NCBI GenBank assembly: GCA_947476525.1
Contig: CANJQY010000002.1
Coordinates: forward strand, 1-59,025
Direction: 5' to 3'
DNA length: 59,025 bases
Source: Oligoflexales bacterium
GTDB lineage: Bacteria > Bdellovibrionota_B > Oligoflexia > Oligoflexales > RGVZ01
Below the pieces are notes generated by a model. That model saw only the letters and a list, made by a program, of their open reading frames with translations, made no database searches and was not told the origin of the DNA. The translations under genes were made by a program, and so were the position numbers. The first letter of the stretch is position 1, and every line of letters starts with the position of its first letter. This document shows positions 1-59,025 of this stretch, piece after piece.

Positions 1-134
1 CGAATTAGACGGATAATGTCGCCGCAAGCAGCATCTTGACGAGCGCCGCAGCCGTTTGGTCCTAGGTTTATTTTAGCAGCGCGAGAATCTCTCAGCCAGG
101 CTCACAAAAAAATGCCCATAGATCGTCCAAAATG

Positions 135-1076
135 TTAATGGATGCCTAGGAGCGCACATTTTGGAGGAAGGCTCGGCAATACGATTTTTGCGTAGGACGA
201 GCTCATCTCAATTTTATTATTTGCGTCAACAATCGCTGCATCAAGCCTTCGAATCTCGTTGGTCGATGTTTGAATTTCTTGAGCTAATTTCGGGCCTTTG
301 CTTGCAAAGTCAGCTGCTACAGCGGTCAATTTTTTATACAGAGTCACAAGATCATTCACTCGGTCTTTTCGTAACATGGATAATATCTCCGAGCGTTTAT
401 GTACCGCTTCCGCAATTTTATTCCCAAGGGCTTCCTCTTTATCGACTTCCACGTCGAAGGCGGATTCGTCAAAGGGTGTTTTTGCGAGAAGCGCACGTTC
501 CTTCTTTTCTATGGCTCGGAGTTCAATTCGATCGTCCGCGATTACGTCGCTCAATATACGATTATGCTTTGCCAATTTCTCCCGAAATCCTACGCCGTAG
601 ATCTGAATCGCTAATTCTAAGGCTTTGATTTTCCCAGTTAATTCATCACGGCTATTCTGGTCTACGAGCCTCTTATCGCTGATGTCAGAAGATTGCCTCA
701 TCAAGGAGTTCCGCAGATTTATTTGCGCAAGTAAATCTGCATCGGCCTCTTTATGTCCCAGCGCATAGTCCCCGGAGAGTTTGTCGTAACGGCGCACGAT
801 GTCGATACAAGCGGTGATAATTTTTTGTATTGCTGGCGTGGTCACGTTATTGATGGTGTCGGCTTGCACCTTATTGCGCTGCTTGAGGTTGTCCCATTCC
901 TCGGAGGTCATATCGAAATAATCACCAATGACAAAGTCACTTGAATCGGGCTTAACCGAGGTCGAACCCTCTTCTACCGCCACTGACGCATTGGAGGCGG
1001 TCGTTGTGTTTTTCGCGCGACAAGCAACTAAATCGAAAATTAAAAAAGTTATTGCGCCAAAAATTTTCAGATTCAT
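135..1076 (-). CDS. hypothetical coiled-coil lipoprotein
   Basis: ORF track gives 135..1118. I moved the start to ATG 1076, which has AGGAGA about 8 nt upstream. N-terminus MNLKIFGAITFLIFDLVAC is a signal peptide plus lipobox. The rest is charged and helical, with no family recognised. Confidence 0.55.
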   Translation of the reverse strand: MNLKIFGAITFLIFDLVACRAKNTTTASNASVAVEEGSTSVKPDSSDFVIGDYFDMTSEEWDNLKQRNKVQADTINNVTTPAIQKIITACIDIVRRYDKLSGDYALGHKEADADLLAQINLRNSLMRQSSDISDKRLVDQNSRDELTGKIKALELAIQIYGVGFREKLAKHNRILSDVIADDRIELRAIEKKERALLAKTPFDESAFDVEVDKEEALGNKIAEAVHKRSEILSMLRKDRVNDLVTLYKKLTAVAADFASKGPKLAQEIQTSTNEIRRLDAAIVDANNKIEMSSSYAKIVLPSLPPKCALLGIH

Positions 1077-1293
1077 AAAAAAAGTTCTCCTAGCGACCGT
1101 GAATTCAAGACTCATCAATCAGGTTGTTTTTATTATCATCTAGTAGATTTAACTCCAACAATCATAAATCTTCAGACTCTTTGCGTCAATTTTATTCCCC
1201 TTGTGGCGCATTTCAGTGCATCCATTGACCTCCCCCACCCCAATCGCGAATTTCTAGAAATCATGTGGGCACCATTGCACTGTACAATTGATA

Positions 1294-1322
1294 TTGCAGT
1301 TAGAAGGTTTAACCCGTAGAAT
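1294..1322 (+). promoter_or_regulatory. sigma-70-like promoter candidate (TTGCAG-N17-TAGAAT)
   Basis: Hexamers read directly from the sequence, with 17-nt spacing, about 50 nt upstream of ATG 1373. Confidence 0.35.
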
Positions 1323-1372
1323 TTATTTGCGAGCGAAACCCCCAATTTGTCCATGAGGCACAAGGAATCACT

Positions 1373-2731
1373 ATGACCATCCCTACAATTGCTACTTCGA
1401 ATAAATTCAAAATAATAGTCCAGAGTGCAAACCTGAAATTGTTTCAACTCCTAACCACTTCAGTCGTTTCGGCCACGTTCTTGACCACTTGCGGACCCTC
1501 TCTAACGAGCGCCAGCACGCCAAAATTCGACTCCGCATCGTCCACAGCTCTCGATGCCACGATCACTGATGCCACCTTGATGACGAGTTCTCCAAATTAC
1601 AACGTCGACAGCCAGATAAAAGATCAGCTATATTTCAGCATCGGCCTCCTCAACAACTGGGGCAGCGTGGCGGACCTTGCCAACCGTTCCGTAGTCGTCA
1701 AAAGTATCGTGGCCGTCCCCGGATCACCGTCCCTATCAAAAGTGACTTACGACGCGAAATTCAAAATTGCATGGTCTCGAAACCGCCAAATTCCATCGTC
1801 AATCACTGTGCCTGTGCCGGCACGAGGTGATTACCAAGGCATCCAAGCTTTTTATTCAAAATACGAGGGGACCTGTGTGCAAGACCGCCATGAACTTAGT
1901 TACGCCAATTTCTGGTACTACATCCGCCCTTTAATGGCCGGATGCCCGTTGGCTGGACGAAGTGGAACTGAGGAGTTTACATACTTACTTAAAGTGAACA
2001 CGGCCGTAAGCAACACAAACACCTCTGGAAAGTCTCCTGAATATGCGAAAGTCTGGGAAGATCAGCAATTAGTCGCAACGACTGTCTTTGGTAAATACGT
2101 CTCAGGCGGCGACAACAATGATCAAGGCGTGGAAGAATTTAATTCCATGTATCGCCAAGTCCTTAGAGATTTTGGCCACCCGATATCCTCAAATGTAAAT
2201 TTGCAAGTTGGAGAAATGCCTGGCACCGAAAATCCAGATGTTCGATTAGTGTTCGAAACACGCCGTGGAAAAGTCGACATCAATATTTTATTGGTCAACA
2301 CCATGGGGTATAACTCCACCGAATGGCTAACTCATTTTAATGAGCGCACCCTGATCTCAGATTTTGTTTCCTACAGCGGGCACTCAGGCCTGGGCGCCAA
2401 TATCCGGTCTATTGCCACTATGGGTAAATTTAAGGCCAATCAGTTTCAATTGTATTACCTCAATGGCTGTGACACCTATTCCTACCTCGGAACCGAGCTA
2501 GCGGATGCCCACCACCGAGTTAATCCCGAGTCTCAGGCTAGTCGGTTTTTAGATGTAATCACCAACAGCATGCCTTCACCGTTTAGCAGCATGGCATCGT
2601 CCACCAACAATATACTGATGAGCTTGTACAACCAGCAAAATAATTATCGTCAAATTCTTAGCATGATTAATAGTGGCCAAAATCCAAACGTCAGGGGCGA
2701 AGAAGACAATAAGTGGCCGCAGCCTTTTTGA
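1373..2731 (+). CDS. exported hypothetical protein (possible lipoprotein) with a clan-CD-like His/Cys dyad
   Basis: 452-aa ORF. N-terminal hydrophobic stretch ends in FLTTC. C-terminal region has FVSYSGHSG (His codon 2381-2383) and QLYYLNGCDTY (Cys codon 2468-2470). Confidence 0.6.
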   Translation: MTIPTIATSNKFKIIVQSANLKLFQLLTTSVVSATFLTTCGPSLTSASTPKFDSASSTALDATITDATLMTSSPNYNVDSQIKDQLYFSIGLLNNWGSVADLANRSVVVKSIVAVPGSPSLSKVTYDAKFKIAWSRNRQIPSSITVPVPARGDYQGIQAFYSKYEGTCVQDRHELSYANFWYYIRPLMAGCPLAGRSGTEEFTYLLKVNTAVSNTNTSGKSPEYAKVWEDQQLVATTVFGKYVSGGDNNDQGVEEFNSMYRQVLRDFGHPISSNVNLQVGEMPGTENPDVRLVFETRRGKVDINILLVNTMGYNSTEWLTHFNERTLISDFVSYSGHSGLGANIRSIATMGKFKANQFQLYYLNGCDTYSYLGTELADAHHRVNPESQASRFLDVITNSMPSPFSSMASSTNNILMSLYNQQNNYRQILSMINSGQNPNVRGEEDNKWPQPF

Positions 2732-2829
2732 AATATTTTATTCCTGATGTTGAGGTGCGCTCTCTATATCTAAAAAAATTCGTTCCGATGCAGATTATTT
2801 AGCAGCATAAAGTTAAATTGAATAAAAAA

Positions 2830-4464
2830 TCACCGCCCATTGACCGCGAGAATTCCTGCGCCAAGTAAAATCAACGTTTCGTCAGAAAAAATGTGTTTCG
2901 ATAATTCTAGACTATGATGAGCGATCAATGCCTTCTTAACGAGACTAGAAAAACCCCCGGCCAATACCATCGGCACGTTTTCTACGGCCATTCGACAATG
3001 ATCGGCAAGCCGTTTACGCTCAGATTTAAGAAACGCTACCGTGGCGTCAACTGTCGCTAGTTCCATCGCTTGCACCGTTGTGGTAGGCCACGACGACACG
3101 TCCCGCTCGAAAGATCCGGTCAAGCCGAGAATCTTAGGAAGCCTCGCCCCGCGTTGTGAAACGGCATCCAGCGAGGTCTGAAGTCCCGCTAAAATATAGC
3201 CTCCTAGATGCTTCCCACCTGCATCCACGTGATCAATCGTGGTCGCGGTACCAAGAGAAACGGCCATGACGGGCAATGAAATATTTTTTTGAATCTGCAA
3301 ATAAAAAACGGCCTCAAGCAGCGCCAAGCGGTCTGACCCGATGGCCTGCATGTCATACAGAGAGTTCACCGCACGCACCGGTTTTTTTTCAATCTCGCGC
3401 ACTTCAAATCCACGGCTACCACAGGCCACACGAAATGCCTCAAGGCGGCTTGGGTTCACACTAATCGCGTGCACAATTGGTGCCACACCGTGAGTTCTAG
3501 TCTCTCCGAAAAAATCAGTTAAGGATATTTCACTGGCGACTTGAAAAATTGGGCCAATAACGCTAATTCTCCCATGCGCAGCATTGTCGATCACGGCCAT
3601 TTTAGTATGAGAATTCCCAACATCAGCCATCAGAAATCTTACACTTTTTTGGCTAGTGCTTTGACCAGTCCAAACAAACTGGTGAGTCGCCGAGGACACT
3701 ACTATTTCTTCTTGGTGAGGCTCGCCCCTGTGCTCAGGCCCTTGACAAACCGCCTTGGAAGGCAATAACCGCAAGTGACCGCCAACTCCAACACCTAAGC
3801 CCCGGTAATAATTCTCTGCATCGCGGTGTTCCTGGTTGCCTGATTTTTCCCTCCATAAATGCCCAGGTGAAATCGCCATTTCCGACCACTCCGAGAGAAT
3901 TGTTTCCCTCGTTACCGTGGCGAGTCGTGGAAGGAACTCAGCAAATTCTGCAGCGAGCGACTCTGCTGCCATTCGCGGATCAAGAGTGTGGCCAGTCAAA
4001 TTTTTAAGGCAACCGACCGCATAAGCCCGCCCTTCAGGCAGCACAGGAGTCTCTGACAAATTAATGCCAATGCCGATGACTAGACCTAAGAATTGTGCCC
4101 CTTGAATCGAACCTTCGCAGAGAATTCCTGCGATTTTTCTTCCATCCAACAACACGTCATTGGGCCACTTGAGGCACACGGCTACACCGGTGACACGCCT
4201 CACCCATCGTGCGACAACGATTGCGGCGACAAACGGCATGACATCTCGCAATTTTTCAGGAACGGAGCTTGGTGGCAAGGCTATACTGAAATGCAAATTC
4301 CCAGCAAGACTATCCCATTTTGCACCTAAGCGGCCGCTACCTGCTGTTTGAATTCGAGCCGCCAACGCTTGAGGCTCGACGTAGCTTGCCTTTACGGCCC
4401 GCTCTTTCAGAACACGCGACGTGGAATCACATTCTTCAAGCCACGCAACAGGAATCTTGATCAT
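2830..4464 (-). CDS. birA/coaX: bifunctional biotin-[acetyl-CoA-carboxylase] ligase / type III pantothenate kinase fusion
   Basis: The N-terminal half has the biotin ligase motif GSGRLGAKW and GRKIAGILCE. The C-terminal half begins MADVGNSHTKMAV (CoaX-type DxGNT phosphate motif) and continues with CoaX-like GTATTID and AGGF segments. No N-terminal HTH is evident. Confidence 0.8.
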   Translation of the reverse strand: MIKIPVAWLEECDSTSRVLKERAVKASYVEPQALAARIQTAGSGRLGAKWDSLAGNLHFSIALPPSSVPEKLRDVMPFVAAIVVARWVRRVTGVAVCLKWPNDVLLDGRKIAGILCEGSIQGAQFLGLVIGIGINLSETPVLPEGRAYAVGCLKNLTGHTLDPRMAAESLAAEFAEFLPRLATVTRETILSEWSEMAISPGHLWREKSGNQEHRDAENYYRGLGVGVGGHLRLLPSKAVCQGPEHRGEPHQEEIVVSSATHQFVWTGQSTSQKSVRFLMADVGNSHTKMAVIDNAAHGRISVIGPIFQVASEISLTDFFGETRTHGVAPIVHAISVNPSRLEAFRVACGSRGFEVREIEKKPVRAVNSLYDMQAIGSDRLALLEAVFYLQIQKNISLPVMAVSLGTATTIDHVDAGGKHLGGYILAGLQTSLDAVSQRGARLPKILGLTGSFERDVSSWPTTTVQAMELATVDATVAFLKSERKRLADHCRMAVENVPMVLAGGFSSLVKKALIAHHSLELSKHIFSDETLILLGAGILAVNGR

Positions 4465-4470
4465 GGGCGC

Positions 4471-5313
4471 CTACAAGTCGAAAAGCAGCGACAGGTCCGA
4501 CCACCTAGCTGAATGAATGGTCGAGCCTGTAGAAACAAAATCAACGCCGGTTTCGGCAATTCTACGAACGGTGTCGAGTTTTACACCACCGGAGGCCTCA
4601 AGCTTTGCTCGCCCGCGCACGGTGCGCACGGCCTGAGTCATTTCCGGAATCGTCATGTTATCTAGCATGATAATATCAGCGCCTGCATCAAGAGCCTCCT
4701 GCACTTCCTCTAACGTGCTAGCTTCAACCTCAATTTTAAGAGTCGGGGGAAGAGATTCGAGGAGCCGTGACACCGCGGCCTTGATGCCTCCTGCGGCACG
4801 GATGTGATTTTCTTTGACGATCACTCCGTCACTGAGTCCCATTCGGTGATTACGCGCGCCACCGGTCACGGTTGCAGATTTTTCCAGTAGACGCATCCCT
4901 GGCGTCGTTTTTCTTGTGTCGAGTAATTGGCAATTAGTCCCCTCAAGCTGTTCGACAAAGGAGCGCGACATGGTTGAAATTCCGCACATGCGTCCAATAA
5001 AATTTAGGGCTACACGCTCGGACTTCAAAATGGATCTTGCATTACCGTATACTTCAAGGAGGACTTCGTTGGCCTTGGCCTTATCGCCATTTTTAAAACG
5101 AAGCGTCACCTCAATACTCGGATCAACCTTCCGAAACACCGCCCGTGCTACGTCAAGCCCTGAGACAATAATGTTTTCTCGTGTAATGATCTTGGCACGT
5201 GCAATTTTATCGGCAGGCACGCACAAATCTGTCGTCCAGTCACCGTACCCCCAATCCTCTTCGAGAGCTCGGATGATAATGGGTTCCAATTGAATTTCAT
5301 GAAGTTCGTGCAT
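4471..5313 (-). CDS. nadC: nicotinate-nucleotide diphosphorylase (carboxylating), quinolinate phosphoribosyltransferase
   Basis: LEEDWGYGDWTTD, LDTRKTTPGMRLLEK and GGARNHRMGLSDGVIVKENH are typical NadC blocks. Length is 280 aa. Confidence 0.9.
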   Translation of the reverse strand: MHELHEIQLEPIIIRALEEDWGYGDWTTDLCVPADKIARAKIITRENIIVSGLDVARAVFRKVDPSIEVTLRFKNGDKAKANEVLLEVYGNARSILKSERVALNFIGRMCGISTMSRSFVEQLEGTNCQLLDTRKTTPGMRLLEKSATVTGGARNHRMGLSDGVIVKENHIRAAGGIKAAVSRLLESLPPTLKIEVEASTLEEVQEALDAGADIIMLDNMTIPEMTQAVRTVRGRAKLEASGGVKLDTVRRIAETGVDFVSTGSTIHSARWSDLSLLFDL

Positions 5314-5377
5314 GAGAAAGCCCTTTCGCTTTGATTACGGCGCAATGTACCATATCAAACTAGGCTTTGATGGGCTA

Positions 5378-6268
5378 TTACTGATCCACTAGATATCGAG
5401 CCTTTTCGTCCGCCAACCGGCGCAACTCAGAAACAAGAGCCTCGCGGGCGACCCCCTTGAAGTGTTCGGCGCAGTATTGCTCGACCGCACGACCCACTAA
5501 CGCGGGCAACTCAGCCTTAACGAGGGCTTCCATCGTCGCCGAAAGCTCGGCGTTGGTCTTGTTTCCGTTAAAATTCCCAGGCGCCATCGTGAGGTTTGTC
5601 AATGCCTTAAGACTATCGGATTTATTGAAATTTCTCTGCAAGTCCGATGAATCATTAGATGAAAGATCAAACGCAGGCCGGCCTCGCTGGCCCAATTCGA
5701 TGTCAGGTATGGACGGCATCGTTAAGTTACCGCCCAAACTAGAAAAACCCTGAGGCGCCGTACCCCCCGTATTAATATTCTGGGGCTCACTAAAATTAAA
5801 CCCGCCAGCTGCTAAAGGAGTATCGCCGAGGGAAAACTGAGCTGGGGATATTCCCGAATTTCCTAGGGAAAAGTCTGCAACCACGTGCCCCGTTTTGCCT
5901 CCGGCAGCGTCCTCAATTAATTTTTGAACCATTCGCGGGAGGTCTCCCGGGGCAAATGGCTTTTTAATAATATTTTCAATGCCAGCGGCCCGCAGGTCAC
6001 CCTCACGCACCATGTCGTAGCTGCCCACCAATAAAATTAAGCCCGCCCCCTTCGCCCGTTCGGCTAGCCTCAAGAAGTCGTTGACCTCTGTGATACCAGG
6101 CAGCCCAGCGTCCGCAATGATAAGATCAAAGGCCTCACCTTCGGCGACCTTGCAGGCCTCGACATAGGACGCCACTGACTTCAGAACACTTGGGACCGAG
6201 GAAAGTCCAATGCGAATTACTTTTTGAATGGTCGAACTATCGTCCGCCACGAGAATTCGGCAAACCAT
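5378..6268 (-). CDS. response regulator: receiver domain, low-complexity linker and short helical C-terminal domain
   Basis: CheY-like ILVADDSSTIQKV...DLIIADAGLPG...IKKPF. The G/S/N/P-rich middle part has no recognisable output domain. Start trimmed to ATG 6268 (GGGG upstream); the track start is 6286. Confidence 0.7.
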   Translation of the reverse strand: MVCRILVADDSSTIQKVIRIGLSSVPSVLKSVASYVEACKVAEGEAFDLIIADAGLPGITEVNDFLRLAERAKGAGLILLVGSYDMVREGDLRAAGIENIIKKPFAPGDLPRMVQKLIEDAAGGKTGHVVADFSLGNSGISPAQFSLGDTPLAAGGFNFSEPQNINTGGTAPQGFSSLGGNLTMPSIPDIELGQRGRPAFDLSSNDSSDLQRNFNKSDSLKALTNLTMAPGNFNGNKTNAELSATMEALVKAELPALVGRAVEQYCAEHFKGVAREALVSELRRLADEKARYLVDQ

Positions 6269-6307
6269 AAAAAACCCCGCAGTCATTTGAAAACGTTTTC
6301 AGTTTCC

Positions 6308-6316
6308 ATTGTACCA
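6308..6316 (-). promoter_or_regulatory. extended -10 element (TGgTACAAT) upstream of the response regulator gene
   Basis: The minus strand reads cctgTGgTACAATgg about 40 nt upstream of ATG 6268. No good -35 was seen. Confidence 0.3.
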
Positions 6317-6371
6317 CAGGGTTCTAATTTCTAATAAATTTCAGACTACAGGCTTTAAAATGATCAAACAT

Positions 6372-6713
6372 CTATGCAAAACGGATATTTTCCAAACGAG
6401 TATTGATAGCGCTCAAAACCACAGCGCGCAAATGGCCACGGGTTTGCTTGCTCCCCTCCACAATGATGCGGTAATCGTCTTTGGTGAAATGAGTCTCCCG
6501 GTCGCCATTCAAGTCGCGAAAACACTTCAATCGAAGGTTCTCGAGGTAAACCATTTTGCTTTCATACAGCCTCTTTAGCGTATCAACGTCGAGCCCCTCA
6601 ACAGCAATCGGCTTCAGCAGATCGTCCATGATTTCACGATAAGTGTCGTAGTCAGTGTGTGTTTTTTTTATCATCGTGTGATGCTCACCCTCTTTGTTGA
6701 TGGTCGTGCCCAT
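6372..6713 (-). CDS. small hypothetical protein
   Basis: 113-aa ORF with plausible composition. An alternative start at ATG 6674 is preceded by GAGGGTGAG. A sigma-28-like promoter lies immediately upstream. The overlapping plus-strand ORF 6309..6578 looks less protein-like. Confidence 0.5.
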   Translation of the reverse strand: MGTTINKEGEHHTMIKKTHTDYDTYREIMDDLLKPIAVEGLDVDTLKRLYESKMVYLENLRLKCFRDLNGDRETHFTKDDYRIIVEGSKQTRGHLRAVVLSAINTRLENIRFA

Positions 6714-6736
6714 TTTCTACCCGATCTATTTACTGC

Positions 6737-6763
6737 CTATCGGTTGCTCTCATGAGAACTTTA
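6737..6763 (-). promoter_or_regulatory. sigma-28 (FliA)-type promoter candidate
   Basis: The minus strand reads TAAAGTTC-N11-ACCGATAG, against the consensus TAAAGTTT-N11-GCCGATAA. The -10 element ends 24 nt upstream of ATG 6713. Confidence 0.5.
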
Positions 6764-6945
6764 ATGAACCCAAAAGTGGCAGCAAAGTCGACTATAGAAT
6801 TTGTAAAAATTTTCTTTTTGACCAAATGGCTATTGACCAAGGAACTTAGGACTCGTACCCTTAGGGCAAGTTTTAGGATCGAATTCACACACTGTTGGCG
6901 GGCGCCAAAAGGCCTTCAAAATCAGTCACAACACATGGAAATTAC

Positions 6946-7614
6946 ATGGGTATTTATACTGGCACTGTTGCTTACAATCGCTTTAGAGTTATCGGACCAA
7001 ACAAAAAACACGGGATCGCCAAGCTCAGTTCGCTGCTCGACCCGTTTAAATCTCCAATTCTTAGAATTGACGGCTCCCCCAAGGCTGAGATTATCGGCTG
7101 GGTGCGTCCACTTACGCCCCAAGATGCTGAGGTGATGGGGGAAGACGCCCACTGGGACATATCCGATTGTCAGGTTTCGTCTGGAGTGATGCTGCGCCTG
7201 CGCTACGAACGCCGAAAAATTTCTACGAGCTTACTACAAATGCTGTTCAAAAACGAACTAGCGAAAAACCACAAAGCCACGGGCAAGCCTTTGGGCCGAC
7301 AAGATCGTCTTAAACTGAAAGAAGAAATTGCTGCCACGTTGCTGCGCAGAACCCTACCCCAGATTCAATTTGTAGATGTACTTTGGAAAGACACGGAACA
7401 TGGCATCGGCACTGAACTTTTTATATTTACATCCTCAAAAGGAGCCACTGACCGCGTGTTGCAGCTATTCAATCAAACTTTTTCTAACGAACTTGATTTG
7501 ACTCTGACGGCCCTCAACACTACAGCCGCTTGGATTGAGAGCGAGGACTCGGACTTACGACTCGACCGAATTGCGAAAACTGAGCCGACTGTTTTTGCGC
7601 AGCACGTAGTCTAA
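6946..7614 (+). CDS. RdgC-like recombination-associated protein (short form)
   Basis: The pattern ...LLQMLFKNELAKNHKATGKPLGRQDRLKLKEEIAATLLRRTLPQIQFVDVLW... resembles the RdgC family core as I remember it. Start set at ATG 6946 (MGIYTG...). Confidence 0.45.
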   Translation: MGIYTGTVAYNRFRVIGPNKKHGIAKLSSLLDPFKSPILRIDGSPKAEIIGWVRPLTPQDAEVMGEDAHWDISDCQVSSGVMLRLRYERRKISTSLLQMLFKNELAKNHKATGKPLGRQDRLKLKEEIAATLLRRTLPQIQFVDVLWKDTEHGIGTELFIFTSSKGATDRVLQLFNQTFSNELDLTLTALNTTAAWIESEDSDLRLDRIAKTEPTVFAQHVV

Positions 7615-7637
7615 TGAAGCAGCACGTAGTCTAATGA
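7599..7637. repeat. perfect tandem duplication, 19 of 20 bp per unit (gcagcacgtagtctaatga x2)
   Basis: Read directly from the sequence. The first copy contains the TAA stop (7612-7614) of the preceding CDS. Confidence 0.95.
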
Positions 7638-7660
7638 TAATGATGAGAGGGTGAAAATAT

Positions 7661-8281
7661 ATGACTATCGATAATTCTCACGACACCTCCTACGACGATG
7701 AGGGCCATCGCGTCAGCAATATTTCAAGCGTAGAGCTCGGGGAAAAGCTTTTCCATTGGGGTGCTTACACAGCCGTGCCAGCCCTCATGCTGCAACTCAT
7801 ATTTTCTAATCCCACGGCGCGTAGTGCCACCGTCGGCACACTACTGATTATCTGCGGAGCGATGATGCGCGTTTACACCTCTGCTTTTATGACTGCAGAA
7901 GCGCAAGATTCCGTTGGCAGCGACTATTTGATAACCACCGGCCCGTTCGCTCTCATTCGAAATCCCCATTATTTGGCCAACCTCGTCATAACTTTTGGAG
8001 CCATTTTTTATGCCAAAAGTATTTTCATAGGCTTCCCCCTGGCCGGATTCTTTTTAGTTCAGTATTACTGCATTACAAAATACGAAGAAAAAACTCTCCT
8101 GGCTAAATTTGGCGACGAGTATCAGCGGTATATGGAACGGGTCCCCGCATGGATTCCCTTGAATATGCCGGTTATCGAAGACTTCCCAAATCCACCAAAT
8201 ATTAGCGCCGCTTTCCGTACCGAAAAAAAATCTCTGGTTGGAATAGCATGCATTCTGTTTCTATTAATGCTTGCGACTTGA
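7661..8281 (+). CDS. isoprenylcysteine carboxyl methyltransferase / phospholipid methyltransferase family membrane protein
   Basis: Multi-TM protein with GPFALIRNPHYLANL and EEKTLLAKFGDEYQRYMERVP, characteristic of the ICMT/PEMT family. Confidence 0.75.
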   Translation: MTIDNSHDTSYDDEGHRVSNISSVELGEKLFHWGAYTAVPALMLQLIFSNPTARSATVGTLLIICGAMMRVYTSAFMTAEAQDSVGSDYLITTGPFALIRNPHYLANLVITFGAIFYAKSIFIGFPLAGFFLVQYYCITKYEEKTLLAKFGDEYQRYMERVPAWIPLNMPVIEDFPNPPNISAAFRTEKKSLVGIACILFLLMLAT

Positions 8282-8322
8282 GGTCGATGAATGTGATTTG
8301 AGTTCGAATCAACAAGTTTTGA

Positions 8323-9369
8323 TTAACACTCGCCTCGCACGATCTCCCCAAGTGCTTTGACCCAATTATGATCTACGTTGAGACTTGGAATCAAAGCGAA
8401 AGCTTCCCCCCCCAAGGCCATCCAATCATCGCGCGCGCGGTCCCCTATCTCCTCTATGGTTTCAAGGCAATCAGCAACAAACGACGGAACGGTTACCGCT
8501 AACCGCCTGACACCGCGCTGATAAAGGTCGGCCAAAATTTTATCCGTAAAGGGCTGAATCCAAGGAATTTTGCCCAAACGGCTTTGAAACGAGACCGAAT
8601 ACTTTTGTTCAGAAAGGCCAAGTGCTGCGGCCAGTCGCCTCGAAGTTTCAAAACATTGAGCCCGGTAACAAAATCGGTTTTTATTTGTTAACTGAGCACA
8701 GCAGTTTTTTTCTGAGAAACAAAACCCACTTGTTGACGCCTTGACATGCATTTCAGGCAATCCGTGGTAACTCATCAAAACGTGATCGGGATTAAACGAA
8801 TCGATGCATTGTTGTGCCAACGACGCAAACGAGGATATAAATCCTTTGTGGCTGTAAAAATCACCCACGACGCGAACCGCCGGCATGACGGCACGTCCCC
8901 GCAATATATCATTTAGTTTTTCAATGCTCGAGCCTGTGGCCGAGCTGCTGTACTGCGGGTACAACGGCACCAGGATCAAACCTTCAACCTGAAGCTGATC
9001 CATCAATTCTTTGACCACACCTTCCATGCTCGGGCTTCCGTAGCGCATGCCCAGACGAACCACATACTGCGGGCCGAGGTGTTCTTGAAGGGCCAAAGCT
9101 AAATTCTCACCGTGTTCTCGCAATGGAGATCCGCGTTTCGTCCAAATTGTCTGATAAGCTTTGGCAGATTTTGGACCTCTAAGTGGCGCGATGATCAAGT
9201 TGACTAAAAGCCATCGCCCTAGAGTGGACATTGTTAAGACTCGAGGATCTGTAAGAAACTCTCGCAAATAACGCCGTACGTCCGCCACACTCGGCGAATC
9301 GGGAGTCCCCACGTTAACCAAAATAACACCCTTGCGAAAAACGTGTTTCGAAATTTCAGAAGCCATCAA
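8323..9369 (-). CDS. hemH: ferrochelatase
   Basis: GVILVNVGTPDSPSVADVRRYLREFLTDPRV, YPQYSSSATGS and SYHGLP blocks. Length is 348 aa. Confidence 0.9.
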   Translation of the reverse strand: MMASEISKHVFRKGVILVNVGTPDSPSVADVRRYLREFLTDPRVLTMSTLGRWLLVNLIIAPLRGPKSAKAYQTIWTKRGSPLREHGENLALALQEHLGPQYVVRLGMRYGSPSMEGVVKELMDQLQVEGLILVPLYPQYSSSATGSSIEKLNDILRGRAVMPAVRVVGDFYSHKGFISSFASLAQQCIDSFNPDHVLMSYHGLPEMHVKASTSGFCFSEKNCCAQLTNKNRFCYRAQCFETSRRLAAALGLSEQKYSVSFQSRLGKIPWIQPFTDKILADLYQRGVRRLAVTVPSFVADCLETIEEIGDRARDDWMALGGEAFALIPSLNVDHNWVKALGEIVRGEC

Positions 9370-11021
9370 TTAAAAGTCCTCGACGTGATATTTTTTAACA
9401 AATAAATCATCATTTGCACCGTCTGACCATTGCCACCAACCTCTGCACAGCCCCCCATTGGTCGATCATTCCAAGCGTTGAAGTCGAAGTGCATCCATGG
9501 CAATTGACCTCTTACAAATTTTTGTAAAAATAACGCCGCGGAAATCGCTCCGCCGAGACCACTATCCGAGGCGTTCGCCAAGTCAGCAAAAGAACTACGA
9601 AGCTGTGTTTTATAATTGTCCCATAGGGGTAAACGCCACGCAGGGTCGCCCATGACAGCGCCAGATTTTAGTGCCAAATCAGCTAATCCATCGTGATTTG
9701 CAAACATGCCAGAAATTTCCGCCCCGACGGCAACGCGCATCGCACCAGTTAAAGTTGACAGGTCGATTAAAGCCATCGGCGCTTGAGCGGCTGTTGCGCC
9801 TTGTGCAACGTCCATGACATCTGCCATGACCAAGCGACCCTCGGCGTCTGTATTGTGAATTTCAACGGTCATGCCATTTCGGGCCGTCAGCACATCTCCA
9901 GGCCTAAAGGATTCTTTGTCGACCGCATTTTCCGCCAACGCCAAATAAAGATCGCAGGCTACGTCCGACTGACTTTCTACCAGCCAGTGGGCGATACCGA
10001 CAACGCTGGCACTTCCACCCATATCCTTTTTCATGAATCTCATACCACTCGCCGGCTTTAAGTCTAAGCCTCCGGTGTCAAAAGTCACGCCTTTGCCGAC
10101 AAAGGCGATTGGTTTTTCAAGTCGGTTCTTGCCCTTCGGGCGATACTTAAGGTGGACCATGTGTGACCGCTCGACAGCCCCTTGCCCAACCCCGTAGTGA
10201 AGATTTGATTTCTCTTTTAGAACGCGTGCTGGCCCCCACACCTCGACTGACATGGTTTTGGAGCCCTTAAACCAATGGCTCACGAAGTCCGAGTACGTCT
10301 TCGGATTTAGTTTTGCCGCGTCCAGATTTACAAGGTGCCGTGCGAGGTTGACCGACTCCCCTATATGATTTGCCTCGGCCATAACCTTGGAAGATGCGCC
10401 GTGAATCGTCACCTTAAAGGGTGGCGACAACGTCCTTGATTTTGCCAGGTAGGTAAATCGGTAGCTCGCCATTTCTATGCCGGCAAGTGCTCCCAAAATT
10501 TCACTCTCCGCACAACCGTGAAAGAAAATCCCAAGGTGCTTCACACCTTCGACGTCTCTTAGCGTGCTCCAAAGATTTCCCATGCGCTCACGCATACTTG
10601 TGTATGGGCTCTGGTCCAATAGACCTTGATGATGAATTTTTCTTGGCTTTTTACGAACGGATTTTTGACCGTCCTCCACCAGTTTTGGCCTCAAAATCCA
10701 GACCGGACCTCGGCGAGTCTGCAACGTTAACGAATCAGACGCGCGGTTCATCACCAACGTATTTTGCCACACATCCGTGGCCCCCTTCAGGACTAAGGTC
10801 TCTGTTTTTATGTAGTCAGAACCACTGCCGCCGAAAATATGACATTCTCCGTCGATCTTGCCTGACGCTGCTGGGGTCAAGGTTGCTGGCAACAAGGTCG
10901 CCTTTTTTAAGACTGTCGACCCGCGAATGAATCCGTGTATTTGGGGGCTTTTTTTTTGCGGAGTCGTTGTTTTTTGCGGAGCCTTGGTTTTTAGTGGCGA
11001 GGCTGTTTTACGTATAGGCAT
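9366..11021 (-). CDS. pepA: leucyl aminopeptidase (M17)
   Basis: VGKGVTFDTGGLDLKP and NTDAEGRLVMAD signatures. There is a 4-nt overlap with hemH. The N-terminus is a K/T/P-rich extension, so the true start may be further downstream. Confidence 0.85.
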   Translation of the reverse strand: MPIRKTASPLKTKAPQKTTTPQKKSPQIHGFIRGSTVLKKATLLPATLTPAASGKIDGECHIFGGSGSDYIKTETLVLKGATDVWQNTLVMNRASDSLTLQTRRGPVWILRPKLVEDGQKSVRKKPRKIHHQGLLDQSPYTSMRERMGNLWSTLRDVEGVKHLGIFFHGCAESEILGALAGIEMASYRFTYLAKSRTLSPPFKVTIHGASSKVMAEANHIGESVNLARHLVNLDAAKLNPKTYSDFVSHWFKGSKTMSVEVWGPARVLKEKSNLHYGVGQGAVERSHMVHLKYRPKGKNRLEKPIAFVGKGVTFDTGGLDLKPASGMRFMKKDMGGSASVVGIAHWLVESQSDVACDLYLALAENAVDKESFRPGDVLTARNGMTVEIHNTDAEGRLVMADVMDVAQGATAAQAPMALIDLSTLTGAMRVAVGAEISGMFANHDGLADLALKSGAVMGDPAWRLPLWDNYKTQLRSSFADLANASDSGLGGAISAALFLQKFVRGQLPWMHFDFNAWNDRPMGGCAEVGGNGQTVQMMIYLLKNITSRTFN

Positions 11022-11113
11022 TTAAGTATCCTTACATGGAACATAAGATTATTATTCTGATCATACTGCCTTAATTGTGCCTGTAGGTCATCCTTCGATG
11101 GTCCTATTGTGAA

Positions 11114-11500
11114 TTAAATTTTGCATGCTTTTAAACCTAAAAATGCCGAGATTTTGTGCCTGTTTCTTGCAACTAATTTGTACGACCAGTTCCCCAGTTG
11201 CTCAGCCCCTGGAAGAAACGTGAATGGTATCAAAAACCATAGCACAGGAATGCGGCACGCAATCCATTCACACGCCTGAAACCCACCATACCAGCCCGCC
11301 AGGGCTTCATAGGCGAGGATCTCTTCGCGCATGCGGTCCATCGACATTTCTGGAAATTGTTGAATCGTTGCCGGATCATGGCTACCCAAAAAAGTTATCC
11401 GCTGGGCCCAATCAAGCCTCCTCAACACGCGAATCGTGTAGGTGCAAATCCCGCAGTCACTGTCATAAACGACGATGCCACTTCCAGGAATCCAATTCAT
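11114..11500 (-). CDS. DCC-family thiol-disulfide oxidoreductase (DUF393)
   Basis: VVYDSDCGICTYTIRVLRRLD contains the DxxCxxC motif. Size (128 aa) is typical of the family. Confidence 0.75.
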   Translation of the reverse strand: MNWIPGSGIVVYDSDCGICTYTIRVLRRLDWAQRITFLGSHDPATIQQFPEMSMDRMREEILAYEALAGWYGGFQACEWIACRIPVLWFLIPFTFLPGAEQLGNWSYKLVARNRHKISAFLGLKACKI

Positions 11501-11758
11501 GACTTTTCCTTTTTCATCTGTACTACCGCTTTATTATGCTGCCAGCTTAAAACTGGTGATTAGACCGTCCACTTCAGGCTATAAGACCTGAAGGTAGCTT
11601 GTAACCCAGCCAAAGTGCCTTTGCAACAAACGGAGTTTTTTGACCTGCTCATCCATAAAGCGACTCGTACCAGAGAGAAACAAAATCGTCAATGAAATCA
11701 TAAACATTTATTATTTCGGCACTACAGGTTAAGATAGGAGCGATTCAGAGACCTATAA

Positions 11759-13480
11759 ATGAGGAGGATGCTGATGGCACCTATTTTTTTGGCCATTCTA
11801 TTTAGCCTGACATTCGTCCCATCGACAACAACGTGGGCTCGCAGTAACGCTTCGGAGTCCAAGCCCCTGCGGGTACCGAGTCACCGTGATATTTGGCGAA
11901 ACTCTGCGGGAGCTTTTAGTGGAGATATTTTTTTATTGCCTAAGCGAGGCAACTTTTTACTGGAAGACAAAGATTTTAAACCAGAGAGTATGGAGTTTAG
12001 TTCGGTGAATGGCCGAATGCTTCCCCCACATTCTATAACTATGCATGGATTTGCTTGGGACTATGACCTTGAGATTCCTTTGGTGTTTAAAGATCCAAAA
12101 GGGACATGGATCAAGCCTGGATCCTACTCTCAGTTTGCAACCCAGCAGGACATTGCTCCAACGCTGGCAAAAATATTGGATGTCCCTTTGGCTGCCCGCA
12201 AAAGTGGACGCATCCTCTCTGAAATGTTGCAATCGACTGCAAATAAGAAACCTAAGGTCGTGTTAGTTTTTGTTCAAGACCAAATGGGGGACCAATATTT
12301 AAAGGCGCATCCAAAGGTCGCTACGTTTTATGAATCATTTATAAAGTCTGGCGCAGATTTTGGATCCGCTAGGGTTTCGCATGTCGATGTCGAAACTAGT
12401 GTTGGCCACGTAGCAGTAGGGACAGGGGCGTGGCCTCCAGAGCACGGGGTTTCCGGCAATGATTTTTTTCACAGTGGAATCTGGAAGCAAGTCAAGGCCT
12501 TCAATATTTCCATGAGCGGAAGTAAAAAGGACAATTTAGCCGGCAATCCTAGTTTTCTGTTCACGCCGACATTGGGTGATATTTGGTTGCAGGCAACTGA
12601 GGGCAAGGCGATCGTGTTTTCACAAGTCTACGCGTTGCGAGCTGCCATCGGTATGGCGGGTCACGGGGCGATGTTTGGCAAAGGCTTTAAGTCCCACGCG
12701 GTTTGGATGGATGAATCCGCTGATACATCGGATGTGTATTTAACGAACGAACAGCTTTATGCATTGCCGAATTCTCATCGCGGGAAAAGTGTTCGTCCTT
12801 ACGTAGAGAAGCTAACAAAGGAGACTGCTGGTGCATGGATGGGGCACGAACTTATTAGTAAATCTGGTGCCATCAATGCCAATGCAGTTCGCTCATCTCC
12901 CGCGGGTACTGAGTGGGAGGGTGATCTCGCTATCGCCGCCATTCGCGAATTAAAAATCGGACAAGATGAGGTCACTGACCTTGTGTATATAAATACAAAG
13001 GCCACAGACGCTTGTGGTCATCGATACGGCTATGAGTCGGACGAGTGTCGTCAAGTTCTCGCCGTGACCGACAAGGTTTCAGAGACCATATATAATGAGA
13101 TTTCATCGATAACTGGCGGCGAGTTTATTGCGGTGCTGACGGCGGATCACGGCGCAGCTCCGCTTCCAGAAGTTTCAGGAGCAACGCGGTTTAGTAGGCA
13201 GAGATTTCTTCAGGACTTAAATACAAAATTTGATGCTCGCGAAAATCATGTTGATTCCATCTTGGCGGTCACGTCAAGTCAGGTTTATTTGAACCAAAGT
13301 GAATTGATTGCAAACGGGCATAAAGTTTCTGACGTTGTCCAATTCATAAAGAAATATCAGGTCCCCTTCGAGGCTCCATTCAATGCTTTAGCGGCTGATT
13401 GGATTAAAAAAGGTAAGGCACCCATGCAGCGCTTTTTTGAAGATGTTGCCTCGAAAGAGGATTTGGTGAAGTCGAAGTGA
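11759..13480 (+). CDS. exported alkaline phosphatase superfamily protein (nucleotide pyrophosphatase/phosphodiesterase-like)
   Basis: Signal peptide present. Metal-ligand-like blocks DACGHRYGYES and LTADHGAAP. Confidence 0.6.
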   Translation: MRRMLMAPIFLAILFSLTFVPSTTTWARSNASESKPLRVPSHRDIWRNSAGAFSGDIFLLPKRGNFLLEDKDFKPESMEFSSVNGRMLPPHSITMHGFAWDYDLEIPLVFKDPKGTWIKPGSYSQFATQQDIAPTLAKILDVPLAARKSGRILSEMLQSTANKKPKVVLVFVQDQMGDQYLKAHPKVATFYESFIKSGADFGSARVSHVDVETSVGHVAVGTGAWPPEHGVSGNDFFHSGIWKQVKAFNISMSGSKKDNLAGNPSFLFTPTLGDIWLQATEGKAIVFSQVYALRAAIGMAGHGAMFGKGFKSHAVWMDESADTSDVYLTNEQLYALPNSHRGKSVRPYVEKLTKETAGAWMGHELISKSGAINANAVRSSPAGTEWEGDLAIAAIRELKIGQDEVTDLVYINTKATDACGHRYGYESDECRQVLAVTDKVSETIYNEISSITGGEFIAVLTADHGAAPLPEVSGATRFSRQRFLQDLNTKFDARENHVDSILAVTSSQVYLNQSELIANGHKVSDVVQFIKKYQVPFEAPFNALAADWIKKGKAPMQRFFEDVASKEDLVKSK

Positions 13481-13578
13481 AAGTTAACATCGCAGTTATA
13501 ATATGAAGCTATTTCAGGCTCAGGTACATGGGTAACCCTCCATTAAGATTGTATTTTTTGAGTATTGATAATTTATCA

Positions 13579-13606
13579 TCAAGTTTCAATCGTCAAATGC
13601 CGATAG
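13579..13606 (+). promoter_or_regulatory. sigma-28 (FliA)-type promoter candidate
   Basis: TCAAGTTT-N12-GCCGATAG. The -10 ends 11 nt before the GGAGG at 13618 and 28 nt before ATG 13635. Confidence 0.45.
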
Positions 13607-13634
13607 GGCGAGATATTTGGAGGAACTTAATTAT

Positions 13635-14918
13635 ATGAAACAGCATAGCCAATATAGTTTTAGGATTTGGGTAATCCAAACATCAATAGTCATATCATTG
13701 GTCGGGCTCGTGGGGTGCCGCGGGGCCAAACCGAATTCTTTTAGTCGTACTAAAATAGATAATGGCGCTTTTATTGATAAGGATTCAGCCAATAAAGTTG
13801 ACGGCGTCTTCTATACGATGACGACGTCGATTGGAGCAAGCTCTGGCGGAGCTTGCACGGGTACAGCGGTAAGTACCAATACAGCTATGACGGCGGCCCA
13901 CTGCGTCTACGACTCCGGCGAACGCCTTGATGCAAATCATGGACTATCCGGAAAACAATTTTGCCTAAATAATTCAATTTACCAAAAGGTTTGCTCAACT
14001 AATATCTTTGTAAATCCTCGATTCCCTGCCAACTCGCAAGACGCGGGTGGTGGACACGACACAGCATTTGTCGTTTTTCCGGAAGGAACATTTAAGACTT
14101 ATTTTGAGATGGCATCATCGGCTCCAAAGATTGGTGATCAAGTCTTACTGATTGGCTACAGTGATGGACAGCTGACCGAACAGGGGCGGGGGTCAAAGCG
14201 ATTTGGCTATACCAAAATAAAGACGTTTGAAAATGACGCACAAGACGACATCATTACGTTGAGTACAGGAACTTTTAACGGAGTTGCAGTCTCTCCTGGT
14301 GATTCGGGTGGGCCGTTGTTTAATGGCTGTAAAATTACTGGTGTTGGATCAAGAATGGCTATTAGTGGAAGTGGTAAGTTTAGCATTCACACAAATTTAA
14401 CGCATGCTGTGACCCAAGAGTTTTTAAAAACGACAGCAGCCAAAGTCGGAGGCTATATTTGCGGTGTGTCTGGGATGGACCCAGTTCGGTGCCCAAGCAA
14501 TGAGAAATTTGAATTAGATCAATCTAAGTGGGGAGATCAAAAAGAAGCACCTTGCGCAGTGGCAGGTGGAAGTGGATCTAATCCAAATCCAAATCCAAAT
14601 CCAAATCCAAATCCAAATCCAAATCCAAATCCAATTCCGAATCCAGACCTAAATCCAATTCTTAGCATTGGTGAGTTATTTGCAGCGATTACAGGTGATG
14701 TCGCATTTGAAGTCGAGATTGCGCCAAAAGGCGATTGGACAAATCTAAAAGTTTGTCTTGGCGGTACAGTAGACATAGCAAAATCTTGTAGTCAAGTGGC
14801 AACGGCAACTAAAAACGGTGAACGCTATAAAGTCAACGTGGGTCCCATCGCAAATTCATTCTTTATGCATATTAAATCAGATAAAAGCGAAAAGACGTTA
14901 ATGTTCACCAAGAAATAG
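13635..14918 (+). CDS. secreted trypsin-like serine protease (S1) with (NP)n linker and C-terminal domain
   Basis: TAAHCVYD (His), GHDTAF (Asp) and GDSGGPLF (Ser). Signal peptide present. Start set at ATG 13635 after GGAGG; the track uses TTG 13617. Confidence 0.85.
   Translation: MKQHSQYSFRIWVIQTSIVISLVGLVGCRGAKPNSFSRTKIDNGAFIDKDSANKVDGVFYTMTTSIGASSGGACTGTAVSTNTAMTAAHCVYDSGERLDANHGLSGKQFCLNNSIYQKVCSTNIFVNPRFPANSQDAGGGHDTAFVVFPEGTFKTYFEMASSAPKIGDQVLLIGYSDGQLTEQGRGSKRFGYTKIKTFENDAQDDIITLSTGTFNGVAVSPGDSGGPLFNGCKITGVGSRMAISGSGKFSIHTNLTHAVTQEFLKTTAAKVGGYICGVSGMDPVRCPSNEKFELDQSKWGDQKEAPCAVAGGSGSNPNPNPNPNPNPNPNPNPIPNPDLNPILSIGELFAAITGDVAFEVEIAPKGDWTNLKVCLGGTVDIAKSCSQVATATKNGERYKVNVGPIANSFFMHIKSDKSEKTLMFTKK
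14580..14633 (+). repeat. hexanucleotide microsatellite (AATCCA) x9, in frame, encoding (NP)9
   Basis: Nine perfect units counted from the sequence. Degenerate units continue to about 14657. Confidence 0.95.
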
Positions 14919-14999
14919 GATTATGTGTTGAACCAAAATGTGACTTTGACTTCACCATTGCTGCATATGGATGTGGCCGCGTTAATTTGCTTAATTTTT

Positions 15000-15434
15000 T
15001 CATTCGATGATGAACTGGCCGCCGACATGGGCCGGGTGCAGCTGGCAATTAAAATTAACGGCTCCTTTAGTGGCTGGATTGAGTGTCACAGTTCTCTTCT
15101 TACTGCCGCCGATGACCACGTTTTCAGCGAGGCCTGGCAAATTAAACCCATGGGGATCTTCGAGTGTATTGATCAATTCGATTTCAACCGGCTCACCAGC
15201 CTTGATTTTGACTTCTGCTGGGATCCAAGTTTTTTTGCCGTCGACTAATTTATTCGTCAAGGTTAAATGGCGGATGACTTGTGACTTTATTTCATTGGGT
15301 GATTTTGCCGTAGCTTTGGTACTCGTTGCGCTGGTTGTCGATGGCTTTGGCATTTCATTTGCGACTGTTTTCGTCGCGATTGCAAAAAACAAGCATAATG
15401 AAAAACAAGCTGATTTGTTTGTGAATAAATTCAT
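15000..15434 (-). CDS. exported cupredoxin-like (blue-copper fold) protein
   Basis: Signal peptide present. C-terminal PHGFNL ... NCQLHPAHVGG supplies His/Cys/His copper-ligand-like spacing. Start trimmed to ATG 15434 (AAGGA upstream). Lies 24 nt downstream of pntB. Confidence 0.55.
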   Translation of the reverse strand: MNLFTNKSACFSLCLFFAIATKTVANEMPKPSTTSATSTKATAKSPNEIKSQVIRHLTLTNKLVDGKKTWIPAEVKIKAGEPVEIELINTLEDPHGFNLPGLAENVVIGGSKKRTVTLNPATKGAVNFNCQLHPAHVGGQFIIE

Positions 15435-15503
15435 CGTGATTCGTCCTTGCTGAAAATTAGTTAAACTTAGAAGCGACATTATCTAGCGTGCTGGATTTCC
15501 ACA

Positions 15504-16961
15504 TTAATTTATCATGAGTGCTGTCAAGACACCATCAATACTTTTCTTGGCATCTCCGAACAGCATGCGAGAGTTCTCCGCGTAAAATAGCGGATTATCC
15601 ACGCCCGCATACCCTGAGGCCATACCGCGTTTCAAAACAATGCAATGGTTGGCCTTCCACACCTCAAGCACGGGCATGCCGTAAATGGGGCTTGACTCGT
15701 CGGTTTGGGCTGCTGGGTTGACAACATCATTGGCGCCAACGACGAGAACCACGCAAGTCTCTGGGAAGTCCTCGTTGATTTCATCCATTTCTAGGACAAT
15801 GTCGTAGGGGACATTGGCCTCCGCGAGCAACACATTCATATGTCCCGGCAGACGGCCTGCCACGGGGTGAATCGCAAACCGGACCTGAGTGCCAGATTTT
15901 CTCAGTATATCTGTGATTTCACGGATCGGGTGTTGTGCTTGCGCTACAGCCATGCCGTAGCCTGGCACAATAACAACGCTCTTTGCATCTTTGAGCAAGC
16001 GTGCAGCCTCTGCTGCGTCAATAGAAACGACCTCTCCAGCGGGGGATTGGTCGGCTTTGCTGCCCGATGGTTTGGCTGTCGTTGTGCCAAAACCACCGAG
16101 GATTACGCTCACAAATCCGCGATTCATGGCGCGGCACATGATCACACTCAATATGGCGCCACTGCTACCGACAAGAGCGCCAGTGACAATGAGCAAGTTG
16201 TTACTCAGCATGAAGCCTGCGGCGGCCGCAGCCCATCCGGAGTAGCTGTTAAGCATCGACACGACAACGGGCATGTCGGCACCACCAATGGCCATCACCA
16301 TGTGCATGCCTATCAGCAGGGCAAGACCAGTCATTAGAAGCAACGGGCCAAGTCCGGGAGCTGATCCCGTAAAAAACGGATCGATTCCAGATGATGCCGA
16401 CTGTGCAAACAAGATTCCAAAGTAGACGGAGGTCAGAACCATGCCAAGATTCAGCCAATGCCTGGCAGGGAGCAGAAGAGAGTTTCCTGAAATCGATCCG
16501 CGCAATTTACCGAACGCAATAATAGAGCCGCTGAATGTGATGGCGCCGATGAAAACACCGATAAATATTTCGATGTCGTGGATAACGATCATCGCAGAAG
16601 TCATGGCTTCGTGGGTGGAGCCTGACCCATGGGGGGCTTGGATAAAGTTCGCGATGCCGACGAGAACTGCGGCAAGGCCGACAAAACTGTGCAAGATGGC
16701 CACGAGTTCGGGCATTGCTGTCATGGCGACCCGGGACGCTAAGACAGCTCCGATGGTCGCGCCAATCGCGATCACGCCGCAGAGTAGAGGGTAGTTGCTG
16801 ACATCCTGGCCCATGGCCGTGGCAAGCACGGCAACAAGGATTCCGGCGACCCCGTAGCCATTTCCACGGCGAGCCGATTCTTGGGTGGAAAGTCCACCCA
16901 GACTCAATATAAAAAACACACTGGCAAGTAAATAACTGACGGTCAAAAAAGTTTGCGGCAC
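15504..16961 (-). CDS. pntB: NAD(P) transhydrogenase subunit beta
   Basis: Multi-TM N-terminus plus a C-terminal NADP(H) domain ([37 protein letters not shown]). GTG start. Confidence 0.9.
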
Positions 16962-16973
16962 GGCGTTTTTTCC

Positions 16974-18635
16974 TTATTTTCTGAACATTTTAAGCATGCG
17001 CTGAGTCACCAAAAACCCACCAGCAATATTAATCGTGGCTAAGAGTATGGCGATAGCTGCCAACCATGTGCTGAGATCACTGAGCGGGCCGGAAACCTGA
17101 AGCATCGAACCGACAACGATAATGCCGCTAATCGCATTCGTGACACTCATTAATGGCGTATGCAGTGCTGGACTCACATTCCAGACGACCTGCCAACCAA
17201 TAAAACAGGCTAGGACAAATACAGTTAGATGACTCAGAAACTCTGCTGGCGCGACCAATCCAAGGCCGCCCAAAATTGCTGCGGCGATGATCCAGTAAAG
17301 TAATACTTTACCACCAGCAACGGGCTGCGCTGCAGGAGCTCCGTGGCGTCCGTGCTTGGCGCTTGATGCTTGGCCTTTAGCTGCTGGTTGATTTGCGGAG
17401 GGCATTGCCTTGTCAGTGGCCTTTGCGGTGACAGTGGCTACCGGTTTTTTGGGTGGTGGCCAAGTCACTTCGCCCGCGTGCGTCACCAACGAAGGTCTGA
17501 TGATGTCGTCTTCAAGGTCTATGCGAAAACTTCGCGGCCCTTTGTCTTTGCCTGCGGGACACATGGCTTCAAGAAGGTTATAGAGGTTGTTGCCTAGGAG
17601 TTGACTGGCTTGGGACGCCATCCTTGACGGCAAATCGCTAAAACCCACAATGCTCACGCCTTGAACCACTGCCAACTCGCCAGGCTTCGTCAACTCACAA
17701 TTACCACCCTGCTCAGCGGCAAGATCGACAATCACGCTACCTCGACGCATGGATTTGACCATTTCGGTCGTAATCAATACAGGCGCTTTGATGCCTGGTA
17801 TTAGGGCCGTGGTGATTATAATATCCACGTCTTTAGCTTGTTTCGCAAAGAGTTCCATCTCCGCTTTAATGAATTCTGGTGACATGACCTTAGCATAGCC
17901 GCCCTCTCCGGTGCCGTCTTCTTTGAAATCAAGCTCCAGAAATTCCGCGCCCATACTGATAATTTGTTCTTTGACTTCAGGCCGTGTGTCAAACGCGCGA
18001 ACGATGGCGCCAAGTGCACGTCCAGCCCCGATAGCTGCAAGGCCAGCGACACCGGCACCGATCACCATGATTTTTGCGGGAGGCATCTTGCCGGCAGCCG
18101 TAATCTGACCCGTGAATGGGCGGCTGAAGGCAGCGGCGGCTTCAATCACGGCGCGGTAACCGGCGAGGTTTGCCATGGAGCTAAGCACGTCCATCTTCTG
18201 AGCTCTGGTCGTGCGTGGGATCGCATCAAGCGCGAGAGCTGATATGCGTTTGGCCGCAAGTTGTTTCAGTAATTCTGGATTCTGGGCGGGCGCCACAAAG
18301 CTTGCCAAAAAAGCATTCTCCCTCATCATGCCAATCTCATCTGCAGATGGAGCTCTGACTTTAAGCACTACGTCCGCAGCACTCAATAGATTCTTAATAT
18401 CGCCGCCAACATTTGCGCCGACGGCTCGGTAATCTTGGTCATCAAAGCCAGCGGCAGCGCCGGCATCGGCCTGGATTTCGATGGTGAATCCCAGCTTTTT
18501 GAACTTTTCGACTTGGCCGGGAGTGAGGGCCACGCGCCGCTCACCTGGATAGGATTCTTTAGGGATGGCCAGACGCATAGTGCTTTGCGTCGTTTCTGCT
18601 GCTGAATTTACTGCGCTGGTGGTCGTTTCATGCAT
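16974..18635 (-). CDS. pntA: NAD(P) transhydrogenase subunit alpha (dI plus membrane dII part)
   Basis: [20 protein letters not shown], the Rossmann motif [11 protein letters not shown] and C-terminal TM helices. The canonical start may be ATG 18578 (MRLAIPKE). Confidence 0.9.
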
Positions 18636-18995
18636 TCAGTTTATTCCATCGAAAAAAGGGTCAGAAAAAAATTTAGTCTCACTGTGGCTATGTAGCAAAT
18701 AGGATATCACAAATATCCGAGGAACTACATAGAGTTGACGCTGAATTTTGATTTTTAGGATGTCGGATTTTTAGGTATCGGTGATCGCAAGGCCCCAGCT
18801 CCAACGCGGAGCTGAGCTGAGCACAGAACTAGGACAAACAGAAGACGCTTTGACCACATTATTTGGCCGCCAAAAATATATTTATGTGTATAATCAGTTA
18901 GTTATAGGTGCGTCGAAGCTTCTTTACTCACTGTTTTGCTGCGCCTGCCGACAGTAAAGAGTGTACTCACTCGCTCAGATTCATCAGAGGGGTCT

Positions 18996-19304
18996 ATGAT
19001 TTTTCCGCACAATATTAATTCACAGGCTGGGTCTAGCGATCACGGGGTGGAGGTTCTGATCGTCGTATCAGGCGACGAGGTTGCCCGCGGTAAGTGGCTC
19101 CATGATCTTAATGCAGCTGCTGAAGCTTTTGGTTTCTTAATCGAAATTACGGAGGAAAATAATTTAAATCCCTCAGAGCGCGATCAAGCCAAAATTCGGC
19201 AACTCAAACGACACGCTTCGAACTTAAAAGATGGCATTCAGAAACTAGTAAATATAGTAGCTCCAATGAAGGCGGACGTAAATTTAGCAAACGGAGAAAA
19301 ATAA
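18996..19304 (+). CDS. small hypothetical protein, first gene of the regulator operon
   Basis: ATG 18996 is preceded by AGAGGGG. The stop lies 1 nt before the start codon of the downstream regulator gene. No motif recognised. Confidence 0.45.
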   Translation: MIFPHNINSQAGSSDHGVEVLIVVSGDEVARGKWLHDLNAAAEAFGFLIEITEENNLNPSERDQAKIRQLKRHASNLKDGIQKLVNIVAPMKADVNLANGEK

Positions 19305-19305
19305 C

Positions 19306-20829
19306 ATGGCGATACGCATATTCCACCTCGACGATGATCTCCTGTTCCTCGATCGCTTTTCAAAATTACTCTCCAACGAAACTCTCTTAGGCGAGCGTAT
19401 TTTTGTCGAAAGCTTCGACCAAGGATCGGACCTTAATGCGCGACTAAAGAGAGGAGATAATCCAGATATAATCATTATAGATTTTCATTTAGATGGACAA
19501 GACAAGACGGGGGCGGAAATTGCCGCCATCAGTCGAAAAATCGCGCAAAACTCTGCAATATTCATTGCCTCGAACTCAAAAGACTTGCACTCAATCCGTT
19601 CTAGTTTAAAAACAGGCGCTGACGATTTCCTGGCAAAAGACTCTAAGCCCCGTGAAATATTTGACCGTCTTGAAGCCGCTTTAAAAATTAAGCGCGAAGC
19701 CAAAGTGCAGCCGCATGAAATACTCGTAGGTCGAAGTATCTCGGGAGGGTCGATGTCGGCCATAAGACTTCGTGCGCCACAGATTATTAACTCGGCCGTA
19801 AACTGCATCTACTTGCAAGGAGAGTCAGGGACAGGTAAGGAGGTGGTAGCGTCGTTGTTTGAAGCGGCGCTAGGTCCAAAAATTCCGTTCGTACGAGTGA
19901 ACTGTGGGGCCATTACATCAAGCCTAATTGCCAGTGAGTTGTTCGGTCATTCCAAAGGATCGTTTACTGGCGCAACTACGGATAAAATGGGCTTGATCGA
20001 AGCTGCCAATGGCGGTTGGATATTTTTGGACGAGATTGCGACGCTTCCTTTAGAATCGCAGGTCTATTTGTTGAGGGCCATTGACAATCAGACAATTCGA
20101 AGGATCGGCACAAATGCGGAGCGACCAGTCTCGTTCCGCGTCATTTCGGCTACCAACGAGCCTCTGTCTGAACTGGTGGCTCAAGGAAAATTCAGGCGAG
20201 ATCTATGGCAGCGGTTGCAAGAAGCTCAAATAGATCTGGCTCCTCTGCGAGACCGGCGACAAGAAATTCCAGAGCTTGTAGATTTCTTTACCCAAACAAT
20301 GCGTGGTGGGCCGTACGTGCTTGCCGCCACAGTTCTAGATGCCCTTTGTGGCTACGATTGGTCAGAGGGAAACGTACGAGAGCTTCGTAATTGCCTCCGC
20401 GCAATGACGGAGAAATCCGTAAATAAAACGTTAACTCCAAGCTCGATACCCGAGCACATTTGGGATGCAATTACTGGCAGCAAAAAACAGCCGAAGAACG
20501 CCTCCCAGACGGCTGAACAAATGTCGAGAGAGTCGTCTGTGAACATCAACCTTCGATCGGCGGAACCCTCAAAGACATCTATGTCCATTTCGTGGGTTGG
20601 CGAGATGCCAGAATTTCAAACGCTAATCGACAAACTGCTTATTCAGGCCATCACAGTAGAGTTTGCCAAAAGTGGGCAAATGTCTACAAGGGAAGCTGGC
20701 CGGCTTTTAGGCATCCCTAGGTCAACGATGGCTAACCGCTGCCGCGAACTTATCGAGAACGGCACGATTTCAAGTGATGAGCTAGATCAGCTCATTCAGC
20801 ATCCATTGCGATTGAAGAAAATCGGATAG
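19306..20829 (+). CDS. sigma-54-dependent response regulator (NtrC family enhancer-binding protein)
   Basis: Receiver (IIIIDFHLDG), AAA+ Walker A GESGTGKE, the GAFTGA-type loop as GSFTGA, Walker B IFLDEI and a C-terminal HTH (AGRLLGIPRSTMANRCRE). Confidence 0.85.
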   Translation: MAIRIFHLDDDLLFLDRFSKLLSNETLLGERIFVESFDQGSDLNARLKRGDNPDIIIIDFHLDGQDKTGAEIAAISRKIAQNSAIFIASNSKDLHSIRSSLKTGADDFLAKDSKPREIFDRLEAALKIKREAKVQPHEILVGRSISGGSMSAIRLRAPQIINSAVNCIYLQGESGTGKEVVASLFEAALGPKIPFVRVNCGAITSSLIASELFGHSKGSFTGATTDKMGLIEAANGGWIFLDEIATLPLESQVYLLRAIDNQTIRRIGTNAERPVSFRVISATNEPLSELVAQGKFRRDLWQRLQEAQIDLAPLRDRRQEIPELVDFFTQTMRGGPYVLAATVLDALCGYDWSEGNVRELRNCLRAMTEKSVNKTLTPSSIPEHIWDAITGSKKQPKNASQTAEQMSRESSVNINLRSAEPSKTSMSISWVGEMPEFQTLIDKLLIQAITVEFAKSGQMSTREAGRLLGIPRSTMANRCRELIENGTISSDELDQLIQHPLRLKKIG

Positions 20830-20851
20830 CCTAGCAACGACACTGGAGGTC

Positions 20852-23314
20852 ATGTCATTCATGAAAGGCAATATTCTTTTTTCTGCGAATTCTACTCTTA
20901 GGCATCGTTATGGACTTCGTACGGCTGGGACGCCTACCGAGGGAAATCGCACGTTTCTGAATATTTCAGTTTGTCTGTTGTTGCTAACAGCGATGGCGGT
21001 GGCTACATTCAATATGGAGTATTCCGATGCGGTTGTAAAATCGGCATTACATGTACCTGTGCCATTTATGACACGCCACATCATGGGCATGTTTATGATC
21101 TTAATGTTCCTATTGGTAGATGGCTCGCCAGAGTCGCTTTCGTTAGGTATGGCGCTTGGCTGTGAAGCGGTAGCTCGGTCAATAGACTATCATTTTCTTA
21201 CGCCGGCTTATAGCAATTTTTCACAACATTTTCTGTTTCAAATGGGTGACATTCTGCGATTATACTTTGCCACTCAGATGGCTCGTGTATCGTCGAAAAA
21301 ATCCGGCCCGTGGCTACTGTATGGAACGATTCTTTCAATCCCCTACGGGTTGGCTATGGAGTTTTCTCCGTGGTTTGCTAGCACAGTCAGTAATGACGTG
21401 AGAAATGGACGCGACATCGTCATCGGATTTGTAGGGGCGTGGATTTGTGCACGAGTTGCCATCGCCATTTCGAAGGACAAGTTACCCTGGCGGGTCCTGG
21501 CACTAATTGTCGCGGCGATCGCATTTGCGGCTGACCCGCTAAATATTTGCACTTCGCGCCTAGCATCTGCCGAAACGGCGCTGATGTTTGCAGGATTTTT
21601 TGAATTCTACCGAAACATTGCCTATTTTCTTTATTCTCTTGCGGCATTCTTTAACATTTCAACGTTGGAAAATCGCGTTCGAGCCCTTTCTGTGGCGAGA
21701 ATCGAGGAGCAGGTTGCCAAGGTGCGAGAGGAGCAGCGAGTGCATGAGGCCATCGCCAAAACCACGCAAATGCTTGCTCACGATGTCAGAAAACCATTTA
21801 GCCTACTCAGCGCATACATGGATTTGGTGGCGAACACAAACTCGCCCGAGGAGACGTCGAAGGTTTTTTCCAGAATGGTGCCTGATGTCAAAAAATCCCT
21901 ACGACTTGTCGATCAACTACTGACTGACGTCATGGATATAGGACGTGAAAGTAAGCCCTTGCCTAAGTCGCTGGCGGTTCAAAAAGCACTTAGTGTTGTG
22001 ATTGAAAACGTATTTAGAACGACAAGAAATACCAACATACATTTCCACTACCGCTTTAGGCACCAGGGCAACATATGGGTAGATGAGCAGCACCTGCAAA
22101 GAATTCTTTCAAATATTCTTGATAACGCAGAGCAAGCAATCATGGGGCGGTCAGAAAGCATCACGATTACCACCAGCAATTTTTCAAGTGAGATTGGAGC
22201 AAGAATTTGCGTTGAGATTCACAACACAGGATCGTGTATTGCGTCCGAATACATCGACTCAGTTTTTGAGGCGTTCTTCACCAAGAATAAGCGGGGCGGG
22301 ACAGGGCTCGGCCTTGCAATCGTAAAAAAGCTGGTTGAAGCCAATGACGGCAACGTATCGGTCGTCTCGAATCTTGCGACCGGCACTTCTTTTCGATTTA
22401 GTTTCCCTTGCACACCAGCTGCCGCAGCAGACCGGATCCCCTTGCCAAGCTGCTCCGCAGACGTCCAACTAAATTTCGGCGACGATCCGCAAACCCTTGT
22501 TAGGCGCCGAGATTCATCATCTCAGGGCGTTAGGCCGTCTGGAGCGTCACACTTCCGCATTTTGGTTGTGGATGATGATCCTGTCTATTCAGAAAGTGTC
22601 AGGCTGCACGTGCACAAAATCCTCGGAGATCGTATGACGCTAGCGATCGCGCAGTCATACGAAGAGGGCCTGCGCCGTATGGCCGAAGGTCCAATTGATA
22701 TATTGATATGTGACTATGATCTAGCGTCGAAAACCAACGATGGAATCGATCTTATTAATGAAATCAAAAAAGAAAATAGGAATTGCACGGCGGTCCTCCA
22801 CACGAATCACTTACTCACAGACGCGATGACGCTTAGGCTTGGAGGAAACTTGTCAAAGCTCCTAAGAAAACCGATGGTCCAAGACCAGTTTGAGCAGCTG
22901 GTGAAAGATTTCAACAGCTCTCGTCTTACATCGCTTGGGAAACCGGCGATTGCGATAGTCGAGGATGATCTCATTTTTGCGGAACTAATCACGATCCGTC
23001 TCCCCCAGTTTGAAGTCACAATATATGAGTCACCGAGCCAATTTTTGCTGGCATGCCACGAGAATTCTCAACTTCTTTCGAGCTTTACGGCCGTAGTCAC
23101 AGATCTACATTTTTCAGACACGTCACAAACAGGATTTGATTTAGCCAGCGCACTCCGAGACAAGTCGCAGGTGCCGCTAGTGCTATACACCAATGCAGAG
23201 ATAGCAGAGGATCATCCCAACCGAAAAATTTTTGAATTTGTCTCAAAAAAATCTGGGAATGATCTTGTTAAATTTTTGACAAGTCTAGCCATCGCGCCGT
23301 CAAAATCGGCATAG
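20852..23314 (+). CDS. hybrid sensor histidine kinase with a multi-TM sensor and two C-terminal receiver domains
   Basis: About 7-8 predicted TM helices. H-box MLAHDVRKPFS, N-box ILDNAEQA and G2 GGTGLGLAIVKKLVE. These are followed by ILVVDDDPVY... and IAIVEDDLIF... receiver modules. Confidence 0.85.
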   Translation: MSFMKGNILFSANSTLRHRYGLRTAGTPTEGNRTFLNISVCLLLLTAMAVATFNMEYSDAVVKSALHVPVPFMTRHIMGMFMILMFLLVDGSPESLSLGMALGCEAVARSIDYHFLTPAYSNFSQHFLFQMGDILRLYFATQMARVSSKKSGPWLLYGTILSIPYGLAMEFSPWFASTVSNDVRNGRDIVIGFVGAWICARVAIAISKDKLPWRVLALIVAAIAFAADPLNICTSRLASAETALMFAGFFEFYRNIAYFLYSLAAFFNISTLENRVRALSVARIEEQVAKVREEQRVHEAIAKTTQMLAHDVRKPFSLLSAYMDLVANTNSPEETSKVFSRMVPDVKKSLRLVDQLLTDVMDIGRESKPLPKSLAVQKALSVVIENVFRTTRNTNIHFHYRFRHQGNIWVDEQHLQRILSNILDNAEQAIMGRSESITITTSNFSSEIGARICVEIHNTGSCIASEYIDSVFEAFFTKNKRGGTGLGLAIVKKLVEANDGNVSVVSNLATGTSFRFSFPCTPAAAADRIPLPSCSADVQLNFGDDPQTLVRRRDSSSQGVRPSGASHFRILVVDDDPVYSESVRLHVHKILGDRMTLAIAQSYEEGLRRMAEGPIDILICDYDLASKTNDGIDLINEIKKENRNCTAVLHTNHLLTDAMTLRLGGNLSKLLRKPMVQDQFEQLVKDFNSSRLTSLGKPAIAIVEDDLIFAELITIRLPQFEVTIYESPSQFLLACHENSQLLSSFTAVVTDLHFSDTSQTGFDLASALRDKSQVPLVLYTNAEIAEDHPNRKIFEFVSKKSGNDLVKFLTSLAIAPSKSA

Positions 23315-23437
23315 CCAGGGCTTCCCACGACTAGGATCTTGCCACATCGACCAGAATCCTGCCAGGGTCGACCTTTATCCAGGATCAAAAATCCTGCGGC
23401 ACTGAGGTTCGCGAGCCGTCAAACGGCGGCAAACTAA

Positions 23438-23902
23438 TCACCAATCTACTCGCCAGACCACCGTATGGCTTGCAGTTACCATGGTGGCGCCAGTTTGTGG
23501 AAATTTCATTTTCCTCAGTAGCTCGTTTGCACACGCGGGCAGTGCTTTGGCGTTACCACCTCTTTCAACTTGCGACACCACACCAGAGGTTAGAATCACG
23601 GCTTCGAGCAGCATGGACCGAGGACTTGGCAACGTGACGTTTAGACATTCAAAGAGCCCGTCGCGGTGGGCTTGAAATTTAAATTCGCGCATAAAAGTCT
23701 GCTCATCAATGCCGTTAGGCTCTTTGAAATGCAACATTTTGCGGTCAATTTTTTTGGCTCGAACTGGCGGTATTACAAGTGTGGGTGGTAGCGTGGCTGA
23801 TGGCGCGGCTAGTGGCCGGCCACCTCCAAAAAATTCTTCTGGGCCGATCGGCGTCGCCCAAAGGAGCAAAAATAGGCCCACTATCAAAATCCAACGATTC
23901 AT
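23438..23902 (-). CDS. small exported hypothetical protein (operon gene 11)
   Basis: Signal peptide MNRWILIVGLFLLLWA. Lies 13 nt downstream of the preceding gene. No family recognised. Confidence 0.55.
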   Translation of the reverse strand: MNRWILIVGLFLLLWATPIGPEEFFGGGRPLAAPSATLPPTLVIPPVRAKKIDRKMLHFKEPNGIDEQTFMREFKFQAHRDGLFECLNVTLPSPRSMLLEAVILTSGVVSQVERGGNAKALPACANELLRKMKFPQTGATMVTASHTVVWRVDW

Positions 23903-23915
23903 CGGCGATGTCCCA

Positions 23916-25712
23916 TCATTCTAAATGCCACACACGGTCTGTTACCGAATTTGGCATTGCCAAGAACTCGCGACGGGCCAAAGTTACTGAATCTGCCCAG
24001 ATGTAAGGGTTCGTGAGTTTTGCAAATGGCCTAATGTTAACGGCACCCACGTGAGTCACGCCGCCACGAGCAGATTTTTCTGCCGTGGACCTTTGATCGT
24101 GGGCTGCACGTTCAAGGCTTGTAAGAAGGCTTACCAATGACTCTTGTGATTTTCCACTGTCGAGGACTTTGCGAATGATTTTCGTGAGCTGCAAAATAAC
24201 ATCCTCAACTTTGTCGTATTCGTCGTCTGACAGACCCTCTGCTCGAACGGCAATGTCATTTGCATAGTTGATAAACTCATTGGGCCGTCGTTCATGTAAT
24301 TTTTCGACTAATTTTGCATACACAAGACTTTTTCGGTGAGCTAACGCCTCGTAGACGGATAGTGTTTCAGGCGGTAGGCGGGCAATTGTCGAAGATTTGC
24401 TTTTAGCTAATAATTGATTTTCAATTGCAAGGAAGCCTTTAATATTCCCACGCAGGGCATGATCGATCAATAAGCCCCGGTAAATTCTCGGCCAATAGGC
24501 CACAGGCACGGCCCCTTGAATGGCACCGAGCATGGCCTCGTTATATTGATATTCACTTAAAAGTCGTTCTACGATGGTCAACGCCCCCTGGCGAGAAACC
24601 TCAGCGGCGTCTTCGGTGGCAAGAATTCTTCGTAGGAACTCGATAGTTTTGGCGTGGTCTCCAGCTTCATAGGACATAACAGCCCTTCGGTAAACGATTT
24701 GGTCGTGAAACGGCAGGTCAGTTAGCTGATCTAACTGCTCAAATAAAATCTCCCGTTCTTTAATTGGCCATTCATCAAAAGCAACAATCCCAAGCCACGA
24801 CGCAGCGTTGACGGCATCGGCCGTAGGTAAAATGACTTTGACGACACCCTCATCGCGGCCGCCGAGTGGTAATACTCCGGCGGGAATTAATTCTTGTTTG
24901 ACCATGGCACTCCATAAGTAACGCCTCTCGGGGTCTTCAAGCTTAGCCCAATCGCCGAGAGAAATATGATTGAACATGGTCAAGATACTGGTTGCAAGGT
25001 CGTCGTATTTTAGTTTTTGAGCCAGTTCCATAATTCTAATTTGGATAGGACGATCGTCCGTCAGACGATCTTCTGGGTGGATGGTAACCCAAGCCATGTA
25101 ACGTCTAAGGTAATCTAACTCGGCCTCGTCAGCAAATTTGCTATCTTTGTAAGTTGGGCGGCTGTAACGGCAGCCCCGATTTAGGAGAAGCTTTGTCTTC
25201 TTGAGATCTGTCAGGTTCGGGGTCTCAAAATCCGCTAACGTGGTTACTTGCACGCCTCGATCAGCGGCATCGTCGGCATCAAGCGGAACGGCAGGCGCTT
25301 GGGCAAAACGTTGATAGAATCTAGCACCGTAGGCTCGTACTAAAAGATCAAAACTGACAGGACCCACCGCTGGGCCAAAGGGACAAGCCCCAAACTTTAG
25401 GGCGGCCAATTTTTCATAGTAGGGTAATTTGTTGACATTGCGTTTTGTATGAATCGCCATCTGCGTCACTCGCCAGGCCGACTGGTATTTTTTTTTGAGC
25501 AAAAACCAACGAATGCTGTCTTCTAATTTGTCGTTCCATTCGGGGTCACTGGGTGTGATTTTATTGTAAAAACTACGAGCCCCATTCACATCACCAGAAT
25601 CATAGGTCTTTCTCGCAAGGTCCAAATTTCGGGCTCCAGCAAACGAACTAAATCCAATTAAGAGGGCCACGACTCCAGGTGAACACCACGAATTTTGCGC
25701 TTTTGACTTCAT
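23916..25712 (-). CDS. exported all-helical (TPR-like) hypothetical protein (operon gene 10)
   Basis: Start set at ATG 25712, giving an ATGA overlap with the upstream stop. Signal peptide MKSKAQNSWCSPGVVALLIGFSSFAGA. Helical repeat-like composition. Confidence 0.6.
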   Translation of the reverse strand: MKSKAQNSWCSPGVVALLIGFSSFAGARNLDLARKTYDSGDVNGARSFYNKITPSDPEWNDKLEDSIRWFLLKKKYQSAWRVTQMAIHTKRNVNKLPYYEKLAALKFGACPFGPAVGPVSFDLLVRAYGARFYQRFAQAPAVPLDADDAADRGVQVTTLADFETPNLTDLKKTKLLLNRGCRYSRPTYKDSKFADEAELDYLRRYMAWVTIHPEDRLTDDRPIQIRIMELAQKLKYDDLATSILTMFNHISLGDWAKLEDPERRYLWSAMVKQELIPAGVLPLGGRDEGVVKVILPTADAVNAASWLGIVAFDEWPIKEREILFEQLDQLTDLPFHDQIVYRRAVMSYEAGDHAKTIEFLRRILATEDAAEVSRQGALTIVERLLSEYQYNEAMLGAIQGAVPVAYWPRIYRGLLIDHALRGNIKGFLAIENQLLAKSKSSTIARLPPETLSVYEALAHRKSLVYAKLVEKLHERRPNEFINYANDIAVRAEGLSDDEYDKVEDVILQLTKIIRKVLDSGKSQESLVSLLTSLERAAHDQRSTAEKSARGGVTHVGAVNIRPFAKLTNPYIWADSVTLARREFLAMPNSVTDRVWHLE

Positions 25713-26497
25713 GGACGCCGTTTGTCTCCAAAAGCTACGACCCCACCAATTGAGGTCCCAGTCCAATGACCGAGAGCTGGCCCCATGTAAGATCTTGGAA
25801 TTTGGTAATTGGTCAAGAAAAAGAGACCAAAGCCCGAAGGTAAATAAATTTGGTAACGAAGCCCTAGATCAATAACCCAAGCCGAAACACCTATCGTTTG
25901 GCCTGCTACCCGAGCGCGATCCCCTTTTTTGGTAGGTATAAACTTGGACGACGGATGAACATAATGAACACCCGCTTCCAAACTAAAAACACTTTCGACG
26001 TCACTAATAATTGGCGATAAACGCGACGATGATTTGCCCTCAAGTAGGCTATAGCCAAACTGACCGTAGACCTCCCACCTTGTAGGTTGGGCTATCTGAC
26101 GGAACGGAGTTTTTTCAATCATCCTGCCGGCCGTATCAGAGTGGACGGATATGCGGCGCAGGCCAGTGCGAAACAGGAAACCTCCGCCAAGGGAAAAACC
26201 AACTCCTGCATGCCATCCATCCGAGGGAATGACGTTTCGTTCATTCACGCCATCTATGCCAAGTTCTAGCTCGTAGTTGCTATTTCTCCAGTCATATATT
26301 TTGGGAGCCTGACTCTCCATAATGACTTGGTCAAGCACACTTCCCTCGTCAAAAAGAACACCGTCTTCGATGATTGGTGGGGTCGGCCTTGAGGGAGTAA
26401 TGATCGGCTCTTTGGCGGCAAACAAAATGGTAGAATTCAGAAATAAAATACCTAGGTGTGCCATTTTTTTTGCTTGAAATATTTTTTCAGTAGCCAT
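25709..26497 (-). CDS. exported hypothetical protein, outer-membrane beta-barrel-like (operon gene 9)
   Basis: Signal peptide present. Alternating hydrophobic/polar strands (GVGFSLGGGFLFRTGL, VYGQFGYSLL, VIDLGLRYQIYL). Start is 26497, or alternatively 26464. Confidence 0.55.
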   Translation of the reverse strand: MATEKIFQAKKMAHLGILFLNSTILFAAKEPIITPSRPTPPIIEDGVLFDEGSVLDQVIMESQAPKIYDWRNSNYELELGIDGVNERNVIPSDGWHAGVGFSLGGGFLFRTGLRRISVHSDTAGRMIEKTPFRQIAQPTRWEVYGQFGYSLLEGKSSSRLSPIISDVESVFSLEAGVHYVHPSSKFIPTKKGDRARVAGQTIGVSAWVIDLGLRYQIYLPSGFGLFFLTNYQIPRSYMGPALGHWTGTSIGGVVAFGDKRRP

Positions 26498-28625
26498 CCA
26501 AAGCCTCACTACCAACTGAAGGATACTGAGGACTCACGCAACTAAAAAAATTATTGTCACTGTAATTGCCGCCCACCTGATAGACTCCGGCGTCATCAAA
26601 CCAGGGGTGATCACAATAGTTAGTGCAGACTTGAAGCAAGGATCCGAAGTCAATTGAGTCAGCCAACCACTTTGGGTCCCCCAAGAGTTGATAACCCGCA
26701 AAATCTCGACCTACAGGTATGAGGCTTACTACGTTGAGGGTCACCGGTGATTTGTACGTCACCTTACCGATGAATGGTAGCTCCCAAGCAACTCCAATTC
26801 GGTAGTCTGCAGCCCCTTGGCCGATACCCCAAAGACTTTCTGCCGTAACAATATTAATTCCATCCGTGGTCGCGTCTTGGGTCGAGCTGCGTAAACGTAA
26901 ACTATTTAGTAGTGAGGAATTGGCTGCTCCCCAACAAACGTGCACACGCTCATTTGCGGTGACAATGAGGTGTTCGTTATCAAAATAAGTGACCTGATGC
27001 TTTTTTTCGGTCTCGGTAAACGTACTTCCATTTTTCACCACGCTTGCAAACGATAAATCCGGCTTTTTGACAAGACCTCGGTCCGTGTATTTATCGACAT
27101 AATTTCGGTAGCTATTAAGAGTCGGGAAAGGGCCCATTGGGGTTACAAAATTTAGCAACGCACCACCAATTTTCACAGGTTCCGTTACAATGCAATTAGC
27201 ATCCACAGGAGAACTTAGACTAGATGATGGGTCTTGGGGCCTGATGCTAGGGCACCAGATCATAAATTTCTCTTGAACACTAGTTGGCCTAAAATCAAAT
27301 TGGCTGTCATAGACAAAACTACCCACGAGCCTCGGAGATATCAACGCCGCCTCTGAGGTTGAAATGACAGCAAGCTCTTCGGCAAGTATTTGATGAAAAT
27401 TACGAAATTCAGTCGACAGATTTTGGTGGAGAACGACCGTAAACATGAAGTCAGTCGCGCCGCTTGAGGCGGCCTTGGCGGTCGCCAATTTGGAGGTGAG
27501 TAATCCCGATAACGAGCTTCGAAACGAGGCGTCACCTCCAACTCTAAAGCATAGATCTTCTGGTGATTCCCCAAATCCGAGCATTTTTCGCTGATACTCA
27601 TAAAAAGTTTCATCCCTGGCCGTATCAGCACCAATAGCATCTGAACAATAGGCTAAAATGACTGGAATTTTCGTCGCAGCCGTCAACGGTGTGTCGTATT
27701 TATAGCTGCCAGTTTTAAATTTCGGATTACGACGGGCGAAGACCGTGTGTTTGGCCAAAACCAAACCATTTCTATCCAAGAAATCCACGTTAGCACAGGC
27801 TCCGTTGGTGCCATCTGTCGTTGGGAAATCTCCGGTCAGCCAAGAGCTTTTTCCATCAAAGGTTTGTGCGTTAGCTGAAGATAGTGACGCCGTACAAAAA
27901 TCAGCCGGAAATAGGTAATTATTTCGGCGAGATGTTTTAAGTGCTGCCATTACAGTGTTAGTAACGCTTGTGCTTTCGGGTGCCCGCACCTGAAATTTTC
28001 TGGTCATACCGTAGCGTCTAATATCTACCTTCGATGGAATGCCAAAATTATCGTCTACACGAATCTGGATGCGAGTGTTGCTTGAATCGTAAACTCCAAA
28101 AACCATGGCACTGAGATTGGTACCAAAATCGCGAATCGTAGCCGAAGTGACATGTTCGGCAGTGCCATCGGGGTGATACAGCATACGCAAAGCAACGCGC
28201 TGAACATTTTTATCAGAGGGCCAGGAAAAACTTCCACAATGCACACCTCTACTGCACTCAACCATCTTATGCTGATGAACTCCGGTCGACAAATCAAGGA
28301 ACTTCCAAGTTGCTTGTGCCGAGTTAAACGTCCCACTGCCATCATCAAAAGCGTAGAACCACTTGCTATTTTCTAAAACCTCGGGAATTTCTGTCAATTC
28401 AAAAAAAAGGTAGTCCACATTTTCGTCAGCAACGCGGTAGGCTCCGATTATGTCAAGGTGGGACGGAACTTGCACCAAGCCCGCCTTGCGGCACGATTGC
28501 ACCATTGCACTACCAAAACCAACGACAGCCACGATGGCGGCTGCTTGGGCTGCCCAACGACTAATGGATGGAATTAGTGCCACTAGCCCGGCTGTCGGAG
28601 GCTTTTGAATGCGCAACCAGTTCAT
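26487..28625 (-). CDS. large Cys-rich exported hypothetical protein (operon gene 8)
   Basis: 712-aa ORF with an N-terminal hydrophobic anchor or signal. Many Cys residues. The start shares one base with the upstream stop (TAATG). No family recognised. Confidence 0.6.
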   Translation of the reverse strand: MNWLRIQKPPTAGLVALIPSISRWAAQAAAIVAVVGFGSAMVQSCRKAGLVQVPSHLDIIGAYRVADENVDYLFFELTEIPEVLENSKWFYAFDDGSGTFNSAQATWKFLDLSTGVHQHKMVECSRGVHCGSFSWPSDKNVQRVALRMLYHPDGTAEHVTSATIRDFGTNLSAMVFGVYDSSNTRIQIRVDDNFGIPSKVDIRRYGMTRKFQVRAPESTSVTNTVMAALKTSRRNNYLFPADFCTASLSSANAQTFDGKSSWLTGDFPTTDGTNGACANVDFLDRNGLVLAKHTVFARRNPKFKTGSYKYDTPLTAATKIPVILAYCSDAIGADTARDETFYEYQRKMLGFGESPEDLCFRVGGDASFRSSLSGLLTSKLATAKAASSGATDFMFTVVLHQNLSTEFRNFHQILAEELAVISTSEAALISPRLVGSFVYDSQFDFRPTSVQEKFMIWCPSIRPQDPSSSLSSPVDANCIVTEPVKIGGALLNFVTPMGPFPTLNSYRNYVDKYTDRGLVKKPDLSFASVVKNGSTFTETEKKHQVTYFDNEHLIVTANERVHVCWGAANSSLLNSLRLRSSTQDATTDGINIVTAESLWGIGQGAADYRIGVAWELPFIGKVTYKSPVTLNVVSLIPVGRDFAGYQLLGDPKWLADSIDFGSLLQVCTNYCDHPWFDDAGVYQVGGNYSDNNFFSCVSPQYPSVGSEALDGY

Positions 28626-29380
28626 TATGGACGCACCTCTTGGGCAGTTTGAACAGCCCAGTTCGCCAATGTTAAGGCGTCTGATGATGCTGTCGCCGTT
28701 CTGGCTCTAGTTCCTGCATCTGTGGGGTCAACTGTATTTATGGCCGTAGCAGTTTTGACAATTTTTGAGTCCGTGGAAGCTTTCCAATGGGCAAAATGGC
28801 CCGTGGTTGGATTGCTTACACTAAAATAATGAAGACTAACAGCCGGTCTTCCACGTCCGCGAAGAGTTCGCCACGCAGCCCAATGGGGAGTTTCCACGAC
28901 GAGTGTAAACGTGCCGCCGACATCGGTGTCCCAAAATACTGCTTTGAGATGGACGATGGGTCGGTCTAATGGGTCATCCGGATATGATCTCACGGAGCCG
29001 GGATCAGAAGCCGCGGCGGCCGTTTCTACGGCAGTCAACGTCGTGCAGTCAGAAGTAGTGATGGCCCGAGGAACCACAGTTACGTTGTCCGCAACCATTT
29101 TAAGGGCCTCCGTCGCCGCAGCGATTCTGGTCGACCATTCAGTGATTCTAAACTGACTTGTGCCTGTCGCACCGAAACAGGACGAATCAGCGGCCGCAGA
29201 GTTAGATAAATTTATTGGCTCAAATACGACAATGTATAACGGTTTGGTCGCCTCGGGATCGGTTGGAATATTAGGCGTCGCTGCCGACGATCCATCACGG
29301 TCATCCCAACCGTCATAGCAAGACACGTTGATTTGTGTGATTAGAGACAACAAAAATATTTTAAGTAATGAAGAAGTCAA
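28625..29380 (-). CDS. exported hypothetical protein, possible lipoprotein (operon gene 7)
   Basis: N-terminus MTSSLLKIFLLSLITQINVSC, an atypical lipobox. T/A/S-rich. Confidence 0.55.
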   Translation of the reverse strand: MTSSLLKIFLLSLITQINVSCYDGWDDRDGSSAATPNIPTDPEATKPLYIVVFEPINLSNSAAADSSCFGATGTSQFRITEWSTRIAAATEALKMVADNVTVVPRAITTSDCTTLTAVETAAAASDPGSVRSYPDDPLDRPIVHLKAVFWDTDVGGTFTLVVETPHWAAWRTLRGRGRPAVSLHYFSVSNPTTGHFAHWKASTDSKIVKTATAINTVDPTDAGTRARTATASSDALTLANWAVQTAQEVRP

Positions 29381-29426
29381 AAGTATGCCTCGATGAAATT
29401 CTCTGGAATATTCTCTGTAATATTCT

Positions 29427-31082
29427 CTAGGAAAATAAATTGTGGTTTATTTTTGCTAGATCAATGACGCCCTGCCTATCTTTATCTTTAACAAATTGGG
29501 AAATGGCCTGCCGAGCCTCTTTTACCTGATTGCGGTCTAGAAGCGCAGCCCCCATAAAAGGCTTAATCACCTCTTGAAGTCTGGGCTTCAGGCGTCTGAG
29601 AACATCCACTTGGCCATCTAACGAGTCGAGGTAGGCGGCGGCAGCTTTTGGGGTCACAAGTAAAAAAGCTTCAGTCAAAAGATCTTCAGGAAGTTTCGCG
29701 AGGGATGCATCTAAGAACATTTTTGCTCCGACACCATTCAGCGCGTGGGGCTGATCTCTTCCGATTTCTCCCAGAAGTGCGGCTCTTTGTTTGCCGTCAA
29801 GTGAATTCAAAGCATCCTCAAGTAAGGGTAGTTTATTGACGGCCACAATTTTCATGGCACCGCCCTTTTCGCTGTAAATACGCCTGGCCTTATGCACGGC
29901 TTGACGCACAAACTGATCCGACAACCTCTCTTGACCGGTTAGATACTTGACAAATTTCGCGACGAAAGCAGGCCCAGCACTTGCAAATAATTCTTGGCGA
30001 AGGCTCTGAGGTCCATTGACAATCAGGGCTAGTCCTTCGAGCTCTGTTAACTCTTCCATTAAGCCGATTAGTTCGTCAACTTCCATGCGGTCCATAAATG
30101 CGAATTCGTAGCTCAGAGGATCGGTGGTGACTCCCACTTTCGCGGCCGTGATTCGACGTTCAGACCTCTCCAAAAATTCCCAGAATTTCTCGGGGGAATC
30201 CGTGCCGGCGTAATCTTGGTATTTGACCGAAAGTGCTTCTAACGTACTTTCAAATTGCCCGCGTTGTTTGTAGGTGGCAAACAATTCGGGTCCGAAATAT
30301 TTTAAAATTCTGCACAGCTCGTCCAAATTACTTTGCTCTAGAAGCGACCTGATGGCGAATTCCGACAGCGCCGTATCCTCTTGATAGATACGCCTGACAT
30401 AAGCGGTTCGCTCCAAAAGTTGCTCTGCAGAAATTTTGGGGCCTTCCTGGGATGCCCCCTCTTCGGAGGCGAACGTTGCTAGGCCATTTTTAATTTTATG
30501 CCGGTAGCGAACAAAAATTCCAATGACGGCAAATGTTCCCAACAAACAAATGATGGTGATCCACGGCAGAAAAGGTGCGAATTCTTGTACGAGTAAATCA
30601 CCTCGGCTGAGCGGCAAAGGTTTTGGGGCTATTGGTACTGGAACTTGGGGTGCCGTTAAATCGGCCTTGGGCAGTAATTTTCTCGAAATAAGCGTCAAAT
30701 TAACGCCCCCCTGTTTGACGCGCTGGAGAAGTCGTTGGCGAAGTGCAGCTAATTTAGCTTCGTCAAAGGTGGGTTCGTAAGCAAACTCGCACTTGACGCC
30801 CGCCAATTTATATTGAACCGTTTTTGCACTTGGCTCAGAAGATCCCATGCCAGGCAGTGACGAGTCTTGGGTTTCATCTAGGGTGACAAATCTTGAGGCC
30901 TCGCAGCCGACTGAATTGCAGATGTTTATTGGACACTCCTCTTCTAACACCTGAGAAAATCTTTCAGATATGATCAACGCCTCAGACGCCACCACGGAGG
31001 GTGTCTGAATTCCTTGGCCAAAACATGGCTGAAGGGCGGTCGCCACTATAACCAAGGCACTGATATTAAAAAATATTCTCAT
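29427..31082 (-). CDS. bitopic membrane protein with an exported N-domain and a FliG/MgtE-N-like cytoplasmic domain (operon gene 6)
   Basis: Signal peptide, a Cys-containing ~140-aa N-domain, and one TM (about residues 168-192, PFLPWITIICLLGTFAVIGIFV). The ~350-aa helical C-terminal part contains LDGKQRAALLGEIG and ends ...MGAALLDRNQVKEARQAISQFVKDKDRQGVIDL, resembling the FliG C-terminal pattern. Confidence 0.6.
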   Translation of the reverse strand: MRIFFNISALVIVATALQPCFGQGIQTPSVVASEALIISERFSQVLEEECPINICNSVGCEASRFVTLDETQDSSLPGMGSSEPSAKTVQYKLAGVKCEFAYEPTFDEAKLAALRQRLLQRVKQGGVNLTLISRKLLPKADLTAPQVPVPIAPKPLPLSRGDLLVQEFAPFLPWITIICLLGTFAVIGIFVRYRHKIKNGLATFASEEGASQEGPKISAEQLLERTAYVRRIYQEDTALSEFAIRSLLEQSNLDELCRILKYFGPELFATYKQRGQFESTLEALSVKYQDYAGTDSPEKFWEFLERSERRITAAKVGVTTDPLSYEFAFMDRMEVDELIGLMEELTELEGLALIVNGPQSLRQELFASAGPAFVAKFVKYLTGQERLSDQFVRQAVHKARRIYSEKGGAMKIVAVNKLPLLEDALNSLDGKQRAALLGEIGRDQPHALNGVGAKMFLDASLAKLPEDLLTEAFLLVTPKAAAAYLDSLDGQVDVLRRLKPRLQEVIKPFMGAALLDRNQVKEARQAISQFVKDKDRQGVIDLAKINHNLFS

Positions 31083-31098
31083 TTAAAAATTCTCCCTT

Positions 31099-31758
31099 TC
31101 AAGGCTGATCTACTTTGGATTCAAGTTTTTTAATTTGCTCGCCGACCTGAGTATTTGGCTCAATTTCTTGTGCCTTGCGGTAAGTTTCCAGTGCTCCGTC
31201 ACGTTCTCCAATTTTTAAAAGTAACGAACCCTTAGTACGCAGGGTCTCCACGTGATTGGGATATCGTCCCAAAATTTGCTCTGCGTACTGCAAGGCAATT
31301 GAGTAGTCACCAGATTTTAGAAATTTTCTGATCATCTCTTGTGTCTTCAAAATACTGACGGGAGACGCCTTAGCGTTCATAGAGTACCCGGATTTTAAAT
31401 AGGATTCTTCAAGAGTTTTGTCTGCTGGTGTCGGTGCGTAGGGAACCAAAGCAAGTCCAACTGGTGACTGCGACGACTTCTGATCGATTAAAATCTGCTG
31501 CCCACTCATCAAGATTGGAATGAAGACTTCGGTCTGCGCCGACCCGTCTGAGTAGACGACTCGCACTACGTCGCGAGAATAGATCTGAGGCGCATCCTTT
31601 TTTCCAAGCTCTCTCGGAGGCAACGGCTTGGTCACCGAGTCACTGATGACATAAGTCCAAAATTCGCGGCCAGATATACAACTTGAAAGTGCCACACTAA
31701 AGAAAAGATAACTCCACAATATTCGCGGTGGCAGACTATACACAATTTTACGATTCAA
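31099..31758 (-). CDS. TPR-repeat lipoprotein (operon gene 5)
   Basis: Lipobox VALSSC. C-terminal TPR-like YSIALQYAEQILGRYPNHVETLRTKGSLLLKIGERDGALETYRKAQEIEPN. Confidence 0.65.
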   Translation of the reverse strand: MNRKIVYSLPPRILWSYLFFSVALSSCISGREFWTYVISDSVTKPLPPRELGKKDAPQIYSRDVVRVVYSDGSAQTEVFIPILMSGQQILIDQKSSQSPVGLALVPYAPTPADKTLEESYLKSGYSMNAKASPVSILKTQEMIRKFLKSGDYSIALQYAEQILGRYPNHVETLRTKGSLLLKIGERDGALETYRKAQEIEPNTQVGEQIKKLESKVDQP

Positions 31759-31766
31759 CTCTCACC

Positions 31767-32732
31767 TCACAGCATAAAAGGGAAAAAAACAGGATTATAA
31801 AAACTTATGCCCAAGCTCGCTCCACCCTTGGAGCCAGCGTTAATAAACACACCGAATGTCGAAGAAACCGCCGCTTGAACGCCAACGGAAAAAGATAAGC
31901 TATCTTGGACGGGATCGGGGCTTAAGGCCGCCTGTAGCGGAAAAAAGAGCTGACCGGACGCCGTAATCCTGCGATTAAATGGCAGCATGTAGCGGTACGT
32001 CAGTCCAATAGCTAAAGTCGGATTGACTAGACTCAAGGTCACGCCTGTAATGTGTTGGTTTAAGCTTCCCCACTGTTCTAAAAATGACATGTGAAAGAGT
32101 CCCGCTGGATAAAAACCCATGTCTATAAAAATATAAGCCAGACTTTCCCCTCGTTCTCTCCGGTCTAGTTCTTTAATTAGGCCAAGAGGCGGCTTTGCCT
32201 GATTTAACGTGATGCGGCCATCAGCCAAGTAGTGAAATAAAATGGCTCCGTCACTAATGCGCAATATTTTGAGTTCCACGCCAGACGCAGTCTCGGTTGT
32301 AAACACCACTGATTTGACACCTTGATAACGGGGATCTGAGGTTAACGCTAACAGGTCGGCGGTGGAAAGGTCTCCGCTATCAATGGAAATGGTGTGTTGT
32401 TTTGCGACGTGAAGGCGCTGCATATTGCAGTCATGGCATTGGATTAGATCCCCTGAGGCGGTCCAATATTTTTTAAAGATGGCCCATACTGCAGGTGCAA
32501 AATCGCTTTGGGATTCTGTCCACAGATGCCTTGGTGTCGCTACGAGCATGGGCGACACACTCGCAGAAAAGGACTCATCATTTGTGATTTTGTTTTGAAT
32601 GGCGTCATCTAAAAGTACCAAATCACTATTTGTTTGTTCCAGCATCGCAAAGGCAACAGACGGCTGGACGCACCACAGACTAACGACAACGAGAATTTTG
32701 GTGGAAATGTTTTTTGACTGAAATTTTACCAT
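31767..32732 (-). CDS. exported hypothetical protein, beta-barrel-like C-terminal half (operon gene 4)
   Basis: Start set at ATG 32732 (ATGGTAA overlap with the upstream stop). Signal peptide present. Strand-like segments in the C-terminal half. Confidence 0.55.
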   Translation of the reverse strand: MVKFQSKNISTKILVVVSLWCVQPSVAFAMLEQTNSDLVLLDDAIQNKITNDESFSASVSPMLVATPRHLWTESQSDFAPAVWAIFKKYWTASGDLIQCHDCNMQRLHVAKQHTISIDSGDLSTADLLALTSDPRYQGVKSVVFTTETASGVELKILRISDGAILFHYLADGRITLNQAKPPLGLIKELDRRERGESLAYIFIDMGFYPAGLFHMSFLEQWGSLNQHITGVTLSLVNPTLAIGLTYRYMLPFNRRITASGQLFFPLQAALSPDPVQDSLSFSVGVQAAVSSTFGVFINAGSKGGASLGISFYNPVFFPFML

Positions 32733-33949
32733 TTCACCACCATCCCAAGTCCCCACGCTTGAAACGACGTGCCCAGTATATCGTAGCTGCCGAGAACCTC
32801 GCTGTTGCTTAGTGCCGGCACTTTTTCTAAAAATGAAAACAGACCAAACCTGTGTTTGGCGTGTAGTTCCAGTCCCACTCGGTATGCGATATAGGTCGCC
32901 CTAGGCTCGCGCCTATCCCCACGTATGCTCGCAATGTCTAGTTCCTCCAGCCCGAAAGGCAAGGCACCAGGACCTCGAAGTCTGGTGTAATGAAAGCCTG
33001 CCAAAAAATAGAGGTCTGGATTTGCGAGACTCGGTTCTTGCTTGTTAAGAAGTTTTGCCAAGTGCCCACCGACCGAGTAGCCACTCATTACTTTTTCGAC
33101 GCTGGTTGCCCCCACGGTAAATGCGACTCGGGTACTTCGCCTCGGCAAGACGACGCCTTCGACACTTTGTTCTACAAAGAGCAGTGGAGTCACGTTAGAT
33201 GCGCCGGTGTTTCCAGCATTTTCCATTTTGAAATTCGTAAACGAAATCCGTGTGATAAATTGCAGGAGGTCTTCTTTGCGAAGCATCGTATTTTGGATAT
33301 CGCGTGCCTCTTGCAACGTCACCAAATGTTGATCGTTTTGCAATGCCAGTCGAGAAGACATGGACGTGGCGTATGACTTGGCCCAGACAATCGGTTGGCC
33401 AGGTTCGGCGAATGAAAACAATTGGGCACGCAATATGAGAGATTTGCCTTCGGCCTCAAACGACAAGCTCAGTCCCGTTTTGGCACCGCCAGACGATGCT
33501 AGCTCCTTGAGGAGCTCTGGCTGGTCGATGCCGCGGCCGATATAGGTGCCGGCCTTAGTCGATTTAACCACCATTTTCATGCAGGCACTGCACCTGGCAA
33601 GGCTTACCTTTGTCGAACTAATTTTCAGCAATAGATCAATCAAGTGATTCTCAATGACAAGAGAAAATTGCTCGTCTAGTCCGATGGGCGAATTAATTTC
33701 CGCCAGTGAAACCAATTGCAGACTAGAAAATGGGGGATGCAGTTCCCAGTCGTGCACGAGTTCATCTACTAAATCTGTGCCCATCCACCGAATATCTAAG
33801 GTAGCGCCTTGCTCCTCTGCAAAAGAGGAGCCTACCGTGAACAGCGTTATTGCCATCGTCAGTCCAAGGCGGCCAAGAACCTTGACGCCCTGCGTCACAA
33901 AATAGTTCGCAGAATAGTTCACAAATTTATTGTTTCCGAAGTGAATCAC
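32726..33949 (-). CDS. exported hypothetical protein, outer-membrane beta-barrel-like (operon gene 3)
   Basis: GTG start overlapping the upstream TGA (GTGA). Signal peptide ...LFTVGSSFA. Ends ...GLGMVVKW, an aromatic C-terminus as in many OM barrels. Confidence 0.55.
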   Translation of the reverse strand: MIHFGNNKFVNYSANYFVTQGVKVLGRLGLTMAITLFTVGSSFAEEQGATLDIRWMGTDLVDELVHDWELHPPFSSLQLVSLAEINSPIGLDEQFSLVIENHLIDLLLKISSTKVSLARCSACMKMVVKSTKAGTYIGRGIDQPELLKELASSGGAKTGLSLSFEAEGKSLILRAQLFSFAEPGQPIVWAKSYATSMSSRLALQNDQHLVTLQEARDIQNTMLRKEDLLQFITRISFTNFKMENAGNTGASNVTPLLFVEQSVEGVVLPRRSTRVAFTVGATSVEKVMSGYSVGGHLAKLLNKQEPSLANPDLYFLAGFHYTRLRGPGALPFGLEELDIASIRGDRREPRATYIAYRVGLELHAKHRFGLFSFLEKVPALSNSEVLGSYDILGTSFQAWGLGMVVKW

Positions 33950-34542
33950 AAGTCAAGCCACTCCTGACTATCATTTGCTTTATTTGCGAGACTCGACAGT
34001 GAGACTCCAATAAATTGTTTTGCATCGTCAACGCGGCGCACGACAACCTTCAAATTGGAATGGGGCTTGGAACTTTGAATTCGCAACACTCTAACTTTGG
34101 GAGCATACTGCACCAACGCAGTTTCAAAAACGGCTCGCACGTGTTTGCGCACCGCAAGGACATCCGTCAAGACTTCAATATTTAAACTGAGTGCCTCGCT
34201 TGCAGAATTTATTTTTTGTCTTTGATCATTGATTTGAGAAATTTTAAGTGCCACTTCCGTGGCGCGCAGTCCGGCATTTTCAGCCACGAATGTATAAAAG
34301 GAATTTCGGTCCCCGTACTCGAAAATTGTGGAGTCACACACATAAAAACCCCGGAGATTAAAAGTCGACGCTTTGCCGCGGCTTCCCAAATTTGTCGCCG
34401 CAAGTTCTTCGGCGTTTGCGGGTCGACAATTTGCGGGGACGTCGTCTTGGAGTCCCTGTTCATACCTTGATTCGGGGCTGAGGAAGGTCCCGTCTGATCC
34501 AAGACTGAGCAACGCCAAAATAGTTGCGTATATTTCAATCAA
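33946..34542 (-). CDS. hypothetical protein (operon gene 2)
   Basis: 198-aa ORF with a TTG start overlapping the upstream TGA (TTGA). Weak N-terminal hydrophobic segment. Confidence 0.45.
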   Translation of the reverse strand: MIEIYATILALLSLGSDGTFLSPESRYEQGLQDDVPANCRPANAEELAATNLGSRGKASTFNLRGFYVCDSTIFEYGDRNSFYTFVAENAGLRATEVALKISQINDQRQKINSASEALSLNIEVLTDVLAVRKHVRAVFETALVQYAPKVRVLRIQSSKPHSNLKVVVRRVDDAKQFIGVSLSSLANKANDSQEWLDL

Positions 34543-35207
34543 AACACACCCCCTTGAAGGGCTGAGGCGGTGTAGACTTTATTTTCAATAAATTTTGCGA
34601 AATTTTCTGACTGCTGACGACGATACGCTGAGCGAGAAACTGGCTTCCCAATTTCTGAGAGCATCAAGAATAGAGCTCCAATACCGAAATATTTTCTCTG
34701 GTGCACCATTAGTGGCCACGATCGGCTTTGATTTCCCCTTACTGCGGTTACAGTGAGTTTTGCCGATGAATCTACTTCTGCCAAACAAGGAAATAGGAAC
34801 CCGCTGGCAATCATGGGGACCAGCGACCAGCCACACATTCCAAAACCGGATTTGATTTCTTGGTAGGTCACGAGAATTTCCGGGGCGGTTATTTTTTTTG
34901 TAGCAGACTGGATTGGTGATTCTGTGTCCGAGTCTTCCTTTTCAGGCATATCCTCGACTACGGCCCCCATGTTCGCGACAATTTTTTTAATGAAAACACA
35001 GCCCTCTCCTTCCGAGATATTGCCGCCATCAGCATCACTGCAAATCACTTTTATGGGAATACCGTCTAGGCTAGTTGCGTGAATAGCTAAATCAACGGGC
35101 TCTACCCATTGGCCATGGGGGTAAACATAGCTAATGCATGACGCCAACAATGGTGTGACGGCAACCATTAAAAAAAGGAAAAAAAGTGAAAAAATCTTGC
35201 TGCGCAT
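34539..35207 (-). CDS. lipoprotein, hypothetical (operon gene 1)
   Basis: MRSKIFSLFFLFLMVAVTPLLASC is a signal peptide plus canonical lipobox. Confidence 0.6.
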   Translation of the reverse strand: MRSKIFSLFFLFLMVAVTPLLASCISYVYPHGQWVEPVDLAIHATSLDGIPIKVICSDADGGNISEGEGCVFIKKIVANMGAVVEDMPEKEDSDTESPIQSATKKITAPEILVTYQEIKSGFGMCGWSLVPMIASGFLFPCLAEVDSSAKLTVTAVRGNQSRSWPLMVHQRKYFGIGALFLMLSEIGKPVSRSAYRRQQSENFAKFIENKVYTASALQGGVF

Positions 35208-35422
35208 GAATACTTTCCGACCATGGGCCGCGAATTACCTGCCGGAAAACGCAGCATTTCTAAAAATTACCAATGTTGCTTCGAAATGAGTGACGAATTA
35301 AACTAGCAGCGCACACGAAAAAGATCTATCCTAATTTTTCCATGAAAAATAACTTATCTAAGCAAAATAAATTATCTAACAGGCATGGCTACAGCCATTA
35401 CGAAAACGGAAGAGAGTAAAAA

Positions 35423-36145
35423 ATGTTTACACCGATCATTGGGGTTATAACGCTCTGCGCAGTGTTTTTCGTGGCCGTAGCCGAAAGGTCCAACGCTCAA
35501 CTCGACTTCATCGATTATCACGCAGCGTTTGTCGTGTTGGGTGGAGTTGCCGGTGCTCTTTGTTTATCCATGGAACGCAGCTCGTTGTTGATGCTCTTAC
35601 AATCCGTTCGAGATCTTTTGCCCGGCTTTGGCAAAAGGAAATACGACTCCCAGCACGTTCGTCAGGAAATCGCCGAGCTTCGCGATGCTTGGCGAGGGGG
35701 CCAGCGCGCAAAGGTCTTAGATCTTGCCGATCACAGTAAATCTGCAGAAATTCGGATCGCTGCCGACGCATTGTTTAAACGCAAAAAGGGGGCTGCACTA
35801 TCCGAGGCCTTTGCTGAACTACGAACCGTCTACATAACCAAATACCAACCAGTGGTCGAGGGTTGGGATTTGGTGGGACGTTTAGCGCCATCTTTTGGGA
35901 TGGTAGGAACGGTCACTGGGATGATCCAGCTTTTCAAAAACATGGCCGAAAATTCTGGCAACATCGGTGGAGCCATGGGAATGGCCCTACTTGCGACCTT
36001 GTACGGCATTACTTTTGGCGCCTCAGTGGGTTCACCAATGGCGACTCGAGTGATGAACCGCATGAACGAGTATCTTGCATCCATGGATTTACTAGAGCAA
36101 ACAGTGGCGGCCCTTTCCGAAGCTGACGAGCAACAAAAATCTTAG
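35423..36145 (+). CDS. motA: MotA/PomA-family proton-channel (stator) protein
   Basis: 4-TM layout with a cytoplasmic loop. APSFGMVGTVTGMIQLF...IGGAMGMALLATLYGITFG aligns with the PomA/MotA TM3-TM4 block. RBS GGAAGAGAG. Confidence 0.8.
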   Translation: MFTPIIGVITLCAVFFVAVAERSNAQLDFIDYHAAFVVLGGVAGALCLSMERSSLLMLLQSVRDLLPGFGKRKYDSQHVRQEIAELRDAWRGGQRAKVLDLADHSKSAEIRIAADALFKRKKGAALSEAFAELRTVYITKYQPVVEGWDLVGRLAPSFGMVGTVTGMIQLFKNMAENSGNIGGAMGMALLATLYGITFGASVGSPMATRVMNRMNEYLASMDLLEQTVAALSEADEQQKS

Positions 36146-36166
36146 CTTGCCAAAGGAATTTAGCTT

Positions 36167-36808
36167 ATGAAGCATTGGCGTCCAAGTAGATCTCGCGCAA
36201 ACAACGAAGGTTGGCTTACCTCGTACGCCGATTTGATTACAAATTTGCTAATATTTTTCGTCCTTATTATTTCCGCGTCTCAGATGCAAAATGGCAAAAT
36301 GGAACGCATTATTGAATCCATGAATAACAAAAAGTCATCCCCAAGCATGACTCTGGCGAAAGCTAAAAAAGAACTTGAAAAGGTCCTCAAAGAGCAAAAT
36401 CTAGAAAAACAGGTGTCCGTTGACTTGACTGACAACGGCCTAGAGCTGGCCTTTCAGTCCGGCGTTATGTTTGCGTCGGGTAGCGCTCAAATTTTTGAGG
36501 CCATGGACGCTCCACTAGCGATCGTGCTCGACGCGATGGCGAGGTACCGAGAAAAGTACCATTTTGCCGTTGAAGGCCACACCGATGAAACACCTATTCG
36601 TTCAGACGCTTACCGAAGCAATTGGGAGTTGTCGAGTGCCAGGGCACTTGTTGTAAGAGACCGCCTTGAGTCGTCCGGCGCACCGAAGACAAAGATTCGT
36701 GTAGAGGCCTACGCCGACACGCATCCGTTAAAGCCAGAGAAGCTGCAAAACTTGACGCGCGATGAGGTGCTTTCACTGCACCGCCGTGTTGTCATTAGAC
36801 TCTATTAA
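36167..36808 (+). CDS. motB: MotB-family stator protein with an OmpA-like peptidoglycan-binding domain
   Basis: EGWLTSYADLITNLLIFFVLI (conserved Asp plus TM) and C-terminal GHTDETP...NWELSSARALVVRDRL. Confidence 0.8.
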   Translation: MKHWRPSRSRANNEGWLTSYADLITNLLIFFVLIISASQMQNGKMERIIESMNNKKSSPSMTLAKAKKELEKVLKEQNLEKQVSVDLTDNGLELAFQSGVMFASGSAQIFEAMDAPLAIVLDAMARYREKYHFAVEGHTDETPIRSDAYRSNWELSSARALVVRDRLESSGAPKTKIRVEAYADTHPLKPEKLQNLTRDEVLSLHRRVVIRLY

Positions 36809-36813
36809 AGCCC

Positions 36814-37560
36814 ATGGTAGGACTTAGAGAGTTTTCTCGTCTAATTTTGTTAATGGCATCACTTCAGATGGCAACTGGCTGTGCGACCGTTTTTAATTCA
36901 AAGATTACGTCCATGAAAATTGTCTCGAAACCACCTGGAGCGACCGTTATTGTGGGGGACGGTCTCGCTACGTGCAAGACACCTTGTGTGGTGAAACTAA
37001 AAACTGAAGAAAGCGTACCCGTAACTGCAACGTTAGAAGGATTTGCAAAGTATCAAGGGATCGTTACGAGAAGAATTGCGGCCTCTTTTTGGGTCAATTT
37101 TTCGGCAATCTGGTTTGCGCCGATTGGAATGTCCATCGACTATCTGACTAAAAATATGTGGACTTGGCGAAATTTGTCTATCAAGCTGATTCCAATAGGC
37201 GAAGAGGAAGAAACCCCGCCAGAAGCGGCACCTGAAGAGAAGATTGTAGATGCGGTGGTGGCACCACCCGCTCCACCTAGGCCGCCAATTTCAAGTGATT
37301 TACCAACGACCGTAGTACCAATAAAAAAATCTGGCACAGATCAGGCATCCACTAGCATTCGTTCAAAATTTCCGAAGGTCCTTGTTGAGCGCCGAGTAGA
37401 GTGGTTTTTTGGATCCCAAAATTCCGAAGAGCTGGGCAAACATGTCGAGTGCGTTTACCAGATCATGGAAAATCACCCTGGTGGCTATGATTTCCCCCTC
37501 GACGACGCCGTAAAATTGGCCAATGGACAAAAAAAGGAACCCTGTCAAAACAACCAGTAG
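36814..37560 (+). CDS. PEGA-domain lipoprotein
   Basis: Signal ending QMATGC. KIVSKPPGATVIVGDGLATCKTPCVV matches the PEGA motif region. Pro-rich linker. Lies 5 nt downstream of motB. Confidence 0.6.
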   Translation: MVGLREFSRLILLMASLQMATGCATVFNSKITSMKIVSKPPGATVIVGDGLATCKTPCVVKLKTEESVPVTATLEGFAKYQGIVTRRIAASFWVNFSAIWFAPIGMSIDYLTKNMWTWRNLSIKLIPIGEEEETPPEAAPEEKIVDAVVAPPAPPRPPISSDLPTTVVPIKKSGTDQASTSIRSKFPKVLVERRVEWFFGSQNSEELGKHVECVYQIMENHPGGYDFPLDDAVKLANGQKKEPCQNNQ

Positions 37561-37616
37561 AGCTCGCTAGATCTGGGTATGTTATTGTAAGTAAGGAATG
37601 CAACATATGTGATTCA

Positions 37617-38627
37617 TTACTTCGACTTGAGAAAATAGACGTTATTAGTAATCTCATGTAAATCAAGCGCCACAATCGACCTACCATGATCGTCAAAAAT
37701 GAGACCTTCTGGTTTTTTTATTTCAACTGGTAAGCGAAAAACTTTTGCAACACTCGTTTTCTGACTGTTCGGTGATAGATTGGCCTCAAACGAGACGATG
37801 GCTCCCCCTTGATCACTCACCGCACGAATGTTTCCATCGGGACCAACCGCCAAATCACTTAAATCCGCTATTTGACGCTCCAAAAGGCCTTCGATTCTCC
37901 AGTACTTTAGCGCGCTAAAACTTACTTTGTTCTCTGCCGGTAACGTAAAAACATCGTCTAATCCAACCCCCATTCCCGGCTGATATCCTCCTGCCTGAGC
38001 TCCGTTTGGCCCAAACTCCATGATTACGCTAGGTTTCTTTTCTTTCAATATTAAAATATGGCCATTTTTCAAGAGAATAATCCCCTCACCACGACTGTTT
38101 GGATCATCTTTCCAGGCATGCGCGATATCCATGCTTTCTGGGACTTGAAGATCAATTCTTTTTACAAGTTTTTGGGTCGCAATATTGACGACAAAAATAG
38201 TGCCTGGGCTCTCTTGGAGCAAGAAAACTAATCTTGAATGGTCAACCGCAACGCCTTCAAATTGCGAGCTAGGATTGCCTGCCAATGGTTTTAGCCAATT
38301 GAGGTCTATGGACTTGAACTCAACTGCAGCAGACGGTTTTCCAGAAAAGACCAACGCCCGATACTCGAAATCACCTACCGCGATAACGGATCCGCCAACA
38401 TGATCAAGCCAAGAAAGGCCAGACACCTCCAAAAGTGGAGCTGCAAGTTGTTTAAACGACACTAAGTCCATCGGCGCACCGATAGAGACTGGCGCAGACG
38501 TTTCTTTGGCTTTGGCAGAGGCGTCAGAACGATCCCTGCAGGTCAGTAATAATAAAACTGACGATAAAACTGCAAAATTTAAATTTAATTTTAATTTTAA
38601 TTTTAAAATTTTGAAAAAATTATCCAT
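37617..38627 (-). CDS. lipoprotein, SdiA-regulated/YjiK-like beta-propeller candidate
   Basis: Start at ATG 38627. LLLLTC lipobox. Repeated EG(V/I/L)-type blades (FEGVAVD, GEGIILL, PEGLIFD), as I recall for the SdiA-regulated family. Confidence 0.45.
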   Translation of the reverse strand: MDNFFKILKLKLKLNLNFAVLSSVLLLLTCRDRSDASAKAKETSAPVSIGAPMDLVSFKQLAAPLLEVSGLSWLDHVGGSVIAVGDFEYRALVFSGKPSAAVEFKSIDLNWLKPLAGNPSSQFEGVAVDHSRLVFLLQESPGTIFVVNIATQKLVKRIDLQVPESMDIAHAWKDDPNSRGEGIILLKNGHILILKEKKPSVIMEFGPNGAQAGGYQPGMGVGLDDVFTLPAENKVSFSALKYWRIEGLLERQIADLSDLAVGPDGNIRAVSDQGGAIVSFEANLSPNSQKTSVAKVFRLPVEIKKPEGLIFDDHGRSIVALDLHEITNNVYFLKSK

Positions 38628-38763
38628 TTTACAATCCCAATTATTTTCATATAACAATTAAAAACAGTGCAACAAAGTGTGCGACGTTACCGTTACAAAT
38701 GGACCATGGCAACATAGATGTTGCATAGATGTTGCAAACATGCTGAAATTATAAACTAAATAG

Positions 38764-38837
38764 TGGCGAGAGGGGGACTTGAACCCCCGACCTGTGGGTT
38801 ATGAATCCACCGCTCTAACCAGCTGAGCTACCTCGCC
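38764..38837 (-). tRNA. tRNA-Met (anticodon CAT), elongator-type; an Ile2/lysidine tRNA is not excluded
   Basis: The cloverleaf folds by hand. Acceptor GGCGAGG/TCTCGCC, D-arm GCTC-AGCTGGTTA-GAGC, anticodon loop TTCATAA, T-arm GGGGG-TTCAAGT-CCCCC and discriminator A. CCA is not encoded. G1-C72 argues against an initiator tRNA. Confidence 0.85.
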
Positions 38838-38852
38838 AAAGGAGGATAGTAA

Positions 38853-39947
38853 TTAGAAGAAATCTGTAACGTTGTCAATGGAGCATTTAGAGGTTTTGGT
38901 GTCGAGCACCGTGGTCTCCTTCAGGGATCCGCGTGTGGCGATAGCTGTTAAAACGCCTTCAGGTGACATCTTAGATTCAATGATCCAATCTTCGTAGTGT
39001 AGCGAAAGAGATTTCAGCTCGGCAACGAGCTCGGCAAGGCCAAGCTGAAATCCAGGAACTTTGTTCCATTCATTCAAGTTTAGATCAAAAAATGAGATAG
39101 TTTCAGCGCCACCAAAAAAAGCTAAATATCCCATCACTCGCAACTGGGTAATGGTCGGCAGCTCTACGGGCCCGTTACCCCCGCTATTCCACGCTTGCAA
39201 GATCGCCGTGACGGGAACTTCATGATTGATCTGGCGCATCATTTGTCGGTTCAACTGGAGCCAATCATAAACTATCCGCAGTTGCTTTTTCCCTGCGATG
39301 GGATAGGCGTCAAGCCGCATAACATCGACAATGCCAAGAAATCCTTTGTACGTGTCGAGTTTGGCTGGAGACCAATCGAGCATGGGTCCATATTCGGTTA
39401 ATGATAGTTTGAGTTGTGGGGCCAGTGATCGAATTTTCGCTTGGAGGTCGACGTAGTAGCTCAAGGGATAGTGAAGTTCTCCATTGTACATGGGCTCATC
39501 CATCATATTGGCTGAGACAATCGCCGGCAGAGTTGCGGCCAATTGAACGAATTGTTCGACGTGAGACCACGGTGTATCGACGCTCCAAAAATTGGCCAAA
39601 GTCGACGACAGCCCAAGGCTGGCCGCTTCGGTGGCCAGGGCGGGTTGTTCGAGGACGACTTGGTTAAAGCCCATAGATTTAGCTAGTGAAAGGTCGCTTG
39701 AGGTGTGAATTCCGTAAAGTTCAAAATTGTGAGTAACGGCTAATGCTCGTGGAGGCATCACCAAAAAAAACAATACGGCCACACCTACCTGGGCATCTAA
39801 TAGGACTAGATGGAGCCTATTCGGAGTTCTCTGAATCACGGCGAGAGGAGCTAGACAAACGGAGTTTACTCTTGGCAAATGAGCCTTGTCCAGCGACGAG
39901 CAACACAGAGTCATGGAACGCCAAACAGGCTCTAAATAATTCATCAA
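38853..39947 (-). CDS. hypothetical protein (possibly a TIM-barrel glycosidase-like fold)
   Basis: Long ORF with an implausible N-terminal ~60 aa, so the true start is probably internal. No motif confidently recognised. Confidence 0.4.
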   Translation of the reverse strand: MMNYLEPVWRSMTLCCSSLDKAHLPRVNSVCLAPLAVIQRTPNRLHLVLLDAQVGVAVLFFLVMPPRALAVTHNFELYGIHTSSDLSLAKSMGFNQVVLEQPALATEAASLGLSSTLANFWSVDTPWSHVEQFVQLAATLPAIVSANMMDEPMYNGELHYPLSYYVDLQAKIRSLAPQLKLSLTEYGPMLDWSPAKLDTYKGFLGIVDVMRLDAYPIAGKKQLRIVYDWLQLNRQMMRQINHEVPVTAILQAWNSGGNGPVELPTITQLRVMGYLAFFGGAETISFFDLNLNEWNKVPGFQLGLAELVAELKSLSLHYEDWIIESKMSPEGVLTAIATRGSLKETTVLDTKTSKCSIDNVTDFF

Positions 39948-40003
39948 TTATGACCCAACCTCGTTGAATTCAATCAAACCAATTCAATGCAAATCAACGC
40001 AGA

Positions 40004-40747
40004 TTAATGCGGTTTATTATGCAGATGAACGACTTTTTTAGTCCGTGTTTTACGAATGTTTATGGTCTCGACAAACATACTGAAGGCCATCGCAAAATAC
40101 ATGTAGCCCTTTGGAATATGGAGGCCTGTGCTTTCGGCCACTAACACGAGTCCAATCATCAACAGAAAACTCAGGGCCAAGACCTTAATCGAGGGGTGTG
40201 CGTCCACAAATTTTGAAATTTGACCACTAGCAAACACCATAACTAAAAGAGCAATAATATTTGCGAAAATCATGATAGGCAGATTTTGACTCATACCGAC
40301 CGCAGTGACGACGCTGTCGATTGAAAACACTACGTCGATCAGCATTATCTGCGCGACAACGCCAGTTAACGTGGCGCGAGCTGAGCCTGAGGATGCCGAT
40401 TTCCCTTCGTCACCCTCCAGTCCACCGTGAATTTCTGTGGTCGACTTGTACATCAAAAATAATCCACCGAAAAACAAAATGCTGGACTTTCCCGTAACGT
40501 CAACGCCTAAGATCGTGGCGAAGGGTGTGGTTAAGCCGGCCAACCATGCCATGAAATACAACAGTACAACCCTCGTCACGAGGGCCCCGATAAGGCCATA
40601 TTTGCGCGCAACAGCACGTTTGCCTTCGGGCAGTTTCCCGGCTAAAATCGAAATAAAAATGATGTTATCTAAGCCTAATACCACTTCTAACAAGGTCAAA
40701 GTGAGCAGGCTGCTGACATTCTCACTGGTGAATAGGTCTGCAAGCAT
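40004..40747 (-). CDS. TerC-family integral membrane protein
   Basis: LLEVVLGLDNIIFISILAGKLP and a second DSVVTAVGM repeat. Multi-TM, 247 aa. Confidence 0.8.
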   Translation of the reverse strand: MLADLFTSENVSSLLTLTLLEVVLGLDNIIFISILAGKLPEGKRAVARKYGLIGALVTRVVLLYFMAWLAGLTTPFATILGVDVTGKSSILFFGGLFLMYKSTTEIHGGLEGDEGKSASSGSARATLTGVVAQIMLIDVVFSIDSVVTAVGMSQNLPIMIFANIIALLVMVFASGQISKFVDAHPSIKVLALSFLLMIGLVLVAESTGLHIPKGYMYFAMAFSMFVETINIRKTRTKKVVHLHNKPH

Positions 40748-41025
40748 TTTTTCCCTCGAATCGTGTAGAGCTCAATTCCTGTGTAATTATATTAGCATTC
40801 TTTCTCCAATTTCCTAACCAAACGTGTATGTAGCAACATACGTTATGCCGCCTCGTATCTCCTTCTGCAGAAAATTTTCAAAACTATCTCTCAATCTGAT
40901 GTGGGACGCACCCGCGTCGTCTGTGCTGACCTCGATCCCCTCACCAATTGAGACTCTGTTGCGAAGATTCCGTAATTGAATTACAATTGAGTGATATTTA
41001 AATCAGCAGGAAATTAGCTGACATT

Positions 41026-41442
41026 ATGAGGTACCCTTTGAAATCAATATTAAAAATCTTCGCAAAAACATTTGCACTCTTCTTCGTTTTCGATTTTTTT
41101 TGGCTGACGAAGGTCTCACCTGGATTTTACCGGGCCCACATCGGCCATCTCTTGGCGGATGATCCGAATCTTTGGGCTGCGCTGGCGTTCTATGTGATTT
41201 TCATCGCAGGCTTAACGTGGTTTGCTGTACTGCCGTCAGCAGTGAATTATCGGTTTAGTCGGGCGTTTGGACGCGGTGCTTTTTTTGGATTAGTCACTTA
41301 TGCTACCTTTGATCTGACGTGCCAGGCCGTCCTAAAAGATTGGCCGATGATTGTGACCATCGTCGACTTAATTTGGGGTGTCACGCTAACCGGATTGACG
41401 ACCGCGATATCGGCGCGCAAGGTTGGCCGTTTACGGCCCTAA
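41026..41442 (+). CDS. DUF2177-family membrane protein
   Basis: FVFDFFWLTKVSPGFYRAHIGHLL...GLVTYATFDLTCQAVLKDWPMIVTIVDLIWG matches my memory of DUF2177. Length is 138 aa. Confidence 0.7.
   Translation: MRYPLKSILKIFAKTFALFFVFDFFWLTKVSPGFYRAHIGHLLADDPNLWAALAFYVIFIAGLTWFAVLPSAVNYRFSRAFGRGAFFGLVTYATFDLTCQAVLKDWPMIVTIVDLIWGVTLTGLTTAISARKVGRLRP
41407..41433 (-). promoter_or_regulatory. sigma-28 (SigD/FliA) consensus promoter, antisense to the DUF2177 gene
   Basis: The minus strand reads TAAA-N15-GCCGATAT exactly (TAAA 41433-41430, GCCGATAT 41414-41407). Confidence 0.45.
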
Positions 41443-41477
41443 ACATCAACGCACGCCTCGCACACTCTGGCCTTGCG

Positions 41478-42920
41478 TTAATCCGCGCAAGCATCAAACG
41501 CCTTTGGAAGGCCTGTGATCGCGGCTTTGAATTTTACGCACGACGCCGCGATCAATGGATTCTTTAGCTTGACGGCTTTCACCATCTCCACAATTAGAGT
41601 ATCAAGGCTTACGTTGCTAGGGGTGCCCACAAGAGCATTGATCTTCGTAGCCCAAGTCAAAAGTATTTGTGCACGCCCGACTGCGTCGAGATTGGGTGTT
41701 GCGCCTTCAATAAATGCTGCGATTGGCTGGCCAAGGGCCGTTGCGATATCGTGCTCATCATCAAACTGAGGCTCGCCGCAACCTTCATCTGTAAGTGCAG
41801 GGGATCGCCCCTCATAGATATCGACTCGTGCCTTGTCAAGTCCTTTTGGGTGTCCCTTTGCAGTGACTTCACTCGATGGATCTCTAGTAACGTCAAGACA
41901 ACGAACTCCGGCCAATTGGCCTTTTGCGCCATTACCCGCGAAATACGCAAACAAATCTGCAAAGGTTTCGTTGATACCGTCAAGAGCAAATTGAGGAGCC
42001 GCAGTAGCACTCGTGAGGCTTAGCGTGTATTGATCTGGATGTTTTCTGGATGGCTCCGGCATAATCGATTCTAGTGACATATCGTTCGCAATACTGAGGC
42101 TCTCGTTTTTCTTAACATAATGATTCAAAACGTGATGTCCAAACTCATGACGCATGACAAACGGCACCTCCCAAAGGTTTAATGGAGATTTTGCAAACGC
42201 CTTCAGCGAGGTTGGAAAAATAAAGAACACCCCCAGTTTAGGTTGGGTTGCGGTTGCCGGAATACTTGCAAACGATGCGTTATTCACATCAATGCTATCT
42301 CTCGTTGTGCCGTCCGCCTTGGTAACATGGCGGTTAACAAGCGGCTGCGGGATTAGAATTGCTTTTGCTATTCCCGACAATCGACCCTGAATGGAATCGT
42401 AAAAGCGGTAGGCATCTTCGGTGTAATATTGTGCCGTAAGTGTTAACGACTCAAGGGAGTCACGGCCATAAGTTCCATTTCCGCGGCACATAGCAAACGG
42501 CGTCTCGTCAGACGACGATTTTGATTTATCCAAGGTGCAGTCGTCGGCTCCGGATTGTGAATTTTTGCAATTGTAGGTGCTTTTATAACCAAGCAGAGAG
42601 CCAACAATACTCGTGCTGACGAACTCCTTGTCTGGCCCTGCATGGCCTATGAACGGAACTTTTTTGGCGACAGTCTGGTGTCCATTCCACTCATAGATAG
42701 TGATTTCAGACACCACTTCAGAACTAACACACGCGGGATCCTCTTTGACAAGCCACCTTAGGTCTGGACTAGGTGACGTTTCTCGAGGAAGAATAACCTC
42801 ATATTTTTTCTCAGTTGGATTTTTCATCTTAACGAAAGGATTACACCCGCTATTTGCAAAGAGCGTCATTATTGTGCCAACTTGAATCATTTGAATGAAA
42901 GGCTTTTGACGGTGCAACAT
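41478..42920 (-). CDS. exported zinc metalloprotease candidate (HExxH), possible lipoprotein
   Basis: N-terminal hydrophobic segment ending LFANSGC. VMRHEFGHHVLNHY contains HEFGH. Confidence 0.6.
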   Translation of the reverse strand: MLHRQKPFIQMIQVGTIMTLFANSGCNPFVKMKNPTEKKYEVILPRETSPSPDLRWLVKEDPACVSSEVVSEITIYEWNGHQTVAKKVPFIGHAGPDKEFVSTSIVGSLLGYKSTYNCKNSQSGADDCTLDKSKSSSDETPFAMCRGNGTYGRDSLESLTLTAQYYTEDAYRFYDSIQGRLSGIAKAILIPQPLVNRHVTKADGTTRDSIDVNNASFASIPATATQPKLGVFFIFPTSLKAFAKSPLNLWEVPFVMRHEFGHHVLNHYVKKNESLSIANDMSLESIMPEPSRKHPDQYTLSLTSATAAPQFALDGINETFADLFAYFAGNGAKGQLAGVRCLDVTRDPSSEVTAKGHPKGLDKARVDIYEGRSPALTDEGCGEPQFDDEHDIATALGQPIAAFIEGATPNLDAVGRAQILLTWATKINALVGTPSNVSLDTLIVEMVKAVKLKNPLIAASCVKFKAAITGLPKAFDACAD

Positions 42921-43275
42921 GAATAGACTCCGGATCTAGGGGGGACATTTTTGGTCGCTGGGCGCGACCCCACAAACCAAGTTAAGCAATTTCCATGCCA
43001 CCTCAAAAACGTCTTAACATCATAAAATAACTACCTTAAATTAAGCCTTCAAAGTCCCAAACTTCAGTCGGCGGCTGAACGTTAAACAGCTAGACAGCTC
43101 GCAGAGACATGTAAGGAAATTATGACGGAGCCCTCGCCAGGCACCGAATTACAACGGGGCAGCATTGAAATCAAATAGAGCCATTTTTGCCTAGTGCGGC
43201 CGGCTTCCAATCCACTTAGAAATCTCGTACAATTGAATTATATTTCGAGCATGAAATACTTAACGAGATTTAAAA

Positions 43276-45618
43276 ATGCCTAAAAAAATGCATCTCAAAT
43301 TGCGGACCTCCTACTTCACGAAATCCCACGCGCTTGGACTAACAGTGTTCGTTTTCTTGGCGATTCTCTCCGAGAGCCCTTTAGGTTACTTCGCGGAAAA
43401 TATGATAGCACAACAAACTACTTTCAAGATTCGCAGTATTTTGCAGATGGAGCCTACGTTTGACTCGCAAATTAAAGTTATTTCCTTCGACGATAAAACT
43501 TTGGATTTTGTGGGCGCAGAAGATCTCTCCTTGGATGCCTGGGGGAAGTTACTGGGCGAAATTTCAGCCGCAAAACCAAGAGTTATTTTGGTTAATAAAC
43601 ACTTTGGACTCGTAAAAGATCAAAGCCCCCCCACTACTTTGGCTGGCCTCAATACTTTGTTGGAGACTCGAACGATTGCGGGCAGCTATCTTGACTCACG
43701 AATATTGCAATCCGGTAACGCACTAAACCTTGATCGCGACGAGTATAACCTAGCTAAGATGATGAACCAATCGGGCTACGGTGTGCAGGCCATCAATCGC
43801 ATCTCATGGATGCCGCTAACATCCGGCACACTTATTGGCCCGGATAAAAGACTCGCGGCAGATTTTAAATACATTGGACACATCCAAACCGAGGATTTCG
43901 GATATATTCAGCCATTTGTTCGGATCAATCAAAAGTTGGCCGTTCCACATTTAAGTTTATTCGCAGGCAGTAAGGTATCAATTTCTCCAAAAAAATTACT
44001 TATTAATGGCAAAGAAGTGTACCTAAATAAAAATAATTTCATTGTGCCTAACACCCTCTCGACCAAGACCATAAGCTTACGATCGACAAGCCTACAATCC
44101 TTTATCAAGGACCCTGCAATTCCTTCACGCACCCCTAACAATTTCATCAAGCAAGGTGACATCGTCATTATTTTGCCGAAAATGTATCAAACGAACTCTG
44201 ATGGGGTGGACGCGACCCTCCAGCGTCAGCAAGCGGGCTACGTTATCGTGTCGATGGTCAACAGCATCCTACAGAAGAACTGGTTGCGCCCTATAAATCT
44301 CGGATTGCCTTTGCTAGCTTTGGCCTGCATATTCGGGTACTTCCTAGCCACAACTTGTCGTAAAGATACATTTAAGGTTTCCATGCTTGGCAGCCTTGCT
44401 GCGATATTTATTTTTAGCATTTCGACTTTTTGCCTTTTTGGCTGGATGATCCCGTGGCTTTTTCCGACAGTCGGCACCGCTCTCTGTGGAACGCTTATTT
44501 TCGCAAGAAGATCAGCGATTAACAGCCGTCAACTAGCCTTGCTTAAAAATTCCTTACATGGTCGAATTCCCCCCGAAAAAATTGAGAGCCTCTGCGAACA
44601 CCCCCATCTCCTTCAATCGACTCCGGTTAGCAAAATTACAACGGTTATGTTTGTAAATATTGTCGATTTTTCACAACTTGCCGAAGGGCAGGCACCAGAA
44701 AAATCTTTTGCCGTCCTCAGTGAACTATTCACTTTAGTACGTAACGTGGTTTTAGCGCGCGGCGGCATTGTCGACAGAACAATTGGTGACAGTATGCTCG
44801 TTTATTTCGGGTATAGCCCTGACGGCAAGCACAGAGCACTGGAGCATGCTGATGACGCCCTCACGTGTGCCTTCAAAATTCGAGAAATGGTTCTTGCATT
44901 AAACGAGATAAAATCCGCTAAAGGGGAAGCCATCTATCCAATCCGAATTGGCATCAATACCTCTTCGGTATATGTTGGAAATATTGGTGACGAAGGCCAT
45001 TTAGATTTTGCCGTCATTGGGAATGGAGTCAATATTGCTAAACGCCTAGAATCTGCGTGTGGAGACTACTGCATCACCCTTGGCGCCAGCACATTTGACT
45101 TGCTCGTGCACCGTCAAGAACTAAGCGCATCCGTCGTTAAACGATTCGTCCCTTCACCCGGCGACGAGGCGATGTTAGAAATCTACGAATGCGATCCATT
45201 TATCGACAGTCAAACTACTGCTGGCGACGTCGCGGGCGCACACAGGAAATCACAGTCAGGCAACCTCACCGACGAGAGGTGGCCGGTTCCTGACGACATT
45301 CAAATTATGTTTGCTTCCGGCTATGGTCCGGCGCACCTCGTGGACTTCTCACGCTCCGGCTTTGCGGTAACTCTCGAGAAGTGTTTAGGCGCGGGAGTCT
45401 TACTCGATTTTTCACTAATTTTTGACCAAAGTAATTTTACATATTCAAATGAGTTTACTATCAAAATACAAGGAGAAGTCAGGTGGGCTAGACCTGCGCA
45501 AGGTGGATTTCTGCACGGTATTCTTATAAAGAATTTGAGTCCAGAAGAACGTGATCAACTCTTCAATCATTTTAAAACTAGAGTTGAAGTAGCGAGTGAC
45601 TTGATTTTTGATAATTGA
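43276..45618 (+). CDS. CHASE2 sensor - class III nucleotidyl cyclase - PilZ-like domain protein
   Basis: N-terminal TM, a large extracytoplasmic region and 3 TMs (CHASE2 layout). Cyclase blocks TTVMFVNIVDFSQL, IGDSMLVYFG and IGINTSSVYVGNIG...VIGNGVNIAKRLES. C-terminal DFSRSGF ... GEVRW resembles PilZ. Confidence 0.75.
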   Translation: MPKKMHLKLRTSYFTKSHALGLTVFVFLAILSESPLGYFAENMIAQQTTFKIRSILQMEPTFDSQIKVISFDDKTLDFVGAEDLSLDAWGKLLGEISAAKPRVILVNKHFGLVKDQSPPTTLAGLNTLLETRTIAGSYLDSRILQSGNALNLDRDEYNLAKMMNQSGYGVQAINRISWMPLTSGTLIGPDKRLAADFKYIGHIQTEDFGYIQPFVRINQKLAVPHLSLFAGSKVSISPKKLLINGKEVYLNKNNFIVPNTLSTKTISLRSTSLQSFIKDPAIPSRTPNNFIKQGDIVIILPKMYQTNSDGVDATLQRQQAGYVIVSMVNSILQKNWLRPINLGLPLLALACIFGYFLATTCRKDTFKVSMLGSLAAIFIFSISTFCLFGWMIPWLFPTVGTALCGTLIFARRSAINSRQLALLKNSLHGRIPPEKIESLCEHPHLLQSTPVSKITTVMFVNIVDFSQLAEGQAPEKSFAVLSELFTLVRNVVLARGGIVDRTIGDSMLVYFGYSPDGKHRALEHADDALTCAFKIREMVLALNEIKSAKGEAIYPIRIGINTSSVYVGNIGDEGHLDFAVIGNGVNIAKRLESACGDYCITLGASTFDLLVHRQELSASVVKRFVPSPGDEAMLEIYECDPFIDSQTTAGDVAGAHRKSQSGNLTDERWPVPDDIQIMFASGYGPAHLVDFSRSGFAVTLEKCLGAGVLLDFSLIFDQSNFTYSNEFTIKIQGEVRWARPAQGGFLHGILIKNLSPEERDQLFNHFKTRVEVASDLIFDN

Positions 45619-45776
45619 CGTCAGACTATTCGAGGCTACGTGTACGCTTGAATTCTATTGCGCACCGGCAAAGAACACTCGCGATAGTTTAATCGTTAGG
45701 GCACCGGTTTTGTGGAATTCGCACTATCCACGCTTCGCACGAGAAAAATAAAGGCACTTAATCACAGGGGCACTAA

Positions 45777-46394
45777 TTGAAAAAATCACGGATCGCAAAC
45801 TTCATAAAAGTCTTTGTAAAAAAACCCCTCGACGTTGGGTCAATCACGCCTTCATCAAGATTTTTGGCGGCGGCAATTTTGAAAAATCTTGATTTCTCTA
45901 AGTTAAAAGTTGTGGTCGAATACGGGCCAGGCACCGGGGTTTTTACCCAGTTTCTTTTATCGTCATCGTCCCCATCTAAAACTCAAGTTCGAGTCATTGA
46001 ATTCAATGCGGACTTCGTCAGCCATTTGAACGAGAGATTCCCCGCAAACCAGTACAACATTGTCATCAAGCAAGATCGTGCTGCTAATGTTAAAAATATC
46101 CTCAAAACGCCTGATGAATTGGTGGACGTGGTTATATCGAGCCTCCCATTCACGTTCTTTCCGTGGGAAGAAACGCTAGCAACAATCAACGCATCCTACG
46201 AAGTCTTAGCCGATGGCGGTGTTTTTAGAACTTATCTGTATCTGCACACCTTACCGCTTCCAAAAATTCAGCGTCTTTTGAGCCATCTCAAAGTTTTGTT
46301 TGGGAATCTGAATTCGTGGGTTGTGCTCGCCAACATTCCACCTGCCATCGTCGTCGAATGCATAAAATCCCCGGGCAAAATGAGGGCTCACTAG
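45777..46394 (+). CDS. class I SAM-dependent methyltransferase (phospholipid N-methyltransferase-like)
   Basis: VVEYGPGTGVFTQ (motif I) and the N-terminal GSITPSSRFLA block. TTG start with a purine-rich upstream sequence. Confidence 0.6.
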   Translation: MKKSRIANFIKVFVKKPLDVGSITPSSRFLAAAILKNLDFSKLKVVVEYGPGTGVFTQFLLSSSSPSKTQVRVIEFNADFVSHLNERFPANQYNIVIKQDRAANVKNILKTPDELVDVVISSLPFTFFPWEETLATINASYEVLADGGVFRTYLYLHTLPLPKIQRLLSHLKVLFGNLNSWVVLANIPPAIVVECIKSPGKMRAH

Positions 46395-46457
46395 TGGCAC
46401 ATTACGGCGAACATGCGCCAAATTGACACCTAAATATTTGATCCCTACTCACCTAAA

Positions 46458-46486
46458 TTGACAGGAAACTCAGTTACATATTAAAT
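46458..46486 (+). promoter_or_regulatory. sigma-70-like promoter candidate (TTGACA-N17-TTAAAT)
   Basis: Read directly from the sequence. It ends 63 nt upstream of ATG 46550. A second AAATTGACA copy lies about 30 nt upstream. Confidence 0.4.
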
Positions 46487-46549
46487 CTTATGTTGAAAAC
46501 ATAATGTTTCGTATTAACGATTTTAATTTTTTATTTTTTGGGGGGGATT

Positions 46550-47830
46550 ATGATCTGGACATCAAAAGCGACTGTTTCAATCATGACGCTTGGTTTTTTA
46601 ATGGTTTTTCTCACAACATGCGGTAAAAATTCATCACAACCAAAAAATATTTTTGGGCAAGATGACCGACGATGGATCACCTCGACTGAATATCCCTATT
46701 CCGCCCTCGGAAAACTGGATAGCGGCTGCACGGGAACTCTCGTTGGGAAGAGGCTACTATTGACTGCAGCCCATTGTATTTTTGATCCAGGAACCCAGCG
46801 CCCTCGTACCAACTTCACCAAATTTAGCGCCAATCTCATTAATGGACAAAGTGCTGGCGAAGCACAACCCTTTAGAGCGTGGATCGGGTCCATTCAACCA
46901 GAACAGCAACGGGCCACCGATTGGGCGATCGTGGAACTCAGGCAAAACCTGGGCGACAGGCAAGGCTTTCTCGGAGTTGGCGCCAATGACTTTCAACATG
47001 GCCTACCATTGGCCGTGAATCTCATGGGTTATAGCGCAGATATTAATGGTGGTCTCACCGCAGGAATTCACTCCAATTGCCACGTGCAAAAATTAGCAGA
47101 AGGACGCATTCTTCATGATTGCGATGCCACGGCAGGAATTTCTGGTGCTCCCATTTTTGTACAAGAAGCCATAGGACCCATGATAGAAGGAATTAGTGTC
47201 AGCGAGTTTCGACAAAATTTACCGCCACCAGTCACCCGCGACACCTGGTCGGAAGAGTTCTCAAATGTAGGTGTTCCTTCGTCCGCTTTTTCTGATGTTG
47301 TCAGGCAACTTCGCGCAACCGTCGACACTAGCAGTGAGGGCGGCGTTGCGGCACCGACCTTCGCAAATGTCGTGGTGTTAGATTTTGTCCAGCCTCAGCC
47401 TCAGCCTCAGCCTCAGCCGCAGCCGCTGATCTCTTTTGAACAAATGAAAATCGCATCCGTTCTTTGGACCACTCTTGCCGCCATCCAACAGATTAACGCC
47501 GTTTTAAACGTCGACGCCTCAGACCTGCGAAACGTAGCAACAGGACGGAACTCTTCTGAATTTAATTCGGCAAACTCATACTTGCAAGATTGCATCAACA
47601 ATAACAATACGACTTGGAATAATTTCCAGGTGGCAGGCGACCGAGGTCTGTCGACCAACTTCAATACGTGGCTCCTGTACAATGGCTATTTATCCCTAAA
47701 AACTGGCCAGAAAAATCTCCTACAAGTGATCTCAACCCTCCCGCTAGAGGTTCAACAATCAGCTGCATTATCTCTTACTAAAATGGAAGATCACATACGG
47801 TCCATGGAGCAAAATATTTTTACGCGATAG
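46550..47830 (+). CDS. secreted S1 serine protease (V8/Glu-specific-like) with (QP)n linker and C-terminal domain
   Basis: GCTGTLVGKRLLLTAAHC (His), DWAIVEL (Asp) and DATAGISGAPIF (Ser). Start at ATG 46550 after GGGGGGA. Confidence 0.8.
   Translation: MIWTSKATVSIMTLGFLMVFLTTCGKNSSQPKNIFGQDDRRWITSTEYPYSALGKLDSGCTGTLVGKRLLLTAAHCIFDPGTQRPRTNFTKFSANLINGQSAGEAQPFRAWIGSIQPEQQRATDWAIVELRQNLGDRQGFLGVGANDFQHGLPLAVNLMGYSADINGGLTAGIHSNCHVQKLAEGRILHDCDATAGISGAPIFVQEAIGPMIEGISVSEFRQNLPPPVTRDTWSEEFSNVGVPSSAFSDVVRQLRATVDTSSEGGVAAPTFANVVVLDFVQPQPQPQPQPQPLISFEQMKIASVLWTTLAAIQQINAVLNVDASDLRNVATGRNSSEFNSANSYLQDCINNNNTTWNNFQVAGDRGLSTNFNTWLLYNGYLSLKTGQKNLLQVISTLPLEVQQSAALSLTKMEDHIRSMEQNIFTR
47390..47425 (+). repeat. 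hexanucleotide repeat (CAGCCT x4 + CAGCCG x2), in frame, encoding (QP)6
   Basis: Counted directly from the sequence. Confidence 0.95.
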
Positions 47831-47958
47831 CCCCCAGCATGCAGCCAAATTGTCGCAAAACATTCATGTCTGGCAACTTATGCAATTGCGATAATACCCG
47901 CCGCCACATAAATTTATTGTCGCATGGTCAACTTATTTCAACATAAAGGAAAATTAAA

Positions 47959-48507
47959 ATGAAATTAACTAAATCACTTCTAGGGCCTATGTTTGCTGCG
48001 TCACTTGTCGCATCCCTGACTACGTCCCAGACTTTTGCCGACAGTGACTCGAGCGCTATGGACTCGAGCACGATGACCGCTGTCGTTGAAAATTCTGGCG
48101 GCGTAATGATCCGGGTCCCCGTAGACGCAGATGGTCATGAACTTTCTTCAGCCGCAGAAATGCGCGTTACTGCCGCCGTTGACGCTTCCACGTTAGCCGC
48201 TCTTCCGACCGCATGGAATGACGGCATTGACATGACGAGGGCGCCAATTTTAGACAGTAGCACCGATTCAGATAGCTCCACCAATCACTCGGGATGGAAC
48301 CAATGGAACAACTACAATTCTGGATGGGGTAACACCAACTACAACCGGAATTCTTGTTACAACAACTACCGCCCGGTCTACTACAATTATGGAAATCAGT
48401 ATTCATACAGCAACCCACGCTACTATAATACGTACCAGCCATTCAACTACGGCAACTATTCTTGCCACGGCTACAGCTACTACTACTACCCGCGCCACCG
48501 CTGGTAG
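47959..48507 (+). CDS. secreted protein with an Asn/Tyr/Gly/Trp-rich low-complexity C-terminal half
   Basis: Signal peptide MKLTKSLLGPMFAASLVASLTTSQTFA. The C-terminus reads NHSGWNQWNNYNSGWGNTNYNRNSCYNNYRPVYYNYGNQYSYSNPRYYNTYQPFNYGNYSCHGYSYYYYPRHRW. RBS AAAGGAAA. A terminator follows. Confidence 0.7.
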   Translation: MKLTKSLLGPMFAASLVASLTTSQTFADSDSSAMDSSTMTAVVENSGGVMIRVPVDADGHELSSAAEMRVTAAVDASTLAALPTAWNDGIDMTRAPILDSSTDSDSSTNHSGWNQWNNYNSGWGNTNYNRNSCYNNYRPVYYNYGNQYSYSNPRYYNTYQPFNYGNYSCHGYSYYYYPRHRW

Positions 48508-48548
48508 ACTAAGCTTTAGACGAAACGTAACTGTTGACCATACAAGAA

Positions 48549-48573
48549 CCCCCATAGTGGGGGCTCTTTTTTT
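48549..48573 (+). terminator. rho-independent terminator
   Basis: CCCCCA-tag-TGGGGG hairpin, then ctc and a run of seven T, about 40 nt after the stop at 48507. Confidence 0.75.
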
Positions 48574-48755
48574 CCGACGTCTAGTGAAATCCAGGTTGGT
48601 GGGGGCGGGCGCCTAATGCCTAAAGGGTGCCCCTCCGACTAGCCAGACACGAATTTGCTTAAAAAGTGACCGTTTTCTATTGAATTAACCTCCATTTTCC
48701 ATTAAATAGTTCAGACATTTGAATTGCCCTTCCATAAAAAGGCGGCCCCCACCCC

Positions 48756-50660
48756 ATGCCCCAAACCTCGACTACTGCTCCGGTAAAGCCTGCAACCTCG
48801 CAGCCGATGGAATTTTTCGATGTGATTGTCATTGGTGGCGGTCACGCAGGCTGTGAAGCGGCCCTTAGTGCGGCACGCATGGGAGTTAAAACTCTGATGA
48901 TCAGCCAAAACATGGACCGCATTGGAGCCATGAGCTGCAACCCGGCGATTGGCGGCACGGCGAAGGGCCACCTGGTCAAAGAAATCGACGCCCTCGGCGG
49001 AGAGATGGGCAAGGCTATTGACAAAACGGGTATTCAATACCGAGTGCTAAACCGGAAAAAAGGACCGGCTATTTGGTCGTCTCGCGCTCAAGCGGATATG
49101 GACCTGTACCGCCGTTACATGAAGCACAAACTAGAGAACACTAAAGGGCTTAGCCTGCGTCAAGATTCGGTTGAAGGTCTTTTGATCGAAAAAACCGACG
49201 ACGGCCTTGACCGTGTGGTTGGCGTCGAGACCAAATTTTTTGGTAAATTTGCATCAGGTGCCGTCGTAATCAGTGCCGGCACATTTCTCAATGGTCTGAT
49301 TCATATTGGCTCGGAGCGCATTGCAGCAGGGCGTTCTGGTGATGCTCCAAGTATCGGCCTCGCAGAATTCATCAAAGCCACGGGGCTGCGCGTTGGCCGC
49401 TTAAAAACAGGGACAACGCCGCGCCTTGATGCGCGCACGATCAATTGGGATATTTTGCAGGTTCAACATTCGGACGAGGATATCATTCCATTTAGCTTTA
49501 CTAACGACCGCATAACTCAACCTTTGATCCCGTGCTACATGGCCCATACCAATTCACAAACGCACCAAGTTATCCGCGACTACCTGCACATGTCGCCACT
49601 TTATAGTGGAACGATTCAAGGCATTGGCCCAAGGTATTGCCCTAGCATTGAAGACAAAGTCGTGAAATTTGCAGACCGCGAGAGCCATCAAATATTTTTG
49701 GAACCACAAGGCTACGACACCGTTGAGGTCTATCCGAATGGACTTTCCACGTCACTTCCACTGGAAGCCCAATTAAAGTTTGTGCGCACAGTCCGCGGCC
49801 TTGAAAACGCTGAAATCATCCGCCCAGGCTACGCCATCGAATACGACTACGTCGACCCGACCGAGCTCAGCTCATCTCTTGAGGTTAAAAAATGCCCGGG
49901 ACTTTTCCTTGCCGGCCAAATCAATGGGACGACTGGATACGAGGAGGCTGCGGCCCAAGGATTAATGGCCGGCATTAATGCCGCTCGAAAAATTCTGGGC
50001 CAAGATAAATTTGTGCTTGGCCGCAGTGAAGCTTACATTGGAGTGTTAATCGACGACCTCATCACAAAGGGCACCCAAGAACCCTACCGCATGTTTACTT
50101 CCAGAGCAGAACACCGATTATATCTCCGCGAAGACAACGCCGATTCGCGGTTAACCGATCTTGGACGCAGCATCGGGCTTGTTACAAATGATGATTACGC
50201 ACTTTTTTCTGAGCGTCAGCGCCTGTTGCGCGATGTGACCCAATTTGTAAAAACAAAATCGTTTGGTGACGTCTCCCTCCCCAAAGAATTATTTGTTGGA
50301 AATGATAATACCGGCACAAAACTGGACGTCTTGCTACGTCGCCCAGATTTCGACGTCGACACGTTCATAGATTTAATTTCAGATCTTCAAAATTACCCTC
50401 GTCACATTGTTCGCCGAGTTGCCATTGAAATAAAGTACGAGGGCTACATCTTGCGTGAGCAGCGGGCAATTAAAGACAGTCAATACCTTGATAAGGTGCT
50501 GATCCCTCATGACCTCATCTTCAAGGGCATCCCTGGGCTTTCGTTTGAGGCGACTGAGAAACTAACTAAACTAAAGCCAGAAACACTCGGCCAAGCAAGC
50601 CGCATCAGCGGCATCACTCCGGCCGCGCTACAAGTGCTGCAAGTCCACTTACGCTCGTAA
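48756..50660 (+). CDS. mnmG: tRNA uridine 5-carboxymethylaminomethyl modification enzyme
   Basis: [44 protein letters not shown] and [17 protein letters not shown]. Length is 634 aa. Confidence 0.92.
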
Positions 50661-50778
50661 ATCCAAGGTCGTGCTCGACTCCGAGGCAAAGTGCTCTTTT
50701 GCGTCCTTAGGCCATCCTTCCTGTGGGACCGCGAATGCGGCTTTGCAAAACTCGTTTGTTTGCGCTAAAGTCAGAGCT

Positions 50779-51234
50779 ATGACTGAGCCTGAAATTAAAA
50801 TTATTGCCTCAAATCGCAAGGCTTATCACGAATACACCATTGGGGAATCGTGGGAGGCCGGCATCGCGTTGACGGGGACGGAGGTCAAAAGCCTGCGTTC
50901 GGGTAAATGCAATTTGTCAGACGGCTGGGTTGAGATCAGTGGTTATATTGCCCTACTGCGAGACGTGCATATCAGCCCTTATACACATGGCAACATCATG
51001 AATCATTTTGACAAACGTCCACGGCAACTGCTACTTCACAAAAAAGAGATTGTTAAAATTCAACGCGCCGTCGACTCTCAAGGGATGACGTGTGTCGCGA
51101 CTAAAATATATTTATGCGGCCAGCGGGTAAAAGTGGAAATTGCTTTAGCGAAGGGTAAAAAAGCCCACGACAAACGTGAAAGCAATAAAGAACGCGATTC
51201 CAATCGTGCGATTCAAAGGGCGATGAAACGCTAA
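50779..51234 (+). CDS. smpB: SsrA-binding protein
   Basis: IASNRKAYHEY...GTEVKSLR...HISPY...R.R.LLLHKKEI blocks. Start set at ATG 50779; the track ORF extends upstream from GTG 50671. Confidence 0.88.
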   Translation: MTEPEIKIIASNRKAYHEYTIGESWEAGIALTGTEVKSLRSGKCNLSDGWVEISGYIALLRDVHISPYTHGNIMNHFDKRPRQLLLHKKEIVKIQRAVDSQGMTCVATKIYLCGQRVKVEIALAKGKKAHDKRESNKERDSNRAIQRAMKR

Positions 51235-51250
51235 CGACTTGACACCTCGG

Positions 51251-52294
51251 TTATTTATCGGCGGGGAGGTCGCGTTCGTCAATCACCTTTAAAATCCGGA
51301 TTAATTCTGCGGCTGGCGCTTTATCGCCGTAGACACCGTTTGCCGGTATTTTGTCTGGATATTTTGGAAATAATACTGGCCCGCTCACAGAGGCACAAAC
51401 TTCCTGGCCGTTAAATTGGCCAAGGCGGCCACCTGCCGTCACCATTTTAAAGTTGTGCCAGCCTTCATCTAGAACTGGCCCTCCTGTGGGCGGGTAAGCC
51501 ACGATCTCGCCCCAGGTATACAAAGGTGCTGGAGGATTTTTCGACGGACGCTCACGACGCCCGAAGTGCGCAGCTGTGACGACAGCCAGAGCTTTTTTTA
51601 CGACTCCGAGACCCATCGCAATTTGCGCAGGATCAAATCCATTTTGACCGAGTTCCATGGTCACGCCATTACCCCCGTGGTGGTTGAGCCACTCGTCTGA
51701 GCACTGTCCTTCTTGTGAAAATCCTTTCCCCCAGTGTGTGATGATCGACACTTCAGGTGCCACGGCACGGGCCAATTTATACCCGTTTTTACTGTAGGGA
51801 AAAATCCAGAATGGTCGATCAATCTTAAGTCGAACTTGGTGAAAATCGATCAGTCGTTCAGACCTAGCAAGCAACGTCTCGAGATCATCGGCTCGACGAT
51901 CCTCGATCGTGTCAAGGGATTCACGCCCAAAGGAGCGGTTGAGGTCGCGGTCGACAAAACGCACACCTTTTTGGGCCGCGGCAATATTGCCCAATGCCAA
52001 GCCAATCGACACCTCAAGCGGTAGTTGTCCAGATTTCAGTGCGGCTAGCAGCTCATTAAGAATGGCCAAGCCGGCAACCTCGACTCCGTGAATAATCGCC
52101 ATCAAGGTCAAATTGACGTCTCGATCGGGCGCACGGTGAGTCCTGCGAGCAGCTTTCGGGTGAATTATATGAATGCGCGGGGCAAGGGTCTCGACGGCAA
52201 ATAGACCTGAAATGTCCTCAATTAATTGGTCAAATCGCAAGATTTCTTGCTCAACTTTTGCCAGTGGATTCAAATTTTCAGACATCGACACCAC
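51251..52294 (-). CDS. succinylglutamate desuccinylase/aspartoacylase-family zinc hydrolase
   Basis: AIIHGVEVAG (HxxE zinc motif region) and overall size and pattern. Assigned from memory only. Confidence 0.55.
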   Translation of the reverse strand: MVSMSENLNPLAKVEQEILRFDQLIEDISGLFAVETLAPRIHIIHPKAARRTHRAPDRDVNLTLMAIIHGVEVAGLAILNELLAALKSGQLPLEVSIGLALGNIAAAQKGVRFVDRDLNRSFGRESLDTIEDRRADDLETLLARSERLIDFHQVRLKIDRPFWIFPYSKNGYKLARAVAPEVSIITHWGKGFSQEGQCSDEWLNHHGGNGVTMELGQNGFDPAQIAMGLGVVKKALAVVTAAHFGRRERPSKNPPAPLYTWGEIVAYPPTGGPVLDEGWHNFKMVTAGGRLGQFNGQEVCASVSGPVLFPKYPDKIPANGVYGDKAPAAELIRILKVIDERDLPADK

Positions 52295-52475
52295 CCGCCA
52301 CCATGATTAGGCTTCCACAAGTTGATTAACTGGATAATATCACTGAATTCAATAATAGTTGAATCCTGTAGTCGAAATTTTCTTCATTCTTTGGCATAAT
52401 AGAGTAGCTTGGCAATATGCCCTGCATAGCAGCAGAGCAGAGTACCTGCATAACAACCGTTTAAGGAAGTACCAA

Positions 52476-52787
52476 ATGCCTGTCAAACTTTTAATGCTCT
52501 TGGTATTTGCAGTTGGTGCGTTGACAGGCTGTGACCCTGAGGGCTATAAAGATTGCGCTTGGACACTGGAACCTGAACCAAAACTTGTTGACACCATCAC
52601 CGACCTCGGCATGATCCCGGTTTGCGCAAGAAATCGTGAAAAGAACAAAGAGGACTGCCGATTTGAGACCACACTGGATTTTGCCAAGTCCGCTTGGATG
52701 CGTAAATTTAAGTACGTCGACATTGTCTCGGATAAATCCAAATTTCCACGCATAATATCCAAAATTGATTACTGTGATAACAAATAA
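52476..52787 (+). CDS. small lipoprotein, hypothetical
   Basis: Start at ATG 52476 after AAGGAAG. MPVKLLMLLVFAVGALTGC is a signal peptide plus lipobox. Confidence 0.6.
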   Translation: MPVKLLMLLVFAVGALTGCDPEGYKDCAWTLEPEPKLVDTITDLGMIPVCARNREKNKEDCRFETTLDFAKSAWMRKFKYVDIVSDKSKFPRIISKIDYCDNK

Positions 52788-52804
52788 AGGAAAGGAAATA
52801 AAAA

Positions 52805-53395
52805 ATGCGCTGCTCACGTCACTATTGCTCATTTGCCGTTGTGTTCACTTTAGGAATTTTCTCTTGTGTTTCAGCTGACGGAGCGTCACCTGCGAAGACC
52901 AGCCCTGATAATCTATCATCCATTACCGCCAAAACTGGCAACAATGGCCCCAAAAAAGAGGTCCCACCTAAGATCCAAGAAGACTTCCAAAACGAATTTG
53001 CCCGTCAGGTGGTCAAGGCCGGCCCTAATTCTGAGGGCTGGGCGCTGTTCTCAAGCAGCTCAATGGAAGACAACGGGCAACGCTGGATTATCAGGTCCCA
53101 CAAACCAAAAGATGAAATCATATCGTTTTGCTTCATTAAGCAGGGCACCACAAAATGTGACACATCCACTCCCGCCAAAAGATTAATGACACTTAAGGAA
53201 TTTTCAAAAATCGAAGCGGCCCTCAAAGCCGCCAACAGCCTTGAACACATCCTCCCAAAAGTTTTTGATGGGACGACTTACGAGTACTTGCACGCCCTCA
53301 ATAGCACGCCCGATACCGTGCGCGTTGTATTCAAAACCAGCAACACTCCCTTCCCGGCAGCCTACGAAACCTTGATCAAGGCATTCAATCACTGA
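52805..53395 (+). CDS. exported hypothetical protein
   Basis: Signal-like N-terminus ...FTLGIFSCVSADG. RBS AAAGGAAA. No family recognised. Confidence 0.55.
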   Translation: MRCSRHYCSFAVVFTLGIFSCVSADGASPAKTSPDNLSSITAKTGNNGPKKEVPPKIQEDFQNEFARQVVKAGPNSEGWALFSSSSMEDNGQRWIIRSHKPKDEIISFCFIKQGTTKCDTSTPAKRLMTLKEFSKIEAALKAANSLEHILPKVFDGTTYEYLHALNSTPDTVRVVFKTSNTPFPAAYETLIKAFNH

Positions 53396-53399
53396 AATT

Positions 53400-54560
53400 T
53401 TAGCGCCCAAGACTTATGCCAATGGCTTCGGCCGCAAGGAGAAACGGGTCTTTGAGGCTGAGACGTCGCGCTTCGCTTGCAAATTCGCCGTATTTCCTAG
53501 AGGTAATTTCACCGCCACGATAGCCGACCACCCTTCCAAATTTTTTCGCCGCTACCAAATCAACAGCATGCACTCCGAATGCCGTGGCAAGAATTCGGTC
53601 CAATGGCGCGGGTGAACCCCCGCGTTGAATGTGTCCAAGAACCGTAACTCTAGTATCGATTTTCGCCCTACCGTGAATTTCTCTAGCCACCTCATCGGCG
53701 ATGCCTCCGAGGTGGATTGACCCTGTGGACGAGGATCTAAATTTTGGTTCTTTCCCCACTTCGTGAGCTCCTTCCGCTACGACCACGACTGAGAAATTTC
53801 GGCCACGCTTACGCCTGCTTTCCATCGCCTTGATGATGGCATCATAACTAAAGGGAATCTCGGGAACTAAAATTATGTTTGCGGCAGATGCAATTCCAGC
53901 GTGCAAGGCAATGAACCCCGCATCTCGGCCCATAACCTCGGCCACCATGACGCGACTATGGGCTTCGGCGGTAGAATGAAGTCGAGAAATCGCTTCGGAC
54001 GCAACCTCTACGGCCGTCATAAAACCGATCGACACGTCTGTCGGCTCATAGTCATTATCAATGGTCTTTGGAATACCTACAATCGGCATTCCCGCGTCTT
54101 GGAGCATGACAGCCATGCGCTGAGTGCCGTCCCCGCCCACCACGATTAAACAATCTAGGCCCAGAGTTTTCCAATTGGCCAAAGCGTTAGATATGCCCTT
54201 GGCACCGGTTTCTGGATCTTTAAAGGGAGTGCCAGCATTTGAGGTGCCGAGAATTGTGCCGCCCTTTAGCAATATTCCCGACACATCGTTAAGCGTCAGC
54301 TCCCTGACCGCTGGCGGCGTTGTCATGATTCCATTAATGCTGCATTCGACACCGAATACTTTCATGTTGTAATTCAAAATCGCGTGCCGCGTCACGGCCC
54401 GAATCACTGCGTTTAGTCCAGGGCAGTCTCCTCCACCAGTGCAAATACCAATATTCACAGGTATGTTTCCTTTTTTTTGTTGTTTGTCGATGTCTATATA
54501 ATAATCGACTTTCGCCCAAGTAAGCAAATCTGAGCTATTATTTTTTAGCCCAAACATCAA
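53400..54560 (-). CDS. pfk: 6-phosphofructokinase (PfkA family, long/group-III-like)
   Basis: IGICTGGGDCPGLNAVIRAV, VVGGDGT, GIPKTIDND and MGRDAGF. Confidence 0.88.
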   Translation of the reverse strand: MMFGLKNNSSDLLTWAKVDYYIDIDKQQKKGNIPVNIGICTGGGDCPGLNAVIRAVTRHAILNYNMKVFGVECSINGIMTTPPAVRELTLNDVSGILLKGGTILGTSNAGTPFKDPETGAKGISNALANWKTLGLDCLIVVGGDGTQRMAVMLQDAGMPIVGIPKTIDNDYEPTDVSIGFMTAVEVASEAISRLHSTAEAHSRVMVAEVMGRDAGFIALHAGIASAANIILVPEIPFSYDAIIKAMESRRKRGRNFSVVVVAEGAHEVGKEPKFRSSSTGSIHLGGIADEVAREIHGRAKIDTRVTVLGHIQRGGSPAPLDRILATAFGVHAVDLVAAKKFGRVVGYRGGEITSRKYGEFASEARRLSLKDPFLLAAEAIGISLGR

Positions 54561-54574
54561 AAATCGAAATTTTG

Positions 54575-54583
54575 TGGTAAAAT
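54575..54583 (+). promoter_or_regulatory. extended -10 element (TGgTAAAAT)
   Basis: Ends 28 nt upstream of the TTG start at 54612. No convincing -35. Confidence 0.3.
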
Positions 54584-54611
54584 CATATGATTATACTTGG
54601 AGTAATACCCA

Positions 54612-55793
54612 TTGGCAGATAACAACCTCCCAACAAAAATTCTCATCGTTGACGACGATCCTTCTGTTGGGATCGCTCTCGAAAACGCGATGGCACGCCA
54701 TAAAATCACAGTGGTCAAGGCCAGTGACCTTGAGACTGCAATATACAAATTCAACACTGAACGTTTTGAAGTGGTGATCATTGAGCTCGAGTTCGGCCCC
54801 CTGCCCGGCCTAGCTTTGATCCAAAAATGGCGCGCTCACGAAATGATGGAAAAACGCAACACCGGCTTCATCGTCGCAGCGAGCAGTCAACGAACCGCGG
54901 GGCAAGACAATCTTGCCGGCGAGTTGAGCGACATTGAGACGGTAGTTAAACCCATTAAAGATATTCAACTACTCTCAATTTTGGCGAAAGCCTTAGGCAA
55001 TAAAAGAAAATCTCAACTATTTGCCGAGACAAAGACTCGGGTCATCGATCCTTTTTTGAAACAGGGTCAAGTGCAGAAGGCTGCCGATAAAGCGGCGGCC
55101 ATGATTTCCGAGGTGGGCAACAAAGCAGAACGCCTATTGCTTGATATTTATGAAACGTCTGACCGTTTCAAAGATTGCCTAGACACGGCGGTTAAAATGC
55201 TGGTACCTGCGCCAAATGACATAAATTTGATTGGCACCGCTGGTCGAATGCACATGAAGCTTGGGAATTTTAAGGATGCAAAACCCTATTTGGAAAAAGC
55301 CGATCAACTTGCCCCTCAAAACATTGAACGCCTCAACGCACTAGCGTCGATGTATATTCAAAACAAGGATCCGATAAAATCCGTGGGCGTGTTTAAAGAG
55401 TTAATCAAATTAAACCCTGAATCTCCTGACTACAAGTTTGAGGCCTTCAAGCTACTTTATGATGGCGGCTTTGATGAACAGGCTATTTCACTTGGCAAAG
55501 ATGTCGCCAAGCCAATGGAAATTGTCAGGCACTACAATAATAAAGGCGTCATGCTGTCCAAAGATGGGAAAGTTGCGGAAGCGTTGCTTGAGTATAAACG
55601 CGCCTTGATGTTCTACCCAAAATTCAAAGATAACTTTCGCATTTACTACAATATGGCCTTGGCCCACGTGAGCCTCAAAACTCCTGACGATTATGCGCAA
55701 GCTAAAACTTTTTTCACTAAATCGCTGGAACTTGACCCAACTTTTGACAAGGCAAAAGCGGGCTTAGCAAATCTGCCTAAGCTCGCTCCTTAA
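54612..55793 (+). CDS. response regulator receiver domain fused to TPR repeats
   Basis: ILIVDDDPSVGIAL...VVIIELEFG receiver. The C-terminal half has TPR-like repeats (AKPYLEKADQLAPQN, ALLEYKRALMFYPKF, AKTFFTKSLELDPTF). Confidence 0.7.
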   Translation: MADNNLPTKILIVDDDPSVGIALENAMARHKITVVKASDLETAIYKFNTERFEVVIIELEFGPLPGLALIQKWRAHEMMEKRNTGFIVAASSQRTAGQDNLAGELSDIETVVKPIKDIQLLSILAKALGNKRKSQLFAETKTRVIDPFLKQGQVQKAADKAAAMISEVGNKAERLLLDIYETSDRFKDCLDTAVKMLVPAPNDINLIGTAGRMHMKLGNFKDAKPYLEKADQLAPQNIERLNALASMYIQNKDPIKSVGVFKELIKLNPESPDYKFEAFKLLYDGGFDEQAISLGKDVAKPMEIVRHYNNKGVMLSKDGKVAEALLEYKRALMFYPKFKDNFRIYYNMALAHVSLKTPDDYAQAKTFFTKSLELDPTFDKAKAGLANLPKLAP

Positions 55794-55865
55794 AAACTTA
55801 TTCGTCGAAGGCAAAATCAACTGGTTGATAGCACAAACAGCGCTAGCAACCAGCACTAGCAAATA

Positions 55866-56009
55866 TTACTTCTTGTAGCCGCGACGGAAAGTAAGACCAG
55901 CACGTTGGCCTGGAATACTCTTCACTTGCTTACGACGACGCGAAATTTTCTTTTTTGCACGGTATTTCGCTGTTTTCTTACGGTTGCGGGCAGGACGGTT
56001 CTTACGCAT
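55866..56009 (-). CDS. 47-aa highly basic small protein (not in the ORF track because it is under 60 aa)
   Basis: My hand translation is MRKNRPARNRKKTAKYRAKKKISRRRKQVKSIPGQRAGLTFRRGYKK. AAGGAA lies 7 nt upstream of the ATG. It occupies an otherwise empty gap between converging or tandem genes. Confidence 0.55.
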   Translation of the reverse strand: MRKNRPARNRKKTAKYRAKKKISRRRKQVKSIPGQRAGLTFRRGYKK

Positions 56010-56120
56010 TTGGAATTTCCTTTTCTAAAACTCTAAAACACAAAAATGTTGAAAACGTATATAAATCATTCAAATAATAAAATCATCAAAAATAACAGCT
56101 ACAAACGAGTTTTTTCACTC

Positions 56121-56822
56121 TTAAAGCTTTATTCCCAGGCCAAGGCGCGCATCCATCAATTTTGCCGAGGAATTAACGAAAAAGGCGGTTTCCGAGCTTT
56201 CGGTACTGCTTGAGGTTACGACCTTGTCGACTTGAACATACGTCTCCACTTTCGTGGCCGCATATAGTGGGCTTTCGAATATCGTTAAATCAATTTCAAC
56301 GAAAAAGCGCTCGCCCAAACCAACACGAACTCCCGCATTGGCCCCATATAACAAGGCACTGGTAGACGTCTGGACATACCCTAAGGCCGTCCATTCGGCG
56401 GTTTTATCAATAACAACTCTAGCCATTCCGGTGACATACGGGACCACACCGTCCGCAAAAGGCTTAAAGTATTGTCTAGCGCCACCACCAGCAAACAGGC
56501 TCATCCCGTCGTCTGGGGTAATCTTGCCGGCAGCTCCGGTGTAACTTCGCGCCTTAATTTCAGCCTCTCCGATCCACGCAACCGTGTCCGTAAGATCATC
56601 TGAATATCGGCCCCCTAGGTTCACGGTGCTTTTTGATCCCATCGTCTTGGAGTCGATTTTTTGGTTTGATTTACTATAAAATCCAGACACCGCTGTAATG
56701 TCAGCCGCAAATAAACTAGAGCCCGACGTAGCCACCAATACAACAATTCCGGCTGCCGCGACGACCTTTTTAAAACAACGAGATTCCTGTTTTGAAAAAC
56801 AAAGCAAATTTTGATTCAACAT
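56121..56822 (-). CDS. outer-membrane beta-barrel protein (porin/OmpW-like size)
   Basis: Start at ATG 56822 after AAGGAG. Signal peptide ...VATSGSSLFA. Alternating strand pattern throughout. Confidence 0.55.
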   Translation of the reverse strand: MLNQNLLCFSKQESRCFKKVVAAAGIVVLVATSGSSLFAADITAVSGFYSKSNQKIDSKTMGSKSTVNLGGRYSDDLTDTVAWIGEAEIKARSYTGAAGKITPDDGMSLFAGGGARQYFKPFADGVVPYVTGMARVVIDKTAEWTALGYVQTSTSALLYGANAGVRVGLGERFFVEIDLTIFESPLYAATKVETYVQVDKVVTSSSTESSETAFFVNSSAKLMDARLGLGIKL

Positions 56823-56940
56823 GGCGAACTCCTTAATGTAACTACCAAATTCCACCAAGAAGATGACCTATTATCGGACGATGAGCAAGGGTTATCTTCC
56901 AGCAAACCTTATTCCAGGGTGGAGACGTCTTTTGCTCGCA

Positions 56941-56995
56941 ACATCGTCAACCAAGAATACTTGCGAAAATCGCACAATGTGTGTTGCTACTACAA
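56941..56995. repeat. 55-bp direct repeat, copy A (partner at 58389..58443)
   Basis: ACATCGTCAACCAAGAATAcTTGCGAAAATCGcACAATGTGTGTTGCTACtACAA. It differs from copy B at the 3 lower-case positions. Confidence 0.9.
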
Positions 56996-56999
56996 GGTA

Positions 57000-58208
57000 C
57001 TAAACAGGATCCTCGGGAGAAATCAACGTCAAGTCCGGTCCTCCAAAAAACTTTCTAAGGCCCTGTTGCCACGGTAGGCAGAGAACTCCCTCGATCATCT
57101 GAGCGGTTTCGTCGCACGACAAGCAGAGTTCTTCCGTGGGGACAGAAAAGTCGGATCTTAAAGTTAGCAAATGTTTCAGATGGTCTCTTCTTATGGTCTC
57201 AGTCGACTTGATTTCGATCAATAAAAGTGGTTTTCCGGGACGCATTACGACGACGTCTATCTCTTGATCTTCATAGGTTCTAATAAAATGCAAACGAAAT
57301 TGATTTCCGCTATACCCAATAAGGCGAGTCATCTCTGTAATGATAAAATGTTCGAACGCATCGCCCCATGAGTTGGTGCTGGGTAACAAATCGAGAGTGA
57401 GCGTTCTGGAAAGAGCGCGAACAACTCCCGTGTCGAAGAAAAAAAACTTGGGAGCCTTGCCTACCTGTTTGCGAATGGAGTTATGAAACGGCTCGAGAAA
57501 AAAACCAATTAATGTATCTTCGAGAATTTGGTAATAGCTGCGCACAGTCTTTTCATCTACATCGACATCCCGCGCAATTGACGAGAAATTTACAATCCTC
57601 CCATTAGATTGAGCTGCCACTTCTAGGAATTTTCGAAAGGGATCTAAAAGGCGCACAGCTTGCTCTGCGCGGATTTCCTCATTTAAGTAGGTCAACGCAT
57701 AGGTTTCAAGAGTTTTTCGCTTAGCAGATGCGCTGATCAAATTCCAAATTTTTGGTAGCGTTCCATATTGAAGTGCCTCTTTAAGAATAAACTGTGACCC
57801 AAGCTCGAAGCTAGTTAAAGGAAAAAATGTGTACGCCAGCGCTCTGCCAGCAAGCAGGTTTGCAGAACCCGCGCGAAGTTTGCGGGCACTCGACCCCGTT
57901 AGAATGAAAAGCCGGTCGTGTCCAGGCGTCTCTATGAGTGAGTGGACGACATCGAGCAGTGAAGGTACCTTTTGAATTTCATCGATCACAATGATTTTGG
58001 TTTCGCTTGGAAGCGCCACAAATTCGTTTTTTAAGCGCTCAGGATTGCGTGCGTAGCGGTCCTCTGTTTTGGGTAAAAGCAGATCTATCCAAAACACTGG
58101 TTGATTGGAAAAACGCTCCCTCAGCAACGTGCTTTTCCCGGTTCCTCGCGCTCCCAAGATTAGGGCGTGCTGGCCTTCTTCCAGTTTTAAGTGCCTAAAA
58201 AATGTCAT
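57000..58208 (-). CDS. AAA-superfamily ATPase with a DUF4143-type C-terminal domain (COG1373-like)
   Basis: Walker A GARGTGKSTLL and Walker B IIVIDEIQK. C-terminal GDAFEHFIITEM is typical of DUF4143 proteins. Confidence 0.75.
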   Translation of the reverse strand: MTFFRHLKLEEGQHALILGARGTGKSTLLRERFSNQPVFWIDLLLPKTEDRYARNPERLKNEFVALPSETKIIVIDEIQKVPSLLDVVHSLIETPGHDRLFILTGSSARKLRAGSANLLAGRALAYTFFPLTSFELGSQFILKEALQYGTLPKIWNLISASAKRKTLETYALTYLNEEIRAEQAVRLLDPFRKFLEVAAQSNGRIVNFSSIARDVDVDEKTVRSYYQILEDTLIGFFLEPFHNSIRKQVGKAPKFFFFDTGVVRALSRTLTLDLLPSTNSWGDAFEHFIITEMTRLIGYSGNQFRLHFIRTYEDQEIDVVVMRPGKPLLLIEIKSTETIRRDHLKHLLTLRSDFSVPTEELCLSCDETAQMIEGVLCLPWQQGLRKFFGGPDLTLISPEDPV

Positions 58209-58388
58209 AAAACTCCGAAATTTCGATAAAAATGCGGAATATGGTCTTTCTAAATCTTAGTATTATTATGAGGTTAAGTCAAGTATTCTATGTCATAGAG
58301 CACTGTAGTGCCGCAATATCAATGTAGGTGAATTCCTTGACGATTTTATTCCGCTCTGGCATGAGCTCGCTTTAAAATTCATCAGGCG

Positions 58389-58443
58389 ACATCGTCAACC
58401 AAGAATAATTGCGAAAATCGTACAATGTGTGTTGCTACCACAA
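58389..58443. repeat. 55-bp direct repeat, copy B (partner at 56941..56995)
   Basis: ACATCGTCAACCAAGAATAaTTGCGAAAATCGtACAATGTGTGTTGCTACcACAA. Confidence 0.9.
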
Positions 58444-58619
58444 CGACGATTAGCCAACCCCTGCAGGCTGAATTTATTTTAAGCCCACAACTACCCGATT
58501 TCAAAGTAAATTTACTAAAAATAAAGAAAGAAATCTCAAGTTTGACCCAACCCTCCCGAAGAGCCTTTTGTGAGGGACTTCATTTCATATAGAAATTGTG
58601 ACTCTCAACTGGAGGCAGC

Positions 58620-59025
58620 ATGAATGACAGTAGCAGACAAGTTTCGGTGTGGTTTCTTGCCATCGGCTTAAGCGGCACAATTTTTGGTGGAGGAACTTAT
58701 TGGCTTAAGAAACGTGTTCCGGCAAGTCACAAGGCTAGTGAAAGTGCCGAAGAAGAATCCTCAGGTTCAGGTGAAGGCAAAAAACACGGCGAAGAACACG
58801 GCGAAGAACACGGCGAAGAACACACATCCGCTGCACCGCACGGCAAAGAACACGGCGAAGAACACACAGCCGCTGCACCGCAAGGCGAAAAACACGGCGA
58901 AGAACACACAGCCGCTGCACTGCAAGGCGAAAAACACGGCGAAGAACACACAGCCGCTGCACCGCAAGGCGAAAAACACGGCGAAGAACACAAAGCCGCT
59001 GCACCGCAAGGCGAAAAACACGGCG
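58620..59025 (+). CDS. membrane-anchored protein with His/Glu-rich 14-aa tandem repeats (5' partial, runs off the window)
   Basis: Not in the ORF track because it has no stop in the window. GGAGG lies 5 nt upstream of ATG 58620. Hand translation: MNDSSRQVSVWFLAIGLSGTIFGGGTYWLKKR..., then (GEKHGEEHTAAAPQ)n. The listed minus-strand ORFs here are repeat shadows. Confidence 0.65.
   Translation, partial: MNDSSRQVSVWFLAIGLSGTIFGGGTYWLKKRVPASHKASESAEEESSGSGEGKKHGEEHGEEHGEEHTSAAPHGKEHGEEHTAAAPQGEKHGEEHTAAALQGEKHGEEHTAAAPQGEKHGEEHKAAAPQGEKHG
58776..59025 (+). repeat. 42-bp coding tandem repeat array (preceded by 12-bp GGCGAAGAACAC sub-repeats)
   Basis: The unit ggcgaaaaacacggcgaagaacacacagccgctgcaccgcaa is repeated at least 4 times with a few substitutions and continues to the window edge. 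Confidence 0.9.

What the first reader, a model, noticed from the sequence alone, without database searches (positions are those of the whole stretch)
23438..37560. Orphan MotA/MotB stator divergently paired with an 11-gene, translationally coupled operon of exported proteins: candidate new pmf-driven trans-envelope machine
Seen in the sequence: eleven same-strand ORFs run from 35207 down to 23438. Their junctions are either overlaps (TTGA 34539-34542, GTGA 33946-33949, ATGGTAA 32726-32732, TAATG at 28625, ATGA 25709-25712) or gaps of 8-46 nt, so this reads as one operon. By eye the products are as follows. Three or four are lipoproteins (LASC, LSSC, a possible VSC), one of them TPR. Three have signal peptides and beta-strand-like alternation and look like outer-membrane barrels; one of these ends GMVVKW. 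One is a 712-aa Cys-rich exported protein, one is a ~600-aa helical exported protein, and two are small proteins, one with a clear signal peptide. One is a bitopic inner-membrane protein with a FliG-like cytoplasmic domain. I can name no family for most of them. A motA-motB-PEGA lipoprotein operon sits 215 bp away on the other strand. No flagellar rod, hook or export genes, secretins or secretion ATPases occur anywhere in the window. Established knowledge: MotA/TolQ/ExbB-type channels power flagella, TonB, Tol-Pal, and the Myxococcus/Bdellovibrio Agl-Glt gliding and Nfs spore-coat machines. The Glt/Nfs sets likewise combine three OM barrels, a lipoprotein, TPR proteins and bitopic IM proteins. 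Inference: this is an analogous but distinct envelope-spanning apparatus. It differs from Agl-Glt in using a MotB with an OmpA-type peptidoglycan anchor and a membrane-tethered FliG-like partner.
Basis: partly seen in the sequence, partly recalled or inferred. Interest (0 to 1): 0.85.

Follow-up and report, generated by a model that had tools for sequence, protein, structure and literature searches.

The report
Flagellar-type motor in non-flagellar envelope machine
A conserved 13-14-gene cluster pairs a flagellum-type MotA/MotB ion motor with a membrane-anchored FliG/FliF-like protein and a set of uncharacterised lipoproteins and outer-membrane proteins; it occurs in about 100 species, including cultured myxobacteria of genera known as non-flagellated gliders, so it looks like an undescribed ion-driven machine spanning the cell envelope.

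Summary
Eleven tightly packed same-strand genes (23438-35207, minus strand) lie divergent from motA-motB-PEGA (35423-37560).

The link to motAB is not chance.
- Seven distinct full-length Oligoflexales loci keep the same layout at 23-66% protein identity.
- About 80 loci, mostly Myxococcota (Archangium, Hyalangium), plus Silvanigrellaceae, carry one colinear operon: G1-G2-G3-G4-G5-motA-motB-G6-G8-G9-G10-G11.
- In 70 of 82 of those loci the motB stop overlaps the G6 start by 1 nt.

The stator has flagellar-type hallmarks: MotB plug, invariant Asp, an OmpA-like domain, and a roughly 100-residue MotA loop.

G6 has a signal peptide, a small periplasmic alpha-beta-beta-alpha-beta domain with four invariant Cys, one TM helix, and a cytoplasmic domain matching full-length FliG by profile and by fold. 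G3 is an 8-stranded outer-membrane barrel with a TolB-N/LpoB-like periplasmic domain. G1, G5 (TPR), G7 and G8 (712 aa, 12 invariant Cys) are lipoproteins. Nine of the eleven products match no curated family.

I found no homology to Agl-Glt/Nfs, no flagellar export or axial genes nearby, and no paper describing the cluster.

Best reading: an undescribed pmf-driven trans-envelope machine in which flagellar-type stators act on a FliF/FliG-like partner. Its output is unknown.

The parts
35423..36145 (+). motA: 240-aa PomA-like stator A subunit with four TM helices and a roughly 100-residue TM2-TM3 cytoplasmic loop
   Evidence: Pfam MotA_ExbB E=4e-16. The best NCBIfam match is PomA, covering residues 5-233. 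P156 and P205 align to E. coli MotA P173 and P222. Across 84 orthologues W90, P156 and P205 are invariant, R95 is R/K in 84/84 and D103 is D/E in 80/84.
36167..36808 (+). motB: 213-aa stator B subunit with plug, TM helix carrying Asp22, and an OmpA-like peptidoglycan-binding domain
   Evidence: Pfam MotB_plug E=2e-14 and OmpA E=7e-14. D22 in the YADL motif is invariant in 86/86 orthologues.
36814..37560 (+). PEGA-domain lipoprotein (lipobox MATGC), an accessory component
   Evidence: Pfam PEGA E=1e-5. Found in 4 of 7 related Oligoflexales loci and absent from the colinear form of the cluster.
35208..35422 (.). 215-bp divergent intergenic region between G1 and motA, presumed to hold promoters for both directions
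   Evidence: Sequence read. No convincing sigma-70 or sigma-54 consensus was found, so the promoter role is inferred only.
34539..35207 (-). G1: 222-aa lipoprotein (LLASC, Cys24) with a variable acidic linker and conserved hydrophobic C-terminal segments (CGW...FPC)
   Evidence: Alignments show C24, C56 and C70 invariant. Found in 71 loci. No hit in Pfam, NCBIfam or PDB.
33946..34542 (-). G2: 198-aa protein with an N-terminal hydrophobic signal or anchor and two conserved Cys
   Evidence: Alignment. The positional equivalent in the colinear form is homologous (hhalign probability 92.8%, E=4e-7). No family hit.
32726..33949 (-). G3: outer-membrane protein with a periplasmic TolB-N/LpoB-like alpha/beta domain (CxxC motif) and a C-terminal 8-stranded beta-barrel ending in W
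   Evidence: AF2 model pLDDT 78. Foldseek hits: Ail, OmpX, OmpA-TM and NspA (target-normalised TM-score 0.5-0.6, E 1e-6 to 1e-4), TolB (E 2e-7) and LpoB. 23 homologues. No sequence family.
31767..32732 (-). G4: 321-aa exported protein with an N-terminal CxxC domain weakly similar to that of G3 and a beta-rich C-terminal half (probable outer-membrane barrel, not verified)
   Evidence: Alignment. hhalign of G3 against G4 N-domains gives E=6e-4. Beta-type hydrophobic periodicity is at least as strong as in the G3 barrel. No family or PDB hit.
31099..31758 (-). G5: 219-aa TPR lipoprotein (ALSSC), the best conserved non-stator product
   Evidence: Several Pfam TPR families with E about 1e-5 to 1e-6. 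51-66% identity among Oligoflexales loci. Lipobox conserved.
29427..31082 (-). G6: 551-aa bitopic inner-membrane protein, the proposed rotor or track partner of MotA
   Evidence: 15 close homologues. AF2 model pLDDT 75. Homologous over its full length to the 608-aa protein encoded next to motB in the colinear form (hhalign probability 99.4%, E=7e-21).
30678..30998 (-). G6 periplasmic domain (aa 29-135): alpha-beta-beta-alpha-beta fold, resembling a ring-building motif, with four invariant Cys (C50, C55, C60, C98)
   Evidence: Secondary-structure order. Foldseek hits to PrgK (2y9j_Y, E=0.014) and the FliF S-ring/RBM3 region (8z5v, 8z4g, 6sd1; E 0.015-0.05), although OsmC-fold hits score similarly. 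The four Cys are invariant in 90/90 sequences.
30498..30572 (-). G6 transmembrane helix (about aa 171-195), followed by basic residues (RYRHKIK)
   Evidence: Long helix at 160-205 in the model. The hydrophobic stretch and P170/W174 are conserved.
29430..30428 (-). G6 cytoplasmic all-helical domain (aa 219-551) resembling full-length FliG
   Evidence: The family profile hits only T. maritima FliG in PDB below E=0.001 (3ajc 7e-5, 1lkv 8e-4, 4fhr 9e-4). Pfam FliG_C matches 9/15 members and MgtE_N 8/15. The top 13 Foldseek hits are all FliG, with 303-345 aligned columns on full-length FliG chains such as 3hjl and the Salmonella C-ring.
28625..29380 (-). G7: 251-aa lipoprotein with the conserved motif C-Y-[ED]-G-W; found only in the Oligoflexales form
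   Evidence: Lipobox and motif conserved in 12 orthologues. Absent from the colinear-form loci. No family hit.
26487..28625 (-). G8: 712-aa lipoprotein (MVQSC, Cys45) with 11 further invariant Cys; candidate output or surface component
   Evidence: Alignments. In one search the invariant Cys are C45, C124, C130, C277, C327, C359, C458, C478, C564, C667, C671 and C696 across 47 sequences from both forms. No Pfam, NCBIfam or PDB hit, even with the deep profile.
25709..26515 (-). G9: about 250-265-aa exported beta-rich protein (probable outer-membrane barrel, not verified); start codon uncertain
   Evidence: Alignment. Strongest beta-type periodicity of all products. Found in 81 loci. No family hit.
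23916..25712 (-). G10: about 570-600-aa exported helical-repeat protein, weakly TPR-like
   Evidence: Helical periodicity. Weak PDB profile hit to the TPR subunit of TFIIIC, E=0.01. Found in 79 loci.
23438..23902 (-). G11: 154-aa protein with an N-terminal hydrophobic anchor, a Pro-rich linker and a C-terminal domain with two invariant Cys (laid out like TonB/TolA)
   Evidence: Alignments show F, Q, C, G and C invariant across both forms. The colinear form adds a basic cytoplasmic tail. The AgmX/PglI-domain hit (E=0.028) was seen in 1 of 7 Oligoflexales members and in none of the further orthologues tested.

Best explanation
The cluster encodes one undescribed, ion-driven trans-envelope machine built around a flagellar-type rotor/stator pair, with no flagellum attached.

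Proposed mechanism:
- MotA5B2-type stator units are anchored to peptidoglycan through the OmpA-like domain of MotB and gated by its plug. They conduct ions through the invariant MotB Asp22.
- The cytoplasmic loop of MotA pushes on the FliG-like cytoplasmic domain of G6.
- G6 is a single-pass inner-membrane protein whose small disulphide-bonded periplasmic domain resembles the ring-building motifs of FliF and SctJ. It most likely oligomerises into a ring or track, so it would act as a fused MS-ring/FliG-type rotor.
- Movement of G6 is passed through the periplasm by the TPR lipoprotein G5, the helical-repeat protein G10, the TonB-like-layout protein G11 and G2. It reaches an outer-membrane module made of the G3 barrel with its periplasmic TolB-N/LpoB-like domain, the probable barrels G4 and G9, and lipoproteins G1, G7 and the large Cys-rich G8.

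What is shown and what is inferred:
- Shown: gene linkage, domain and fold assignments, and conservation of catalytic stator residues.
- Inferred: the MotA-G6 contact, ring formation, rotation, and the output. Surface movement or adhesion through G8 is my leading guess for the output, and envelope remodelling the second.
For: Linkage:
- Seven Oligoflexales loci at 23-66% identity keep motAB divergent from all 11 genes, while the flanking genes differ.
- Relatives of the colinear-form G6 occur in 117 GTDB species genomes, mostly Myxococcota. The 80 loci fetched show the order G1-G2-G3-G4-G5-motA-motB-G6-G8-G9-G10-G11 on one strand.
- A G6 start codon overlaps the motB stop by 1 nt in 70 of 82 loci.

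Stator:
- MotB_plug plus OmpA domains, and a PomA-like MotA.
- MotB D22 is invariant in 86/86 sequences. MotA P156 and P205 are invariant and align to E. coli P173 and P222. A basic residue at 95 and an acidic residue at 103 in the loop are conserved, with the same spacing as E. coli R90/E98.
- Plug, OmpA-type domain and an expanded cytoplasmic domain are the features reported as specific to flagellar stators (PMC12505986).

G6:
- The profile hits only FliG in PDB below E=0.001 (E=7e-5).
- Pfam FliG_C matches 9/15 members.
- The top 13 Foldseek hits are FliG, covering whole chains, followed by PrgK and FliF ring domains.
- A related group of longer proteins carries FliG_M and FliG_C above Pfam thresholds.

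Outer membrane: G3 is a barrel with a periplasmic domain. Lipoboxes are conserved in G1, G5, G7 and G8.

Hosts: carriers include cultured Archangium and Hyalangium. Myxobacteria are known as non-flagellated gliders (established knowledge). No flagellar family appears in any flank listed.
Against: - There are no experimental data. Co-transcription, complex formation, pmf dependence and localisation are all untested.
- The ring-building-motif assignment is weak: E 0.014-0.1, high rmsd, and OsmC-fold hits of similar score.
- Charged residues of the putative torque helix (R501, E504, K507) are conserved within the Oligoflexales form but not in the colinear form.
- hhalign of the family against the single E. 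coli FliG sequence is not significant (E=0.12), and against FliF it is also not significant (E=0.16).
- The equivalence of MotA R95/D103 with E. coli R90/E98 rests on spacing alone. hhalign aligned only TM3-TM4 with E. coli MotA.
- G4 and G9 are not structurally verified.
- No FliM/FliN-like protein, rod-like protein or bearing was identified, so how a rotating ring would couple to outer-membrane proteins through peptidoglycan is unexplained.
- I did not check whole genomes for flagellar genes.
Confidence: 0.6

Rival explanations
1. Non-rotary force transducer, working like Tol-Pal or Ton. MotAB energises a conformational change that is passed to the outer membrane by the TonB/TolA-like-layout protein G11 and the TPR proteins. 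G6 would be a static scaffold or regulator that recruits and gates the stators rather than a rotor. The machine would serve envelope integrity, peptidoglycan/outer-membrane coordination or lipoprotein handling rather than motility.
For: - The periplasmic domain of G3 resembles the TolB N-terminal domain and LpoB, and G5 is a TPR lipoprotein like CpoB, LpoA and YbgF.
- G11 has a TM anchor, a Pro-rich linker and a globular C-domain.
- No adhesin or enzyme domain was recognised in any product.
- Torque-helix charges in G6 are not conserved between the two forms.
Against: - The stator is MotAB/PomAB-like, with plug and OmpA domain, not TolQR/ExbBD-like.
- G11 does not match TonB, TolA or AgmX C-domains.
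- The gene translationally coupled to motB is the FliG-like G6, not G11.
- No TolB propeller or Pal was found.
Confidence: 0.22
2. A divergent paralogue of the Agl-Glt gliding or Nfs spore-coat machinery of Myxococcota and Bdellovibrionota. The components would be homologous to GltA-K/NfsA-H but too diverged to detect.
For: - The same two phyla carry it.
- The parts list is similar: three beta-rich outer-membrane proteins, lipoproteins, TPR proteins, bitopic inner-membrane proteins and a Cys-rich lipoprotein reminiscent of CglB (PMC9946355).
- One weak AgmX/PglI C-domain hit in G11, E=0.028.
Against: - The AgmX/PglI hit appears in 1 of 7 Oligoflexales members and in none of the further orthologues tested.
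- No NCBIfam or Pfam hit links any product to a Glt or TonB family.
- The motor is MotAB with plug and OmpA domain, not the TolQR-type AglRQS.
- The bitopic partner has a FliG-like cytoplasmic domain and N-out topology, unlike the TolA-like GltG/J.
- Archangium is expected to have the canonical Agl-Glt as well (knowledge, not tested here).
Confidence: 0.07
3. Part of a true flagellum, or a decaying remnant of one. The stator, a FliF-FliG fusion and periplasmic scaffold proteins (like the H/T rings or basal disks) would belong to, or be left over from, a flagellar motor encoded elsewhere.
For: - Flagellar-type stator features and FliG/FliF-like folds.
- TPR and lipoprotein scaffolds exist in the Vibrio and Campylobacter motors (knowledge).
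- Many Bdellovibrionota are flagellated (knowledge).
Against: - The cluster is present in many Myxococcota, including cultured Archangium and Hyalangium, a phylum known as non-flagellated (knowledge).
- No export-gate, rod, hook, FliM/N or flagellin family appears within 10 kb of the locus in any flank listed or in the 59-kb window.
- All 12 core genes are intact, keep their order and conserve catalytic residues across two phyla, which argues for selection and not decay.
Confidence: 0.06

Closest known systems
Bacterial flagellar motor core (MotAB/PomAB stator, FliG, FliF MS-ring)
   Same: - MotA has a long cytoplasmic loop and the two conserved prolines.
- MotB has a plug, the channel Asp and an OmpA-like peptidoglycan anchor.
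- The partner protein has a cytoplasmic domain matching full-length FliG by profile and fold.
- That partner's periplasmic domain resembles FliF/SctJ ring-building motifs.
   Different: - The FliG-like and FliF-like parts are one single-pass polypeptide with only one small periplasmic domain.
- No FliM/FliN, type III export gate, rod, hook, filament or L/P-ring genes are in the cluster, its flanks or the window.
- Carriers include myxobacteria, which are known as non-flagellated.
- The partners are instead outer-membrane barrels and lipoproteins of unknown families.
Agl-Glt gliding machinery and Nfs spore-coat machinery (Myxococcus, Bdellovibrio)
   Same: - It occurs in the same phyla.
- A pmf-driven MotA/TolQ-family motor is linked to an envelope-spanning set of bitopic inner-membrane proteins, TPR proteins, a lipoprotein group and three beta-rich outer-membrane proteins.
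- A Cys-rich lipoprotein (G8) could play a role like that of CglB (PMC9946355).
   Different: - No detectable sequence homology for any component.
- The motor is MotAB with plug and OmpA domain rather than AglRQS (TolQR-like, no peptidoglycan anchor).
- The motor partner is FliG-like rather than the TolA/TonB-like GltG/J.
- In most species all genes sit in one operon.
Tol-Pal and TonB-ExbBD systems
   Same: - Energy from an inner-membrane motor of the MotA/ExbB/TolQ family is used at the outer membrane.
- G3 has a TolB-N/LpoB-like periplasmic domain and G5 is a TPR lipoprotein.
- G11 has a TM anchor, Pro-rich linker and C-domain, laid out like TonB/TolA.
   Different: - The stator is of the flagellar type.
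- There is no TolB beta-propeller, Pal, TonB_C or TolA_C match.
- The gene coupled to the motor is FliG-like.
GldLM/PorLM motor of the type IX secretion and gliding system; SiiAB; ZorAB
   Same: All are non-flagellar uses of motors of the MotA/ExbB/TolQ family to power processes at or beyond the outer membrane (listed in PMC12204202).
   Different: None of them uses a FliG-like partner or a MotB with plug in this context. None of the T9SS, T1SS or Zorya component families was hit.

Membership tests
Flagellar-type stator MotAB/PomAB ('FIT' class of PMC12505986) | B subunit with a plug next to the TM helix and a conserved channel Asp | tested here: met
   Pfam MotB_plug E=2e-14. D22 invariant in 86/86 sequences.
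Flagellar-type stator MotAB/PomAB ('FIT' class of PMC12505986) | B subunit with an OmpA-like peptidoglycan-binding domain | tested here: met
   Pfam OmpA E=7e-14. Conserved D140, N152 and R159.
Flagellar-type stator MotAB/PomAB ('FIT' class of PMC12505986) | A subunit with four TM helices, an expanded cytoplasmic torque-generating domain (at least four helices) and conserved TM3/TM4 prolines | tested here: inconclusive
   The loop of about 100 residues and the PomA-like full-length match fit. P156 and P205 align to E. coli P173 and P222. The helix count and the 'square fold' were not modelled.
Flagellar-type stator MotAB/PomAB ('FIT' class of PMC12505986) | Works in a flagellar motor (flagellar genes present in the genome or neighbourhood) | tested here: not met
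   No flagellar family in the window or in any flank listed. Carriers include Archangium and Hyalangium. Whole genomes were not scanned.
FliG (flagellar rotor/switch protein) | FliG N, M and C armadillo-like helical domains | tested here: met
   PDB profile hits are FliG only, E=7e-5. Foldseek gives 303-345 aligned columns on full-length FliG chains. Pfam FliG_C matches 9/15 members, mostly below the curated threshold.
FliG (flagellar rotor/switch protein) | Soluble protein of about 330 aa that binds the FliF C-terminus and FliM | tested here: not met
   G6 is a 551-aa secreted-N-terminus, single-TM protein. No FliM/FliN family is in the cluster.
FliG (flagellar rotor/switch protein) | Conserved charged residues on the torque helix that pair with MotA R90/E98 | tested here: inconclusive
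   R501 aligns with the torque-helix Arg of T. maritima and E. coli FliG. It is S, T or A in the colinear form, and the acidic pair is not aligned.
FliF / SctJ / SctD ring-building-motif proteins | Periplasmic alpha-beta-beta-alpha-beta domain that oligomerises into rings | tested here: inconclusive
   The secondary-structure order matches. Foldseek hits PrgK at E=0.014 and FliF at E 0.015-0.1 with high rmsd, and OsmC hits are similar. hhalign against E. coli FliF is not significant. Oligomerisation is not testable here.
Agl-Glt / Nfs machinery | TolQR-type AglRQS motor without a peptidoglycan anchor | tested here: not met
   The motor here is MotAB with plug and OmpA domain. The TolQ model scores only E=0.023, against PomA at 5e-18.
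Agl-Glt / Nfs machinery | GltG/GltJ-type bitopic proteins with the AgmX/PglI (TonB/TolA-like) C-terminal domain | tested here: not met
   NF033768 hit only window G11, at E=0.028 and 14.6 bits against a cut-off of 40. It was 1 of 7 Oligoflexales members, and none of the further orthologues tested matched.
Agl-Glt / Nfs machinery | Sequence homology of the outer-membrane and periplasmic parts to GltA/B/H/K/C/D/E | not testable with these tools
   No Glt sequences or profiles were available. Indirectly, no Pfam or NCBIfam family was shared.
Tol-Pal system | TolQ-TolR-TolA, TolB beta-propeller and Pal | tested here: not met
   Only the TolB N-terminal-domain-like fold in G3. No TolB propeller, Pal, TolA or TolQR match.

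The most novel reading that the evidence does not exclude
This is a genuinely new kind of bacterial nanomachine: a flagellum-independent rotary motor. A ring of a natural FliF/FliG-like fusion protein would be spun by flagellar-type MotAB stators, and the rotation would be used at the outer membrane, for example to move or expose the Cys-rich lipoprotein G8 for surface motility, adhesion or predation. It would be either a sister lineage of the flagellar rotor-stator core that never acquired a type III export apparatus, or an ancient exaptation of that core. Either way it would provide a minimal natural rotor in culturable bacteria of genera known as non-flagellated.
Probability: 0.35. Interest if true: 0.95.

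Novelty: new variant of a known kind. Interest (0 to 1): 0.85.

Why it matters
Plug, OmpA-type anchor and an expanded torque-generating domain are currently described as specialisations for flagellar rotation (PMC12505986). FliG is known only as the flagellar rotor and switch protein.

Finding both in a conserved 12-gene operon with outer-membrane proteins, in myxobacteria of genera known as non-flagellated and in Oligoflexia, would mean the flagellar rotor-stator pair has a second, unrecognised use.

That would matter in three ways.
- It would add a new member to the short list of ion-driven envelope machines: flagellum, Ton, Tol, Agl-Glt, T9SS, Zorya.
- It would give a simple fused FliF/FliG-like rotor for mechanistic work.
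- It would make the question of how the flagellar motor core arose, before or apart from type III export, open to phylogenetic and experimental tests in cultured Archangium and Hyalangium.

Nine of the eleven products are families with no assigned fold or function, so they are targets in their own right.

Tried and rejected
- Pfam and NCBIfam on all products gave only TPR (G5), the stator domains and PEGA.
- Scanning all orthologues of G3, G4 and G9 against Pfam found nothing.
- PDB profile searches for G3, G4, G8 (shallow and 47-sequence deep profiles), G1, G10 and G11 found nothing significant, apart from a weak TPR-like hit for G10.
- The AgmX/PglI lead for G11 was not reproduced in orthologues. 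It is rejected as evidence of Glt homology.
- Tests for paralogy among G3, G4 and G9 and among all 11 families showed only a weak similarity between the G3 and G4 N-domains, E=6e-4.
- A single-protein search of GTDB genomes with G6 found nothing. Alignment-based searches were needed.
- Promoter and terminator scans gave counts equal to shuffled sequence. I saw no sigma-54 consensus in the divergent region.
- A profile search with the deep G8 alignment returned only close relatives without domains.
- hhalign of the G6 family against single E. coli FliG and FliF sequences was not significant. hhalign against E. coli MotA aligned only TM3-TM4.
- I considered whether the FliG signal is just a generic MgtE_N-like helical repeat. 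I rejected this because the PDB profile search returned FliG but no MgtE, and the fold matches cover whole FliG chains.
- I considered a recently transferred island. Base composition does not differ from the flanks.
- Five literature searches found no description of this cluster.

Full report
**1. Observation**

The window carries eleven minus-strand ORFs from 35207 down to 23438. I call them G1 to G11:
- G1 34539-35207
- G2 33946-34542
- G3 32726-33949
- G4 31767-32732
- G5 31099-31758
- G6 29427-31082
- G7 28625-29380
- G8 26487-28625
- G9 25709-26515
- G10 23916-25712
- G11 23438-23902

Junctions are overlaps of 1-7 nt or gaps of 8-46 nt. The G4 start at 32732 is fixed by orthologues that all begin 'MV'. 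Independent gene calls on public copies of this contig agree.

motA (35423-36145), motB (36167-36808) and a PEGA lipoprotein (36814-37560) lie 215 bp away on the other strand. The rest of the window holds housekeeping and signalling genes and no flagellar, secretin or secretion-ATPase family among the genes scanned. Base composition of the cluster does not differ from its flanks.

**2. Is the linkage real?**

The window is an uncultured-organism metagenome contig. G6 has only 15 relatives by word-indexed search.

Alignment-guided scans found seven distinct full-length loci, in Oligoflexales MAGs (Bdellovibrionota) and one unbinned metagenome contig. In these, all 11 genes plus motAB keep the same order and orientation at 23-66% protein identity. 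The flanking genes, including the sigma-54 activator and histidine kinase next to the window's cluster, are not shared. The PEGA gene is present in 4 of 7 loci.

Distant G3 and G6 relatives led to a second form of the cluster. There motA and motB sit inside a single colinear operon: G1-G2-G3-G4-G5-motA-motB-G6-G8-G9-G10-G11.

A scan of one genome per GTDB species found 117 species with this form of G6. The 80 loci fetched are mostly Myxococcota, including cultured Archangium violaceum, A. minus, A. lansingense and Hyalangium versicolor. There are also Polyangia, Bradymonadia and Silvanigrellaceae MAGs.

Iterated HMM searches showed the same order in every locus not cut by a contig end; 47 loci show the complete order. 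The apparent inversions come from sorting overlapping stop-to-stop ORFs. The G2 equivalent is homologous (hhalign 92.8%, E=4e-7). G11 shares invariant F, Q, C, G and C positions across both forms. G7 and PEGA are specific to the Oligoflexales form.

In 70 of 82 same-strand loci a G6 start codon overlaps the motB stop by exactly 1 nt.

**3. The stator**

- MotB has a MotB_plug domain and an OmpA domain.
- Its channel Asp (D22, YADL motif) is invariant in 86 of 86 orthologues.
- MotA is PomA-like over its whole length, with a loop of about 100 residues between TM2 and TM3.
- P156 and P205 are invariant and align to E. coli MotA P173 and P222.
- In the loop, W90 is invariant, position 95 is R/K in 84 of 84 sequences, and position 103 is D/E in 80 of 84.
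- That spacing of eight residues equals that of E. coli R90/E98, the residues that contact FliG (PMC12505986; PMC7564593 abstract). The equivalence is my inference, because hhalign did not align the loop with the E. coli protein.

Plug plus linker, an OmpA-type anchor and an expanded cytoplasmic domain are the traits that a 2025 survey describes as unique to flagellar stators and absent from non-flagellar relatives such as TolQR, ExbBD and AglRS.

**4. G6, the key partner**

The family alignment and an AlphaFold2 model (pLDDT 75) give this layout:
- a signal peptide;
- a periplasmic domain (aa 29-135) with alpha-beta-beta-alpha-beta order and four Cys invariant in 90 of 90 sequences;
- a Pro-rich linker;
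- one TM helix followed by basic residues;
- an all-helical cytoplasmic domain of about 330 residues.

Evidence that the cytoplasmic domain is FliG-like:
- A profile of the family hits only T. maritima FliG in the whole PDB below E=0.001 (E=7e-5 to 9e-4). The alignment runs colinearly through the C-terminal domain, including the MFxF hinge and the torque helix.
- Pfam FliG_C matches 9 of 15 members and MgtE_N 8 of 15.
- The first 13 Foldseek hits are FliG, including full-length A. aeolicus FliG and Salmonella C-ring FliG, with 303-345 aligned columns.

The next Foldseek hits are the ring proteins PrgK and FliF (S-ring/RBM3) at E 0.014-0.1. The rmsd is high, and OsmC-fold proteins score similarly. 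I therefore treat the ring-building-motif reading as suggestive only.

An hhalign of the family against E. coli FliF gives, as its best but non-significant match (E=0.16), the FliF C-terminal FliG-binding helix aligned to the first cytoplasmic helix of G6. This is a lead, not evidence.

The G6 protein of the colinear form is homologous over its full length (hhalign 99.4%, E=7e-21).

An exhaustive profile search found 223 clusters at 50% identity with E up to 0.001. They include a third group of 720-856-aa proteins with two periplasmic Cys-pair domains, a TM helix, and FliG_M plus FliG_C above Pfam thresholds. G6 therefore belongs to a wider set of membrane-anchored FliG-like proteins.

**5. 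The other products**

- G3 (AF2 pLDDT 78) has a C-terminal 8-stranded barrel resembling Ail, OmpX, OmpA-TM and NspA (target-normalised TM-score 0.5-0.6). Its N-terminal periplasmic domain resembles the TolB N-terminal domain and LpoB.
- G4 has a weakly similar N-domain with the same CxxC motif (E=6e-4).
- The C-terminal half of G4, and G9, show beta-type hydrophobic periodicity at least as strong as the verified G3 barrel. G6 and G10 are helical by the same measure.
- G1, G5 (TPR), G7 and G8 have conserved lipoboxes.
- G8 keeps 12 invariant Cys across both forms, yet matches nothing in Pfam, NCBIfam or PDB, even with a 47-sequence profile.
- G10 is a helical-repeat protein with a weak TPR-like hit.
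- G11 has a membrane anchor, a Pro-rich linker and a C-terminal domain with one Cys pair. In the colinear form it also has a basic cytoplasmic tail. That layout resembles TonB/TolA, but there is no sequence match.

**6. Comparison with known systems**

The parts list resembles the Agl-Glt/Nfs machines: three outer-membrane barrels, lipoproteins, TPR proteins, bitopic inner-membrane proteins and a Cys-rich lipoprotein adhesin (PMC9946355). Membership fails on every feature I could test:
- The motor is MotAB with plug and OmpA domain, not TolQR-like.
- The bitopic partner is FliG-like, not TolA-like.
- The single AgmX/PglI hit (E=0.028) is not reproduced in orthologues.

Direct comparison with Glt sequences was not possible with the tools at hand.

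Membership in the flagellum also fails. No export, axial or switch (FliM/N) genes are in the cluster, its flanks or the window. Carriers include myxobacteria, a phylum known as non-flagellated (established knowledge, not tested on whole genomes here).

Public annotation of the Archangium minus genes (F0U60_10235 to F0U60_10275) reads 'hypothetical protein', 'lipoprotein' and 'OmpA family protein'. For G6, UniProt gives an automatic 'FliG C-terminal domain-containing protein'. Literature searches found no description of the system.

**7. Mechanism and confidence**

I commit to the following model. MotAB stator units, anchored to peptidoglycan, use ion flow through Asp22 to drive the MotA loop against the FliG-like domain of G6. 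G6 probably forms a ring or track through its periplasmic domain. Its movement is passed by periplasmic TPR and helical proteins and lipoproteins to an outer-membrane module (G3, G4, G9 and G8).

Confidence by step:
- Functional coupling of motAB with the operon: high, about 0.85.
- A direct MotA-G6 interaction: moderate, about 0.6.
- True rotation of a G6 ring: lower, about 0.35-0.4.
- The output (surface motility or adhesion, or envelope maintenance): unknown.

The main rival is a non-rotary, Tol/Ton-like force transducer in which G6 only scaffolds or gates the stators (0.22). A divergent Glt paralogue (0.07) and a part or relic of a flagellum (0.06) are less likely.

**8. Verdict**

The finding is real and conserved, and as far as I can tell undescribed. 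I rate it a new variant of a known kind, namely envelope machines driven by MotA/ExbB/TolQ-family stators. There is a substantial chance that it is a categorically new flagellum-independent rotary machine. Interest is high. It places flagellar-specific stator features and FliG outside the flagellum, it is testable in cultured Archangium and Hyalangium, and it bears on the origin of the flagellar motor core.

Noticed in passing
L157 7863-10340 (Oligoflexus tunisiensis Shr3); also L124-L169, L026 2036-4255: A separate family of 720-856-aa proteins with a signal peptide, two periplasmic Cys-pair domains like the G6 N-domain, a TM helix, and FliG_M plus FliG_C above Pfam thresholds. It occurs in 46 Oligoflexia species genomes, in housekeeping contexts without motAB. 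It occurs in the same MAGs that carry the cluster (for example JBFWNG01 and CAZLMG01).
   Followed up: partly
window 43276-45618: A 780-aa protein combining an adenylate/guanylate cyclase catalytic domain with a C-terminal PilZ domain, an unusual fusion of cyclic-nucleotide synthesis with a c-di-GMP receptor domain.
   Followed up: no
window 19306-23314: A sigma-54-dependent response regulator and a hybrid histidine kinase sit directly downstream of G11, on the opposite strand. They are not conserved next to the cluster in any other locus, so they may be a lineage-specific regulator or simply neighbours.
   Followed up: partly
L019 3305-5635: In one related locus about 2.3 kb is inserted between motA and G1, where the other Oligoflexales loci have a short divergent intergenic region of about 60-230 bp.
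   Followed up: no
L010, L058, L059, L069, L081 and others: Several MAG contigs carrying the cluster are labelled Polynucleobacter, Enterobacterales/Enterobacteriaceae, Rhodobacterales or Bifidobacterium breve. Their gene content matches Oligoflexales or Myxococcota, so these are probably binning or labelling errors.
   Followed up: no
window 30338-30401 (G6 aa 228-249): The best, statistically non-significant (E=0.16), hhalign match between the G6 family and E. coli FliF is the FliF C-terminal helix that binds FliG. It aligns to the first cytoplasmic helix of G6.
   Followed up: partly
window 37617-39947: Two minus-strand ORFs beside the PEGA gene: a 346-aa product with a weak SdiA-regulated, beta-propeller-like match, and a 364-aa product with no family. 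Neither is conserved next to the cluster elsewhere.
   Followed up: no

What the first reader, a model, noticed from the sequence alone, without database searches (positions are those of the whole stretch)
29427..31082. Membrane-tethered FliG-like protein encoded outside any flagellar context
Seen: a signal peptide, a ~140-aa Cys-containing exported domain and one TM helix (about residues 168-192). These are followed by a ~350-aa helical cytoplasmic part. Its segment LNSLDGKQRAALLGEIG resembles the FliG/MgtE-N LxGxQKAAILLxxLG helix. Its last ~90 aa (LPEDLLTEAFLLVTPKAAAAYLDSLDG...RLKPRLQEVIKPFMGAALLDRNQVKEARQAISQFVKDKDRQGVIDL) parallel the FliG C-terminal domain ending (...MGPVRLKDVEEAQQKIVNIIRRLEEAGEI, from memory). 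Established: FliG-C is the rotor surface contacted by the MotA cytoplasmic loop. Inference: a FliG-C module anchored in the membrane and linked to a periplasmic domain could transmit stator-driven movement directly across the inner membrane. I do not know of a described example of this arrangement.
Basis: partly seen in the sequence, partly recalled or inferred. Interest (0 to 1): 0.75.

Follow-up and report, generated by a model that had tools for sequence, protein, structure and literature searches.

The report
Membrane-anchored FliG-like rotor protein with MotAB
This gene encodes a single-pass membrane protein whose cytoplasmic part is a true relative of the flagellar rotor protein FliG. 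It is always encoded next to a flagellar-type MotA/MotB ion motor and a set of exported proteins of unknown function, with no other flagellar gene nearby, which points to an undescribed non-flagellar machine driven by a flagellar-style stator–rotor pair.

Summary
ORF 29427-31082(-) encodes a 551-aa protein with five parts:
- a cleavable signal peptide;
- a ~115-aa exported α-β-β-α-β domain with four invariant Cys;
- a Pro-rich linker;
- one TM helix, followed by a strongly basic stretch (cytoplasmic side);
- a ~335-aa all-helical cytoplasmic region.

Three lines tie the cytoplasmic region to FliG middle and C-terminal domains:
- a 62-sequence family profile against E. coli FliG (hhalign 93%, E=3e-7);
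- a family profile against PDB FliG chains (E=7e-5);
- the AlphaFold model against solved structures, where full-length FliG is the top hit (E=1e-4, 345 columns).

More distant relatives pass Pfam's own FliG_M and FliG_C thresholds. The exported domain has the topology of the ring-building motifs of FliF/SctJ, but the fold search cannot separate it from OsmC or CDF C-terminal domains.

The gene lies in a conserved 11-gene operon. All ten other products carry signal peptides or lipoboxes and match no known family. A plug-and-OmpA-type MotAB pair is transcribed divergently from the operon. In eight further, more divergent lineages sampled, motB (seven of them with motA as well) sits immediately upstream of the homologue.

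Best reading: this is the force-receiving (rotor-like) subunit that couples a peptidoglycan-anchored stator to periplasmic and outer-membrane partners. Ring formation and rotation are inferred, not shown. The closest precedent is the Chlamydia FliF-FliG fusion. I found no published description.

The parts
29427..31082 (-). Target gene: 551-aa single-pass membrane protein made of a signal peptide, an exported α-β-β-α-β domain, one TM helix and a FliG-like cytoplasmic region.
   Evidence: ORF. 15 homologues. AF2 model with mean pLDDT 75.
31011..31082 (-). Signal peptide, residues 1-24.
   Evidence: Hydrophobic segment at residues 3-22. Conserved A/G-Q-G | I/V-Q-T-P junction.
30672..31010 (-). 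Exported domain, residues 25-137. Its elements are α1 (29-49), β1 (55-68), a disordered loop carrying the invariant SSLPG motif, β2 (90-102), α2 (108-122) and β3 (128-135). It has four invariant Cys. It is the best-conserved part of the protein across the whole superfamily.
   Evidence: Fold search gives FliF S-ring/RBM3, PrgK, MxiJ and EscJ, but also OsmC/Ohr and MamM C-terminal domains, all at E between 2e-3 and 3e-2.
30501..30587 (-). Transmembrane helix, residues 166-194, followed by a basic stretch (R194, nearly invariant, begins an RRLG motif in more distant relatives).
30123..30431 (-). Membrane-proximal cytoplasmic helices, residues 218-320. Residues 228-249 resemble the FliG-binding C-terminal helix of FliF (not significant). 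The remainder is collinear with FliG_N in the fold alignment.
   Evidence: hhalign against E. coli FliF residues 528-549, E=0.16. Foldseek alignment of 345 columns to full-length FliG 3hjl. Homologous to the same region of the long paralogue family.
29853..30122 (-). FliG middle-domain-like region, residues 321-410. The EHPQ FliM-binding motif is not conserved (LTEL at residues 345-348).
   Evidence: hhalign of alignment A7 against E. coli FliG: window 330-542 aligns to FliG 110-323, probability 93%, E=3.3e-7. Relatives pass the Pfam FliG_M threshold.
29430..29852 (-). FliG C-terminal-domain-like region, residues 411-551: ARM_C, an MFLD hinge (FliG has MFxF) and the C-terminal helix bundle.
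   Evidence: Profile against PDB FliG 3ajc, E=7.4e-5. 9 of 15 family members hit Pfam FliG_C..
29553..29594 (-). Torque-helix equivalent, residues 497-510 (RLKPRLQEVIKPFM). R501 aligns to E. coli FliG R281 and is R or K in all 15 sequences. D288/D289 align to P508/F509, so the acidic pair is lost.
35423..36145 (+). MotA/PomA-type stator A subunit, 240 aa, transcribed divergently from the operon. Equivalents of E. coli P173 and P222 are conserved. The cytoplasmic loop has an invariant R95 and an invariant acidic residue at position 103, eight residues apart.
   Evidence: Pfam MotA_ExbB 4e-16. NCBIfam PomA match over the full length, 5.5e-18, against TolQ at 0.023. Alignments.
36167..36808 (+). 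MotB-type stator B subunit, 213 aa, with the channel Asp (D22 in YADLITN), a plug and an OmpA-like peptidoglycan-binding domain.
   Evidence: Pfam MotB_plug 1.9e-14 and OmpA 6.8e-14. NCBIfam MotD/MotB/MotS matches from 1e-33 to 1e-24.
36814..37560 (+). PEGA-domain lipoprotein downstream of motB. It is kept in only 3 of 6 related loci, so membership in the system is uncertain.
31099..31758 (-). TPR lipoprotein, 219 aa, immediately upstream of the target. It is the most conserved accessory protein (53-66% identity). In other lineages it directly precedes motA.
31767..35207 (-). Four upstream operon genes of 222, 198, 407 and 329 aa. All have a signal peptide or lipobox. The 407-aa product ends in an invariant Trp, which resembles an outer-membrane β-barrel signature.
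   Evidence: No Pfam, NCBIfam, PADLOC or PDB matches.
23438..29380 (-). Five downstream operon genes: a 251-aa lipoprotein, a 712-aa Cys-rich exported protein, a 268-aa protein, a 616-aa helical (TPR-like) protein and a 154-aa protein. All are exported.

Best explanation
The 551-aa protein is the force-receiving, rotor-like subunit of a non-flagellar envelope machine that is powered by the adjacent flagellar-type MotA/MotB stator.

Shown by the tests here:
- The protein is a type-I membrane protein whose cytoplasmic region is homologous to FliG middle and C-terminal domains.
- Its exported domain is disulfide-type Cys-rich and is the most conserved part across the superfamily.
- Its gene is linked across deep divergence to motA-motB, a TPR lipoprotein and a set of exported proteins.
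- It is the only product of the 11-gene operon that has a cytoplasmic domain.

Inferred:
- MotB anchors the stator to peptidoglycan through its OmpA-like domain.
- Ion flow turns the MotA pentamer, whose cytoplasmic loop (invariant R95 and D/E103) pushes on the torque-helix equivalent (R501) of the FliG-like domain.
- Because the FliG-like domain is covalently joined through one TM helix to the exported domain, the movement is delivered directly into the periplasm. There it reaches the TPR lipoprotein and the other lipoproteins and outer-membrane-type proteins of the operon.

Most likely, but least certain: many copies assemble into a ring, through FliG-type ARM_M/ARM_C stacking in the cytoplasm and an RBM-like ring in the periplasm, and that ring rotates. 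It would amount to a one-polypeptide MS-ring plus upper C-ring, without FliM/FliN, an export gate, a rod or a filament. The output function (surface motility, adhesin or polymer movement, or secretion) is unknown.
For: FliG homology:
- A1 profile against PDB FliG chains 3ajc, 1lkv and 4fhr, E from 7e-5 to 9e-4.
- 9 of 15 family members hit Pfam FliG_C and 8 of 15 hit MgtE_N.
- The top 13 Foldseek hits of the model are all FliG, including full-length 3hjl (E=9.6e-5, 345 columns) and FliG in situ in the Salmonella C-ring.
- The 62-sequence alignment against E. coli FliG gives hhalign probability 93%, E=3.3e-7, covering FliG residues 110-323.
- The family aligns to a longer paralogue family at probability 99.2%, E=7e-20. 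That family passes the Pfam thresholds for FliG_M and FliG_C and aligns to E. coli FliG at 93.7%.

Topology.

Stator type:
- MotB has a plug, an OmpA-like domain and the channel Asp.
- MotA matches PomA over its full length and keeps the P173 and P222 equivalents.

Linkage:
- The 11-gene operon plus divergent motAB is conserved in six independent loci at 35-56% identity of the target.
- motA-motB lies directly upstream of the homologue in L016/L017, L018, the ERR4592245 contig, L020, L021 and L022; in most of them the motB stop abuts or overlaps the homologue's start. On the short contig L015 only motB is visible upstream. These loci span 41-72% GC.

Other support:
- The other ten operon products have only N-terminal signal peptides or lipoboxes.
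- The R281 equivalent is conserved, and MotA carries an invariant R...(8)...D/E pair.
- Engineered FliF-FliG fusions assemble rings (PMC11481574, PMC6079021).
Against: - There is no experimental or structural evidence for oligomerisation, rotation or a MotA contact.
- The window protein itself has no Pfam FliG hit at E≤1. Homology rests on profiles, fold comparison and transitivity.
- The acidic pair D288/D289 and the EHPQ motif of FliG are not conserved.
- The exported domain cannot be told apart from OsmC/Ohr or CDF C-terminal folds, and it shows no sequence similarity to FliF.
- The FliG_N equivalence rests only on the length of a fold alignment.
- A longer paralogue family with the same design has no motAB nearby, so FliG-like membrane proteins need not always work with an adjacent stator.
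- Whether these genomes also encode a flagellum could not be checked.
Confidence: 0.65

Rival explanations
1. Static docking or activation platform. The FliG-like domain only recruits and unplugs the MotAB unit at a fixed envelope complex. It neither rotates nor moves. The useful output of ion flow then goes through MotB or the periplasmic partners, as in Tol-Pal or ExbBD-TonB energisation of outer-membrane processes.
For: - The canonical D288/D289 pair and the EHPQ motif are missing.
- The cytoplasmic part diverges much faster between lineages than the exported domain.
- A TPR lipoprotein and an OmpA-type protein in one cluster recall Tol-Pal (YbgF and Pal).
Against: - The stator is of the flagellar type (plug, OmpA domain, PomA-like loop), not TolQR/ExbBD-like: the TolQ match has E=0.023 against PomA at 5e-18.
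- No TonB- or TolA-like partner is encoded.
- In every known case, FliG_C is the surface on which MotA does mechanical work (established knowledge; PMC12505986).
- The R281 equivalent and a MotA R/acidic pair are conserved.
Confidence: 0.17
2. Degenerate flagellar or type III remnant. Like the Chlamydia FliF-FliG fusion, the protein would be a leftover basal-body piece that now works with a type III secretion or flagellar export apparatus encoded elsewhere. On this view its neighbourhood with motAB is a relic.
For: - A natural FliF-FliG fusion exists in non-flagellated Chlamydiaceae (PMC4768692).
- The fold search returns FliF, PrgK, MxiJ and EscJ for the exported domain.
Against: - The whole 11-gene operon plus motAB is conserved, under purifying selection, across lineages from 41 to 72% GC.
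- No flagellar or type III family is detected in the window or in any related locus.
- All the partners are Sec/Lol-type exported proteins.
Confidence: 0.06
3. Sensor or regulator. The exported Cys-rich domain would be a redox (OsmC/Ohr-like) or metal-binding (CDF C-terminal-domain-like) sensor. The FliG/MgtE_N-like cytoplasmic domain would then act as a brake or clutch that regulates a stator belonging to another machine.
For: - OsmC/Ohr gives the best TM-score for the isolated domain (TMq 0.52), and MamM/YiiP C-terminal domains also match.
- The domain has four invariant Cys.
- 8 of 15 members hit MgtE_N, a Mg2+-sensing domain family.
Against: - All fold-search E-values for the domain are weak (at or above 2e-3), and the α-β-β-α-β topology is generic.
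- The Cys pattern (CX4CX4C in this clade, CX3C in others) at the helix-strand junction looks structural, and the number of Cys varies between lineages.
- No MgtE chain appears among the 50 matches listed by the fold search.
- The conserved ten-protein exported partner set is not explained by this reading.
Confidence: 0.07

Closest known systems
FliG (flagellar rotor/switch protein), together with FliF in the MS-ring/C-ring
   Same: - The middle and C-terminal domains are homologous.
- The MFxF-type hinge (MFLD) and the R281 equivalent are present.
- The partner is a plug-and-OmpA-type MotAB stator.
- The overall order (exported α-β-β-α-β domain, TM helix, FliG) mimics FliF followed by FliG. 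Engineered FliF-FliG fusions form rings and are functional (PMC11481574, PMC6079021).
   Different: - It is a single polypeptide with a cleavable signal peptide and one TM helix.
- It has one small exported domain instead of RBM1-3 plus the β-collar.
- There is no sequence similarity to FliF.
- EHPQ and D288/D289 are lost.
- No FliM/FliN, export gate, rod, hook or filament genes are present. The partners are ten Sec-exported proteins of unknown family.
Chlamydiaceae natural FliF-FliG fusion (Bergeron 2016, PMC4768692 / bioRxiv 10.1101/023564)
   Same: It is a naturally fused, membrane-anchored protein with RBM-type periplasmic domain(s), a TM helix and a FliG-like cytoplasmic domain, in an organism or locus without a flagellum.
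   Different: - The Chlamydia protein is ~330 aa and has two TM helices.
- Its RBM2 is detectably PrgK-like.
- It carries only a FliG middle-domain-like tail.
- It is proposed to work with T3SS components, and the paper describes no MotAB with it.
- The protein here carries the torque-generating C-terminal domain and is genetically tied to MotAB.
Other 5:2 ion-driven motors that energise the envelope: GldLM/PorLM (T9SS and gliding), AglRQS-Glt (Myxococcus gliding), ExbBD-TonB, TolQR-TolA, ZorAB
   Same: The works-like analogy holds. In each, an inner-membrane MotA/ExbB-family motor is encoded with lipoproteins, TPR proteins and outer-membrane proteins, and passes energy across the periplasm (PMC8986121, PMC9389320, PMC9120999).
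   Different: - Those systems transmit through the B subunit or a TonB/TolA/GltG-type partner inside the membrane. None uses a FliG-like cytoplasmic rotor.
- Their B subunits typically lack the plug and the OmpA-type domain (PMC12505986).
- There are no PADLOC Zorya hits for MotA or the target.
- No Glt, Gld, Tol or Exb families are detected.
Long 'FliG C-terminal domain-containing protein' paralogues of Oligoflexia/Bdellovibrionota (for example in Pseudobacteriovorax antillogorgiicola)
   Same: The design is the same (signal peptide, CxxxC α-β-β-α-β modules, TM helix, FliG-like region), and the cytoplasmic regions are clearly homologous (hhalign 99.2%).
   Different: - They have two exported modules and are 720-870 aa long.
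- They pass the Pfam FliG_M and FliG_C thresholds.
- They are encoded beside dsbA-like and cNMP-binding genes, upstream of pilMNOPQ, with no motAB or operon partners nearby.

Membership tests
FliG | Homology to the FliG middle domain (ARM_M) | tested here: met
   A7 profile against E. coli FliG covers FliG 110-323 (probability 93%, E=3.3e-7). Relatives at E~1e-11 to 1e-15 pass the Pfam FliG_M threshold. Foldseek hits are FliG chains.
FliG | Homology to the FliG C-terminal domain (ARM_C plus the helix bundle with the torque helix) | tested here: met
   Profile against PDB FliG chains, E=7.4e-5. 9 of 15 members hit Pfam FliG_C, best 1.3e-5.. The window protein alone gives no Pfam hit.
FliG | FliG N-terminal domain that binds the FliF C-terminus | tested here: inconclusive
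   Only the 345-column Foldseek alignment to full-length FliG and a non-significant FliF C-terminus-like helix (E=0.16) point this way. No sequence profile match to FliG residues 1-100 was found.
FliG | EHPQ motif of the middle domain (FliM-binding site) | tested here: not met
   It aligns to LTEL at residues 345-348 and is not conserved in the family. This fits the absence of FliM/FliN genes.
FliG | Conserved torque-helix charges (E. coli R281, D288, D289) | tested here: inconclusive
   R281 aligns to R501, which is R or K in all 15 sequences. D288/D289 align to P508/F509, so the acidic pair is absent.
FliG | Soluble cytoplasmic protein encoded in a flagellar operon (fliF-fliG-fliH...) | tested here: not met
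   It is a membrane-integrated type-I protein. No flagellar genes other than motAB occur in the window or in related loci.
FliF / SctJ ring-building (RBM) inner-membrane ring proteins | Periplasmic α-β-β-α-β ring-building-motif fold | tested here: inconclusive
   The topology matches. Foldseek returns the FliF S-ring, PrgK, MxiJ and EscJ, but OsmC/Ohr and MamM C-terminal domains score equally or better (E from 2e-3 to 3e-2).
FliF / SctJ ring-building (RBM) inner-membrane ring proteins | Sequence homology to the YscJ_FliF families | tested here: not met
   No Pfam or NCBIfam hit. hhalign against E. coli FliF is not significant.
FliF / SctJ ring-building (RBM) inner-membrane ring proteins | Assembly into a multi-subunit ring | not testable with these tools
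Flagellar-type stator MotAB/PomAB (for the partner genes) | A subunit with four TM helices, conserved P173/P222 and an extended cytoplasmic loop; B subunit with the channel Asp, a plug and an OmpA-like domain | tested here: met
   Pfam MotA_ExbB, MotB_plug and OmpA. PomA match over the full length. P173 and P222 are conserved. The YAD motif is read directly from the sequence.
Flagellar-type stator MotAB/PomAB (for the partner genes) | NCBIfam equivalog score cut-offs | tested here: not met
   PomA scores 65 bits against a cut-off of 341. MotD scores 117 bits against 283. These are divergent members, not orthologues of named stators.
Zorya (ZorAB) defence | ZorA-type A subunit with a long tail, plus ZorC/D/E-type partners | tested here: not met
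   PADLOC gives no ZorA hit for MotA and no hits for the target or the partners. Only generic MotB-to-ZorB similarity is seen.

The most novel reading that the evidence does not exclude
A previously unrecognised rotary nanomachine. A homo-oligomeric ring of a single FliF/FliG-like polypeptide would be spun by flagellar-type MotAB stators and would drive a Sec-assembled periplasmic and outer-membrane apparatus, with no type III export gate, rod or filament.

It would be either an independent offshoot of the flagellar rotor-stator pair or a surviving relative of its pre-flagellar ancestor. It is widespread in uncultured Oligoflexales and other lineages, with 223 protein clusters at 50% identity.
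Probability: 0.35. Interest if true: 0.92.

Novelty: new variant of a known kind. Interest (0 to 1): 0.8.

Why it matters
The MotAB-FliG interface is regarded as a flagellum-specific invention. A recent survey treats the plug, the OmpA-type domain and the extended MotA torque interface as traits specialised for flagellar rotation (PMC12505986).

Here a stator with those traits is tied, across deep divergence, to a membrane-integrated FliG homologue and about ten exported proteins of unknown family, with no other flagellar component. If the pair works as in the flagellum, three things follow:
- The rotor-stator module has a second, non-flagellar use.
- It gives a minimal one-polypeptide rotor in which to study torque generation and transmembrane torque delivery.
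- It offers a concrete test case for a long-standing question: what the stator-rotor pair could have done before, or apart from, the type III-based flagellum.

It also assigns a first functional hypothesis to a conserved 13-gene envelope cluster in a poorly known bacterial order.

Tried and rejected
- Pfam and NCBIfam on the window protein alone: no FliG hit. Family profiles were needed.
- hhalign of the 15-sequence alignment against single E. coli FliG and FliF: not significant, E=0.12 and 0.16. The 62-sequence alignment reached significance for FliG but not for FliF.
- A domain-only AF2 model of the exported domain was made to settle the RBM question. The result was ambiguous between FliF/SctJ, OsmC/Ohr and CDF C-terminal domains.
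- Profile searches of the four largest accessory proteins against PDB sequences: nothing below E=0.01; best was E=0.019 for the 616-aa protein against a TPR-type chain.
- Homologue search for the 712-aa protein: only the same clade, with no annotation.
- PADLOC: the system is not Zorya.
- Sigma-70 promoter and terminator scan of 23000-38000: counts equal chance.
- Sigma-54 -24/-12 search: no site in the divergent intergenic region 35208-35422, and the window total is at chance level.
- Charge covariation between the MotA loop and the torque helix: too few lineages, and no simple compensatory pattern by eye.
- Literature: no description of a MotAB-linked membrane FliG was found. Only full-text open-access papers and bioRxiv were searched.
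- Whether these genomes also carry canonical flagellar genes could not be checked, because only ±10 kb around each hit is available.
Full report
**1. The observation**

The ORF listing finds the ORF at 29427..31082 on the minus strand, with an ATG start and 551 aa. A homologue search returns 15 proteins at 35-100% identity, all about 550-580 aa. They align end to end with 58% mean column identity.

A hydropathy scan shows an N-terminal hydrophobic segment at residues 3-22 and a single internal one at 163-194. The N-terminal segment is followed by a conserved A/G-Q-G | I/V-Q-T-P junction, which is typical of signal peptidase I. The internal segment is followed by VRYRHKIK, so the positive-inside rule puts the C-terminal 350 residues in the cytoplasm.

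The AlphaFold2 model has mean pLDDT 75. Its elements are helix 29-49, strands 55-68 and 90-102, helix 108-122, strand 128-135, a long TM helix 160-205 and an all-helical region 219-550. Four Cys (C50, C55, C60, C98) are invariant in the exported domain.

**2. The cytoplasmic region is a FliG homologue**

The window protein alone gives no Pfam or NCBIfam match. Scanned member by member, however, 9 of 15 relatives hit FliG_C (best 1.3e-5) and 8 of 15 hit MgtE_N.

A family profile finds T. maritima FliG chains in the PDB (3ajc E=7.4e-5; 1lkv and 4fhr ~1e-3). That alignment covers query residues 392-542 and ends in the shared ...G.I.L/I terminus.

Foldseek of the full model returns FliG for its first 13 hits. 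These include full-length A. aeolicus FliG (3hjl, E=9.6e-5, 345 aligned columns) and FliG inside Salmonella C-ring cryo-EM structures.

An exhaustive HMM search of 1.8 billion representatives finds 223 clusters at E≤1e-3. Among them is a 720-870-aa paralogue family that passes Pfam's own thresholds for FliG_M and FliG_C (for example P0105 at 46 and 52 bits).

Local hhalign comparisons link these sets:
- Cytoplasmic part of the short family against that of the long family: probability 99.2%, E=6.6e-20 over 325 columns.
- Long family against E. coli FliG: 93.7%, E=1.8e-7.
- A 62-sequence alignment of the short superfamily directly against E. coli FliG: 93.1%, E=3.3e-7, with window 330-542 aligned to FliG 110-323.

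Homology to the middle and C-terminal domains is therefore established.

The first ~100 cytoplasmic residues are collinear with FliG_N only in the fold alignment. Residues 228-249 (VRRIYQEDTALSEFAIRSLLEQ) align without gaps to the FliG-binding C-terminal helix of E. coli FliF (IREMSDNDPRVVALVIRQWINN). At E=0.16 this is a lead, not a result.

Two hallmark FliG features are not kept:
- EHPQ, the FliM-binding site, aligns to LTEL.
- The acidic pair D288/D289 aligns to P508/F509.

R281 aligns to R501, which is R or K in all 15 sequences.

**3. The exported domain**

Its α-β-β-α-β order is that of the ring-building motifs of FliF, SctJ and SctD.

In the full-model search, PrgK (E=0.014) and several FliF S-ring/RBM3-collar chains (0.015-0.05) follow directly after the FliG hits.

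A separate model of residues 24-142 (pLDDT 76) did not settle the question. OsmC/Ohr (TMq up to 0.52), the FliF S-ring, PrgK, MxiJ, EscJ and MamM/YiiP C-terminal domains all fall between E=2e-3 and 3e-2. No sequence similarity to FliF is detectable.

I therefore call the domain RBM-like in topology only.

It is nevertheless the hallmark of the superfamily. In a 62-sequence alignment that goes down to 14% identity, the only invariant residues are C50, C60, P77 and G78. All but two of the nearly invariant ones (R194 and L461) lie in this domain. The invariant SSLPG motif sits at the tip of the long β1-β2 hairpin. That tip is predicted to be disordered in the monomer.

**4. Genomic context**

The gene is sixth in a tightly packed minus-strand operon, 35207 to 23438. 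The products, in order, are 222, 198, 407, 329, 219 (TPR), 551, 251, 712, 268, 616 and 154 aa.

A divergent unit on the plus strand encodes three proteins:
- MotA (35423-36145). It matches Pfam MotA_ExbB and NCBIfam PomA over its full length at 5.5e-18, against TolQ at 0.023.
- MotB (36167-36808). It has MotB_plug (1.9e-14), OmpA (6.8e-14) and the YAD channel Asp.
- A PEGA lipoprotein.

MotA keeps the equivalents of E. coli P173 and P222. Across nine lineages it has an invariant W90, an invariant R95 and an acidic residue at 103 in its cytoplasmic loop. R95 and the acidic residue are eight residues apart, like E. coli R90 and E98. Those two contact FliG D288/D289 and R281 respectively (as cited in PMC12505986). 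The equivalence is inferred from position and spacing, because hhalign aligns only TM3-TM4 with confidence.

All ten other operon products start with a signal peptide or lipobox, and none has an internal hydrophobic segment. None matches Pfam (other than the TPR repeats of the 219-aa lipoprotein), NCBIfam, PADLOC or PDB sequences.

The rest of the window encodes housekeeping genes and no flagellar or type III families.

**5. Conservation of the linkage**

In six independent loci from Oligoflexales-type MAGs, the same eleven genes in the same order, plus the divergent motB-motA, are present. The target is 35-56% identical in these loci.

In eight more distant lineages sampled (GC 41-72% where measured), motB sits immediately upstream of the homologue, and in seven of them motA precedes motB; in most cases the motB stop abuts or overlaps the homologue's start. 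Most are also preceded by the TPR gene. These are L016/L017, L018, a contig from ERR4592245, L020, L021, L022 and (with only motB visible) L015.

Most of these keep the 407-, 329-, 712- and 268-aa partners. Two lineages (L021, L022) keep only TPR-MotA-MotB-target and have other accessory genes.

Linkage that survives rearrangement and this much divergence is strong evidence that the stator and the FliG-like protein work together.

**6. Mechanism**

Shown: a flagellar-type stator with a peptidoglycan anchor; a FliG M+C homologue tethered by one TM helix to a conserved exported domain; and obligatory co-occurrence with exported partners.

Inferred: MotB fixes the stator to the wall, so the MotA pentamer, turned by ion flow, must displace whatever its cytoplasmic loop engages. 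The only candidate with a cytoplasmic domain is this protein. Its movement would pass through the TM helix to the exported domain and on to the TPR lipoprotein and the other partners.

FliG M/C domains polymerise by ARM stacking and RBM-type domains form rings. The most economical picture is therefore a homo-oligomeric ring that rotates, a one-polypeptide equivalent of the MS-ring plus the upper C-ring. Engineered FliF-FliG fusions do form such rings (PMC11481574, PMC6079021).

My confidence is as follows:
- FliG homology: ~0.95.
- Functional coupling to MotAB: ~0.85.
- A rotating ring: ~0.45.

The rivals are a static docking platform, a flagellar or T3SS remnant as in Chlamydia, and a redox or metal sensor-regulator. 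They are set out with their tests in the rivals section.

**7. Comparison and novelty**

The closest described object is the Chlamydiaceae FliF-FliG fusion (PMC4768692). It has two RBM-type domains and only a FliG_M-like tail, is not described with any MotAB, and is thought to serve type III secretion.

Other envelope-energising 5:2 motors (GldLM, AglRQS-Glt, ExbBD-TonB, TolQR-TolA, ZorAB) do not use a FliG-like partner. Their B subunits typically lack the plug and the OmpA-type domain (PMC12505986).

Six full-text literature searches found no description of a MotAB-linked membrane FliG. Database names for relatives are 'hypothetical protein', 'FliG C-terminal domain-containing protein' or an automatic 'flagellar motor switch protein FliG'.

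I rate it a new variant of a known kind: the flagellar stator-rotor pair in a non-flagellar machine. There is a substantial chance that the machine as a whole is categorically new.

Noticed in passing
L013:6198-8546 and L014:10001-12418 (Pseudobacteriovorax antillogorgiicola and a Bdellovibrionota MAG): This is a longer paralogue family (720-870 aa) with two CxxxC α-β-β-α-β modules, a TM helix and FliG_M/FliG_C domains that pass the Pfam thresholds. It always lies between a DsbA-like gene and a cNMP-binding gene, a few kb upstream of pilMNOPQ, with no motAB nearby. A FliG-like membrane protein next to type IV pilus genes is unexplained.
   Followed up: partly
window 43276-45618 (+): A 780-aa protein combines an adenylate/guanylate cyclase catalytic domain with a C-terminal PilZ domain.
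   Followed up: no
window 2830-4464 (-): One 544-aa ORF fuses a biotin-protein ligase domain (BPL_LplA_LipB) to a type III pantothenate kinase.
   Followed up: no
window 19306-23314 (+): A sigma-54-dependent response regulator and a hybrid histidine kinase/receiver protein abut the 3' end of the operon. They are not conserved next to the cluster in other loci, and no sigma-54 -24/-12 site lies in the divergent promoter region 35208-35422.
   Followed up: partly
window 26487-28625 (-): The 712-aa operon protein has 13 invariant cysteines across eight orthologues and has no relatives outside this cluster family. It is probably a disulfide-rich periplasmic or surface component.
   Followed up: partly
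L002 (CAZUYQ010000049.1): The closest genome-collection relative (56% identity, full cluster) is labelled 'uncultured Polynucleobacter sp.'. Six of the other eight are labelled Oligoflexales or Pseudomonadota MAGs, so this contig was probably mis-binned.
   Followed up: no
L021:6385-9836 and L022:7397-10872: In two high-GC lineages only the TPR-MotA-MotB-target core is kept. The MotB is longer (284-289 aa) and the accessory genes differ (L021 includes OMP_b-brl proteins). This suggests a modular core with exchangeable outer parts.
   Followed up: partly
window 13617-14918 (+) and 46538-47830 (+): Two ORFs of ~430 aa carry trypsin-like serine protease domains. This is consistent with a predatory or proteolytic lifestyle of Bdellovibrionota-type organisms.
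   Followed up: no
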